DNA of 64,000 bases from Asterias rubens (taxonomy: Eukaryota), in contig NC_047071.1 of the NCBI RefSeq assembly GCF_902459465.1, positions 19,096,001 through 19,160,000 of the forward strand, in the 5' to 3' direction. The position numbers and the translations under genes were made by a program. This document shows, in pieces, positions 1 to 64,000 of the stretch; positions within the stretch are counted from its first letter, which is position 1, and each line of letters opens with the position of its first letter. The notes beneath the pieces are model-generated. The model worked only from the letters and a program-made list of their open reading frames with translations. It did not search any database and was not told the DNA's origin.

Positions 1-2118
1 GATGTTGAAGGGCGTGATGTAGTCTCAATGGACGACTACAATGAGCTGAAGGAAACTAACAGACTAGAGATGGCAGAACTTAATCAAAACATTAAGATAC
101 TGATGGATGAGATTGCTAACATATCACAAAGGGTGAGTTTCAAGCTCAAGCTTTCTCTTATACACAGATCATTTTCTTTCGCCGCTCCATTTCTTTGGAA
201 TCGTCCCTTTGTGTGCATATTCACCAGGCTAGCTCTTTGGAAACTCATTTGTTTGAAGCTACTTATTTGTAATCTGCTTATTTGTAATTGTATCTTTCTC
301 TCATTATATATTTGTTTGTTCTCTGTATGCGCTTAGAGGCTTTGCATTACGCACTTTACAGATAAACTTGTTACTTCTGGTTTAGCTTTGGTTTCCGCTG
401 AGACTTTTTCGGATAATATAAGAAGATTGTTTGTTTTTGGCTTATTAGCTAGAACACTGATAACATTTGTAAGTTTGCCTTTCGGAGATTCCTTAGCATC
501 ACAACCAGATTCAATATAATAGATGAAATAAATTCCTACAAGTTGATTGATAGTTATTATTCATCCTTTTTTTTCAGCTTGCCGTATCCACAGATGAAAA
601 TGAGAGACTGAAACGAAAGATTGCTCAAGACGGAAGAAAGACCCCTACCCCTAACCACACCTCGTTGAGTAACCTCCAGAATCAGTATGATGACCTCCTC
701 CAGCAGAGAGAAGACCTTAAGGACTCCATCAATAAACAATCTCAAGTCCTGTCCGATCAGGCGATTGAATATGAACGCTTGAAGGGCAAGCACGAAGAGG
801 TCGTCGCTGAAAACAAGCAGCTTGTGAATGCGCTGAGTGAACAAACAGTCAATGGCACGACATCGGAGGAGTCTGAAGTTCTCTCTGCTGAGAATGCCAG
901 ACTGGAGAGAATGGTTGCCAAACAGTCCAAAGCAATCGCCCAGCAGAGTGAACGGGGGAGACGAGATAAGCAGAAGTACGCAGAGCTCGTTGCAGAGCGG
1001 GATCAACTCCGAAAGGAAATGAAAGGAAGGACAAACGGCAGCTATGACAGTCTTGATAAGGACTCTTACGACGACCTCGTCGATGAGAACCATAGACTAA
1101 AACACAGCATTAAGATGCACGAGGCTAGCCTTGCCAGCAGCCCCGATAAGAGTCACTGCGATCAACTAACCAAAGAGAACTGGAGGCTTCAGGACGAAGT
1201 CCGAAAACAAGACGACGAGATGATCCAGCTACGGAGAGAAGTTAGGAACTCACAGAAAAATAAAAGCAATGGACAGACGGAAAAAGAATCCACAGATAGC
1301 AGGATACTCCAGGAGAAGATTAAGCGACTGGAAGGGGATGATCTTCAGAGGAGTGAAGAGGCCAGGAAGTTCACCGAGCTGGTCGCTGAGAACCTTCAGC
1401 TTCAGAACACTGTCCGTGAACAGGCAGAGCTCTTTGAGAGCCAGTTGCCTGCCTCGATCGGGTTTAGTAAGAAACGCTACACTGAGCTCCTGACTGAGAA
1501 CAGGAAACTGAAAGCTCAGTTAGCTAAGGAGAGCCCCGACAGGGGGATGAGAAGTAGAAGTCAGGACGACTTGGAGGTGGTCAGGAGGGAGGTTGAGACG
1601 CTTCAGCAAAAGGTACTGGAGAGCGATTCTAAATACAGGCACATTGTCACCGTGTACAGGTCACATCTACTCAGTGCCATACAGGTAAGAAATTCTCCAA
1701 ATCGAAAATTAAAGACACGTTTTGGAACTCTGCCAATCTGTCTTAAGTAATTGGCAAATATTTATTGGATCTAAAGCAGGCATTTAGGTTTTAAAAGAGG
1801 AAAGATAGTGGCAATGAATGCCAAACTTGTTGGTTGAAATATTTTTTCAACCTTTCCCCCCTAAAAATATCATTATTGTATACCCTGAAAGTCAAGTACG
1901 TCTTAGGTCACCTCTTGTACTTGATACAGTTGTCCTACTTTTTCCAAAAGACCAAATTAATATTGTGCCTGATTATTTATGTTATTATTGTAGTATGGAT
2001 TTGATTAATCCATTGTTTTCCCCCTTTTCGTTTTCTCTTACAGGACAGTCTCGACCCAAAAGTCAAGGAATCGCTGTTAAAAATAAGCAAAATACGCAAA
2101 GGAGAAGAGTTTGTGTGA
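1..2118 (+). CDS. UACA-like: 3' portion of a UACA/RAI14 (ankycorbin)/ANKRD24-family coiled-coil protein; exons <1-132, 578-1684, 2044-2118 (stop)
   Basis: GT-AG phase-0 junctions give one open frame of long coiled-coil. The spliced C-terminus ...YRHIVTVYRSHLLSAIQ|DSLDPKVKESLLKISKIRKGEEFV* matches the family motif (human UACA ...[36 protein letters not shown], recalled). The ankyrin repeats would lie upstream of the window. Confidence 0.85.
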
Positions 2119-5100
2119 GAGGCCACCTTACCTGATGCAACAAATTTACCCCACCTGAATTATTTTAATTACCTCTTTAAGGTGTATTAATCTTCTGAAT
2201 TTGAAATTCAATATTATTTTTTACTTCCACCACTTTCAACTCATTCGTGATTTTTTTATGTGGCTTATTACTTGACCTCAGAAGTGGTTGGTTCAAAACT
2301 TTTGAGCCAAAGGCTTCATGCCTGAAGCCTTTCTCGGTTTCAAATGCTCTTTACCTAGTAGGTTTTTATGTCCAATATTTACCAAAAGTATTCCCTGTCG
2401 TTAACATTATTCAATCCTCTTGAAGACGATCAGAGCATACTGATCAAAACGTTGAGTTGTCAACCACCAATTCTCTTCAAAATCCACACTACTCAAAAGA
2501 GATTTACACATGGTGCTACTGCAAACCTCATTTTGGTTAGACTGTTCCAAGTTAGAACTTTTCTGAACTTTGAACAACTTATTCCAATAATTACTGTTTG
2601 CAAAAGGAAATGCCCTTCTGTTCTACAAAGTTTAACTGGAATATTGTTTAATAAAAGATGTTAATAGATGTTAAATATGTTTGCTAATAACCATAATTAA
2701 ACCTTGAAAAAGGCGCAGCAGATTGTGTTCATGACACTACTATGCAAATCATGTCTGCCTGTTTACAAGATGGTACACTGTACAGTTTTAAAGTTATTTA
2801 TTTTTTACACTTCCAGAACAAACAACAAATTTATTATGCGGAAATAATCCACCTGATGTAAATATAGCTTCATGAATCCTGCCAGTGAGTCATCGTACAT
2901 TATATATACTTGCTTAATGGATTAATTTTTTAATTTCGTTCAAATTATGGTTAAGCTTATTTGTATGATTGATTTGTATTCAGTGACATGAGTGATAAAG
3001 AGAAAGAACAATGTTTTCAGACAAATTGTATTCCGCCAAACTTTTGGTTGGTGAAAAGTATTGTAAAGAACCGTTGAAAAAGTCCGAGCCAGATTCAGTA
3101 AAAATGTTTCATATATTTGTGTGCAACTTTATTGTACAGTCACTTTCGATTTTCAAAACAGATTTTGGTCAAACAGAAAGGTCAAACTAAAAATTTTGTG
3201 ATTCTGTACTCATTTTCCAATATTCATCAAGTGAGTGGGACAAATGTCTCTAAAAGCTTTGATTTAAAAGAGCTTTGTTACTTTTTCTTCCAGCACTGAA
3301 CAAATTATCACCGTCCTGCTCACTGTCTTCCATCTTTTCCACTTCTTATTCATGAGCTTCAATGTGAAATGTTTGAGGTTTCGCAACATGAAGTTAGACT
3401 GAGATTTTTATCCGATAAATCTACTCCGCGCTAGTAGAATAAAGAAAGACAGTTATTCTAAGAACAAACTCTACTTGGCAAATAACAACACATGGTGTTA
3501 CCGCAAACCAAATAATATACATGTATGTAGAACAAATATGTTGTAAATTTGAAACTAAATTCAATGACAAAACATAAATAATTTAGTTGTTTTTGTCTTG
3601 ATCAAAAGGTGCTTGAACTCATTTTCAAATTGTGACAATCTTTGTTGTATTTATTACTGAACTACCTACCTACTAAATATAGTCTAATATGTGTAAATTA
3701 TTGTATATTTTGTTTAAATTAACTTGTTATGGTTTGAATGTCTTGACTTATACCTTGATTTTGCATCCACCCTAAATGAAATAAGATGTTAATTAATCTG
3801 ATTTGGTAATTACTATAATTAACGAAAACTAGAGTTTAATGGTATAAATGAAAGGGGTTCCTGCACAATAAGTTTTCCAATCAAAAACCTCATTTTAAAC
3901 CTGTTAGTATTTGTAGTTCATGTTCAGATATTTTACAGATACTTACCGTAAAAGCTAATGTAGAGTCTAATACATCTAGATGCACACAACTATTGACTCA
4001 AAACACTACATGTATTATTAAGATTATTCAATACTTGTGTACTTATTATTAGTAGCAGTTGAAATTTTTAATTTTTGAGTTACAATCTGGTATAAAGTTT
4101 ATGGTCTATGATCAGGCTTGTGGCATAATAATTGCTACAGTATTCAGTTAACAATTTTTGTTTTCCTTGGAAATTTCAAAAATTCTTCAGGTGCTTTTAG
4201 GAAAGATATCGCAACCGCTACTTTATGTATTCTTATTTATCCATTAACTTTTTGGGGCAAGCAATACCAGTATGTCATAACCATGGGTGGTTGGTGAGGT
4301 GGGGGGGGGGGGCAAGAAAACAAAAACAAACAATGAGAGCGAAGTTTGATGTGGTTTGTGATATTTTTAAGGTTTCAATCCATTCCAATGTAACCCTAAC
4401 TCACTTCCGAACTCTAACAAAATCTAGAAGTATGGTGAACCAACATCCAAACCAGTGGACTCTGATTATGGTGGTATGCCTCATCAAGTATTAAGCATGA
4501 TGATTACTCGAGCAGTCTACATTTTTTTAAGGTCATTGTAAACCACTTAAGTTTGTACAAAGAAAAACAAAAAACAGAAACCACCAAACAAAACTAGTGC
4601 TTCAAGATGAGTAATATTTGTTTTTGCTTGAAGTGAAAATGTGTTGATTTTTATGCATGCCGTTGGTGCATATACATGTATTGCAAATTAAATAAGTATT
4701 AACAAGTAAACAAGACTGGGTTTTAATTATGTAGATGTATCTGTTTTGTGTCCGACACTTATTTGTGCGCTTCTCTATTTATGATCGCTGTTAAACTTGA
4801 TACTTCATAGGGAAAAGAGGTACCTCTCGATTGGTATCCTCATATGGATTTCTTTATAACTCCCCTGTGCGTGGAAGGAGGACAACATTTTGTTTCAAGA
4901 CAACCGAGTGTGAAATTGATAAGTTTTCTGCCATTCATTATAGTCTCCATAGGACGGTTAAATTCTGCATGGGAATGGAAAAACATCTCTTTTGGGGTAA
5001 CTCTAGCAACAAAATGCAACAGTAAAGGCACCTTTTTTTTCAGGAGCCATTGTATTGCTTACAGCCTTTCATTACTTGCAGCCTTTCGTTACTGGAAAAA

Positions 5101-5471
5101 AAGTACTCTGCCATATCATTGTGAATGCTATGTAAAACATAGAGTCGGCACAAATTGGTATGGCATTATTGTCAACTCAACTCATCTGACTATCCAGTTC
5201 AGGTTTAGCAATCTCTTGTGGATGCATGTTCTTTACTTCCTGGTTTTGGTCTCACTCGGCTGATGCTAGTGATGCCTTGCTTTTTGTATTAAAACCCATA
5301 GCTTTTCTCATGAACATGAGTTCTATATTAACCACGTATGTTCCAACATCCAACTACATTCTCTGTATTGCTTTAAAGGGGATTGTTTCAATGTTTTATA
5401 GTAGCAACAGCTCCCCAGTGCTTTTTACTAAGTAAGCCGAGTATTTACCAAAGGTGTACCCTCCCTCTTAA

Positions 5472-5845
5472 AGGCAGTGGACACTATTGGTAATTACTCA
5501 AAATAATTATTGGCATAAAACCTTTCTTGGTGACGAGTAATGGGGAGAGGTTGATGGTATACATTGTGAGAAACGGCACCCTCTGAAGTGCCATATTTTT
5601 TGAGAAAGAAGTAACTTTCCACGAATTTGATTTCGAGACCTCGGATTTAGAACTTGAGGTCTCGAAATCAACCATCTAAACGCACACAACTTCGTGTGAC
5701 AAGGGTGTTTTTTTCTTTCATTATTATCTCGCAAGTTCGATGACCGATTGAGCTCAAATTTTCACAGGTTTCTTATTTTATGCATGTTGAGATACACCAA
5801 CTGTGAAGGCTAGTCTTTGACAAATACCAATAGTGTCCACTGCCT
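5472..5845. mobile_element. MITE family A (Kolobok-type non-autonomous DNA transposon)
   Basis: TIR AGGCAGTGGACACTATTGGTA...TACCAATAGTGTCCACTGCCT with TTAA on both sides; RR...YY termini plus a TTAA TSD are Kolobok hallmarks; about 10 copies in the window. Confidence 0.85.
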
Positions 5846-6058
5846 TTAAAAGTGGGTATAAAACCCAAATCTCAGCCATGTTGGTTTCACAAAATTTGGT
5901 GTAAAAATAAACAACGCATTTGAAACTCAATATTCAAGACACTGTTTGAATTTTAATTATGATCAGTTATGCACTGACGGAATAAAATTACAACCAAGAA
6001 AATAGTGAAATTGTCTATCTACAGTTTACAGATGTATGACTAACACTCAACAATTTAA

Positions 6059-6325
6059 AGGGGCAAATTGCCTTCAAATCTCTCAAATTGTTGTTTAGAA
6101 TTTCTCCTTGTCCTTTTCAAGAGTTGTTCATGCTTAACAAAACTTTCAGTGTTCTGTGATTAGCAAGAAGTAGACTATTTAGTAGTAACAAATTTAGTTC
6201 AACAAAAATCAGAATGTGTTATATCAAGAAATTACACAAAAACCACCCAATGTCAAGGGATATTTATGCGAATCAGCCATATTAATTTCAAAACAAAGAG
6301 CCATTCCCAAAGCCAACTTGCCCCT
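6059..6325. mobile_element. Kolobok-type MITE (family C)
   Basis: TTAA|AGGGGCAAATTG ... CAACTTGCCCCT|TTAA (11/12 TIR match). Confidence 0.7.
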
Positions 6326-8232
6326 TTAAAGTCTGATTTAAAAACTCATAACTCCTTCATACAGTATTGTAATTGGCGCACGTTGTATGTTTGATTGCAT
6401 TATTGATCACAAGTAATAATTGCATTTTTTAAAAGACATTTTCTGTGGGAGAAAGAAAACGCAATGTTTTGTGAGTAGGGCCTAATTTATTGGCTCTGCT
6501 TGCAGTAAGCAAAGAATCGGCGCTTGGGGATCCAGAGAATAAAACAAATAAAGCATTTTAAAATAAAGCATATTTAAAAATAATTTACCATATTTAAAAA
6601 AACTACTTTCCAAAATACCCTTGGTTCAAATTTGAATTCAGACAATATTAAAAAACCTCTTAACTGTTTATAGTTAATAACAGGTTCACAAATTTAAGTA
6701 TGTCTTGTTTAACTGACTAAGTCTTTGGATTTGTGTATGTTTGTATAATAATGCACGCTTAAAGGATCAAAAATAATAATAGCTCCAACAAAAGCTTAAT
6801 ACTTTACATTAGTCTTCAAGCAATATGTCAGTGTACACACTATTAAAATATTATTTGGTTTTAACCTTTTTACTTTGTTGAGCACTTAAATATTGGTCAT
6901 CCAAATAATTCATCAATTTGTTTTATTACTCGACTTATTTGATGCCCAAATAGATATACATTTTAGCTGAAAGATCACTGAAAACTGTGTACTCTTTCCA
7001 AGTTGTTCTTACAATCTTAACAAATTTTTTTGTCTCCGAGTGCTAGTTTTATTTACACAATTTTTTAATCAATGTTTTGGTGAGATGGTTAAAACCATAT
7101 AAAAGATGTGTTATAACAGGGAAGGTACATTGTTGACGTCCAGGTCTTTGAGACTGCGAGAGAGTACAGCAAAATTACAAAAAAAATAATACAAGTTTAG
7201 AATATATGTCAAAAAGAAAGTAACAAACACTTTTGGATTCAGTTTGCTTTTTGAAAGTTGAATAAAGGATTACTATCATTTCTTTGAAATGCTGAAAAGG
7301 CACTTTTACCGTAACAACCCAAAACTGTTACCCATAGTTTTAGTTTTAATGTTGTACCTTCCCTTATGCCCCAAAAGGATATTTTTACAATGCTTGGTTG
7401 GTAGATCCCTAATAACCCCATCACACCTAACTCGTTCCCACTAGGTTCTGAAAAAATGTAGACTTGGTGTAAGACGTGGTTATTCAAACTTTCACTCAAC
7501 TAGCGCGACTCCCTGCCCACTTGCTCCCTCCTCGCCACGCACATACTATTGTCTTGCAACAAGACTACACTTTTTAGATCGTAGTGAGATCGAGTTCAGT
7601 GTGATGGGGTAGAAGCTATACGTTTGTGAAGCCTTTTTGTCGAGGTGCATGTGGCATCTCATTCTTATGCATCCAGCGCAAAAACAAAGCATTGTGATGT
7701 AGCGAAGCATTGAATGCCTTTACTAAGTCATGAAAGAGGTTGTTTTTTCCAATTCTCTATAACAATATTTCTCATGAATAATTCATTACGCCATGGAAGA
7801 AATGACCAACTGGAATGCTCCCAGATGAAATCATAAAAAGTTGAGCAAAAATCAGGTGGCAACTTCCATCGATTGTGAGAAGTGGTAGCAGCATGACAGG
7901 TTGTCCTAAAAGATAACTAAAACTGTTGCTGCTTGGAAACTGATAATTTCAGGAGAAATTTAACCATGGCAATTCCATGCCATCTGACGCAAGTGTTAAG
8001 GAAGTGAACCTGCCCAAGTGATTTTAAAAGAGTGTTTTTCCTGAGTTGGAATTATTTAGCGGCAGCTAACCCCTTTCACAAAACTGCTTGTATTTAATAA
8101 ATGAATAAGAGATTAGCTTTCAAGTTGGTAAAGGCATTCACTTCACATTTTTGAAATTCTTTACTATGCCATACCCATCTTGGCGCCACACCCATATTGG
8201 TGCCACACCCACCTTGCTCAAGGGCTATGTAT

Positions 8233-11200
8233 TTAGTTAACGGCTTCCTGGCGCTCTACTGATTCCGTGTAAGGTCTCCTGTTATACTGAGCAGTCTTCT
8301 CTAACTTGACCACAGCCTCGTCAATTATCACCTCTTCGATGTCAGAGCCAGGAACGTCAAACATGGGTTCTAAGAGAATTTTCTCCTGAGAAGAAAAATC
8401 AATGAATAATAATAATATTATATAGTTCTTATATTGCAGAGCATTTTAAAATAAACAGATCATTGCGCTTTACGCGATTTCACGCAACTGCGTCAGTCCA
8501 CTTGCGCACCATTTATGGAGCAACTTGTGCAATAAACGTTGTGCAAGTGGACTTATGCAGTTGCGTAAGGTTTCGTGAAATCGGCTGCTGGTCATTGGGC
8601 CAATAACATTCCCTTAATCTTTCATTCCTTTAACCAGCTTCCTGAGCTGCCATATCGCTCCAAAGGCTTTTTAATCACAATATCAACTTCTTCCCTCGCA
8701 GGTAGAAGGGTAAATTTTTATGAATATATCATAAGACAGGCATCTGGGAAAGTTGCAACGTTAAACTCACCATGATTGAGCGAAGACCTCGAGCTCCTGT
8801 CTTTCTCTCTAGAGCCATCTTAGCAATGGCTGACAGAGCATCTGCAGTTATGTTAAGTGTACACTGAAAAACAAAGGGCCAAGAGAAGTGGTAAGATTAC
8901 AGCAGGGGTGCCAACATTTGCATCTTGTGATAAGGGTTTTCCCAATGCCCGTGCTAGCGTATTGGGCCGATAGACACAAATTGCGTGTGGACATGCCCAA
9001 AGTTCTGCCAATAAATAAAGAAGAATATTGTGTATATTTGTTTACTTTGGTTTTACCAATTTCACAAAAACATCAAGATAAACCCGTTTATAATGCTCCA
9101 TAAAGCACATTAGGACTTTTAAAACCAAGATAAACACTATGTACACCAAAGAGCTCCAAAATTCAGCGTTCTCCGGCCAAAATTCTGAAACATGGGTCCA
9201 GAATGCCCTCCAGTTCAAAAAAATCCTATGGAGAACCCTGTGATTTATACCCCTAAGATTGTGACCTTGACTTAAAAAAACAATGATGACTTTAACTTAC
9301 ATTGTCCATCTTGAAAAGCATCTCAAACTGAGGTACAATGGCATTCCTTGGCTCCTTCAAGATACGTAGCAACATTGGCTCATCCAACGAGGACAAGCTG
9401 ACTGTAATCGGGATACGACCCACAAACTCCGGGATCATTCCAAACTCGATCATATCTCTGGACTCGACTTGCCTCAAGAGGGCGTCTCGCTCATCATTGT
9501 CTATTTTGGTATCGGACGGAGCGGATTGGTTGGCCATACTGGCATTGGTTGCTGCACGTCGACCCTCGCTGACATTAGCTGGAGCTCCGAAGCCAAGATA
9601 CTGAAAGCATAATTAAGCACAAACATTTTGTTCAATTTGTTTCTGAAATTTATCTGAATTTTGTCTTCCAAGTTTTCTTCATCAGCTGAATGAAATGCAA
9701 GTGTGTATGTACCAGCGTTGTAGTCGGGTCACTTGTGTCAACAATTTGCCACTTTTGACACTCTTTGTCATAACTAATACAAGCTGCTTGCAAAGGGTGT
9801 TCTAAAAATGTAAAACCCAAATGGCATCGCAGAACATAGAACCCATAAAAAGCTCATTGTGACTGGTTGTATTAGTGCTGCTTTTAGAAAATAACAATTG
9901 ATGGCAAACGCTCTACATCACATAATTTTATCATTGTTCTTTATTTTGCTGACAATATAAAGAGGTTAAACTTGCTAGTATTAGTGGCAGCGATAAATTC
10001 TATGTCAAATGACAGATTCCAGTAAGTAAATGAATTCATGCTAAGGGCCTTACCTTTTCCTGCTTTCTCCTGCTGACGATACGGTCAAGCCCGTTGAACG
10101 CACCCGAAGCAACAAATAATATGTTGGTGGTGTCCACTGGCACGCTCTCCCCACGCAGCTTACGAGAGCTACGCTCCGGGACGCTGACGACCGTACCTTC
10201 TAGCATCTTAAGGAGACCCTGTTGGACACCCTCGCCGCCGACATCACGTAGCTGGTGTATTCCTGGCACACAGCCAATCTTGTCAACCTCATCCAAGAAG
10301 ATTATGCCTGAAAATAAAGATGTCAAAAAATAAATGTTTTGCCCCCCATCCAACAAAATGAGTTCAAAAGGAAAACAGGTCAGTGCCAGATGGAAGTAGA
10401 ACATGTACATGTAAGGCAGTTCATATTGGCTTGTGATTCATAATTGTTTTTAAAATTAATTTTCATTTTTGTAAGCTCAAATACCTTGCTGTGCTTTCTC
10501 TACATTGAAGTTAGCATCGATCAGGAGTTTGGCAATGACAGACTCAATGTCCTCTCCTACGTAGCCAGCCTGGGTCAACGTAGTGCAGTCACATATGGCA
10601 AAGGGTACATCCAGGCACTGGGCAATGGTCTGGGCCATTAGTGTTTTACCTGTGGGAGGAAATATAGAAAGGGTTGCAGTGGGTCTGTCATTGGAGAACA
10701 AAAATTGATCTCAAAACAAGGTCAAGGACCTAGGTTCAAGGTTCAAGAATCAGTCAAGACTCATGCTCGGTAATGCTCGGTGTGTGTCCAAGGAGTAAAA
10801 CACACAGCAATGATAGACATACTGTTGTCAATCAATAACTACAAGAGAACATACTCTGTGGGCAGAGATCGTTCTTGCGATTGATTTAGCTTAGTGCACT
10901 ACATACTTGGCAGCATAGGCTGTTTACTCCTCCCAGGAGCTGAGATGGTTTAAGGAATGATAACATATGGCCCAGTGAACAGGGAGTAATAACATTTAAA
11001 GTATAATCATCCTTCTTTGGAATTGCGCTATATAAGAGTCAACATTATGTATTAGGAGAGTGATTTTAAAGGAACACATTGCCTTGGATCTGTTGAGTTG
11101 GTCTTTAAAAAGCGTTTGTAACCGTTTGTTATAAAATGCATATTGATTAAAAATATATTTTAAAAGTAGAATACAATGATCCACACATGTATCAGTCGAG

Positions 11201-14200
11201 ATTGCGTAGTTTTCCTTTTACCTCGTCAGCTAACACGGTCGGCCATTTATGGGAGTCAAATATTTGACTCCCATAAATGGCCGACTGCGTTAGTTCGCTA
11301 AGTAAAAGTAAAACCACACATTTTCGAGGAAAATTTGTGTGGATGATTGTATTCTACTTTTAAAACATCTTTCTAACCATATGCATTTTATAACAAACGG
11401 TTACAAACGCTTTTCAAAGACCAACTCGTCCGATCCAAGGCAACGTGTTCCTTTCAGCTATTAGAACATTTTTACCTTATCTGTTCCTTTTAGTTACCAA
11501 TATGACAACATTCGAAACACAAAATTTGATCACCAAATAAATGAAAAAGTTACCTGATCCAGTGGGTCCAAGCAGTAAGATGTTGCTCTTCTCTAGCCTG
11601 AGCTCATACTGTTGAGCGTCTAGCAGCCCACTGCCACGTAGCTGCCGCTCAGACTCACTACCCTGTCCAGACTGCTGCTGTTGCTGCTGCTGTTGTTGCT
11701 GCTGCAGTGAGGACGCTCCTAAAGCGTTACCTTGGCTACTGATTCCTGCTATCTGTAGTAACTCTAAAAGAGGACAAAAAAGGTGTCGTTCAGAATAGTC
11801 AATGTTTAAATATTACATTTTGAAATTGTGGCTGGGTGGGTCAAAAGAAATTACTGAAAATCAAAGTTCTTGGGTTTTTTTCTAATAAAGAAACGGAATA
11901 ACTACCTAGCTGGCCAAGAAACATCGCAACTTACAATGTAAATCCTGATAAAATTACAAAGTGCTGTTTGTTTAAAGGCCAGTCCATACTCGCTGCGACT
12001 GCATGCCGAACCTGACAATTCAAATTATGATTATGCAATTGCGCTTCCATTTACGCACTGCAGACTTTGAAAAATGGGTTCGCGGGATGCGTACGCAGTG
12101 AAAATGCAGCTAGAGTACACTGGTGTGGGTATACAGCAAATTTACCCAAACATAAGTGCCCTATATAGTAAGCCATATGTGTTCACCATACCTCAAAACA
12201 GCTTATGAAAGAAAGACAAGGTCAAATCTTGCAGCTGTCTGCCTCCACTATTGGGCGTTCTGGTATTAACTGTGGATGTTATGGTCTCTAAATAGTTAAT
12301 AAGGGAGGGGGGGGTGGGGCTGGGGGGGTAGGGGATTAATATTTACCTCTTGGAGTGAATGCCTGGTTTCTAGTCTCAGAACCTTCCCCCTGTGTCTTGC
12401 TGGGTCCTGCCGGAATGTTATTATAGATGCGCTTGTAGTGATTGTACACAGCCACTGAGAGAACTTTCTTGGCTTCTTGCTGGCCAATCACATGTCTCTC
12501 CAGAAATTCATAAATCTGAGGATAGAACAGGTTAGTATTAATAATAATATATTATGTATAATTATATAGCGTGCTAATCCATCATTCAGTGACGCTCAAG
12601 GCGCTTAAGCATACAGCATTTTCCTGCAAGTTATGTGGGACTATACTTTTGAATTATTAGATCTACTCCTTTTACATAGCACAAAAGTAATGGTTTACAA
12701 GGTGCTGTGGCACACTATGCTGCCGATCAGTCCAGGAACACCGGGGCGAACCCCTTCTCTTTTCAATAAGTGCACTGGATTATTTTACATGCGTTACACA
12801 ATACACAGGGCCAAGTGTGGATTTAGTCGAGGCTAATAGATTTTACCTTCTTTGGGGGTGGAGGCGGGGGTCTCTCTGGCTTTGGTGGTAAGGACTCCTT
12901 TAGGCTCTTGTTGCTGTCTGTTTCTGACAGCACGACAAAGAAGTGATGACATTTTTCACACTTGACAAATCTTGTTGATGCTGTGAGGATTAAATAAGAA
13001 GTCGGAAATTAGCCACACCTTCTGAGAGTCAAATCCTATCACCATATCAATATTGTTATACAAACTCAGCCCTTCCCATCAAATATGGTGAGTACATGTA
13101 TCTGCACAGACACTGTTGGTTGGCAAATGCGATAGAGTTGGGCACAAGGTGTCATAAAATAAACATACATGTATGCGCCGGACCACCATCAACCCCATAC
13201 AAAACGTTGTGATGTTCCCTCCTTTGGCATATCACCAGTGTTCTTTTGCTGCCTTAGTGACTTATATTCAACTACCTGAAATACTTACACACAAATGTTT
13301 CAACATGTGTGCATGGATCACCACACTTTGGACAACACAACTGGCCAGATTTTCCATTCCCTCCATCACTGCTACTCCCAGCACTGCTGCCGCTACCACT
13401 ACCGCCAACACTTCCTCTGGATTTCCTGCCACCACCTCCACTACTGACCCCATCACCCTTGGATGGACCATCTGCTGAGGTATTACAGAGGGAGTAAGTT
13501 GTGCTGAGAGTCCTGCTCAGAATTAGGCTGATACTTGAAGGGGACTCTGTTTGAGGTCGTACTGCAACAGAGGCAAGTGGTTGGGTGCTGTATCCATTGA
13601 TACCTGTGGAAGATATATATGATGACAATAAGTTGCAAGTTGATGATTTTTGTTTAATACAGTAGGACGCTTTTAAGCCTATTAAAGGATTTGGGTACTT
13701 TTTCCAAATGTCCATAGATTTACATTAAACTTACAGAGTTTGAAGATAATGATAGTGGAAAGCTTCCCTTCAAATATTACTTAATGAGGTGCTGTAGTTT
13801 TTGAGAAATGAGTAAAACAATGTCATGAAAATACGTTTGTACATGCTTAAAATAATTTTCGTCTCATGAGACAAAAATTATTTTAATGACATTGTTGTAC
13901 TCATTTCCCAAAAACTACAGCACCTCAGCACGTAATATTTTTAGGGAAGCTTTCTACTATCATTATCTTCAAACTGTGTAAGTTTAATGTAAATCTGTGG
14001 ACATTGTGTTTTTTGTCCTACTAAAAGTACATAGACCCTTTAAAGGAAATGTATACTTTTGGTAATCACTCTTAAATTGAGTTGCAATAAAAACCTTTGG
14101 TTAGATACAACTTTCAATAGTATAAAGCATTTTAGAAACATCTCACTTTGATGCAAATATGTTTAAATCTGATAAGTGTTACTGCAACTTAACTGCTTCT

Positions 14201-14468
14201 CAAATCACTTTTTCCTGTCAGTGAGTATTCTTTTATTATCAGTTGCTACTAAAAAAACACAATTTCCTACTCAATATTGGCATTCTTCAGTGTGCACAAA
14301 ATTTGTTCAGCCTAAATTTTGCACTATGAAAATTTGCTGAACAAAATCTTTCGCTGTTATACATTCTTTGTACTTACATGGCACACCACGTGATGCTTTA
14401 ATTGGACCATTGGGTCGACACAGTAGCCTTCTGACTGGCGTCAGGTTGCAGCGTAAACTAGGAGGCAT
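8233..14468 (-). CDS. CLPX: Mitochondrial ATP-dependent Clp protease ATP-binding subunit ClpX; exons 14468-14378, 13603-13289, 12980-12847, 12515-12347, 11763-11554, 10649-10485, 10307-10054, 9600-9301, 8863-8771, 8385-8233 (627 aa)
   Basis: C4 zinc-binding domain [30 protein letters not shown]; Walker [12 protein letters not shown]; Walker [11 protein letters not shown]; [15 protein letters not shown]; [10 protein letters not shown]; [11 protein letters not shown]. All junctions are GT-AG and phase-consistent (1884 nt). The first exon ([18 protein letters not shown]..., presequence-like) is the least certain. Confidence 0.96.
11070..11452. mobile_element. Fold-back Kolobok-type MITE in a CLPX intron
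   Basis: TTAA|AGGAACACATTGCCTTGGATC ... GATCCAAGGCAACGTGTTCCT|TTCA; the element is almost wholly palindromic, centred on GGGAGTCAAATATTTGACTCCC. Confidence 0.75.
12540..12812 (-). mobile_element. Probable 3' fragment of a non-LTR retroelement or SINE with an (ATT)n-like tail
   Basis: The minus strand ends ...GCACGCTATATAATTATACATAATATTATTATT, resembling L2/CR1-type tails; similar tails occur near 8410, 11025 and 56600-56704. No coding part is seen. Confidence 0.35.
13686..14039. mobile_element. Kolobok-type MITE family B
   Basis: TTAA|AGGATTTGGGTACTTTT ... AAAAGTACATAGACCCT|TTAA; further copies at about 18895-19182 and 60950-61120. Confidence 0.75.
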
Positions 14469-14918
14469 TCTGGTGGTCACTTGTCAGTTACCTAATAAGC
14501 TGCGGCCAAAAGTCTCTCCTCGATGTTAACAGTGAGCTCAAGAGTGACCTGATCTCCATAAAAGAGCAAGCCTTGCAACCTTTGAATATAAATAACCAAC
14601 AAAGAGTGAAAAGCAATCACAATCTCACCTGTACTTGTTTGAAGTTGTACATACGTATCAACATGACAAAATTCACTTTTTATTTTGACACTATAACTTC
14701 CCTGAACCTTTAATTGTCCGATTACGACTAAATCTATAAATGGACCCCATTTTTATTTTCTATCCAGTGTCACTTGTTTTTTGTGACTACCTGTTTTTTT
14801 TTTACAGAGGTCCTCAAATCAAAAAGAGAAGACATTATTTAAAGAAAATATATGTTACTTGTACTATGTTTAGTATAGTTTTAGTTCATATAGTTAGGTG
14901 TAACAAAACATACCTTAA

Positions 14919-15773
14919 AGGCAGTGGACACTATTGGTAAAATAATTAGCATACACCCTTTCTTGGGGAGGAGTAATGGGGAGAGGTTGATGGTATAAAA
15001 CATGGTGAGAAACGGCTCCCTCTGAAGTGACGTAGTTTTCGAAAAAGAAGTAATTTTCCACGAATTTGATTTTGAGACGTCAAGTTTAGAACTTGAGGTC
15101 TCAAAATCAACCATCTAAACGTGGTCCTACTACTTGCCGTCAACTCGCCGACTTGCCGTCAACTCGCCGACTTGCCGTCAACTCATTTTCGTGCAGTCAA
15201 CTCATTAAATTTACATGAAAAACTTATAAATGGGACACGGAAGTGTTAAGTCTGGGCTAAACTACATATTTCTCATGGTTTTCGGTAAAAATTCATTCAC
15301 AAAAACGACTTTGTGTTGATAAAAAAAAGGACCAATCATTGACATCTTGGGCCAAGACTAATCAATGTGAAAAAGCAAGATGGTGGCCGACGGTTTTGCT
15401 GTTTCGAGATAATTTTTTCACAAGAAAAAAAACTCAATTTTTATTCCGAAATATGACCTAAAACTTTCGCGAATTCTCTTTGAGCTGATACTTTACAGTT
15501 CTATGCTTCTTTTGTGGGTTTTAAATGTATATTGGAGGTGTTGACGGCGAGTTGACGGCGCAAGTGAGTTGACGGCGAGTTGACGGCAAGTAGTAGGACC
15601 CTCTAAACGCACACAACTTTGTGTGACTAGGGTGTTTTTTCTGTCATTATTTTCTCACAAGTTCGATGATCGATTGAGCTCAAATTTTCACAGGTTTGTT
15701 ATTTTATGCATATGTTGAGACACATCAACTGTGAGGGCTAGTCTTTGACAATTACCGATAGTGTCCACTGCCT
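14919..15773. mobile_element. MITE family A copy interrupted by a nested element
   Basis: TTAA-flanked AGGCAGTGGACAC TIRs; the sequence matches 5472-5845 except for the insertion at 15122-15601. Confidence 0.85.
15122..15601. mobile_element. Nested TIR element with 8-bp TSD (hAT/Merlin-type MITE)
   Basis: TIR GGTCCTACTACTTGCCGTCAACTCGCC with subterminal tandem repeats of (C)TTGCCGTCAACTC; TCTAAACG is duplicated at 15114-15121 and 15602-15609, but single in uninterrupted family A copies. Confidence 0.85.
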
Positions 15774-16499
15774 TTAAGTCAAAATAAAATATTGATAAAA
15801 CTAAGCCAAGAATAACTAATTCAAGAGGCATGAAAAGGAACTTGGAAGCCAAATAAATTACTTTTATTTTAATAATAAAAAGCAGACCCATAAAAAGGAC
15901 CCAACGAAATGTAACGTTGCACAACTTTCATAATTAACATGTATTTAAAACACAAACATACACACAAACTTCAATAATTATTTATATAATATTAATAATT
16001 TTATTTATTAATAAATGAATGAGACTTGCTGGTGGTGTGTAACGTAACTTAGACAGAATCAATGGGAGTGCAAAGAACAAAATACTAACTAATCTGTAAA
16101 ATAAATAAATAAGGCCTTCAAACAACCAGTTGAAGGCCTCACAATTTACATGGATCAAGGTTACAAACACACTGTTTTTGTGTTACACAAACATCACGCA
16201 CGCACAAGGTGCATGCAGTGGAATGAATCTCCAGTGGAATAATGTTTCGTTGTACTGTCAACAAAATAAATTGATTTGGATTTTGTGGCCACTTCTAACA
16301 AATCGCCTCTAATTATTAGAGCTTCAGTACGATAATTCTTTTCGCCTGAGCAGAAATAGTCGCAGAACGATCTTACATTACCTGTGTCAATCAGGAAATC
16401 TAGGATGCAGTATCAACAGAATTGTTTGTCTTTATTTTGCCCGCAGTACACGATCTACGCTCTTTTCTCTCTGTGTGGAGACTATGCTGGCCTCGCTAA

Positions 16500-16860
16500 A
16501 TATTATGAAAATGTTTACATTCTAGAAAAGCATTATAAAAAATAATTGTAAAATTTAAACAAGCAAAAATAAACATTTACTAGTTTTTATTTTTTATTTT
16601 TTTTTTATATAATAAAATATCTTAAATGCTTGTTTTTGTAGACTACCTATGTGTTGTTTTTGTCAGTTACGTCAGTTTTTGTTGTCTCACGTGACACATG
16701 TGACAAGCGCCCACTCGTTAAAGAAAGATGGCGGCCTCCATGTCTCGATTAGAATGATTGCATTTTCTTTTTGTAATCAGTCAATAGCTATGAACAGCTT
16801 GCTCTACCTTTGTTTTGAATTCTTAGTTGTGTCTGAACACACAAGTTGACTTCTTAGACT
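16500..16860. promoter_or_regulatory. Candidate bidirectional promoter for CLPX and POLR3G
   Basis: Head-to-head genes; E-box/CLEAR-like TCACGTGAC at 16687-16695; YY1 consensus AAGATGGCGGC at 16725-16735; a minus-strand donor (CAG|gtaatg at 16382) suggests a non-coding first CLPX exon. Confidence 0.55.
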
Positions 16861-16868
16861 GCTGAGTA

Positions 16869-19800
16869 ATGGCAGGGCGTGGTCGAGGAAGGGGAAGAGG
16901 AGGAGCGATCGCTTTTACAGCCGAAGTTTTGGGACTCGGACGTGGAGATTCTCTACCGCCCCCAACGTCTCAACCACCACCACATTTTCCAGTAAATAAA
17001 ATGAGACTTTACTTTTTCATTTACCATTATAATGATGATGTCGTTTTTTTAATCAATTTGTAAAAAAATCCTGATACTAGATAAGCCTAAGTAAATTGGT
17101 GCAATGCTGTAAGATATGGCAATAATGTTAATCGGAATTAGCTTCAAAATTCAACATAAACAAACTATTCACACTTAATACCTACGTACAGTGTTACACA
17201 GATGATTTCTCAGTCAAATTCAGAAGCTGTTTTTAGTACTAGTACAGTAGTGTTTACTTTTGAATTTTGGGTGTTTTCCATGATGTTGAGGCACAACTCT
17301 AGGAAAAGTTTCCGTATGGCGCCACCACTTTTTCATTCGATATGAAATAATATAGTATCTAATTTACCTCAATGAGATATCCCTTTTTGTAAAAAAGGGT
17401 GAACAAGTGGTGGCGCCATACGGAAAATTATCCCAACTCTAGTCTAGTCGAGGGTAGTAAATTTCATTAGATGCCAAGGCTTGATTTAGTGGTTGATGAA
17501 GTGCTGTAAGTGCATGTTCGAATTGAAGGTGTGTATTTCAATCATAGTAGGCCTACATTATCATCGGTAAATTTATTGTATGCGGTACATACACATAGAA
17601 AATAAACATTATGAAACTACTCGAGCTCAAGGGTGAAACAAACTATTTCATGAAGTGGCCATACCAATCATCTTGTATCCTTCTTTCCTGCAGCCCTTAG
17701 AGTTTCGCCCAGTGCCACTACCAACTGGAGAGGAATGGAGCTACATGTTGCTCTTAAAGCAGGAGTTTAGAGCCACAATGAAAGACTCTCCTTATTATAT
17801 CAAACCACAAGATAAAAAGAAAGGTAGCAATTTCACTGAACTTTTTTTTTTGCAAAATAAATATTTGTTTTCCCAATTAAAATTCATTCATCCATGAATG
17901 TCTCTTTTGCTGGGTTGTCAAGGCAGGCAATATGGGCAAAAAGAGCCACTCTGTGGAGATGAACTAGGTGGTCAATTGCTGCCAACAAGATGAAGACATC
18001 GACGGCTCAAACCATTCAGTTTGTCTTTCCCAGGTTGGTCTTTAAATTTGAAGACTTTTCAAGAATGTCTCTGTTTCTCAGATTACAATTTTATTTTCCA
18101 CTCTTGTGCCATTTTTCGTCTTCAGATATTGCAAGATATTCAGATAAGTACAGGCTGGGCAGTAACACGGACAACACCATCGGCTGGACGCCATACTGGA
18201 AGCACCTACCTAAAGAGCTTAGAATCCGAGTCAGGAAACCAGGAATGGCTACAACTTCAAGTATGAATCTAATCACTCCATAAGCCATTTGCTTAAAACA
18301 TAAAGGCAGTGGGCACTATTGGTAATTTTCAAAGACCAGTCTTCTCACTTGGTGTATCTCAACATATGCATAAAATAACAAACCTGTCAAAATTTGAGCT
18401 CAATCAGTTGCGAGATAATAATGAAAGAAAAAACGCCCCTGTCACAAGAAGTTGGGTGCTTTCAGATGCTTCATTTCGAGACCTCAAATTCTAAACTTGA
18501 GGTCTCAAAATCAAATTTGTGTAAAATTTTCTCTTTTTCGAAAACTACGTCACATCAGAGGGAGCCGTTTCTTACAATGTTTTATACTATCAACCTCTCC
18601 CCATTACTCGTTACCAAGTGAGGTTTTATGCTGATAATTATTTTGAGTAATTACCAATAGTGTCCACTGCCTTTAAGACATATCTTTTCCAACAGGCTTA
18701 TGAACATGAATTTTTTCTTTCCTCTTAGACCGGCACCTTTGAATGTTCTCACAGATAATGCTCTTCTTATTATTATTATTTGCATATTAGATTTTAATAT
18801 TGTCTGGTACAATGACGGGTTAAGTTGCCACTTAAATTTGAAATCATCAGACTATCAAGACAGTTGCTATGTCACATGATTTGGGGCAAGCTTTTGCGTA
18901 GTACTTTTTGTAAAACAAAACAAAACGTCCACAGATTTACATTAAACTTACATCGTTTGAAGATAATGCTGAGGTACTGTAGTTTTTGAGAAATGAGTAA
19001 ATCAATGTCATGAAAATATGTTTTTACATGCTAAAATAATTTTCTTCTCATGATCACTGAGACGAAAATAGCAAGTAATATTTTCAGGGAAGCTTTCTAC
19101 TATCATTATCTTCAAACTGTGTAAGTTTAATGTAAATCTGTGGACATTGTGTTTTTTGTCCTACAAAAAGTACATAGACCCTTTAAGAGACGATGAACAC
19201 CCATACACAGTTCTGACTGAATGTGGAAGGCCCAATGTTAGCAGGGTTTGCTCATCTTGAGGTTGCTTTACAAAGGCTTGCCCCAATTTGCTTTATGTTG
19301 GCTATTTCATGTGTTGTGTTGAATGCACATAATACATGATATCTACCTATATATCTTTAAGTCCTCGTCTTGTATTATTATTTTGATGTGTTTGTCAAAT
19401 GAACCCCTTTGCAAATACAGATTTACTTGTGACTCTATTTGTTAAATGTGATATTTTTATTATATTATGCAATGTAAGATATTTTTATTATATTGTTGCT
19501 GTTTTAATGTCTACGGTTCATGTATGTTTTAGTGCTATTTTTAATAACTGTATTTTAATGTGCAAATCGAGAAAGTGACTTTCATGACGGATAAAAATCT
19601 AATCTAATCTAATCTAATCTAATCTAAAGCTGCAATATTTAATTTGATATTATTGAATCTATTATTCTGATTTGTTGTTGACTTCTTGGTATTTTATACA
19701 CAAATGACAAATATTTTGAGAGTATTTGAATCTGTAACTTACATATTTTATCCAGAGTCTGCTGTTAAACCCAACTTACAAGCTGCCAAAAAGGTCACTA

Positions 19801-20615
19801 AAGAAGACGTAGAAGTAGTTACGAAACAACTGGCGGTAAGTGATCGTTATGTTTTCACTCATGCCACATTTCAGCTAATCAGGGTCCAATTTCTTACAAA
19901 AAAGGGCAATAGTTTTTCTGACAGGTTCTGAGACGGCATTTTGTTTTGCATTATGTTTATCATCACAGGAGTTGGAGAAGAAAGAAACGGAGACGGCGGC
20001 ATCCGGAGATGAGAAGCAAGATGAAGAAGAAGAAGAAGAGATTGAGGAAGAGGAATACTATGATGAAGAAGATCAGGAGGAGGTAAGCAAAGACACAAAC
20101 CAATATTTAGATCTGCCTTTTGTAATGTTTTGATATTTGTGGTGCTTTTAAAACTTGAGCGAGCAATGTAATTTCTTTTTTATGGAGGGTAATAAAGTTC
20201 TTCTGTCTATGTCCAAAACCTCATCATTTTCTTTGAATATTTTATGTGAGCATCCACAGACTCGTACTGCCAACATTCAAATCCGGGGTGGGGGGACTCA
20301 CAAGACCACATGGCTAGTAGTTCAATATATTTATTGGAAGGGAATCGTATCTTGGTACCATGACCAGACTTAAAATAAAAATGAAAAAATACAAATACAT
20401 TTTGTTCTGTCATCTCAGAACAATTGGATGGAAAGATCCTTTGTTTTCCAGATGATTTTCTTATAAGTAGTTCTAGTTATGGCTTAGATAATGAATTGTA
20501 TTTGCCTTATTTTGTCTTTATCCAGGGTACTGATTACATTATGTCATACTTTGATAACGGGGAGGAGGATATGAATGATGATGATGATGGACTAGATGAT
20601 GGACCTGTCTATTGA
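16869..20615 (+). CDS. POLR3G: DNA-directed RNA polymerase III subunit RPC7 (POLR3G/POLR3GL orthologue); exons 16869-16991, 17694-17823, 18126-18260, 19756-19835, 19969-20082, 20526-20615 (223 aa)
   Basis: N-terminal MAGRGRGRGRG...PPP.FP; YML.LKQEFR.TM; DIARYSDKY; W..LPKEL; acidic C-terminus with GTDYIMSYFDNGEE...DDGPVY*. Phases are consistent (672 nt). Confidence 0.95.
17302..17433. mobile_element. Short hairpin MITE with GG...CC termini and 8-bp TSD (Merlin-like)
   Basis: TIR GGAAAAGTTTCCGTATGGCGCCACCACTT; CAACTCTA is duplicated at 17294-17301 and 17434-17441. Confidence 0.75.
18304..18672. mobile_element. MITE family A copy (opposite orientation) in POLR3G intron 3
   Basis: AGGCAGTGGGCACTATTGG...CCAATAGTGTCCACTGCCT|TTAA; the interior is the reverse complement of 5472-5845. 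Confidence 0.85.
19596..19625 (+). repeat. (AATCT)6 microsatellite
   Basis: Seen directly in the sequence. Confidence 0.9.
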
Positions 20616-20617
20616 GC

Positions 20618-20830
20618 AATCTGATTGGTCAACAATGCAATAGCCACGCCTCGTATCAGTCAGAGGTTCTGATTGGATCATTTCCTGATTGGGCTTGATG
20701 ATGCATCAATCTGATTGGTCAAACTAAGCAATAGCCACACCAACTCGTATCAGTCAGAGGTTCTGATTGGATCATGGTGACAATACTGCCTGATTGGGCT
20801 TGATGATACATCGATCTGATTGGTCAAACT
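20618..20830 (+). repeat. About 2.3 copies of a ~100-bp tandem repeat in the POLR3G 3' UTR, carrying 7 CTGATTGG (reverse CCAAT-box) motifs
   Basis: The unit TCTGATTGGTCAA..GCAATAGCCAC..CTCGTATCAGTCAGAGGTTCTGATTGGATCAT..CCTGATTGGGCTTGATGAT is repeated. Confidence 0.85.
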
Positions 20831-21669
20831 GAGCATTGGGAATTCTTCATACATCTATCGGAGATTCTGAATGGATGGAAGTGGCCAAAATACTTCAGCC
20901 AAAGCAGCAAGGACTCTGATTTGATGTCCCCACAAATCGGGAATGCTGATTGAACAGATCCAACGGTCCCTGTACTTGGAAAAGAAGTGGACTGACTTCT
21001 TTAGCTGAACTCGGAAATTGACAATGTGATAGAGATGTTCTTGTGTAAAGAAAGACCACCACACAACAAGACTTGGTTTCAAAAGTGCAGTTAAATAAAA
21101 AATTCCTACAATGTAAACTGCTCACAAAAAGTAAGGAAACTTTTTACAATCCAGTATATTTGTTATTATTTAATACTCTCTTTGTATATGGTATATATCA
21201 ATGCAAAGCTTAACTGTTCCTCTTTCAAACATAGTTGTGACCAGAAATATTGTATTTATATTGTAATGATCAATAAATTTGTACTTTTGACAAGTCAACG
21301 GTTATTGATGTGTAATTAAGTTGTTTGAATCTCACCATGGGAGATCTGACACCTGGGTTTTGGTAACAGTTAATCGCGTACGTGTTTATTTACAAACGGC
21401 AAAGTTTGATGGATTCTTCTACAGACTGCTGTCATCTACTCCTGTAGACAAAAACAACCAAAAGAAGCCAGTGTTAATAACTATAACTTGCATATGACGT
21501 CAAAAGCTCAAAGAGCGCCCTCACTAAGGTCAAAAGAACACCGATATACGTCTTGCGACATCCGGTTTGTCCTTACGCGTTAGCGTCCTCATAAAACGAC
21601 GCATTTGATCTTTTATTTTGTGAAACCCCTATTAAAAATCTATGCCCGATTGTGAAACTACTAAAAGCC

Positions 21670-21835
21670 GGCTTAGTCGCGGACGCGCGAGGGGCGTTTG
21701 GTTAACGCGTGAAATTTAAGCAGTGGGAAGCCGACGCCTAAAACGACAAACTAAAAGGCTTTTCTCGCCGCGCCACCAAAACAAGCTTCTGGGTAAGTTT
21801 CGGATCGGAAATGAGCACAAATTCTTAAAGATTTT
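21670..21835 (+). promoter_or_regulatory. CpG-rich promoter-like or first-exon-like module with a splice donor (CTGG|gtaagt at 21792/21793); inverted copy at 26400-26578
   Basis: TCGCGGACGCG...GGAAGCCGACGCCTAAA(A)CGAC...CCAAAACAAGCTTCTG(G/C)GTAAGTTTCG...GCACAAATTCTTAA is present in both orientations. Confidence 0.45.
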
Positions 21836-23185
21836 CAAGTAACCTGACCTAAGGTCAAGTTCATATTATATCGGTATCGCTTCGTCATTTTGTTAAATTT
21901 ATTTGTATACTTTTGTGTATGTTGTTATTAATGCCACTCTAAAGGACCAAAGTATGATTAGGTGCGAGTTGTGCGACGTGGCACAAACAAGCAAATAGGT
22001 ACCTGTCATGTCGCACAACTCGCACACAATAATGTATCGCACTAAGCAATGTATGTATTACAATGTGGTTCTATATCGGTGGAAATGTTTTGTGGAAATA
22101 AATGAATTTAATTGAATTTATTTGAATAATACTTTTGATCCTCGGGGCATACTTGGCCTATCAAAAGTATTATTGGGTTTCGAGTTGTGCGACGTGGCAC
22201 GTACCCGTTTCCTTGTTTCCATTGACTTCTGATTGAACTTAAAGCAACATTTTCAATGAGTTTCGATATTAAATGTCAAATTAGAAATCGGTGTATAGTT
22301 CTTGAGATTGTTCAAGTAACCTGACCTGATGTCAAGTTTAAATATCGGTTTGTCTTCGTTGTTTTGTAAAATTTATTTGTTACTTTTGTGTATGTTGTTA
22401 ATAATGCCACTCTAAAGGAACAAAGTATGATTAGGTGCGAGTTGTGCGACGTGGCACAAACAAGCAAATAGGTACCTGTCATGTCGCACAACTCGCACAC
22501 AATAATGTATCGCACTAAGCAATGTATGTATTACAATGTGGTTCTATATCGGTGGAAATGTTTTGTGGAAATAAATGAATTTAATTGAATTTATTTGAAT
22601 AATACTTTTGATCCTCGGGGCATACTTGGCCTATCAAAAGTATTATTGGGTTTCGAGTTGTGCGACGTGGCACGTACCCGTTTCCTTGTTTCCATTGACT
22701 TCTGATTGAACTTAAAGCAACATTTTCAATGAGTTTCGATATTAAATGTCAAATTAGAAATCGGTGTATAGTTCTTGAGATTGTTCAAGTAACCTGACCT
22801 GATGTCAAGTTTAAATATCGGTTTGTCTTCGTTGTTTTGTAAAATTTATTTGTTACTTTTGTGTATGTTGTTAATAATGCCACTCTAAAGGAACAAAGTA
22901 TGATTAGGTGCGAGTTGTGCGACGTGGCACAAACAAGCAAATAGGTACCTGTCACGTCGCACAACTCGCACACAGTAATGTATCGCACTAAGCAATGTAT
23001 GTATTACAATGTGGTTTTATAATATTGTTGAGATGTTTTGTGGAAATAAATGTATTGAATTGAATTAAAATTGAATAACACTTTTGATCCTCGGGGCATA
23101 CTTGACCTATATCAAAAGTATTTTTTGGGTGCGAGTTGTGTGACGTGGCACGTACCCGTTTGCTTGTTTCAATTGACTTCGGATT
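21836..23185 (+). repeat. Tandem array of about 2.8 copies of a 473-477-bp unit
   Basis: CAAGTAACCTGACC recurs at 21836, 22313 and 22786; identical 67-aa ORFs lie 473 bp apart; each unit contains the hairpin GTGCGAGTTGTGCGAC...GTCGCACAACTCGCAC. Confidence 0.95.
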
Positions 23186-23524
23186 TAGGCTTCAGGCCCC
23201 GTCTTCTCGTCTGAAGCCCTGAGAAGCCCATACGCAAAGCACACGCAATTGTCAAAACAACCGCGGGGCCAAGCTAGCCTAAGCCGAATATGGAGCCAGA
23301 GCCGTTGATTCGAAAAGGGCGTGCCAGTGCTTACTGGTGGTACCACCTCTCGGGCCGCGCACAATCCTGGCAGCCTTTAAAACCCATGCGTTTTCGCTAA
23401 ATTCACTACTTGTGTTCCTTCCCAGTGTAACGTCACATCGTAAAGTCACATTGCAGCAAACCCGGGCCACAGCTTACAGCAAGAACTCTCCACAAAGCTC
23501 TTGTTAGAAACCACCTGCATCACC

Positions 23525-26500
23525 ATGGCCAGTAAGTATTCACTTCAAAATAAATGGAGTGTAAGTTATGGAGGACGAAAAGTGGCCAATCAGAATAGCA
23601 GAAAGGCAGATTTTACGTTGTTTTTTTGTACGAGTTTTTCTTTTTTTCTGCTTTTCCGCTACCTGAAAAGCAGATTGAATTTTTTGTGAAAATGCATTTT
23701 CTTCTTTTCTATTATTTTGTCTGTTACCAGAAAAGCATGTTTTACTTTATCTCCAAATGCTGGCGGACTAAAAGTGGCCATTCGTTTTTTTTTTATTTTT
23801 TTTTTTTTACTAGGACAGCCCATGAAGGTTTTGGTTTATTGAACACATCCAAACGTGTCCACAAGGGAAACTGACCGACGTGTTTTTTGTAATGGGAGAA
23901 TCTTATTGGATGTAGTCGTGAACCCTCCACCGGCGTGTACAAAAGTGATTCTTCCAGTACGTACCAACTGACTGACGTGCAATGTAGGCTTATATGCGAT
24001 TGGTTCCCAAACACAAAACACACTTTCTGCACTCGTACAGTAGGCTCTACATCAGTGTGCGCGTGTTATAATGGTTCACGTTCACGGGTGGTCCTTTAAA
24101 CGCAAAAACGCATTGATGGCCACTTTTCGGTCACCTAGATAAAATATGATTTTCCGGTGTCCGAAAGGAGAAAAGAGGATGGCCACTTCTCGGCCGCCTG
24201 TGTAAAATCTGCTTTTCAGTTGGCAGAAAAGCAGAGAAACAGAAAATTGCATTTTCACGAAACGTTAAATCTGCTTTTCTACTTTCCTGGTAGCAGAAAA
24301 GCAAACGGCCACTTTTCGTCCGCCAGCATAAGGAGATAAAGTAAAACCTGCTTTTTGGTAACAGACAATTAGAAAACTACAAAATGCATTTTCGCAAACC
24401 GTTCAATCTGCTTATGTAGAAAAGGAGAACAATTCATAAAACCCATACAATCTGCTTTTCTGTTCTTTTCTGCTAACAGAAAAGCAGCGCAGATGGCCAC
24501 TTTTCGTCCCCCATATTATGATATACTACTGTTGATCACTGACCACAAATATTTGCAACTAAATAGAAACCGAATCATCTTGAAACGGTACTTGTCTTAG
24601 GTGAATTAGGGTAAAAGGACGCGAAAACTGCATAATAGTTCGAGACATGCACATGCACGAACATGTCCCCGTTCGCCCCGCTCGCGAGTTGCGATCAAAA
24701 CTTTCAATATGACGGCGATTTGTACAGCAGTAATAGGCAAACGCAGTCAACAACCGCTAGATTGCGGCCGTGATTTCTCATGTAATTATTGATGCAGGGT
24801 TATGATTTTTGGTTTAAACATTACTTTTGTTCAATTTAAAACACTTTTCATGTTTTTTTATCACTGTAAGTTCGGACCCAAGGGCAAATTAGAGAAAGCT
24901 TAACGCTGCTGTTTGGATGCACTAACACATGTTATTAAGAGATCACCCCCACCTCCCCCACCCCTAAAAAAACACAAACAATTGCTCATACACCAAGCTA
25001 AATTAAAGGTTACCAATCGTTTTATTTTATTTTCGGTGTTTTTTTATTTTTATTATTCATAATTCACGTACAAACAGCATTTTCTTAAATCATTACAATA
25101 TCAACAGTCAGTTACAATATTTTTCATTTAATTGTTATAATTTTTAATGTGTGAATTCTGAGTCAAATAAACTTTAAACTTTAAATTTAAAGTTGCAATT
25201 TTAGAATATAAAGAAACACCATGTACATAAATTAAAATACTGTTAGGCAAAAATTCTTACTGGCACCCAAACAAAATATACCACCAAAATAGGCCTAGAT
25301 AGCTCAGTTGGTAGAGAGCCGGTACGGAGGTTCAAGTCCCACTCAGGTCATTTTTGCCTTGTTCAAGCCCAAATCATTAAAACTTTACCAAGTAATGTTT
25401 TTACTTGAACTTAAATTTTATTACAAACTACATGGATTCACAGGGGAATTTGAGCATAATCTTTCCATTTACAATGCTTTACAGTAATTGAACGCTGATC
25501 CAAAATGGGTAGCACTTTTACGGTAATGAACTGAGGGGTTCCTATTTTGAAAGATGAACTTTGATTTGAAACATTAAAATGTTACTTTGTTAAAAAAAAA
25601 AATATTTTTTAAATGAGGCATTAAGCTTTGTGTAGTGTCTCTTCCTTGCTGAATAAAGGAGAAAAACAGCTCAAAGAAGTTGTCTCACCTCACATGCCAT
25701 TGATCTGTTGGATAAAACAAAAATATGAAAATAAAATTCTTTTGAAAATATAAGACCGTGTTTAAAATGAAAGGGTAGTGGTTATTAATTAAAAGGTAAC
25801 CACAGAAAATTAACTTCAACTTATTGTAAACTAAAGATGGAATTTGGAGGAGGAAACAGGGGCAGGGAAATGCTTTTTTACAAACAATTCATAAGGAAAA
25901 TTGGATAAAATAACATTTTGCAGCCTCATGATGTTGGAAAATTTATCCAAAATACATATTTTGAAAAGTGTTTTCCCTTTGTTTACCACCTGTGGTAAAA
26001 AGAAAGAGAACAGTTACGAAATTTTAGGCTACTTAGAAAACTGTGGGTGATTAACACACATTATATTCATGTAGTAAAGCCCAAGTCCTTCATTGCGGTA
26101 ACAATTCCTTTTTATAATTGACCGAATGGTTTACAGAATTGGTTTACACCGAGTGGCTGTTTAATCAGACAATGTTCTTGAAACAAGAGGAATCCCTAAC
26201 CAACGGAATGTTTTTTTTGTTTTTTTGGGGGGGGGTCGCCAAAGTTTCTTACTTTTACTATAGCGGCGCTGTAGACAGCTTTCTTATAAATCAATTATGT
26301 TTGCAAAACCTGACAGCAATGTTGGATCACCCTCCTGCTCACCTCCAAAAAGGGGAACACACTCTTTGGCCCTCCAATGACTCTAGGAACTGGTGATGAT
26401 TTTAAAAAATTAAGAATTTGTGCCCATCTCCGATCACGAAACTTACGCAGAAGCTTGTTTTGGTCGCGCGACGTGAAAAACCTTTTTATTGGTCGTTTAG

Positions 26501-29500
26501 GCGTCGGCTTCCTCTTTAAACTGCTTAACGTATTAAACAAAAATGCCCTCGCGACCATCGTGCGTCCGCGAATCAGCTAGTCTGTACATAGCCCTGGCGG
26601 CCTTACACTTTCGTATTGTACTACAGTGACGTCCTGAACATCATGGTACCTTTCTGGGGCGGAACATTCGCAGCTTCATAACTCAAATCTTACCTGCAAC
26701 AAGCCACTAATTTCAACAGATTCACACTCCATGGCAGCAAATGTTTTTCTGCGGTGGGTTTTGATCGTCATATTATGTTCTTCACAAATCCGTCATTTTC
26801 ATGAAATAATGCAGCTCCCAACGTTAAGAAATTCAAATTTTTGTTCGTACTCTAACAGTCTGCCGTGTGTACGCAAGACGCACGACGCGCAAATACTGTG
26901 ACATTGTGAGAAAACGATCAAAACGGGAACTTTTTAACGTTGGGAGCTGCATTATTTCACGAAAATGACGGATTTGTGAGGAATATATGAGGACCAAAAC
27001 CCACCGCAGAAAAATGTATGCCGCCACAGAATGTGATTCTGTTGAAATTAGTGGCTTGTTGCAGGTAAGATTTGAGTTATGAAGCTTTGAAAATTTTCCG
27101 CCCCATAAAAGGGCCTTAATAGTTAGGACTCTGTATCTGTGCATAGATGAAGAGTCCTATATAGGGCTAGTCTGTACACAGATACACAGTCTTAACTATT
27201 AAGGCCCGTTTCTGGGGCGGAAGTTTTCAAAGCTTCATAACTCAAATCTTACCTGCAACAAGCCACTAATTTCAACAGATTCACATTCCATGGCGGCATA
27301 CATTTATCTGCGGTGGGTTTTGGTAGTCATATATTTTTCACAAATCCGTCATTTTCGTGAAATAATGCAGCTCCATACGTTAAAAAATTCCCGTTTTGAT
27401 CGTTTTCTCACAGAGTGTTGTCTGCTCTCCGTGCGCGTAGGCGTATACATTCGCGTGCAAGAAGACGCAAGTTGCAAGACGCATGAATTCTTGGGTCACC
27501 GTATCTTGACTGCATGCACAGCGTTAACACGCAAACGCAACGCAAGATTGGCGCGTCGTGCGTCTTGCGTCTTGCGTACACACGGCAGACTGTGAGAATA
27601 CAAACAAAAATGGGAACTACTTAACGTTGGGAGCTGCATTCTTTCATGAAAATGACGGATTTGTGAAGAATAATTATATGACGACCAAAACCCACCGCAG
27701 AAAAATATATGCTGCCATGGAATGTGAATCTGTTGAAATTAGTGGTTTCTTGCACGGGTAAGATTTGAGTTATGAAGCTTTGAAAACTTTTCTCCCAAGA
27801 AATGGTATACAAATATTGAGTGGCTCAGAGTGGGAATGGGAGGAATATTATCGCAAGGTAAAATTTGGACTGTTCCATTTCACGAGGCGAAGCCGAGTGA
27901 AATGGAACAGGCCAAATTTTACCGAGCGATAATATTCCTTCCATTCCACGAATTAAACCCACTCAATATTTGTTTTATGTAACTGACATATAGATCCTTG
28001 TAATTTTAATGTATTTTAAAAGTATGACATTGTGAAAAATCACACAAAAATTTCTGACAACCAAACATCATATAGCGGCCGCGTAGCGGCAACAACGTAC
28101 AAATCGGATCACAACCTTTTGCACAGGTGCTCCTTTGTTTTGGCAGCGGCGCGGCGGCGCTGTACTGCTCAAAAACATTGGGAAAGGATGATCCTAACTG
28201 TTTAATGGGAAATGCTATTCCCCATGGGCGAATAGGTGTTTTTGATCGCCGGTGCGGATAGGAGTTAGTGAATGTCACGTGAATAAAGTTCCACCAATCA
28301 AATGACAAGGATCTGTATGTCAAATTATAAACCCTGATATCCAGGACGTCACTGTAGTATACGTAAGTGTAAAGCCGCAAGGGCTACGAGTCAGCCAGCT
28401 TTTAATTTAGTAGTTTCCCAATCGGGCGTAGATTTTAATAGGTACGGAGCTCCAGGAGTGCCATCTCACATATCGAGTTACCGACATAATGTATCGCATC
28501 AAGACGACTTATTTAATTTAGTGTAATAATGTAACTTACCGACATACTTATCTTGCTGAGTCGACTTAGATAAATGATAAATCGACTTACTGGCATCATT
28601 CATCTCAACAAGTCGACTTAGATAAAATGATAAGTCAACTTACTGACATAGGCCTAATCCGTATCTCAACAAATCCACTTGGGTCGACTAATACTGACAA
28701 AATTGATCTCACCAAGTCGACACACAGAAACTGAGAAGTTGACTTTATACACACTATCCGCACCTCGTCCAACTCTGATTGTATAAGTCAATTCAGGCAT
28801 CTTCTTCAATTTCATTTTATGTAACAAGCAAACTTATTAATTTACTGATTTTGTTTAAAAAGGTTTAATGGCTGTTAGCAAACTGCATGAAGTACGTGTA
28901 AAATATTGTTACTGGCCTCACGTTTTGACCATAGCTACGTGATAAGAATGATAAAGGATAAAAGTTGGTTTTCGGCATAACTATTCATCAAACTATAAGT
29001 CTTTACACAAATAAAACATTCACAAGAAAATTAATGGAAGGTAGCAGACAGCACACAATGGAACCGAGTTTGATAGTGACAATACCAAAAGTGCAACCAT
29101 CAGTCGTTGAACTAATTCTACCTCCATGATTATACTATACGCCGATGGTTATCAAAAGGATACCATTTTATTGCCGCCAAAACCAACCACTCAACGGACC
29201 GGAATCTATGCGCAGATGAAATATTCAAAAGAATATCCATATATTCCCCCCTCGGCTGTACAAAACAGGAAATTCCACCGAGTCTCAAGAATGAAATAAT
29301 AAATCATGCATTCAGTTCGAAAGGATAAAAGTTTGTTTTCGCCATAACTATTCATCAAACTATAAGTCTTTACACAAATAAAACATTCACAAGAAATTTG
29401 TTGTATGGGAGGTAGCAGACAGTACACAATGGAACCGAGTTTATAAATAGTGACAATACCAAAAGTGCAACCATCAGCCGTTGATGTAATACATTACACT

Positions 29501-32500
29501 ATCCGCTGATGGTAATCAAAAGGATTTTATTGTCACCAAACGAACAACTTATATACAACGGACCGGAATCTATGCAGAGACAAATGTTCAAAAGAATATC
29601 CATACATTTTCCCCTCGGCTGTACAAAACAGGAAATTCCACCACGTCTCAAGGGATAATAAATCCAACCAATTACTACGTCTCAAGGGATAATAAATCCA
29701 ACCAATTATATTAAACGGACCGGAATCTATGTACAGATAAAATATTCAAAAGAATGTGCAAACATTCACCCCCCCCCCCCCCCACACCCCCTCGGGTGTT
29801 CAAAACGGCATGGACCACATTACAGCGCGCAACAATTGTATACTGGATTTTCATATTTCAAAGGGCAAGGGTATTTACGATTTGCAAAGGGCACTTCCAT
29901 TGGAAAGTCTAGGGGAAACTTTTTTTGGAAGGGGCACCAACTCAAAGACCAGGGGCAACATGGGCAGTGATGGAGAACGTCCAGGCTGGTAGTCCAGGAG
30001 CTTATGGTGATCCGTAGAAAATAAATGATTAGAAGATGCCACCTAGCTAGATACCTTCTTTAGGTCATACAAAATAAGAAAATACATGTTGGCAAACTTG
30101 AAAATCTGGCAGATGGCGGCCATCTTGGATTTCAAAAGGGCAACTATTTAAGTTGTATTTTTCCTTCAACTTTGGCTGTGAATGTCATAAAACGGTGATT
30201 TTTGTGGCTAGAATTACTTAAATAGCAGTAAAAGGTACAACTGAATTGTTTCAGATGGCGGCCATCTTAGAATTCAAAATGGCCGCCTTTTTATGTATTT
30301 GTTTCCATAACTTGGCAATGGCAATGTTGTTGTAATTTCCATAACTTGGCAATGGCAATGTTGTTGTAAAATCCTGTTTTTTTGGTGACTAAAGTAATAT
30401 TCGCAATGACTATCAAGCTATACAAGCTAGCATTCATATAATTAATATATATATAAGACCAATAGAAACAAATATTGAACCATTAAGTTAAGGCCGCCAT
30501 TTTGAATTTCAAAATTGCCGCCTGTCAAATGCATGTTTGCGCCTGTATCACGGTCTATGAGCCTCACAGAAACTTGGTGTTAGTGGCTATACCCATGTTT
30601 GCATGGTCAAAATATAACTTAAATGGCGTCCATTTTGAAATCCAAGATGGCCGCCCTCTGCCACATCTGTCAGGTTGCCAACATGGTTTTTCTTGTTCTT
30701 GAAAGTCTTATTTAGGTATCTAGCTAGGTGGCATGTTCTAATCATTTATTTTCTACATACGGGACTTAATTTTTGGTCATCAGCTCCCCGACTATGGCGT
30801 TTATTAATGTTTTGCGTTGTCAAAGAGAAGGTTTCAAACAGGAAATTCCACCACGCTGATATTCCACACTGAGAAAGAGTACAATCCCACATTTCAGAAG
30901 CACATCGTTCCCCCCAATGGACCGTTCCGGCTTTCCACTAAGCTCCGCCCACCGCACACGTGAGCAAGACACGTGTACGAACACTCCCAATGACATTCTG
31001 CACGATTCTGCCGCGCGGGCCAAACATACGCGCACGCATGACCGAGTTTGTCCGACCACAATCATTGCTGTGATTGGTCAAATGAGTGAACGCGCACAGT
31101 TTGATTGATAGGCCAAAACGGTCCATTGATGTTGCTAGCTCCACATACCTTATATGGATTTAGTTGGAGCGCCAGATTAGCGTCACTAGGTGACGAATTT
31201 GAGGCTATAATTTTGTTATTATAAGACGCCACTTTTTTTCTTTTTTTATATATAGATCGAGATTTGAAGACGACGATTCAGTGGCAGAATCTTGAATTGT
31301 TGACACGTTATGACAACAATGATATGGACGGACTCAAGAATCTCTTCACTGAGGATTGTAAAATTTGGGTAGGGGGATCAGATGATACACTCTACAAACA
31401 GGATGGTAATGGACACTACTGATGAATTTTTTTCCAGTTATGTAATTAAACAATTTCGGGGGGCTAGACTTGGTTACAAGACCTTGGCATGGGGTGGGTC
31501 AATTCAAACAACATAACTAATTATAACTATTGTTGGTAGTTCGCAACACTGAAGGGATCAATTCAAAATAACGTGCGTTACTGATCCTTGTTTTGCTTTC
31601 CGTTAAGGAGAATGGACGAGAAAGTGTAGATTCGTGAATAGAACATTTTTATAACTATTTTGCAAAAAAAAATTGTATACTTTAGTGCACGCATCATTAT
31701 CGAGTACAACGTCAGTTTACTCAGCTAGCAATAAATTGGGATTCTTAAGTTGAGAAAAAAAGTGTGGATTCTAAATAAAGAAATTAATTTTAAAATATAG
31801 ACTAGTAAAAGCTCGTTGAATCTCGTATATATCTTCTATGAATTATACAGATGTCCCCAGGTTGCTGCGTGCTGCGCGAGCAGGAGGTGCAAAGTACAAG
31901 CGCGAAACTGATGAAGTCGGACCACCAGGCACTGATGGCACGGTGTATGAGAGAGGACGTTTTTTAGCCATTGGACCGGATGGGTCATCGTCTGTATCTT
32001 CCGGCAAGTACGTCATCATGTCGTTTTTTTTTTCCAAAATCCCTTCCACTTTGGGCTTCGAGTTGACCCCATTTTATAAAATGTACCACCAGTACTTTAT
32101 AATTGCACAAATTCTCATACGAAGACTCTGACAAAATGTCAGAAACACAGTCTCGAAGACGCCTAACACAGACATGTTTCAACGTTTCGAGCATGTACGT
32201 AAAGCTAGCATGAATATCAGACAAACTAACTTCCGGGTGTAGGCCTATACAGCATAAAACTTTGTTGGGAGAAGTGCTGATTCTTGTGTCGCCTCGACGA
32301 TTCGAACCGCTCAAAAAATAATAGTGAGCGTTACAGCTGCTTTTCATCCGTTGTTGTACCGTTGCAGTACGAATAGGAATCACTGACTTTATATTATCAT
32401 TTTGAACTTTTACACTCCTTTTTAAAGGGTTTCTTGAAAATAATTATGTTATTTCAGGCGCCGCCCATCCCATAGGGGATGTAAACAAAAAAATGTTTCT

Positions 32501-32823
32501 TAGTAGTGCAGTTGCCACTTGCAGCCTGACAGATTCACGCCAAAATTCTCTAAAGATGCGTGGGTCGAAGCTAGCGATTAAAGTAACGAGAATCTTTGTT
32601 AATTAATGTTCTACTAACACACACGTGGTTTCACAGATGGAACTGAACAGATGCCAACTAACCCCCACCCCCCCCCCCTCCCACCACCACCAATAATTAT
32701 TCTTCATTTTCATTTCACAGCTATCTTAGCATCTGGAAAAAAATAAATGGAGAATACAAACTGCACCAGACGCACATTAAAGGACCACCTGACCTTGTCA
32801 GTCCGATGGAGTGTCATACTTAA
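23525..32823 (+). CDS. NTF2/SnoaL-like (DUF4440-type) small protein, copy 1; exons 23525-23531, 31256-31405, 31851-32007, 32721-32823 (138 aa)
   Basis: CACC-ATG GCC A|gtaagt micro-exon. Spliced protein: MANRDLKTTIQWQNLELLTRYDNNDMDGLKNLFTEDCKIWVGGSDDTLYKQDDVPRLLRAARAGGAKYKRETDEVGPPGTDGTVYERGRFLAIGPDGSSSVSSGNYLSIWKKINGEYKLHQTHIKGPPDLVSPMECHT. The DMDGL..LFTED, VYERG and Y..IWKK motifs are typical of SnoaL-like/DUF4440 proteins. Linking exon 1 across a 7.7-kb intron rests on its identity with exon 1 of copy 2. Confidence 0.75.
23569..24513. mobile_element. TA-flanked TIR element rich in internal AAAAGTGGCCA and AATCTGCTTTT repeats, in intron 1 of NTF2-like copy 1
   Basis: TA|TGGAGGACGAAAAGTGGCCA ... 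TGGCCACTTTTCGTCCCCCA|TA. Confidence 0.75.
25291..25400 (+). mobile_element. tRNA-derived SINE head (truncated)
   Basis: Pol III A box TAGCTCAGTTGG (25300-25311) and B box GGTTCAAGTCC (25329-25339), but no anticodon arm. Confidence 0.6.
26645..27808. repeat. ~1.2-kb imperfect palindrome built from four alternating copies of a ~200-bp arm (inverted dimer of a fold-back element)
   Basis: The arm GCTTCATAACTCAAATCTTACCTGCAACAAGCCACTAATTTCAACAGATTCAC...GCAGCTCC occurs at about 26650(+), 26930(-), 27200(+) and 27620(-); arm 1 pairs best with arm 4 and arm 2 with arm 3. Confidence 0.85.
27809..27973. mobile_element. Hairpin MITE centred on CGAGGCGAAGCCGAG
   Basis: ACAAATATTGAGTGG...CCACTCAATATTTGT arms; a related hairpin (CGAGGCGGAGCCGAG) lies at about 35830-35892. 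Confidence 0.7.
28470..28790. repeat. Degenerate short-period repeats of an AAGTCGACTTA motif
   Basis: At least 8 imperfect GTCGACTT/GTCAACTT cores occur in about 300 bp. Confidence 0.6.
28953..29750 (+). repeat. Degenerate ~370-bp tandem duplication (about 2.2 units)
   Basis: AAGGATAAAAGTT..TTTTCG.CATAACTATTCATCAAACTATAAGTCTTTACACAAATAAAACATTCACAAG occurs at about 28953 and 29322; AACGGACCGGAATCTATG occurs three times. Confidence 0.85.
30011..30762. mobile_element. Fold-back element with ~130-bp TIRs, rich in AAGATGGCGGC/AAATGGCCGCC motifs
   Basis: GTAGAAAATAAATGATTAGAAGATGCCACCTAGCTAGATACC is mirrored at 30715-30757; no clear TSD was found. Confidence 0.7.
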
Positions 32824-33123
32824 CGGACACTTGGATAATTAATAAGCAGTTCTTGTAAAGCGCATAATATTAAAAAAAGTCTCTACGTGATTAAAAATAT
32901 TGGTTTTTAAGTTTAGATTTAAATTGTTCTAGCGAAACCCATGAAACACAACGGAATGGTCCTTATTTAGGGCAACATTATTTTATAATCTTTAATCCTA
33001 GACAAAATTGAGTTTGCATTATAACGAACAAATTAGTACAAATCCAGTGCAACTCTTTTTATATAAAATAAACTGTCTGTGATCGTTGTGAAATGGGAAA
33101 TACTTGCGGATACTCACAACTAA

Positions 33124-33579
33124 ATACGCCTCTCTTAATATTTATGCATGACGTCAAAATTCTTACCCAAAATGAGGCTATGGGCGCACGTCCCCCATCA
33201 CTTGCAGTGGCTGCGCCCATCGCCTCGTTTTGGATTAGCATTGTGACGTACCTCATGCATAAATATTAAGAAAGGCGTATAGACCCTTCCCATGAAATAT
33301 GTAAGATGCACAAAGCGCGTGCGCACTAACATTTTGGTTGGCAAAATATAAGGAAACATCGCGCTGTTTTGTACCACAGAATTATTCTATATCTATGTTT
33401 TGTCGTAGAAATAGAATAGAATAATATTTAATTCTATATTTGTGTGTTTTGTACACGGCTAATGGCTGTGCTACACAGACGCGTGTGTGCGTCTGTTTAG
33501 TGCACAACTCTGGCGTTTGCAAACCAATAGGGTCTGTACGCATGCGTTAATGTAATTAGCATATTTCATAGGAAGGGTC
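33124..33579. mobile_element. Two abutting short TIR elements (33124-33280 and 33282-33579)
   Basis: TIRs ATACGCCTCTCTTAATATTTATGCATGA and GACCCTTCCCATGAAATATG, each mirrored at its far end. Confidence 0.65.
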
Positions 33580-34120
33580 CATTATCATTTGCGCGTTAAT
33601 TAAAGCTTATTTGTTTGCTCAATTAATTAAGTTTTTAGTTTCATCTATTTTTAAGAGCCCATTGACAACTATACCGCTGTTGTACTTGCTGGCAGAGTGT
33701 TTTCTTGTACACTCTTAACCAAATCTTTGACCGCTGTTGATTGACACTAAGACAATTACATCGTAGGCCTGCATGTACTTGCCATCATGGCATTGTGTTA
33801 AAAAAGAACTTCTTTAAACAAATTTAATTCCACTCGATGCCACATAAACTGTTTATGTTCGATCACGATGCACTTCCAATGAGCGAGTCTTGCAAAGATA
33901 AAACCATTCAAGAACAGATTAATGCCTCCAAGCACATAAAATATTCGTTGCGAGGCACTGGTATATTGGTCTCAAACATTTCAACCACGTAAATTTGGGG
34001 CAATCTTTAGTCATCAGGTACCCTTTTTTCAAGAGAAAATAAGTAAAAAGAGAACCAACATTAAACATACAATGATGACGATAACCACCAAAAAGTGTGA
34101 CATGAGAACCAACAGATTAA

Positions 34121-34361
34121 AGGCACTAGCTGTACACGTTTGGTAATTAAGACCAGTATCCCATAAGCATACAATAACAATCCTGTGAACATTTGGGTTC
34201 AATATTGGTCATCGAAATTACCTCTTTCTCAAAAACTACGTTACTTCAGAGGGAGTCGTTTCCCAAAATGTTTATACTATCAACAGCTCTCCAATGCTCG
34301 TTACCAAGTCAGTTTTAAGTTAATATTTGCCTTAGGTAATTACCAAACGTGTACCTTCCCT
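34121..34361. mobile_element. Degenerate, internally deleted family A-related MITE
   Basis: TTAA|AGGCACTAGCTGTACACGTTTGGTAATT ... AATTACCAAACGTGTACCTTCCCT|TTAA. Confidence 0.65.
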
Positions 34362-34837
34362 TTAACGTGACTCTGGGAACCCAATCATGTTAACTATGAT
34401 AAGCATATCGACCCGACACCTTTCATTTTTGAGAGTGCCCAATTGGAGTGTGTTTGCCTTTTCACTGATAACAATTTGACGAACCTCTATAACAGTAATA
34501 TATGCAAATATATTCAAACAAAAAAAGGTGTTATAAGAAGTCTGATTATCTATATTGTAATGCTCAATAAATATTAATGTTTGACTAGTCGATGGTTATT
34601 CCTGTCCGTTTTTGAGTCACTCAAATGTCTTGAAAAAGCCTTAAACAATGCTGTAACCTCATAATATAGAGGGTATCTTGGTTTGAAGAAAGAACTCTGT
34701 TTGTAGGGCCTAACTAATGTTTTGTTGTATGTTTGTGGGTACTATTGGGCGAGAGTTGGGCGAAGTGGCGCGTACCCATTTGCTTGTTTCTAATGACTTC
34801 ATCGATTAAGGCCTGTGCCATATTTCGGGGAGAACAC

Positions 34838-35064
34838 TAGACTTGACTCAAGTCCTAATCCCGTGCCATCCCCAGAAAACTACTGTTTTGTGATGCTCTT
34901 CGTTCCCAAACCTGTTCCGCACGCGGGACAGGCATTCTCGGGACCACATTTTGACGGCGAGCGCGCAGCACTGTATACTGTGTATGCTACGGGTTGTTTG
35001 ATAGTAAGTTGGCGTGATATGCTTAAGGGCCTCTCACACGAGAATGGGACTTGAATCAAGTCTA
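34838..35064. mobile_element. TAG...CTA MITE with a perfect 9-bp TSD (AcademH- or MULE-type)
   Basis: TIR TAGACTTGACTCAAGTCC; GGAGAACAC is duplicated at 34829-34837 and 35065-35073; same TIR family as 49011-49124. Confidence 0.85.
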
Positions 35065-35341
35065 GGAGAACACCGGTCATGTTTAAACACGGGTGAAAAA
35101 TTATTTCCTGTAATTAAAATTCGAAGTAAACATTGTTCCATAGAGTACACTGTAAAGTTCGCGTTTGTAAAAGGGACTGGACACTCCCCAGCCATTTCCA
35201 GACACTGTGGCCCTTTTGAAACCACGGCTTCGGCTTTGGATTTGGCTCAGGCTACGTTCTCTTGTCTGAAACCCTGAGCGCGTAATAGGCAAAGCACGCG
35301 CAAATTTTCAAAACAACCACAGTGCCAAGCTAGCCTAAGCC

Positions 35342-36592
35342 TAGCCCACCTTATTGAGCTGTTAATGGCTCCGCTTTTAACATCGGTCTCATCACTGTCA
35401 CCATTACAGCCCACCTTCGATACATGTCTTAAACGCTAAGTTTTCAAAGGTCGCAAAATGCGTGGTAGTTTGTGTAAATTTCTCCCATTTAAAAAAGTCC
35501 TATACTACTCCAACATACCTCATTTTATTCCTTACATTTGTGGAATTAATATGACGCATGTCAGGGCTAACTAAATGATGACTTTGTCCAGATGTGATGA
35601 TTTGAAAATTGGTCCAAAAAATCGTGTACAAAAATTACATTTAACGTGACATGTGCTTGGGCGCCGCCATGTTTTAATGATTCTCCTCCTGTTGATCGTG
35701 GGCGCCCGGCAAATCTTGCAAGTCATGAATATCCATAAGGTGACGTCATGATCGCTAGGCTTATGTGCGTGTTCAGTAATATACACATAATGAATGTTTA
35801 TGAGTGCAATGGTGCGAATATGTACATGAGTTGAAAGATGGAATGTTCTATTCAACGAGGCGGAGCCGAGTTGAATAGAACATTCCAGCTTTTAGAGACC
35901 AGCTTTTAGAGACCTTTTCTATTACAATGTCACAGCCCAAGTTTTTGCCAAACGAGGTTTGGGAAACTGTGGAAAGCCATAAATGCAAAACTACGACCGC
36001 TAGCTACAGTTTGTAACAATGCTACACCAAATATAAAACTGAATAATGTATAAGGTGACGTAGCGATGCGCTGTATCTGGAAACTACCACCGCGCAGTGT
36101 CACCTCATACATATTCATATTTACTTTGTACACCACACAAATTGATAAATTAGCGTAGCCATACCGCGTCACGTGACATTACCTCTTGGATATTCATGAC
36201 TTGTAAGATTTGCCTGGTGCCCTGACTTCTCACGTCCAACAAGAGGAGCATCATTAAAACATGGCGGCGCCCAAGAACATGTCACGATAAATGTAATTTT
36301 TGCACACGATTTTTTGAACCAATTTTCAAATCGTCACATCTGGACAAAGTCATCATTTAGTAAGCCCTGTTATGTGTCATAGTAATTCCACAAAATGTAA
36401 GGAATAAAATGAGGTATGTTGGAGTAGTAAAGGACTTTTTTAAATGGGAGAAATTTGCAATGAAACTACCACGCATTTTGCGACCTTTGAAAACTTAGCG
36501 TTTGAGACATGTATCGAAGGTGGGCTGTAATGGTGACAGTGATGAGACCGATGTTAAAAGCGGAGCCATTAACAGCTCAACAAGGTGGGCTA
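35342..36592. mobile_element. 1.25-kb fold-back element with ~430-bp TIRs, TAG...CTA termini and a perfect 9-bp TSD
   Basis: TAGCCCACCTT...AAGGTGGGCTA; GCCTAAGCC occurs at 35333-35341 and 36593-36601; the empty site is seen in the paralogous sequence at about 23270-23300. Confidence 0.92.
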
Positions 36593-36709
36593 GCCTAAGC
36601 CGAATCTGGAGCCGAAGCCGTTGATTCGAAAAGGGCGTATGTCAGTGCTCACTAGAACCACCTCGTGCACGTGTAGACCGCACAGCCGTCCCGCATTGGG
36701 ACGCGCACA

Positions 36710-37423
36710 TAGTCTTGCCCCAAGATTGCTCGATATTGGATAGTGTACTGCGTTCAGTTCTGACTCGCTAAAGCGCGCCCTCCTTTGACTGGTTTGTGGG
36801 GCAAGACCATAGAGCTATAGACCTTTCTTTTGTTGATAAACAAACCGCCTTGGTTGGCATGGTCGGCCGAATGTTAGTAAAACACTCAATCGTAAAAACA
36901 GATGTTTCCACAAAATTCAACATTTTCTGCAAATTTTCATATAAATAAAATACCTCTCATGATAAGTTGCTTTGTTTTAAACAACATCAATTGAAACACT
37001 GTTACCAAAAATAGCGATCTATTCTTGATTTGCACTTTCTATAGTTTTCCAATCTGGGTTGGCACAAACTCGGGCTGTGACGTTGCAAAAGAAAGGTCTA
37101 TAGCTATAGCTCTATGGGCAAGACTAGACTCCGGCGTAGTCTAGCTCGCTAGACTACGCCGGAGACTAGTCTTGCCCCACGAACCAGTCGATGGAGGGCG
37201 CGCTTTAGCGAGTTACAAAGACCTTTTCGCAAATACCGGGGCGCGCGCGTAAAGCTTGGAATTAGGTGCATTGTGGTCTAGCTGGTGTCCAAATTTGATC
37301 CATATATATCCCACAATGCACCTCATTCAACAGTCTGCGCTTGCGCATTGGTATTTGCGATAAGGTCTAGCTTAGCGCAGTACACTATCCAATATCGAGC
37401 AATATCGTCTCGGGGAAAGACTA
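36710..37423. mobile_element. Composite TAG...CTA fold-back element (degenerate 9-bp TSD) containing a nested insertion
   Basis: TIR TAGTCTTGCCCC..GATTGCTCGATATTGGATAGTGTACTGCG; flanks ACGCGCACA and ATGCACACA (7/9); internal mirrored arms at 36763-36807 and 37169-37213. Confidence 0.7.
36808..37116. mobile_element. Nested CATAGAG...CTCTATG element with an 8-bp TSD (P- or hAT-type MITE)
   Basis: TIR CATAGAGCTATAG..ACCTTTCTTTTG; GGCAAGAC is duplicated at 36800-36807 and 37117-37124. Confidence 0.85.
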
Positions 37424-37724
37424 ATGCACACACAGCTCAGATTTATGCTCGATGGTGGTTTATTTTAAAGCCACGGACAAAGTAGCACTAGAGCTTGGTT
37501 AAAAAGAATTTGCCGAATTTGACCCTGCTATTTGAACTATCCCCTCTTTTATTATAAAAGGGCCATGCACAATCCTGCCAGCCTTTAAACACATGACGTG
37601 TAATGTTCCCAGTGTCACGTATCGTACAATCACACACACCAACAGACCCAGCTCTAAAATAGCCGTCGCAGAACAGCAAGAACTCTCCACACACAGCTCT
37701 TTGTAACAAACAACCTGCCACACC

Positions 37725-38788
37725 ATGGCCAGTAAGTATTCACTTCAAAATAAATGAGGATTGTAGAATGATGCCACAGGGAGTGGACACACTCATCGGA
37801 AACCATGGTAATTGACACTACTCGGGGAGGTGGCTAGTATTGGTTCCAAGACCTTCGCATGGGTCAAGAGATAATTTTTAGTGTTATATCCTTGGTTGTA
37901 GGCACTGGACACTATTGGAAATTACTAAAAAGGAATTGTTAGCATAAAAACTTACTTAGTAACGAGCAATGGAGAGATGTTGATAGTATAAAACATTGTG
38001 AGAAACGGCTTCTTTTGAAGTAACGGATTTTTGAGTAAGGGGTAATTTCTCACTCAAATAATAAATGACTTCAGCATCTGAAAGCAAACAATTTTTAGGA
38101 ACAAGGGTGTTTTTTCTTTCATTATTCTCATGCAACTGCGATGACCAACTAAGTCCAAATGTTCACATAGTTGTTACTGTATGCAAATGTTGGGATACAC
38201 CAAGTGAGAATACTGCTCGCTGGCCATCGCACAATGAGAAAATATCTATAAACACACAAACACACAAAACGATGAAAATGAATGCCCAAAAATTTGAAAG
38301 GCTTTAAAATAATTTAATCTACGTTAAAGTTCATTGCTATTTTCTATGAATTCTCTTTCATGCAGTTGTCCCCAAGGTGATGGGTGGGATGCGTGACATG
38401 GGCGCTACCTCGTGCCAGCTTATAACTGATGAAGCCGGACCTCTAGGGGGCTCTGATGACACGGTGTATGAGAGAGGACATTATATATTCGGTAAAGCGG
38501 ATGGGTCAGAGTTAGCTGTCGGCAAGTACGTCATCATGTCGTTATTTATTTTAGAAATTCCTCCCAACTTTCGAGTTTACCCCATTTGTATAAGCTGTAC
38601 CGCCAGTAATAAAATAAAAATAATAAATAATAATAAAAAATAACACATGCGTGGTTTTATAGATATTGAAAGTTGCTGGTCTGAAACCCAGGTATTTATT
38701 TTCATTCCACAGATATGTTGTCATCTGGAAAAAGACAAGCGAAGGTTATAAAATGCACATTGACATTTTCAACGACAACACGGCTTAA
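37725..38788 (+). pseudogene. NTF2/SnoaL-like copy 2 with a deletion of most of intron 1 and the 5' half of exon 2; exon 1 at 37725-37731, exon-2 remnant at 37756-37807, exons 38366-38525 and 38713-38788
   Basis: Exon 1 and the start of intron 1 are identical to copy 1, then fuse directly to GAG GAT TGT AGA ATG ATG CCA CAG GGA (EDCRMMPQGVDTLIGNH) with no acceptor. Exons 3-4 are open (VPKVMGG...TVYERGHY...GKYVVIWKKTSEGYKMHIDIFNDNTA*). Exon 1 to exon 3 skipping would be in frame. Confidence 0.75.
37900..38220. mobile_element. Degenerate family A MITE in intron 2 of NTF2-like copy 2
   Basis: AGGCACTGGACACTATTGGAAATTAC followed by family A interior; the 3' TIR is missing. Confidence 0.7.
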
Positions 38789-39702
38789 TTGTGGTCAATC
38801 CTATGGTTGTCCAAACTTATCGGCGAGTGGATCTAAATGCGAATGTGAAACACAACGGACCCTTACTGCTCCCAAAATTATGTAGGGCCAAAATTGTCAA
38901 CTATACGCTTTGTGTAGTTGACAAAATTTGAATTAAAGGATAACAAACAAATTATTACAAATCCAGTGCAACTCTTTTAATGTATAATACATTGCCTGTG
39001 ATCTTTATGTGAAATGGGACAAGCTAGCGAATACTCACAACTAAAATCAATTGTTTCGAACACAAACTAATGTGAGTTTGCATTACAAAGTTATTGATCG
39101 TTTTTACGAAATGAATTCCATGGTACCGTATAGGCTTCAAACAAAAGAAACGATGTTTTCTTATAGGTAGAACAAAGAACATCGTATAGAACGGGATTGA
39201 ACCAATGACCTCCGGATTAATGTGCAGGTGTTCTGGACAAATCTGTCCCCGGATATTCTGTCATAGGAAAGTTTTGGAGGAGGAGGATTCAAACGAGGGC
39301 GCTTTCAGGAGAATTTTGTACACAGTTTGCCATATCTGTGGGGGGGGGGGGGGGGGGTGTGGGTCCAGAATCTACTGTCAACTGAATTATATAGTCCTTT
39401 GTTGGCGGTCTCCCTAATTTTGGCAATATCTTTGTTCGGTTTTTTTTTCTCGCTCTCCCAGAAACATGGAGAGTGACTTCGAGTGTTTTTTCCCTCTTCG
39501 CTGATTTGCCTTTTCGCTGATATAGGCATATAAAAAAAAAATATGTTCAAATAAGCTATTGTTGTGAATAGAAGTATTGTTTTATCTGTTTTAATGAATC
39601 CTAAATAAGTATTAATTTTGGACTAGTAGATGTCATTCCTGTCTGTCTTTGAACCGCTCTAATCTCCTGGAAAACCTTTAAAAAATGCGGTCACTTCATT
39701 AA

Positions 39703-40329
39703 AGGCAGTGGACACTATTGGTAATTACTCGAAATAATTGTCAGCATAAAACCTCACTTGGTAACGATTAATGGGGAGATGTTGATAGCATAAAACATTG
39801 TGAGAAACGGCTCCTTCTGAAGGGACGTAGTTTTCGAGAAAGAAGTATATTTCCACGAATTTGATTTCAATACCTCAAGTTTAGAACTTGAGGTCTCGAA
39901 ATCAAGCATCTAAAACTACACAACTTCGTGTGACAAGGGTGTTCTTTTATTTCGATCATATCTCACAACTTCGACGACCAACTGAGCTCAAAGTTTCAGA
40001 GGTTTGTTATTTTATGCATATTGTACCATTCGTGCCAATCAGCCAGTAGAGGGCGCCAGCACGGCTCCGCGGTGGAGCTAGTTGCTGGTTGGCCCCCTGC
40101 TGGAAGATTGGTAAACCCGCTCGCCTGGAGATGTTTTTTCTGTGTCTAGATTTGTGAATTTATAAAGATTGGACGTCTGGAATAAAACGGTAAGGAATTC
40201 AAGCAGAAATACTGGTTTTTAGTGTTTTTCATTGCTCCGTATTGTTGTGGTTATTGACACAGGATTTTTGTGTTACAATAATATGTGATAAGACTGGTCT
40301 TTGACAATTCCCAATAGTGTCCACTTACT
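39703..40329. mobile_element. Family A MITE interrupted by an insertion
   Basis: TTAA|AGGCAGTGGACACTATTGG ... CCAATAGTGTCCAC..|TTAA, with an insertion at 40022-40277. Confidence 0.8.
40022..40277 (+). mobile_element. Probable solo LTR
   Basis: 256-bp insertion with TGTACCA...TGTTACA (TG...CA) termini and an internal AATAAA; the TSD is imperfect (ATAT vs ATAA). Confidence 0.5.
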
Positions 40330-40788
40330 TTAAGAGGATGTCCACTGTCTTTAAGAGGATGTCTTAGTTTAACAAACGAACTCTGCTTGTAGGGCCTAAC
40401 TTGTTTTGTTGTAAAACAATGTTTGAGTGTTTTTGTACAGCTTATTTTTGTTTGCTCAATTAACTAAGTTTGTATCTAATAGACCATTGACAACTAAACC
40501 GATTGTGTACATGCAGGCATGGTGTTTCTTATACACCCATGACCGCTATTGATTCTTGATTGACACCCCTCTAGAGTGTGTGGTATGGTCCAACTTAGGG
40601 TATCGTGGTAATGAGCAGACCAGTGGGTACGATGTGGTTAAGCCAATGACATCGTATGCCTTCATAAACTTTCCTCACTGCAGGGTGTTAAACAAATTCT
40701 TTTTTTAAACAAATTGAATTCTCACCCCCCCCCCCCCCCCCCAACTCATGCTAGGAGACTATATCAGCACTCAATGCCACTTAAATGT

Positions 40789-40922
40789 ATATAGAAAAGT
40801 TTGCGGTAACACCATGTAATAACAATCTCGAAACGTCGAGTTAATCCAACGGTTCTTTTCAGAACCACCCCAACTCATTTAGAGATTGTTATTACATGGT
40901 GTTACCGCAAACTTTTCTATAT
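40789..40922. mobile_element. Hairpin MITE
   Basis: The ~40-bp TIR ATATAGAAAAGTTTGCGGTAACACCATGTAATAACAATCTC is mirrored; fragments (CATGGTGTTACCGCAAAC) also occur near 3490. Confidence 0.75.
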
Positions 40923-41362
40923 CTTACTTCCACCATGCAAAGTTTCAAATCCTACTCGCCACTTAAATGGTTACTATGTCCGATCACAATGCACTTCCAA
41001 TGAGCGTGTCTTGCCAAGATAAAACCATTCAAGAACAGAATAATGCCTATCTACAAGCCAATATGCACATGAATAGTCGTTGCAAGGCACTAGTGTAGTG
41101 GTCTCAAGGTAAATAATGAACACACAAAGTGGGGCAATGTTTAGTCAGGTACCCTTTTTTAGTTAAGACAAAATAAATAAAAAGAGAAGTAAAATTAAAC
41201 ATAAATGTATTTTGATACAACGATGACGATATAACCAACAAAATGGAACACGCAGCAAATTAAATGAGTCTGGGAACCTATAATCACAATGACTACGATA
41301 AAGCAAAGCATCGGCCCGACACCTTTCATTGTTCAGTTTGAACCACACAAGCATAAAGAAAC

Positions 41363-43356
41363 ATGGATGGTAAGTCTAATATTATTTAAAATAAATTAGG
41401 GGTTCGAAGCTTAATTTTGGCATGTTTTTGCTCTATTTAGATTGTAGTTTTTTCCACCCCATGTGACAGAAAGGTCACACCATTAACACTAACCACGCGT
41501 GATGATTTTGCGTGAACTTTTCTGGTGTATTTGTAACTAAAAAGTCGTAGCTAACTAGTACCTGTATAGAAGGGAAAATCATTCAGTGTTTGAAATGTGG
41601 CATGTTGTACCCCTCCTTTTGTGTCTTTTTGTTCTGAGAATTTTAGGAATTCTTGGGGTGTTTTGATTTCTTTCATTTGATGTTTTCTTAAGTATTTTAC
41701 TTTGTATTTCTCTATCACATGTTTGGATTTCTTGATTTCCTCTTAGCCTATAGTGTAACATTTCATTTTTGGTAATTGTACATGTGTGTTTTTATGTTTC
41801 TATTTAGCGACATGAGCACTATAGATTTGTGCGCTTTGCAAATTGTCAATGTTATCTTTATTATTTGTAAATTAATCTCATTATTATAACTTACAGACAT
41901 TACGACTGCGATCGAAAAAAGGAAAGAGGAGTGGAAGAAGCATTTCTTAAATAATGACATGGTATCAACTAGTCAGATCTACTCATTTGACTGCAAGCTG
42001 ATGCCGCAAGGAAAAGAAACCATCTTAGGGAGGGAGAGTAAGTTTGCTTTTCATTATTCCTATTTGTTTTGTACTCAACATCAACCAAATCATTATCAAT
42101 CTGCCAAACCAAACACTTGTGGGTTCGCTCTAAATGTTTCATGTATGAGCCCTGGGTCTCAAGCGGATAGACAAGCTAACCGTTATGCTCATAGGCTGGG
42201 AAAGACCTATATGATGATTCCCGCCGAATTGGGGTATTCTTTAGATGATCTTCCCAGCTCGGCAAAGCCCCGCAAATGAACATAAACGCCAAGCTGGGGA
42301 TAGCTAATCTCTCTTACTCAGCCGCATTCGTGTGACGGCTATGGTTTATGAATTGTTGCACAAATTAATCAGTTTTGATTCAAGTACCTAATATGACGAA
42401 AATGTTGTCAATTCGGTGAGAGAGTACGCAGATAATGTCTTGAAACAACAAGACAAAGAACGAACTGGACTGAAATAATTGGGCAGGCCCGTCTGGAATC
42501 AGTACAAAAACAACAAAAATCTGCACACGAAATGAGTCAAACCATGCACCATCAATAAAAATGAACACTCAACACGTTTCTTTGTTAAATCAGAACCTTT
42601 ATTCCCTCCACACTTATAAAAAATAAATAATATTTCTGATTTACTCATCATTTTTATATACAGCTATACCAAAGGGATTAAGGGACCTACGAGACAAAGG
42701 TGGCTCGTCAGTGGAGTGGAACACTTTAGAGATAGGTCCAATGGATGGCAACGGTGACGTCATCTTCGAACGCGGCGAGTACAAATTTTCAAACCCAGAT
42801 GGTCCCGTGTGTGAAGGAAAGTGAGTATTGATTATTTCAACATGATATTAATATTTGTACAAAATAAACTTGTGGAGTAAGATAGCGTTTAGAATATATC
42901 AATTAATTTGCATTCCCTTTTCCAAAGGCAAGAACTCTTCCAACTGAAGAATCAAAATCGCTTTATTACGAATTCATGGAAGTGACATAGATTGCTTCTT
43001 TGCCAACATTTACCAATGTATAAAAATTATAAAGAATTGCTAGACATAGTTCATGTATCTGTTATTTCAGATCATCTACTCAGTTTTCAACTGAAAAAAT
43101 ATAAAACTACTACTATCGGATGAATTAACTTGGAAGACTTTAAACATTTACATACAACAGTTTCCACAACTCAAAACACATTTGCCTGTGATATAACAAA
43201 CCAGACATTGTGCGCATCATTGACTATAATCGCACTGGATTATACATTTTAATTTCAATTAATAATTTTTTTATTTTTTTCAGGCACTTGGTAATTTGGA
43301 AGAAGGTTTCTGGTGTTTACGAGATGTATATTGATATCTACAATGAAAACAAGTAG
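41363..43356 (+). CDS. NTF2/SnoaL-like (DUF4440-type) small protein, copy 3; exons 41363-41369, 41897-42037, 42664-42820, 43284-43356 (125 aa)
   Basis: Same 7-nt first exon and intron phases (1, 1, 2) as copies 1 and 2. Protein: MDDITTAIEKRKEEWKKHFLNNDMVSTSQIYSFDCKLMPQGKETILGRETIPKGLRDLRDKGGSSVEWNTLEIGPMDGNGDVIFERGEYKFSNPDGPVCEGKHLVIWKKVSGVYEMYIDIYNENK. Confidence 0.85.
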
Positions 43357-43927
43357 AGATCCGAGCAGTTTACAGTAGGCCTAAATAACTTACGAAATTG
43401 TTTTAGTAGTTTTGTTTAACATCTTTTGGGGTGGTTGCACGTTCTTTACTCTACAAAATGTCTTGCTGTGTGCGTAGTTTTGCATGTTTCTCTAAGTTTC
43501 TATAAATGTAGGCTTAAGATTACAGAAATAAATACAAGAAACTGAAACCATACTCACAAATAAATACGGTAATTCAGTTTAAATATTGGGAGAATCCAAA
43601 TGTAAATTTATAGAACGGCATGTTTTGTCTTTTTAATTTGCTTGCCATATCCGTTTATCTTTATTTTACTTTTCAAAGAAACCCCAACAATTACAAATGA
43701 GAGAACAAACAACTGTTTGTTAAACACCGTTAAATGCTAAACGTAAAAAAATAAATTCATATCAGTTGTCAAATGCTGAACGTAAAATAATTAATTTCAG
43801 TATTAATCTAACCCCCTTTCATGGCGTGAAGTGAAGCATAGTTTTTAAATTTGGATGGTACATTTTTCCTTCAAAAATCAAGTTAAGCTAGGCATTGTTT
43901 AACATGCGAAAAAACTAACATCAATGA

Positions 43928-46900
43928 TCAATGAACAATGGTTTCTTTGTTAATGATCTTGTCATACAAACTTGCATCCAGTGTAACATATGTCTCGGTT
44001 GGTTTGTCCATAAAGAACAACCGATCCGGCATGCATGCCTCCGGTTCGAATCCCTCCTTCACCAATGCTACCTTCCGGTACTTGTACGTGTTGGTAGTCT
44101 CCATTTGACCTTTGATCCTGATCAGTTTCGGACATGCGTACAGGGGCAGTCGTTTGATGACGTGGGTGTAGAGCTGTTTCCATTGCGAGGCTTGGTCCTC
44201 GTCTTGAATGGCAATGGCCGCCATTCCTACTCGTCCGTCATACCCTACATCATTTGATGGAAAATAACGATATGTTTTAATTTGTTTTAATTTGTTTAAA
44301 GCAAGTTTGCCAAAAACAAGGCTAAAAGCCACTCTTGGTGTGGGCCAAAGAAGAATCACTGTTAAAGACAGTGGACACTATTGGTAAATATTCAAAATAA
44401 TGTTTAGGACAAAACCTTACTTGGTAATGAGTAATGGGGAGCTGTTGGTAGTATAAAACATTAAGAGAAACTGCTCCCTCTGAAGTGACGTAGTTTTCGA
44501 GAAAGAAGTAATTTTCGACGAATTTGATTTCGAGACCTCAAGTTTAGAACTTGAGGTCTCGAAATCAAGCATCTGAAAGCACACAACTTCGTGTGACCAT
44601 GGAGTTTTTTCTTTCATTGCTATCTCGCAACTTTGATGACCAATTGGGCTCAAATTTTCAAAGGTTTATTATTTTACCCATATATTGAGATACACTGCCA
44701 AGTGAGAAGACTTGTCTTTGACAATTACCAATAGTGTCCAGTGTCTTTAAATGTGAAAAAAAAACTCGGTGGAGCTGAAGGTATATGAATTGATATTCCT
44801 GCATTTAAATTATTGTAAACTCTGTCCTGAAACCACAAAATGTCAAAATTTCAAGTTCTTTTTCAACAAATTTAACTTAATTCCATATATAAACGGTTCT
44901 CCATTTCAAGGTTAATTCTGAGAAATTATTTAGAAAACATTATGTTTTGTTCAACTTGAATTTCTTACTATTATAAATTCTTGCTATAATAATGATGTGG
45001 TATCGTTGACTCTTCTATCCCTTGTAGAATTGTGTTTGCTTACGAGATCGTTTTCAAAAGTAAACATTATGTTATATTCGGGCAGATTATACAGACCTAT
45101 ATCATGCTACCTCCATCTTGGTCATGATCCTCGCACCGAATAACAATAATGAATGCTAACAATCATTTAGCAAAAAGGCACCAGACTATGTGGTTCTTCC
45201 AGCCTCGGTTTGGTAACATTGATATCAAAGGGAAGATTTCAAGATGGCTGTACCAAGGTCTCTTGTTTCAGTGTTAACTTGAAATTACTACAATGTTGTT
45301 GATTAACACACAATCATTACCATTCCAAACCAATTTGTGGTTAATAAATCCTCTGATGATAGCTACATGTGATGAGTCAAGTTTGCATTCTAAATACAAA
45401 ACAAAATTACAGACTCTCACCTTTGACTTTGACTCCATAAATTACTGCCTCTGTGATGAATGACAACTCAGTTAAAACTGCTGCTACTTCAGATGAGGAT
45501 ACATTCTCTCCTTTCCATCTGTAAACAATGGGAACAAATAATCATGCACATTAATTTATTAAGATTAAGTTTTTAATAATAAAATTGAATCTTGCAGCGT
45601 ACCGATCTTTATATAACGATGTTGTCCAAGTTGGACCATTATGACTGTTTCAAAATTTTGAATAATTGTTGTACTGATATCAGAATTGGAGAGATTTCCA
45701 TCCATTAAAAGCGTCAGTCGTGGAATTTATGCCTGTTGATTTTATATTTCTGTTTTGAAGCTCGTCGGCTCGGGGCAGAAAGGACTAATACGTTTTGTGT
45801 GTAGCCTATTATGTCTTATACATAAACAGACTATACACACTAATAAGGGACAGAAATTTACACAATATTTACACAATATTTTCTGCATAAAATTGGAGCT
45901 GATCCATCGCCAAGCTATACCAGTGAAAAGATGGATCATAAATATTATCCATGCTGGTCCTATCGACAAATCTCCTCGCGGTGGTTTTGGACTTCAGGAG
46001 CTCAATGATGAGACAATCAACTTGCTTATTAGGGATCTTCATGTTTAGATGATGAAGTCCCTGATATTCTTCGTACGAACGAACGAGGAACAGAAAATTT
46101 ATGAGTTGGCAAAAATATGTGTCGAAGAAAATTATATGCTTACTTTCAACATTATCTAACAATCATGTTCACAAGTCGTAGTAGAAATTGTGTAGCCTAT
46201 CACATGCTTTACCTAAATGTTTCTCCAAGTCTGTCTTTAAAGAAGACGTGACTTGTTTCATCAATCAGCATAAGATCCCCGGTATTGAAGTAATAGTCCC
46301 CCTTTACACGGACATCCTTCACGACCTTCTTCTCGTTTGCAGACCGGCCGGCTACATAGCCACTGAAAGGGGCTTCGCGGGTGATTTTCGTCACCAATAG
46401 ACCCGTTTTACCTGGTGATGTTTTAAAGACAGAGAAATAAAAATTAAAGAATTCTGATCAACAAAATTCTTACTGAAAATGGGTTAAACGGGGTGTTTCT
46501 TGCGCACTTGAATTGTGTGACATGGAAAGGAAATTTGCAGAATTTAAAATGTGTTAATTCGTGGGGGGGGGGGGTACAAGCAAATGGACACCGACGAATC
46601 AACTATACCGTACACAACATCCAATGGTATGAATGTTTTTGAGAAAAGGGTTTGTGCAAGTTATCGTGGTGCTACCACTACATTTTTGTCGTTTGGGGCC
46701 TTCCTTGTGGATTACGTTATGTGGAAACCCGCCTACATATTGGCCTCGTGAAATTTTCGTTGAAATTATTAAGACAATTGCTAAGCGATGAAAAACGTGG
46801 AGACAAACTGAAAAATACAAAGGCCTTTTTGATTTGTTGTCTCGAAATAACGCAGATGATGGTGGAAGACCACTAAGCCCCCAAAATTTCAATTTATATT

Positions 46901-49900
46901 TATAAGTCTTAAATTTTGCAGTTCAAGGTTACAAGAAATATCTAATACACTGTACTGGTGACAAACTTTAGTAATAACAAAGTGACGAACAAATATACAG
47001 AAAATCTACTCTACAACAGACTTTGACACTTTAATATAATAGCCTTACTTACCTTTAGGTAGAATGATGCACTTTCCTGTGGCGTCTCGGATTGGTTCTG
47101 CCGTTTCCCAATTGCAATCTATTATCTCAATACCACCCGCAAGTTTCTGTCCGGTGAAATAACACAAAATTAATCAATTATTTGTCACTAATGTGTTTGA
47201 AACACTGCACTCAGTACTTTCCCGACTTTCAGTGAAAAAAAAAGAACACAGACAATCAATCGGGTGGGATCCGAACCTAGGATCTTTACAATGCTAGAGC
47301 AGATGTCACACCACTAATAGACCACCGATCTAGCCGACTTTTAAATCTTACCTTCATAAGTGGGGGGTACGTCCCTACAGCCCCAACTGTGCCGTCCAGG
47401 TTGAAGAAACCACGGTTGCCCTCACTGGCTGCGTAGAACTCGCCAATCTGCTTGATGTTGAAACGCTCTTTGAAGTCCACCCAAATGTCCTCGCCAAGCC
47501 CGTTACCTATAGCCAGGCGGACGGTGTGGCTGTATTTCCCATCAAGATCCGACTGCAGTGAGGGAAACGCAAAACATAGACAGAGATCAAAATGGAGAGT
47601 GTATTACCCAATTGGACAATGTTATAACATACACAGAGATGCCAACCTCTGTCTCCAAAAAATAGTACTCCAAAGAACAAAAAATAGTATTTTCAAGACA
47701 AAAATAGTATTTTTTGAAAACGGCAATTACATAAAATAAAAAAAAAGACTTACGCCAATATCAACGCCAAAAATCCATCCCGCACAAAACTTTCATCTGA
47801 TTGAGGTCACATTCAAGTTAAAAAAAAGCCCTACATTATACAGTCTTTTAATCACATTGTTCATATCTGGTGCAACAAAAGTTTGTTGTCTATTGCCTAT
47901 TGTAGGTTCTGGCTGCCTGCTTGCATTTTACCAAAAGTTGGTCGTCCAGGGTCATTTTATGACAAACTACTTTTTTTGCGTGGCTGTACATTTTTTGAGT
48001 AAGAAAGTCGGAGAGAGTCTGTGTGGATAAGTTGGGTCTGAAGTCTGTTGCATTTTTTCTCACAAGGCTGAAAAGACGTTCATCCTCGGCATTGCTGTGT
48101 GCAAGAGACAGGATCATTACCATGATCTTGGAGAGGTACAAGTATTTCTCCTTGCCAGTTGTTTTGTCTTTGATACCAGATATCTCCATCCACACTGTAT
48201 CAACTCTTTGGTCTAGCACTAGAGATTCAAGTGGATCTACCTGAAACTGACCAAACTCTTCTTCCAGTGCATCCATCTTGTCTTCCATATAGTGAAACCT
48301 CTTCACAAAGTAGGCTACTGAGCTAAAGAGTTCGGGCGATAGCAGAAGTTTTGGTGCGCCGAGAAGCAAACTTTGAGGCAATGTTACTGTCGGGAAACAT
48401 TACTTTGACCAGATCAGTCAGATGATCCGCAGCTGCAAATGCGATGTTATGTTCGATGAAGAAGTTGGTCATCAAAGTTTCTGCTCGTGTAACAGAGTAA
48501 TCTGTACGCTGCCTCATCATTGAGGTGATATTAGCGGTGGACCGGACGGCCTCGGCAGCTTCCCGGTGTTTCTTTCTGCTTATGTGCAGGACAATATCGG
48601 TTGCTCCACCATGTGCTATGGATATGTCACAAGAGCAAATCTGGCATCTTGCCGTAAAAGTATCCTTAATTGAAGGTAAAATAAATGGCCACTTCACAGA
48701 GTATTCCTTCTTAAAAGACTGTTTCCTGATCTTGGAAGATGCCATTGCGAATCTATAGGCCTATTCTTAAAAAAAACTCATTAAGATCCTGCCCACGCTA
48801 AACTCTCACTCGTGCAAACATCGAGCTAGAACCTAGACACGGCGTAACAAACACACACTACACAGGGAATGGTCTTTGTCTGGCGATTCACTTTTTCATT
48901 GTACTTAACCGTAACAAGACTGGGTACGCGACAGTCAAATGTATAACTGGTATCATGTTATCTCAACCGTAATGATGCAATCAGCGTGTCTGGAAACCAC
49001 CCTTGGCAAGTAGACTTGACTCAAGTCCTAATCAAGTCCTGTGCAAAGCCCTTTTTCCATTGCCTAACGCTGCATCCACCAACCAACATTGGACAGTGAC
49101 CTCGCAGGACTTGAATCAAGTCTACTTGGCAAATACTGCACACAGCATGAAGCACGGACGCATGTGTGTATTATTCGTTGTTATAGTTTCACGGCTGGAC
49201 TTTCGGCTCCAGTTAGTCAAAATAAACGACAAGCACTCAAATTTGAAGGTTGAATAATTCGTTTTTATTTCCTGAATAACGGTAAATACAATATTTTACA
49301 TTTTGTGGATGAAAAGGCAAGTTTTATTCAGATAGTTTGGTTGTCAAAAAAAGAGGAAAAAACGTTAGTATTAATTTTCAAAATATCGTATTTCACCATG
49401 GGTGGTCGTATTATCGTATTTTACTATTTTTATCGTACAAAATACGACAAAATCGTACTACTTGGCATCTCTGCATACAGTACAGAACTTGTACTTTTGT
49501 GTGGACTGGTCTAATTTCCTGCAACGTCGCTACGCTCATACGAAAAAAAAAACCAGTTTTCCAAGGACGAAATAAAAATGAGCAACACACTTCAAAACAC
49601 AATTCAAAGAGTTTTGTTTCAGATCAATAAAATTATTAAAGCATGGGATTAGGTCGGATCGCAAACGTCCCTTCCAAACAAATCTATATTTTCAGTCCCT
49701 GCAGTCGATGTAAACAATACTATGATTGAATCCGTATAGGCAAGATTAAATCGAGCCAAACTTATCGTACTTTACCTTGGGTTGAGCGAGGAGATACCGA
49801 CATATCTCACCAATGTACTGAACAACATTTGCCTTGTACTGTCTTACGTCGTTCCAAAATTGCGAAGCTGAAAACTTGGTTCGTAGTACAACAGTTCCTC

Positions 49901-62700: not shown

Positions 62701-63969
62701 CACCATCATTGCCAACTGATTTTGCACACAAGACGACTCAAATTAACACGCTAGGGAAGGTTTACATTAATTTGGTAGTTACTCATCATCGAAATAAAAA
62801 CTTAGTACTTGGTTAGAACATGGAGGAAGGAAAAACGTATGTCTTCTTATGGTCAGAAGTGTGAATTATTCCTTTATCGTACCCAGGAAACGATGGTTTG
62901 TGATGGTCATAAAAATTACACACAGGTCTGTCATCTAGGTGGTGCTATAATATTTATGGACGTTTAACAATGTTTGTTTTTCACAGATGGAAAGGCGAAA
63001 ATGTTGCCACCACTGAGGTCGCACATGTCATGAACGCATTCCCCGGTATCTTAGAGTCTAACGTCTATGGTGTTCAAGTGCCAGGTTAGTTGAATAATTA
63101 TTTCAGGTAATTTTATATTCTTTAAATTCATGCCAAATATTATTATTTCTGATACTAGAAACTGCTTATCACAGTTATTCGAAAGTTTCTCTGTCACCAC
63201 CATTGTTATGGTACTACCTGTATAGTTCAAACTAATATCTGGTAAAAAAAATTGTACATAACAACCGACCGATCACAGAGTTTAAGAACAATGCTAAATC
63301 ACCACTTATTGATTGGTTTGCTCCGGGTTTTTGTCTGTCCATATTTGTTATGAAAGATTTTCAGGGTTTGCCCTTAACTGTTTTCAGTTAGCTTGTCATG
63401 TAAAAGCCCGTCAGCTTATTCACTAGTCTTCGGATACGAAACTTAACTCATCCTAAGTCCTAAGATTAGTTAGGAAGAGTTAGGAAGAAGTTCGGTGAAA
63501 TCGACGGCTGGTTTCAAAATTAAAAAGAGATGCTTTTCGACACTGAACTTACCAGCCGGACCACTTTATGAGAATTCTGACTTGTTCTCGGATGTTTTAG
63601 AACGTCATTTTGGCAGCAGAACACTGGAAAGAACGCTGATTTTCTTTGAAATCTTCAACAGGTCAAGAAGGAAGAGCCGGCATGGCAGCGGTGGTGTTAA
63701 ACAAAGGTGTCAACCTCAACCTCAAAGGTCTGTTCGAACACATGACGTCAGCACTACCAATCTACGCATGTCCGAAGTTCCTGCGAATGACGGACGAGAT
63801 ATCGACAACTACGACCTTCAAACACACAAAGACGTCACTCGTCAAGGAAGGGTTTGACATCAACCTCGTTTCGGATCCACTCTACTTCCTGGATGTAGCA
63901 GAGAAGACTTACGTGGTGCTGGATGACAGTGTCTTAAGACGGATTGTTGCTGGACAAGCGAGGTTGTGA
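55750..63969 (+). CDS. SLC27A2-like: Very-long-chain acyl-CoA synthetase / FATP (SLC27A family), paralogue B; exons 55750-56257, 58157-58375, 59493-59654, 60214-60335, 60716-60916, 61576-61669, 62492-62690, 62987-63084, 63662-63969 (636 aa)
   Basis: [14 protein letters not shown]; TLPLYHS; [10 protein letters not shown]; YGATE; YFNTGDL...[22 protein letters not shown]; EGRAGMA; ends ...GQARL*. Phases are consistent (1911 nt). Confidence 0.96.
56555..56808. repeat. Fold-back element interrupted by an (ATT)n-tailed fragment
   Basis: CAGTTATATGCAACGCATAACCATTTTC is mirrored at about 56770-56803; inner hairpin at 56707-56770; (ATT)n at 56652-56704. Confidence 0.65.
57620..57983. mobile_element. 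Degenerate family A MITE (reverse orientation)
   Basis: Family A interior; ends GTGTCCAGTGCCT. Confidence 0.7.
58685..59257. mobile_element. Kolobok-type MITE (family E) with a long internal hairpin
   Basis: TTAA|AGTCACCTGGAA ... TTCCAGGTGACT|TTAA; internal arms GACGTCAATCGAGGCAGACTTTGCCTG are mirrored. Confidence 0.8.
59686..59788. mobile_element. Short hairpin MITE
   Basis: GCTAGGTGGCAGCAGACT ... AGTCTGCTGCCACCTAGC. Confidence 0.7.
61993..62306. mobile_element. Degenerate family A MITE
   Basis: AGGCACTGGAAACTATCAGTAATT ... GTGTCCAGTGCCT, with family A interior. Confidence 0.65.
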
Positions 63970-64000
63970 ATCTTTTAAAATGTGAACCAATTTCATGGAG

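What the first reader, a model, noticed from the sequence alone, without database searches (positions are those of the whole stretch)
23525..43356. Tandem family of three intron-containing NTF2/SnoaL-like (DUF4440-type) genes with no familiar vertebrate counterpart
The ORF track misses these genes because each starts with a 7-nt coding micro-exon. All three share intron phases 1/1/2 and the motifs DC(K/R).MPQG, (V/F)ERG, GK(Y/H).VIWKK and IDI(F/Y)N. These recall bacterial DUF4440/YybH-like and ketosteroid-isomerase/SnoaL-fold proteins, which are cone-shaped pockets for hydrophobic ligands. Function in animals is not known to me. An old horizontal acquisition followed by intron gain and expansion is plausible but unproven.
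Basis: partly seen in the sequence, partly recalled or inferred. Interest (0 to 1): 0.75.

Follow-up and report, generated by a model that had tools for sequence, protein, structure and literature searches.

The report
Starfish cluster of three DUF4440 genes
This stretch of the common starfish genome holds three neighbouring copies of a small pocket-shaped protein gene of unknown function that animals have carried, introns included, since before sponges split off; one copy is intact, one is half deleted and one is changing unusually fast.

Summary
Window 23525-43356 (Asterias rubens) holds three tandem plus-strand genes of about 125 codons. Only 7 nt of exon 1 are coding, and the intron phases are 1/1/2.

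- **Gene A** (LOC117295769) and **gene C** (LOC117295401) are already in RefSeq as "uncharacterized". RefSeq misses gene C's first coding exon.
- **Gene B** is damaged in this genome. A 5.2-kb deletion relative to A. amurensis removed intron 1 and 92 nt of exon 2. An RNA contig joins exon 1 straight to exon 3, in frame, giving 80 aa.
- **Family:** DUF4440/NTF2-like is confirmed. The family profile matches PDB 3hx8 at E=7e-20, and an AlphaFold model (pLDDT 94.7) matches it at TM 0.84.
- **Origin:** recent horizontal transfer is refuted. The same three intron positions and phases occur in amphioxus, two sponges and Trichoplax, so gene and introns predate the animal ancestor. The nearest non-animal relatives found are bacterial, often exported, at 30-40% identity. 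A transfer before animals diversified remains possible.
- **Selection:** gene C is under purifying selection (dN/dS about 0.18). Gene A, seen only in Asterias, has dN/dS about 2.7 and has lost conserved pocket residues.

Function is unknown. The best guess is a cytosolic small-molecule enzyme or binding protein. This is an ordinary member of a known superfamily with some evolutionary interest.

The parts
23525..23531 (+). Gene A (LOC117295769), coding part of exon 1: ATGGCCA followed by GTAAGT, phase 1. Intron 1 is 7.7 kb.
   Evidence: Exact splice mapping of RefSeq proteins P0003 and P0173. It has an 89% identical duplicate at gene B's exon 1.
31256..31405 (+). Gene A exon 2 (helices 1-2 and strand 1). 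It carries DCKIWVGG in place of DCxxMPxG.
31851..32007 (+). Gene A exon 3 (YERG). The GT donor after 32007 gives isoform X1. The alternative GC donor after 32003 gives the frameshifted isoform X2.
   Evidence: The A. amurensis copy uses the same phase-2 position.
32721..32823 (+). Gene A exon 4 (YLSIWKK). The IDIFN strand motif is lost. A 2-bp deletion relative to A. amurensis removes the old stop codon and adds a 13-aa tail.
   Evidence: In the AlphaFold model the tail (residues 132-138) has pLDDT below 50.
37639..37731 (+). Gene B exon 1: 5'UTR plus ATGGCCA at 37725-37731.
   Evidence: RNA contig X1 record 1 covers 37639-37731 and then jumps to 38366.
37753..37755 (.). Junction of a roughly 5.17-kb deletion relative to A. 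amurensis (L001 10030-15198). Most of intron 1 and the first 92 nt of exon 2 are missing.
   Evidence: blastn shows window 37369-37753 = L001 9634-10029 and window 37755-38211 = L001 15199-15652. Sequences are compared.
37759..37807 (+). Remnant of gene B exon 2 (DCRMMPQGVDTLIGNH). It is not spliced into the observed RNA.
   Evidence: 98% identical to L001 15203-15251
38366..38525 (+). Gene B exon 3.
   Evidence: RNA contigs of X1, X3 and X5. 96.2% identical to the A. amurensis exon.
38713..39303 (+). Gene B exon 4. The CDS ends at 38788 (YVVIWKK...IDIFNDNTA) and the 3'UTR runs to at least 39303.
41363..41369 (+). Gene C (LOC117295401), coding part of exon 1: ATGGATG followed by GTAAGT, phase 1. 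It is missing from the A. rubens RefSeq model.
   Evidence: Pattern scan. The A. amurensis orthologue P0174 uses the identical exon. No RNA junction was seen here.
41897..42037 (+). Gene C exon 2 (141 nt, DCKLMPQG).
   Evidence: The junction 42037|42664 appears in contig X3 record 20, from a sister species.
42664..42820 (+). Gene C exon 3 (FERG).
43284..43356 (+). Gene C exon 4 (HLVIWKK...IDIYNENK, then stop).

Best explanation
This is a tandem cluster, in Asterias rubens, of three paralogues of an ancient animal family of single-domain DUF4440/NTF2-like proteins.

**What an intact gene makes.** Four exons encode about 125 residues with no signal peptide. The protein folds into an alpha+beta cone: three helices packed on a curved sheet, enclosing a pocket.

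**The pocket.**
- Residues conserved from bacteria to animals include N12, F15, Y31, E85, Y89, Y103, W107, K108 and D119.
- Animals add an invariant D34-C35 and R86.
- By inference, most of these residues line the pocket.
- Two buried acidic residues plus a Tyr in an otherwise hydrophobic pocket suggest an acid/base enzyme, or at least a specific binder, for a small hydrophobic molecule in the cytosol.
- The substrate is unknown.

**The three copies are in different evolutionary states.**
- Gene C is intact and under purifying selection.
- Gene B was disabled in this genome by a 5.2-kb deletion. It is still transcribed as an in-frame message lacking exon 2, giving 80 aa without helices 1-2 and strand 1.
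- Gene A is an Asterias-specific duplicate of the gene B type. It evolves several times faster than its own introns and has replaced several universally conserved residues. Its function has therefore changed or is being lost.

**Shown versus inferred.** Shown here: gene structures, family and fold, the deletion, the exon-skipping RNA, intron conservation across phyla, and substitution rates. Inferred: cytosolic location, which residues line the pocket, and enzymatic activity.
For: - **Species and annotation:**
- **Gene models:**
- **Family:** Pfam DUF4440. Profile against PDB 3hx8: E=7e-20 over positions 4-124.
- **Fold:** the AlphaFold model has pLDDT 94.7. Foldseek gives 3hx8 at TM 0.84, followed by SgcJ and NTF2.
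- **Intron conservation:** same columns and phases in five phyla.
- **Tree:** all animal and animal-like sequences lie on one side of a branch against 59 metagenomic/bacterial sequences, SH-aLRT 81.
- **Deletion and exon skipping:**
- **Selection:** gene C dN 0.010 / dS 0.056. Gene B exons 3-4 dN 0.011 / dS 0.131. Gene A dN 0.176 / dS 0.066, with 44 nonsynonymous and 5 synonymous differences. Gene A's nonsynonymous rate is about 5 times its intron rate, P=3e-14.
- **Conserved residues and gene A's departures:**
- **Pocket positions:** inferred from the substitutions that turned 3hx8 into the CDL2 vitamin-D3 binders, as seen in the alignments, combined with strand periodicity.
Against: - No functional data exist for this family or for 3hx8. 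No paper on the animal family was found.
- Pocket residues were not checked on coordinates.
- Gene C alone fails Pfam.
- No reads were laid on gene A. Its two isoforms rest on RefSeq models.
- Gene C's exon 1 to exon 2 junction was not seen in RNA. Contigs there start inside the intron.
- Part of gene A's excess divergence could come from B-to-A gene conversion in A. amurensis. At 26 of 47 differing sites the A. amurensis state equals gene B.
- The gene B deletion was seen in one assembly plus one RNA data set and may be polymorphic.
Confidence: 0.8

Rival explanations
1. Origin by horizontal transfer from bacteria into the lineage leading to animals. All three introns were then gained before sponges diverged. 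This is the oldest form of the first reader's idea.
For: - The nearest non-animal relatives among the 120 listed hits are all bacterial or metagenomic, at 30-40% identity over the full length. No named fungal, plant or protist protein appears.
- Relatives carrying the GK[YH]VVIWK motif are spread over many bacterial phyla.
- Animal sequences form one group in the tree.
Against: - No donor lineage stands out, and the tree is unrooted.
- The word-indexed search can miss distant eukaryotic relatives, and only 120 of 265 hits were listed.
- DUF4440 proteins exist in other eukaryotes. An Atlas cluster is mainly nematode.
- Bacterial relatives are often exported (44 of 79 by a crude test), whereas the animal proteins are not.
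Confidence: 0.35
2. Recent horizontal transfer into echinoderms, or bacterial contamination of the assembly.
For: Bacterial-type domain. No vertebrate counterpart.
Against: - The introns are spliceosomal, with junctions supported by RNA.
- The flanking genes are animal genes.
- Intron positions are identical in sponges, Trichoplax and amphioxus.
- The locus is orthologous in A. amurensis.
Confidence: 0.01
3. Gene A is simply a decaying pseudogene under relaxed constraint, not a gene under positive selection.
For: - It has lost universally conserved residues: Y31F, MP to WV, K102N, and D119/I120/N122.
- Its stop codon has shifted.
- One isoform is frameshifted.
Against: - Relaxed constraint predicts exon divergence equal to intron divergence. 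The exons are 9-14% diverged against 2.5-4% for the introns.
- dN/dS is 2.7 (P=0.026 against 1), and the nonsynonymous rate is 5 times the intron rate.
- The reading frame is open in both species.
- The protein passes Pfam DUF4440 at 32.8 bits and is predicted to fold, pLDDT 86.
Confidence: 0.2
4. The gene B 'deletion' is an assembly error or a rare allele, and A. rubens normally has an intact gene B.
For: - Only one assembly was examined.
- Exons 3-4 still show dN/dS of about 0.08.
- The A. amurensis copy is intact.
Against: An RNA contig from a run of the same species (no mismatches) joins exon 1 directly to exon 3, as expected if exon 2 is unusable. The breakpoint is clean within otherwise collinear sequence at 93-94% identity.
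Confidence: 0.15
5. The proteins are iota-class carbonic anhydrases or ketosteroid isomerases. Both are NTF2-like enzymes whose bacterial relatives share the same loose annotations.
For: Bacterial relatives are labelled 'SgcJ/EcaC (TIGR02246) family' or 'ketosteroid isomerase-like'. Iota-carbonic anhydrases were found among proteins annotated SgcJ/EcaC (PMC8425729).
Against: - None of these sequences has the (H)HHSS motif that marks iota-carbonic anhydrases.
- The iota-carbonic anhydrase structure 3h51 matches only at TM 0.72 and 16% identity, rank 36.
- TIGR02246 scores are below its cut-off.
- Ketosteroid isomerase chains match only the N-terminal part of the profile, ending at positions 53-68 of 125, at E=0.06-0.6.
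Confidence: 0.05

Closest known systems
PDB 3hx8, 'putative ketosteroid isomerase' NP_103587.1 of Mesorhizobium loti (a structural-genomics entry)
   Same: - Same length and fold: TM 0.84, 27-28% identity to the gene C orthologue. The profile match is E=7e-20 over the whole domain.
- Shared residues: Y31, an acidic residue in the FE.G strand, GKYVV(I/V)W(K/R)K and D-I-(F/W)-N.
   Different: - It is bacterial and has no introns.
- It has Ala where animals have the invariant Cys35, and Ser (FESG) where animals have Arg86.
- Its function is also unknown, so the match names the fold but not the activity.
Pfam DUF4440 (PF14534), in the NTF2-like clan with SnoaL_2 and SnoaL_3
   Same: Gene A scores 32.8 bits, the gene B orthologue 25.5 bits and the sponge homologue 36.5 bits, against a cut-off of 25.2.
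   Different: Gene C (P0174, P0082) gets no hit and the fourth paralogue P0077 scores 22.0 bits. The animal clade lies at the edge of the model. UniProt and RefSeq already label members as 'DUF4440 domain-containing' or 'uncharacterized'.
SgcJ/EcaC family (TIGR02246), including iota-carbonic anhydrases (3h51, 7c5v)
   Same: NTF2-like cone of similar size. Many bacterial relatives of the starfish genes carry this label.
   Different: - Scores are below the cut-off or absent.
- There is no HHSS motif.
- SgcJ (4ovm) is only 12-14% identical.
CaMKII association domain (the NTF2-like domain familiar in vertebrates)
   Same: Same fold class, TM 0.66-0.67.
   Different: 11-12% identity. It is an oligomerisation module at the end of a kinase, not a free-standing 125-aa protein.

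Membership tests
NTF2-like superfamily (fold) | An alpha+beta cone: three N-terminal helices packed on a curved antiparallel sheet, about 120-130 residues. | tested here: met
   AlphaFold model of P0174 (98% identical to window gene C): pLDDT 94.7, helices H2-20, H24-28 and H48-60 plus five strands. Foldseek finds 3hx8 (TM 0.84), SgcJ, NTF2 and LinA. Gene A isoform X1 is modelled with the same topology, pLDDT 86.
Pfam DUF4440 (PF14534) | Whole-protein score at or above the gathering cut-off of 25.2 bits. | tested here: met
   Met by gene A (P0173, 32.8 bits) and narrowly by the gene B orthologue (P0001, 25.5 bits). Not met by gene C alone (P0174 and P0082: no hit). Single exons give nothing.
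3hx8-type DUF4440 subfamily | Full-length profile match, with shared Y31, E85, GKYVVIWK and D119. | tested here: met
   E=7e-20 over positions 4-124. Conservation table. Gene A departs at Y31, K102, V105 and D119.
SgcJ/EcaC family (TIGR02246) | NCBIfam score at or above 33.95 bits. | tested here: not met
   No hit for P0174, P0173 or P0001. 19.0 bits for the Amphimedon homologue. 25.3 bits even for a bacterial relative.
Iota-carbonic anhydrase | C-terminal (H)HHSS motif and a Thr/Tyr/Ser/His pocket (PMC8425729). | tested here: not met
   The motif is absent from all animal sequences shown. 3h51 matches only at TM 0.72 and 16% identity. Enzyme activity cannot be tested with these tools.
Ketosteroid isomerase | Catalytic Tyr on helix 1, a general-base Asp after strand 1 and an oxyanion-hole Asp on the sheet. 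| tested here: inconclusive
   Ketosteroid isomerase chains match only the N-terminal part of the profile (ending at positions 53-68 of 125), at E=0.06-0.6. From my memory of the enzyme's sequence, the general-base position falls on the M38/P39 pair. This was not verified on a structure.
Horizontally acquired gene | Patchy distribution limited to one lineage, nested inside a donor clade, with lineage-specific introns. | tested here: not met
   The family is found in Porifera, Placozoa, Mollusca, Echinodermata, Hemichordata and Cephalochordata. The introns are shared. Animals form one group beside the bacterial sequences, not nested inside them, in an unrooted tree. Transfer before the animal ancestor cannot be tested with these data.

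The most novel reading that the evidence does not exclude
The animal DUF4440 clade is an orphan cytosolic enzyme family. It was acquired from bacteria before animals diversified, gained an animal-specific catalytic Cys35 and Arg86, and was later lost in vertebrates and many other lineages. In Asterias, a young duplicate (gene A) is being reshaped by positive selection on its pocket. That would suggest an arms race or a new ligand, for example a dietary, microbial or defensive small molecule such as the steroid glycosides that starfish make.
Probability: 0.15. Interest if true: 0.6.

Novelty: new member of a known kind. Interest (0 to 1): 0.4.

Why it matters
- **A conserved family with no known function.** Small NTF2-like pocket proteins are a common source of unusual enzymes. 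The full-text searches found no study of this animal family. Its conservation from sponges to amphioxus implies a real function that vertebrates do without.
- **A correction to the origin story.** The intron comparison shows that a bacterial-looking animal gene need not be a recent transfer.
- **A natural experiment for function.** The cluster offers an intact copy, a freshly broken copy and a fast-evolving copy side by side.
- **An annotation fix.** The RefSeq model for LOC117295401 lacks its true start.

Tried and rejected
- **Pfam on single exons:** no meaningful hits. Full-length homologues were needed first.
- **Spliced window proteins:** they could not be passed by reference, so I used database identities instead. 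P0173 equals gene A isoform X1. P0174 is 98% identical to gene C. P0001 is the orthologue of gene B.
- **Bacterial gene neighbourhood:** 80 loci were clustered. There is no conserved partner beyond a glyoxalase-family gene in 11 flavobacterial loci, so it gives no functional lead.
- **Iota-carbonic anhydrase and ketosteroid isomerase:** rejected or unsupported.
- **AlphaFold DB cluster search:** organism names were masked, so it was no help on taxonomy.
- **Gene A-type orthologues outside Asterias:** none found, so the changes could not be assigned to a lineage using a third species.
- **Literature:** nothing on 3hx8 or on this family in marine invertebrates. The one sponge mention is a different, Ig-fused protein.
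- **Reads:** Read laying allows one call.
- **Model coordinates:** not available to scripts, so the pocket could not be measured.
Full report
**What is in the sequence**

Six-frame motif searches and manual splice-site reading located exon-like blocks on the + strand at about 31.2-32.8 kb, 37.7-38.8 kb and 41.9-43.4 kb. A self-comparison showed how the copies relate:
- The second block duplicates the first in exon 3, exon 4 and the downstream sequence.
- An 80-bp segment containing ATGGCCA|GTAAGT occurs twice, at 23525 and at 37725.
- The sequence downstream of the first gene recurs upstream of the third.

Pfam on single exons gave nothing.

I built a profile from the three copies of exon 3 and searched 1.8 billion representative proteins. 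It returned 55 hits, some of them full-length proteins of 125-130 aa.

**Species and existing annotation**

The relatives carry names that identify the genome as Asterias rubens.
- Gene A is LOC117295769, with isoform X1 (P0173, 138 aa) and isoform X2 (P0003, 111 aa).
- Gene C is LOC117295401 (P0082, 102 aa).
- A fourth paralogue, LOC117295937 (P0077), lies elsewhere on the same chromosome.

The genes are therefore already annotated as 'uncharacterized', and UniProt calls relatives 'DUF4440 domain-containing'.

**Gene models**

I wrote an exact splice mapper that requires the spliced translation to equal the database protein.

Gene A:
- Exons are 23525-23531, 31256-31405, 31851-32007 and 32721-32823. 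This reproduces X1 exactly.
- X2 uses a GC donor four bases earlier. That changes the intron phase and stops early.

Gene C:
- RefSeq starts at an internal Met (41959).
- The A. amurensis orthologue P0174 begins MDD and maps to a 7-nt first coding exon, ATGGATG.
- That exon and its flanks are conserved at window 41363-41369.
- The full A. rubens protein is therefore 125 aa.

**Gene B is damaged in this genome**

- In A. amurensis the orthologue P0001 (127 aa) has exons of 7, 141, 160 and 76 nt and a 5.1-kb first intron.
- In the window, sequence matching L001 up to 10029 is joined directly to L001 15199.
- About 5.17 kb is missing: nearly all of intron 1 and the first 92 nt of exon 2. A 49-nt remnant is left 27 nt after exon 1.
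- The remnant cannot be spliced in frame.
- A Logan RNA contig from a run of the same species, with no mismatches, joins 37639-37731 to 38366-38525 to 38713-39303. That is exon 1 to exon 3 to exon 4.
- Introns 1 and 2 are both phase 1, so this message stays in frame. It encodes 80 aa lacking helices 1-2 and strand 1.

**RNA evidence for gene C**

- The exon 2 to exon 3 junction (42037|42664) is seen in a contig of a closely related species.
- The exon 1 junction was not seen.
- Contigs of about 3.4 kb run from about 42604-42659 beyond 43400. They most likely represent the mRNA of the minus-strand acyl-CoA-synthetase-like neighbour.
- That neighbour's 3'UTR would overlap gene C exons 3-4 in antisense. 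Depth over those exons is therefore not evidence for gene C.

**Family and fold**

- Pfam DUF4440 passes its cut-off for gene A (32.8 bits), narrowly for the gene B orthologue (25.5 bits) and for a sponge homologue (36.5 bits). It does not pass for gene C alone.
- A 13-sequence profile matches PDB 3hx8 (putative ketosteroid isomerase of Mesorhizobium loti) at E=7e-20 over the full length.
- The AlphaFold model of P0174 has pLDDT 94.7.
- Foldseek puts 3hx8 first (TM 0.84). Next come vitamin-D3-binder designs built on that scaffold, then SgcJ, NTF2 and others.
- TIGR02246 is below its cut-off.
- The HHSS motif of iota-carbonic anhydrases is absent (for the motif; for the sequences).

**Origin**

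The profile search found relatives in the following groups:
- sea stars (Asterias, Acanthaster, Patiria)
- hemichordates (Glandiceps, Saccoglossus, Ptychodera)
- amphioxus
- sponges (Sycon, Halichondria, Amphimedon)
- Trichoplax
- a chiton

It also found many bacterial and metagenomic proteins at 30-40% identity. No vertebrate and no named non-animal eukaryote is among the 120 listed.

I fetched the genomic loci and mapped the introns.

| Species | Coding exon sizes (nt) | Introns retained |
|---|---|---|
| Branchiostoma | 7/141/154/76 | all three |
| Sycon | 7/144/160/76 | all three |
| Halichondria | 16/141/154/73 | all three |
| Trichoplax | 124/141/163/73 | all three |
| Glandiceps | 154/230 | middle intron only |

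The four species with all three introns have them at the same alignment columns and in phases 1/1/2, as in Asterias. The gene and its three introns therefore predate the last common ancestor of these phyla.

In a 98-sequence tree, all animal and animal-like sequences lie on one side of a branch (SH-aLRT 81) against 59 metagenomic sequences.

Prokaryotic relatives occur in many phyla with no obvious donor. About half carry signal-like N-termini by a crude test. The animal proteins start directly at helix 1.

Recent transfer is refuted. Transfer before animals diversified, or vertical descent with losses, both remain open.

**Evolutionary state of the copies (A. rubens against A. amurensis)**

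| Gene | dN | dS | dN/dS |
|---|---|---|---|
| C | 0.010 | 0.056 | about 0.18 |
| B (exons 3-4) | 0.011 | 0.131 | about 0.08 |
| A | 0.176 | 0.066 | about 2.7 |

- Genes B and C show purifying selection.
- Gene A's exons are 86-91% identical, while its introns and flank are 96-97.5% identical.
- Gene A has 44 nonsynonymous and 5 synonymous differences. The binomial test against neutrality gives P=0.026. Its nonsynonymous rate against its intron rate gives P=3e-14.
- Using gene B as an outgroup, 26 differences are derived in A. rubens (or were converted in A. amurensis), 10 are derived in A. amurensis and 11 are ambiguous.
- Gene A-type proteins were found only in the two Asterias species.
- Gene A has replaced residues that are near-invariant from bacteria to animals: Y31F, M38W, P39V, K102N, V105S and D119T.
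- It has a shifted stop codon. It is still predicted to fold, with a disordered tail.

**Likely mechanism (inference)**

- The positions changed to make the vitamin-D3 binders from 3hx8 mark its pocket. They correspond to family positions N12, 37, 40, 58, Y89, V105/106, D119/120 and F121/122.
- Strand periodicity in the model places Y31, C35, E85, Y103 and W107 on the same faces.
- Conserved buried Glu and Asp with Tyr residues in a hydrophobic cone are typical of NTF2-like enzymes.
- I therefore favour a cytosolic acid/base enzyme on a small hydrophobic substrate (about 45%) over a passive binder (about 35%).
- Bacterial gene neighbourhoods gave no clue.

**Verdict**

This is a real, mostly well-described observation of an already annotated but unstudied family. 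The new points are:
- the conservation of its introns across animal phyla;
- the corrected start of LOC117295401;
- the species-specific deletion in gene B;
- the rapid evolution of gene A. An earlier scan note (s1-150274) had already flagged accelerated protein evolution between NTF2-like copies 1 and 2.

Noticed in passing
window 42604-43927 (minus strand): RNA contigs of about 3.4 kb run from about 42604-42659 through 43400 and beyond. They probably represent the mRNA of the minus-strand acyl-CoA-synthetase/FATP-like gene (last coding ORF 43928-44359). Its 3'UTR would overlap gene C exons 3-4 in antisense.
   Followed up: partly
window 43928-54609 (-) and 55750-63969 (+): Two AMP-binding (fatty-acid transport protein-like) genes lie head to head. 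The first exon of the + gene hits Pfam AMP-binding. The A. amurensis neighbour of gene C is also an AMP-binding gene.
   Followed up: partly
window 40846-40892 (+): Rfam 'Histone 3' UTR stem-loop' match just above its threshold (35.6 against 34 bits). It lies inside a high-copy repeat between genes B and C, with no histone gene nearby.
   Followed up: no
window 37794-38375, 39540-40509, 40704-41091: High-copy interspersed repeats. Summed RNA-contig depth is 1e5-1e6, and copies also occur at 34214-34365 and 44362-44712. One lies in gene B's intron.
   Followed up: no
window 51857-51930 (+): A tRNA-Ser(GGA) gene lies inside an intron of the FATP-like gene, within an ORF (51680-51988, minus strand) that holds a long run of Cys codons.
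   Followed up: no
window 47890-48745 (-): Two adjacent ORFs with weak hAT-dimerisation and zinc-finger hits. This is probably a transposase remnant in an intron.
   Followed up: partly
window 21829-23185; 35335-35748 with 36174-36599: A roughly 475-bp unit is repeated three times in tandem, just upstream of gene A's exon 1. A 414-bp inverted repeat (90.6% identical) lies between genes A and B.
   Followed up: no
L001 and L087 (A. amurensis): Genes B and C are about 37 kb apart in A. amurensis against 2.6 kb in A. rubens. Gene C's first intron is 5.6 kb against 527 nt. This region has undergone large indels since the two species split.
   Followed up: partly
L002 9904-11517 (Branchiostoma); L004 (Glandiceps): Amphioxus has a neighbouring 301-aa gene with two DUF4440 domains. 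Glandiceps has tandem copies that have lost introns 1 and 3. Tandem expansion of this family recurs in other phyla.
   Followed up: no
window 10036-10410 (-) and 665-1750 (+): An exon with an AAA_2 (ClpX-like) domain and a long coiled-coil ORF lie upstream of the cluster.
   Followed up: partly
ESM Atlas cluster: The nearest Atlas cluster by features is a 128-aa DUF4440 family that is 96% eukaryotic, mostly nematode. The animal distribution may therefore be wider than the listed hits show.
   Followed up: no

Follow-up and report, generated by a model that had tools for sequence, protein, structure and literature searches.

Within the window, i.e., the whole 64,000-nucleotide stretch of the Asterias rubens genome analysed here, the first copy (copy 1) of a tandem array of three genes carries a strong mark of positive selection, as the initial annotation had proposed. 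Support comes from a nonsynonymous to synonymous rate ratio (ω) above 1 between orthologues, from exons that have diverged about four times as much as their introns, and from rejection of ω=1 on both the stem and the tips of the copy-1 clade. Copy 1 is thus probably a derived, young duplicate under recurrent positive selection which has kept its NTF2-like cone, next to a copy 2 that has been disabled. The gene models are listed in Table 1. The spliced model of copy 1 is identical to NCBI isoform X1 (P0006; 138 aa), while isoform X2 (also NCBI) is spliced from an alternative GC donor that follows 32003, with a frameshift that leaves a product of 111 aa. Copy 3 is an old paralogue under purifying selection with an orthologue in Patiria miniata (P0025), located there on a separate contig.

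Table 1. Features of the three tandem four-exon DUF4440/NTF2-like genes in the A. rubens window (positions are those of the window).
Gene	Feature	Positions	Strand	Remarks
Copy 1 (LOC117295769)	exon 1, coding part	23525..23531	+	ATGGCCA, donor GTAAGT
Copy 1	intron 1	23532..31255	+	7.7 kb, repeat-rich; A. amurensis counterpart L001:10008-18876
Copy 1	exon 2	31256..31405	+	helices 1-2, first strand, derived IWVGGSD loop
Copy 1	exon 3	31851..32007	+	
Copy 1	exon 4, coding part	32721..32823	+	tail 32779-32820 modelled as disordered
Copy 2 (LOC117295402)	exon 1, coding part	37725..37731	+	
Copy 2	deletion junction	37755..37756	+	lost segment present in A. amurensis (L002:2852-6364)
Copy 2	exon 2 remnant	37756..37807	+	EDCRMMPQGVDTLIGNH
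Copy 2	exon 3	38366..38525	+	one amino-acid difference from A. amurensis copy 2
Copy 2	exon 4	38713..38788	+	conserved ...HIDIFNDN end
Copy 3 (LOC117295401)	gene	41363..43356	+	exons 41363-41369, 41897-42037, 42664-42820, 43284-43356

The comparison of copy 1 orthologues involves two sequences, from A. rubens (Ar1) and A. amurensis (Aam1), with one assembly per species; the orthologous proteins carry the NCBI names of these two species. The loci are syntenic and their adjoining non-coding DNA is 96.6% identical; introns and flanks of copy 1 are 96–97% identical, the same level as for copies 2 and 3. Among 123 compared codons, 34 differ and every one of these changes the amino acid, the remaining 89 being identical in nucleotides, so that purely synonymous differences were absent. 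This corresponds to 44 nonsynonymous differences (Nd) over 288 sites (N) and 5 synonymous differences (Sd) over 81 sites (S), i.e., ω of 2.65 (NG86) or 4.4 (ML), with a bootstrap 95% lower bound of 1.41 and a Fisher p of 0.02, values to be read with the caveat that 12 of the 34 changed codons hold two or more differences and contain all path-inferred synonymous changes. Codons with multiple differences are the pattern expected of multi-nucleotide mutations, which inflate ω in standard codon models. The orthologue-based codon comparison suggested by the initial annotation places ω above 1, while the control pairs of copy 2 and copy 3 orthologues each gave ω of about 0.2.

The adjacent introns and 3' flank (2,002 nt) provide a neutral reference, from which one non-homologous intron-1 segment (48% mismatches) was left out. 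Nonsynonymous divergence (pN) of copy 1 was 15.3% compared with 3.4% in this reference (Fisher p=2e-13), and dN/K(intron) was 4.8, meaning that replacements accumulated about five times faster than changes in neighbouring non-coding DNA. Overall divergence of the copy 1 exons was 13.3% (nucleotide divergence from Aam1 was 15.3% in exon 2 and 11.7% in exon 3), and divergence peaks across the locus fall on exons. Exon substitutions were also rich in transversions (15:34 vs 38:31 in introns; p=0.009).

One explanation other than selection is that the excess is mutational, with multi-nucleotide mutations in clusters, error-prone repair at indels or exon-only conversion from a diverged donor (e.g., a retrocopy) as conceivable sources. 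Codons with multiple differences are indeed about twice as common as the roughly 6 expected, the chance of all 5 path-inferred synonymous changes lying in amino-acid-changing codons is about 0.002, and a complex indel patch occupies codons 98-103 in copy 1 of A. rubens (protein numbering). However, in the 22 codons that differ at one position only, all changes are nonsynonymous (22:0; p=0.004) and still exceed the intron rate 2.2-fold (p=0.001), and the result is unaffected by removal of the indel patch (ω was 3.1 once the 9 codons round the single indel were dropped). As for conversion, site patterns among the four genes favour orthology by 58:1 in coding sequence and 86:0 in flanks, identity runs with copy 3 never exceed 5 nt, and a search of the window, the A. 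amurensis loci and the protein database turned up no additional paralogue that could have served as a donor. We thus consider a mutational origin unlikely. The same site patterns, together with the lack of long copy 3 runs, lead us to reject gene conversion between paralogues, including as the source of the non-coding identity, a possibility raised by the initial annotation. GC-biased conversion and CpG decay were likewise rejected (W>S 8 vs S>W 11; CpG context for just 10 of 49 differences).

The acceleration is specific to the copy-1 lineage. Using our own GY94-F3x4 code on 8 taxa and 126 codons, we found ω of 7.1 in the copy-1 clade vs 0.10 in the background, with ω=1 rejected (2ΔlnL=19.5, p=1e-5); ω=1 was also rejected for the copy-1 tips (ω=5.0, p=0.003) and for the stem (p=6e-4). 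Tajima's relative-rate test counted 44 unique replacements in copy 1 vs 6 (p=8e-8). Copy 1 had been described as the derived copy, and it is: the IWVGGSD loop and the loss of DIFN are common to Ar1 and Aam1 and absent from all outgroups (Acanthaster, Patiria, amphioxus and hemichordate). A protein word search for further relatives of copy 1 gave only the two Asterias species, metagenome scans gave none, and an exhaustive representative search gave solely copy-2 or copy-3 types. The deuterostome orthologue group (A. amurensis XP_071794324, Acanthaster planci LOC110987909, Patiria miniata LOC119746546, and amphioxus and hemichordate homologues) shares with copy 1 the same four exons and a 7-nt first coding exon, copy 1 being a tandem duplicate at dS of about 0.3, but evolves with ω of about 0.1–0.2 whereas copy 1 has ω above 1 and is just 41–50% identical to copy 2.

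Within A. rubens, comparison of copies 1 and 2 bore out most of what had been read from the sequence. Protein identity in exon 3, put earlier at about 42%, was measured as 23/56 (41%); the quoted identical strings are exact matches in both copies, none of which is expected by chance; and conserved codons are mostly unchanged at third positions, the codon being identical for 28 of 36 conserved amino acids. First, second and third positions of the 93 shared codons showed 37, 39 and 25 differences, with pairwise dN of 0.52, dS of 0.30–0.37 and ω of 1.4–1.9. At such a dS synonymous sites are not saturated, and the combination of saturated dS and ω well below 1 that the initial annotation named as contrary evidence is not what we observed. 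Other statements need qualification. Flanking non-coding similarity, described as high, is so by the splice sites and around exon 1 but patchy elsewhere (35–82% where alignable). The contrast between IWVGGSD in copy 1 and MMPQG in copy 2 is exact, but the 'MMPQG..' stretch is an exon remnant because the deletion took away the acceptor of copy 2 exon 2 along with its initial 88 nt. More generally, statements that used copy 2 as comparator are exact as to sequence but overlooked that copy 2 is itself truncated in A. rubens.

About 3.5 kb is missing from A. rubens copy 2, comprising most of intron 1, the exon-2 acceptor and that first part of exon 2, and the identical 36-mer at 37721-37756 terminates at the deletion junction. 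The remnant has no usable acceptor and is skipped by the NCBI model (P0020); the sole in-frame product, with exon 2 skipped, comprises 80 aa and does not match Pfam, and A. rubens copy 2 thus bears the disabling lesion of a pseudogene. Judged from the reference sequence, a conserved, slow copy of ancestral type appears to have been disabled by deletion in A. rubens, with copies 1 and 3 intact. The proposed history is then as follows. Copy 1 would have been born when the DUF4440/NTF2-like gene conserved across deuterostomes (copy 2) was duplicated in tandem, a young event that nevertheless predates the divergence of A. rubens from A. amurensis. It would then have lost ancestral functional residues (the Tyr of LYTED, changed to Phe, the GKY lysine, and the aspartate and asparagine at the DIFN end), and its amino acids would since have been the target of recurrent positive (diversifying) selection with the NTF2-like cone preserved.

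Despite this rapid change the protein is still recognisable as a family member. Pfam DUF4440 (gathering cut-off 25.2 bits) matched copy 1 at 32.8 bits, A. amurensis copy 1 at 28.7 and A. amurensis copy 2 at 25.5, and matched neither copy 3 nor the 80-aa copy 2 product; a search of NCBIfam gave no match. Copy 1 shares with the DUF4440/SnoaL-like NTF2 superfamily an alpha+beta cone of about 125 aa, in which three helices pack against a curved sheet. AF2 models were confident (pLDDT 87.9 for copy 1 and 96.1 for A. amurensis copy 2), showed this cone and had 3HX8 and its derivatives (5IEN and 5IEP) as best Foldseek matches, with target-normalised TM-scores of 0.79–0.87. The closest solved structure, 3HX8, is a 'putative ketosteroid isomerase' of unknown function from Mesorhizobium loti (family profile E=5e-37), from which the CDL2.x vitamin-D3 binders were designed. 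Members close to copy 1 include none with a known ligand or activity. Fold-defining residues are retained in copy 1, including structural Gly, Trp and Glu, and the indel within exon 3 preserves the reading frame.

By contrast, copy 1 departs from the residue set of the copy-2-type subfamily. Near-invariant residues there are (in A. amurensis copy-2 numbering) Y31, G47, G102, K103, W108, D120 and N123; in copy 1 G102 and W108 are kept, but Y is changed to F, K to N or Y and D to T, N is lost, and A. rubens copy 1 additionally has G47 changed to K. Unlike the DUF4440 family, copy 1 therefore lacks the near-invariant Tyr, Lys, Asp and Asn as well as the DIFN end of the C-terminal strand. In A. 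amurensis copy 1 a stop falls at the conserved Phe codon, and in A. rubens copy 1 two nucleotides that A. amurensis has are deleted after 32778, so that the frame runs on into the former 3'UTR; this C-terminus looks damaged rather than designed.

Such losses raise the question of whether copy 1 is a decaying, unconstrained duplicate (an incipient pseudogene) whose changes reflect neutral drift under relaxed constraint. Four near-invariant residues are gone and the C-terminal strand is disrupted, the annotated isoform X2 is frameshifted, no spliced transcript contig of copy 1 was found in the sequence collection searched, and its substitutions favour family-variable positions, as relaxed constraint would predict likewise. 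Decay, however, predicts exon divergence equal to that of introns (3.4%) and ω of 1, whereas we observed 13.3% (15.3% for pN) and ω of 2.6–7. Furthermore, copy 1 had been called fully open, and its frame is indeed intact over 123 codons in both species despite 49 changes, with an in-frame indel, structural residues kept and a confident fold model. Since exons outpace neutral DNA, simple pseudogene drift, i.e., the relaxed pseudogene envisaged in the initial annotation, is excluded, and we regard decay in general as quite improbable. Very improbable, too, is that errors in assembly, annotation or orthology produced the result: this could be suspected from the single assembly per species and from one extra copy-2 duplication in A. 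amurensis (which makes the array dynamic), but splice sites are conserved, an independent environmental or run-assembly contig (P0003) matches A. rubens exon 3 exactly, and had each species kept a different one of two older copy-1 paralogues, introns and flanks would differ as well. Mistaken orthology was thereby ruled out by the near-identical introns.

Copy 1 may function as a binder, with a partner (small molecule or protein) that shifts between species, as in an arms race or species-specific recognition, and neofunctionalisation would fit such a scenario. Pocket remodelling, as initially suggested, was addressed with a proxy of 12 sites redesigned from 3HX8 to the CDL2.2 vitamin-D3 binder and mapped by hand. 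Copy 1 is changed at 11 of them but, since two thirds of all its positions differ, this is a marginal enrichment (p about 0.05). Changes are spread over the whole protein, many of them in helix 1 and in loops, which leaves remodelling of a ligand pocket as a tentative reading. Positive selection after duplication, or in fast-evolving marine-invertebrate proteins, is known from primate ECP/EDN RNases, abalone lysin, and sea-urchin and sea-star bindin. Copy 1 resembles these in exceeding the neutral rate at nonsynonymous sites between close species and in being a derived duplicate beside a conserved parent but, unlike them, has no signal peptide and no known reproductive or immune role. That copy 1 is a new Asterias-lineage binder in an ongoing arms race or species recognition, persisting with its parent gene lost in A. 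rubens, is accordingly a tentative reading which we hold to be possible but rather doubtful. NTF2-like folds bind carotenoids in other systems. Asteriarubin is a small-subunit carotenoprotein of A. rubens whose gene is still to be identified (PMC10608541); by analogy copy 1 might be a candidate for it, although we regard this link as extremely improbable.

The searched literature contained nothing on the DUF4440 family as fast-evolving or in echinoderms, nor on the locus names or on 3HX8/CDL2. The array is a compact natural experiment, in which a conserved parent, a very fast daughter and an old, slow paralogue lie together with adjacent introns as an internal neutral yardstick, and the apparent loss of copy 2 in A. 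rubens would add a case of gene turnover. Were the arms-race reading true, few proteins would be expected to evolve faster than copy 1 between A. rubens and A. amurensis (amino-acid divergence of 28% vs 3.4% neutral). If the selection is real, LOC117295769 would be a candidate for species-specific biology in A. rubens, a predator of ecological importance, and in A. amurensis, an invasive one, with immunity, reproduction and lipophilic-ligand handling as candidate roles, and would offer the first biological handle on an animal DUF4440 protein.

The window carries three four-exon genes in tandem, each with a 7-nt first coding exon (see table); by protein comparison, their spliced products match NCBI proteins of Asterias rubens. 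The score of copy 1 for DUF4440 (an NTF2-like/SnoaL-type domain) exceeds the Pfam cut-off. NCBI lists two isoforms for this gene, the frame shift in X2 ending the protein at 111 aa. The A. amurensis region orthologous to the tandem repeat upstream of copy 1 is likewise repeated.

Coordinates of the gene array and neighbouring features (window positions)
Feature	Position	Strand	Remark
Copy 1, LOC117295769	23525-23531, 31256-31405, 31851-32007, 32721-32823	+	exons; isoform X1, 138 aa (P0006)
Copy 1 isoform X2 (NCBI), GC donor	32003/32004		4 nt upstream of GT donor
Copy 2, LOC117295402	37725	+	start
Copy 3, LOC117295401	41363-43356	+	
Start-codon regions, copies 1 and 2	23496-23556 and 37696-37756		about 60 nt; start codon, donor, first 25 nt of intron 1
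36-mer	37721-37756		identical between copies 1 and 2; stops at deletion junction
Copy 2 deletion	37721-37807		joins the early part of intron 1 to the middle of exon 2; 2-nt microhomology at junction
Copy 2 exon-2 remnant	37756-37807		in-frame splicing impossible
473-nt tandem repeat	21829-23185		2.9 copies, 95% matches; just upstream of copy 1 promoter
Foldback-type element	35335-36599		upstream of copy 2; inverted arms about 415 nt, 90-97% complementary
Further palindromic element	about 36680-37230		
Dispersed repeat, SINE/MITE-like	5468, 14915, 18334, 34214, 37900, 39699, 44362, 50780, 57648, 61993		about 320-390 nt; at least 10 copies within the window, one in intron 2 of copy 2

We compared these genes with the A. 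amurensis array (loci L001, L002 and L007), the orthologues that Acanthaster planci and Patiria miniata each carry as a single copy, and one marine transcript. Copy 2 shares 62-68% identity with other sea stars and 46-50% with amphioxus and hemichordate proteins, and is the conserved type; copy 3, whose P. miniata orthologue lies on a different contig, is an old paralogue. Copies 1 and 2 were sisters in trees, with a long copy 1 stem, and unique replacements (44 vs. 6, p = 8e-8) bear out the initial annotation in taking copy 1 as the derived copy. Its other observations on this pair largely stood: exon 3 protein identity was 41% (about 42% claimed), the quoted strings were exact matches in the two copies, and conserved codons were mostly the same at third positions (differences by codon position 37/39/25; identical codon at 28 of 36 conserved residues). 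The high similarity claimed for flanking non-coding DNA was seen chiefly next to splice sites and near exon 1; overall, similarity was patchy (35-82%). Pairwise estimates (dN 0.52, dS 0.30-0.37) gave an ω of 1.4-1.9, by itself not significantly above 1. The start-codon region is nearly invariant across the four copy 1 and copy 2 genes of both Asterias species, which suggests a constrained 5′ element.

The copy 1 genes of the two species are orthologues: their loci are syntenic and introns 2 and 3 plus the 3′ flank, our neutral yardstick, differ at just 3.4% of sites (69/2,002), a non-coding divergence equal to that of copies 2 and 3. By contrast, the exons differ at 49 of 369 sites and coincide with divergence peaks in a sliding plot. 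These differences sit in 34 of 123 codons, all 34 with an altered amino acid, while the other 89 are identical; polarised by copy 2, 26 changes were specific to A. rubens, 10 to A. amurensis and 11 ambiguous. Nonsynonymous divergence reached 15.3% vs. 3.4% in introns (p = 2e-13; dN/K(intron) 4.8), and ω was 2.65 by NG86 (Nd 44/288, Sd 5/81; Fisher p = 0.02, bootstrap lower bound 1.41) and 4.4 by maximum likelihood, against about 0.2 for the orthologue pairs of copies 2 and 3. A branch model (our own GY94-F3x4 code; 8 taxa, 126 codons) estimated ω as 0.10 in the background and 7.1 in the copy 1 clade, with ω = 1 rejected for the clade (2ΔlnL 19.5, p = 1e-5), its two tips (ω 5.0, p = 0.003) and its stem (p = 6e-4). 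The proposal of positive selection on copy 1 is supported by an orthologue ω above 1, by rejection of ω = 1 and by exons outpacing introns.

The main caveat is that multi-nucleotide mutations may inflate this signal: 12 changed copy 1 codons carry at least 2 differences, and all path-inferred synonymous changes fall within such codons. However, all 22 single-difference codons are nonsynonymous (p = 0.004) and alone evolve at 2.2 times the intron rate, and ω is still 3.1 without the indel patch. As for mutational bias, transversions are commoner in the copy 1 exon spectrum than in introns (p = 0.009); GC bias is absent and CpG involvement small. Neutral decay is disfavoured: drift cannot push exons to four times the rate of their own introns, and both species retain an open reading frame. 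There is no sign of gene conversion, with orthology-consistent sites far outnumbering species-wise ones (58 vs. 1 in coding sequence, 86 vs. 0 in flanks).

A point overlooked by the initial annotation is that copy 2, a deuterostome-conserved gene, has been disabled in A. rubens by a deletion of about 3.5 kb relative to A. amurensis L002, which took out 88 nt of exon 2 together with its acceptor and the greater part of intron 1. The NCBI model (P0020, 80 aa) splices exon 1 straight to exon 3, and its product had no match to Pfam; A. amurensis has two intact copy 2 genes of 127 aa each. At L002:1-7646, a 202-aa A. amurensis model (P0021) merges upstream AMP-binding-enzyme-like exons with copy 2b; the array there has AMP-binding genes on its flanks.

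AF2 models of copy 1 and A. amurensis copy 2 were both confident (pLDDT 88 and 96), their best structural matches being 3HX8, a putative ketosteroid isomerase, and vitamin-D3 binders designed from it. Copy 1 retains structural Gly, Trp and Glu residues; near-invariant residues are changed (Y31 to F, K103 to N or Y, D120 to T) or lost (N123). In A. amurensis, a conserved Phe codon at the C-terminal end has become a stop; in A. rubens, a 2-nt deletion at this place extends the frame by 14 residues, modelled as disordered. Using the 12 positions altered in the 3HX8-to-CDL2.2 design, mapped by hand, as pocket proxies, we found 11 to differ in copy 1, an enrichment that is only marginal because copy 1 differs at roughly two thirds of positions overall; helix 1 and loops hold many changes. 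Judged by eye, copy 1 has no signal peptide. The cyanobacterial OCP contains an NTF2-like fold that binds carotenoids. The gene for asteriarubin, a small-subunit carotenoprotein of A. rubens, has not yet been identified (PMC10608541); the copy 1 protein would be at most a speculative and improbable candidate.

We found nothing in the searched literature on the loci of this array or on fast-evolving DUF4440 genes. Positively selected young duplicates are a well-known phenomenon, of which the present case is unusually clear-cut: copy 1 is most likely a neofunctionalised, putative binding module under recurrent diversifying selection.
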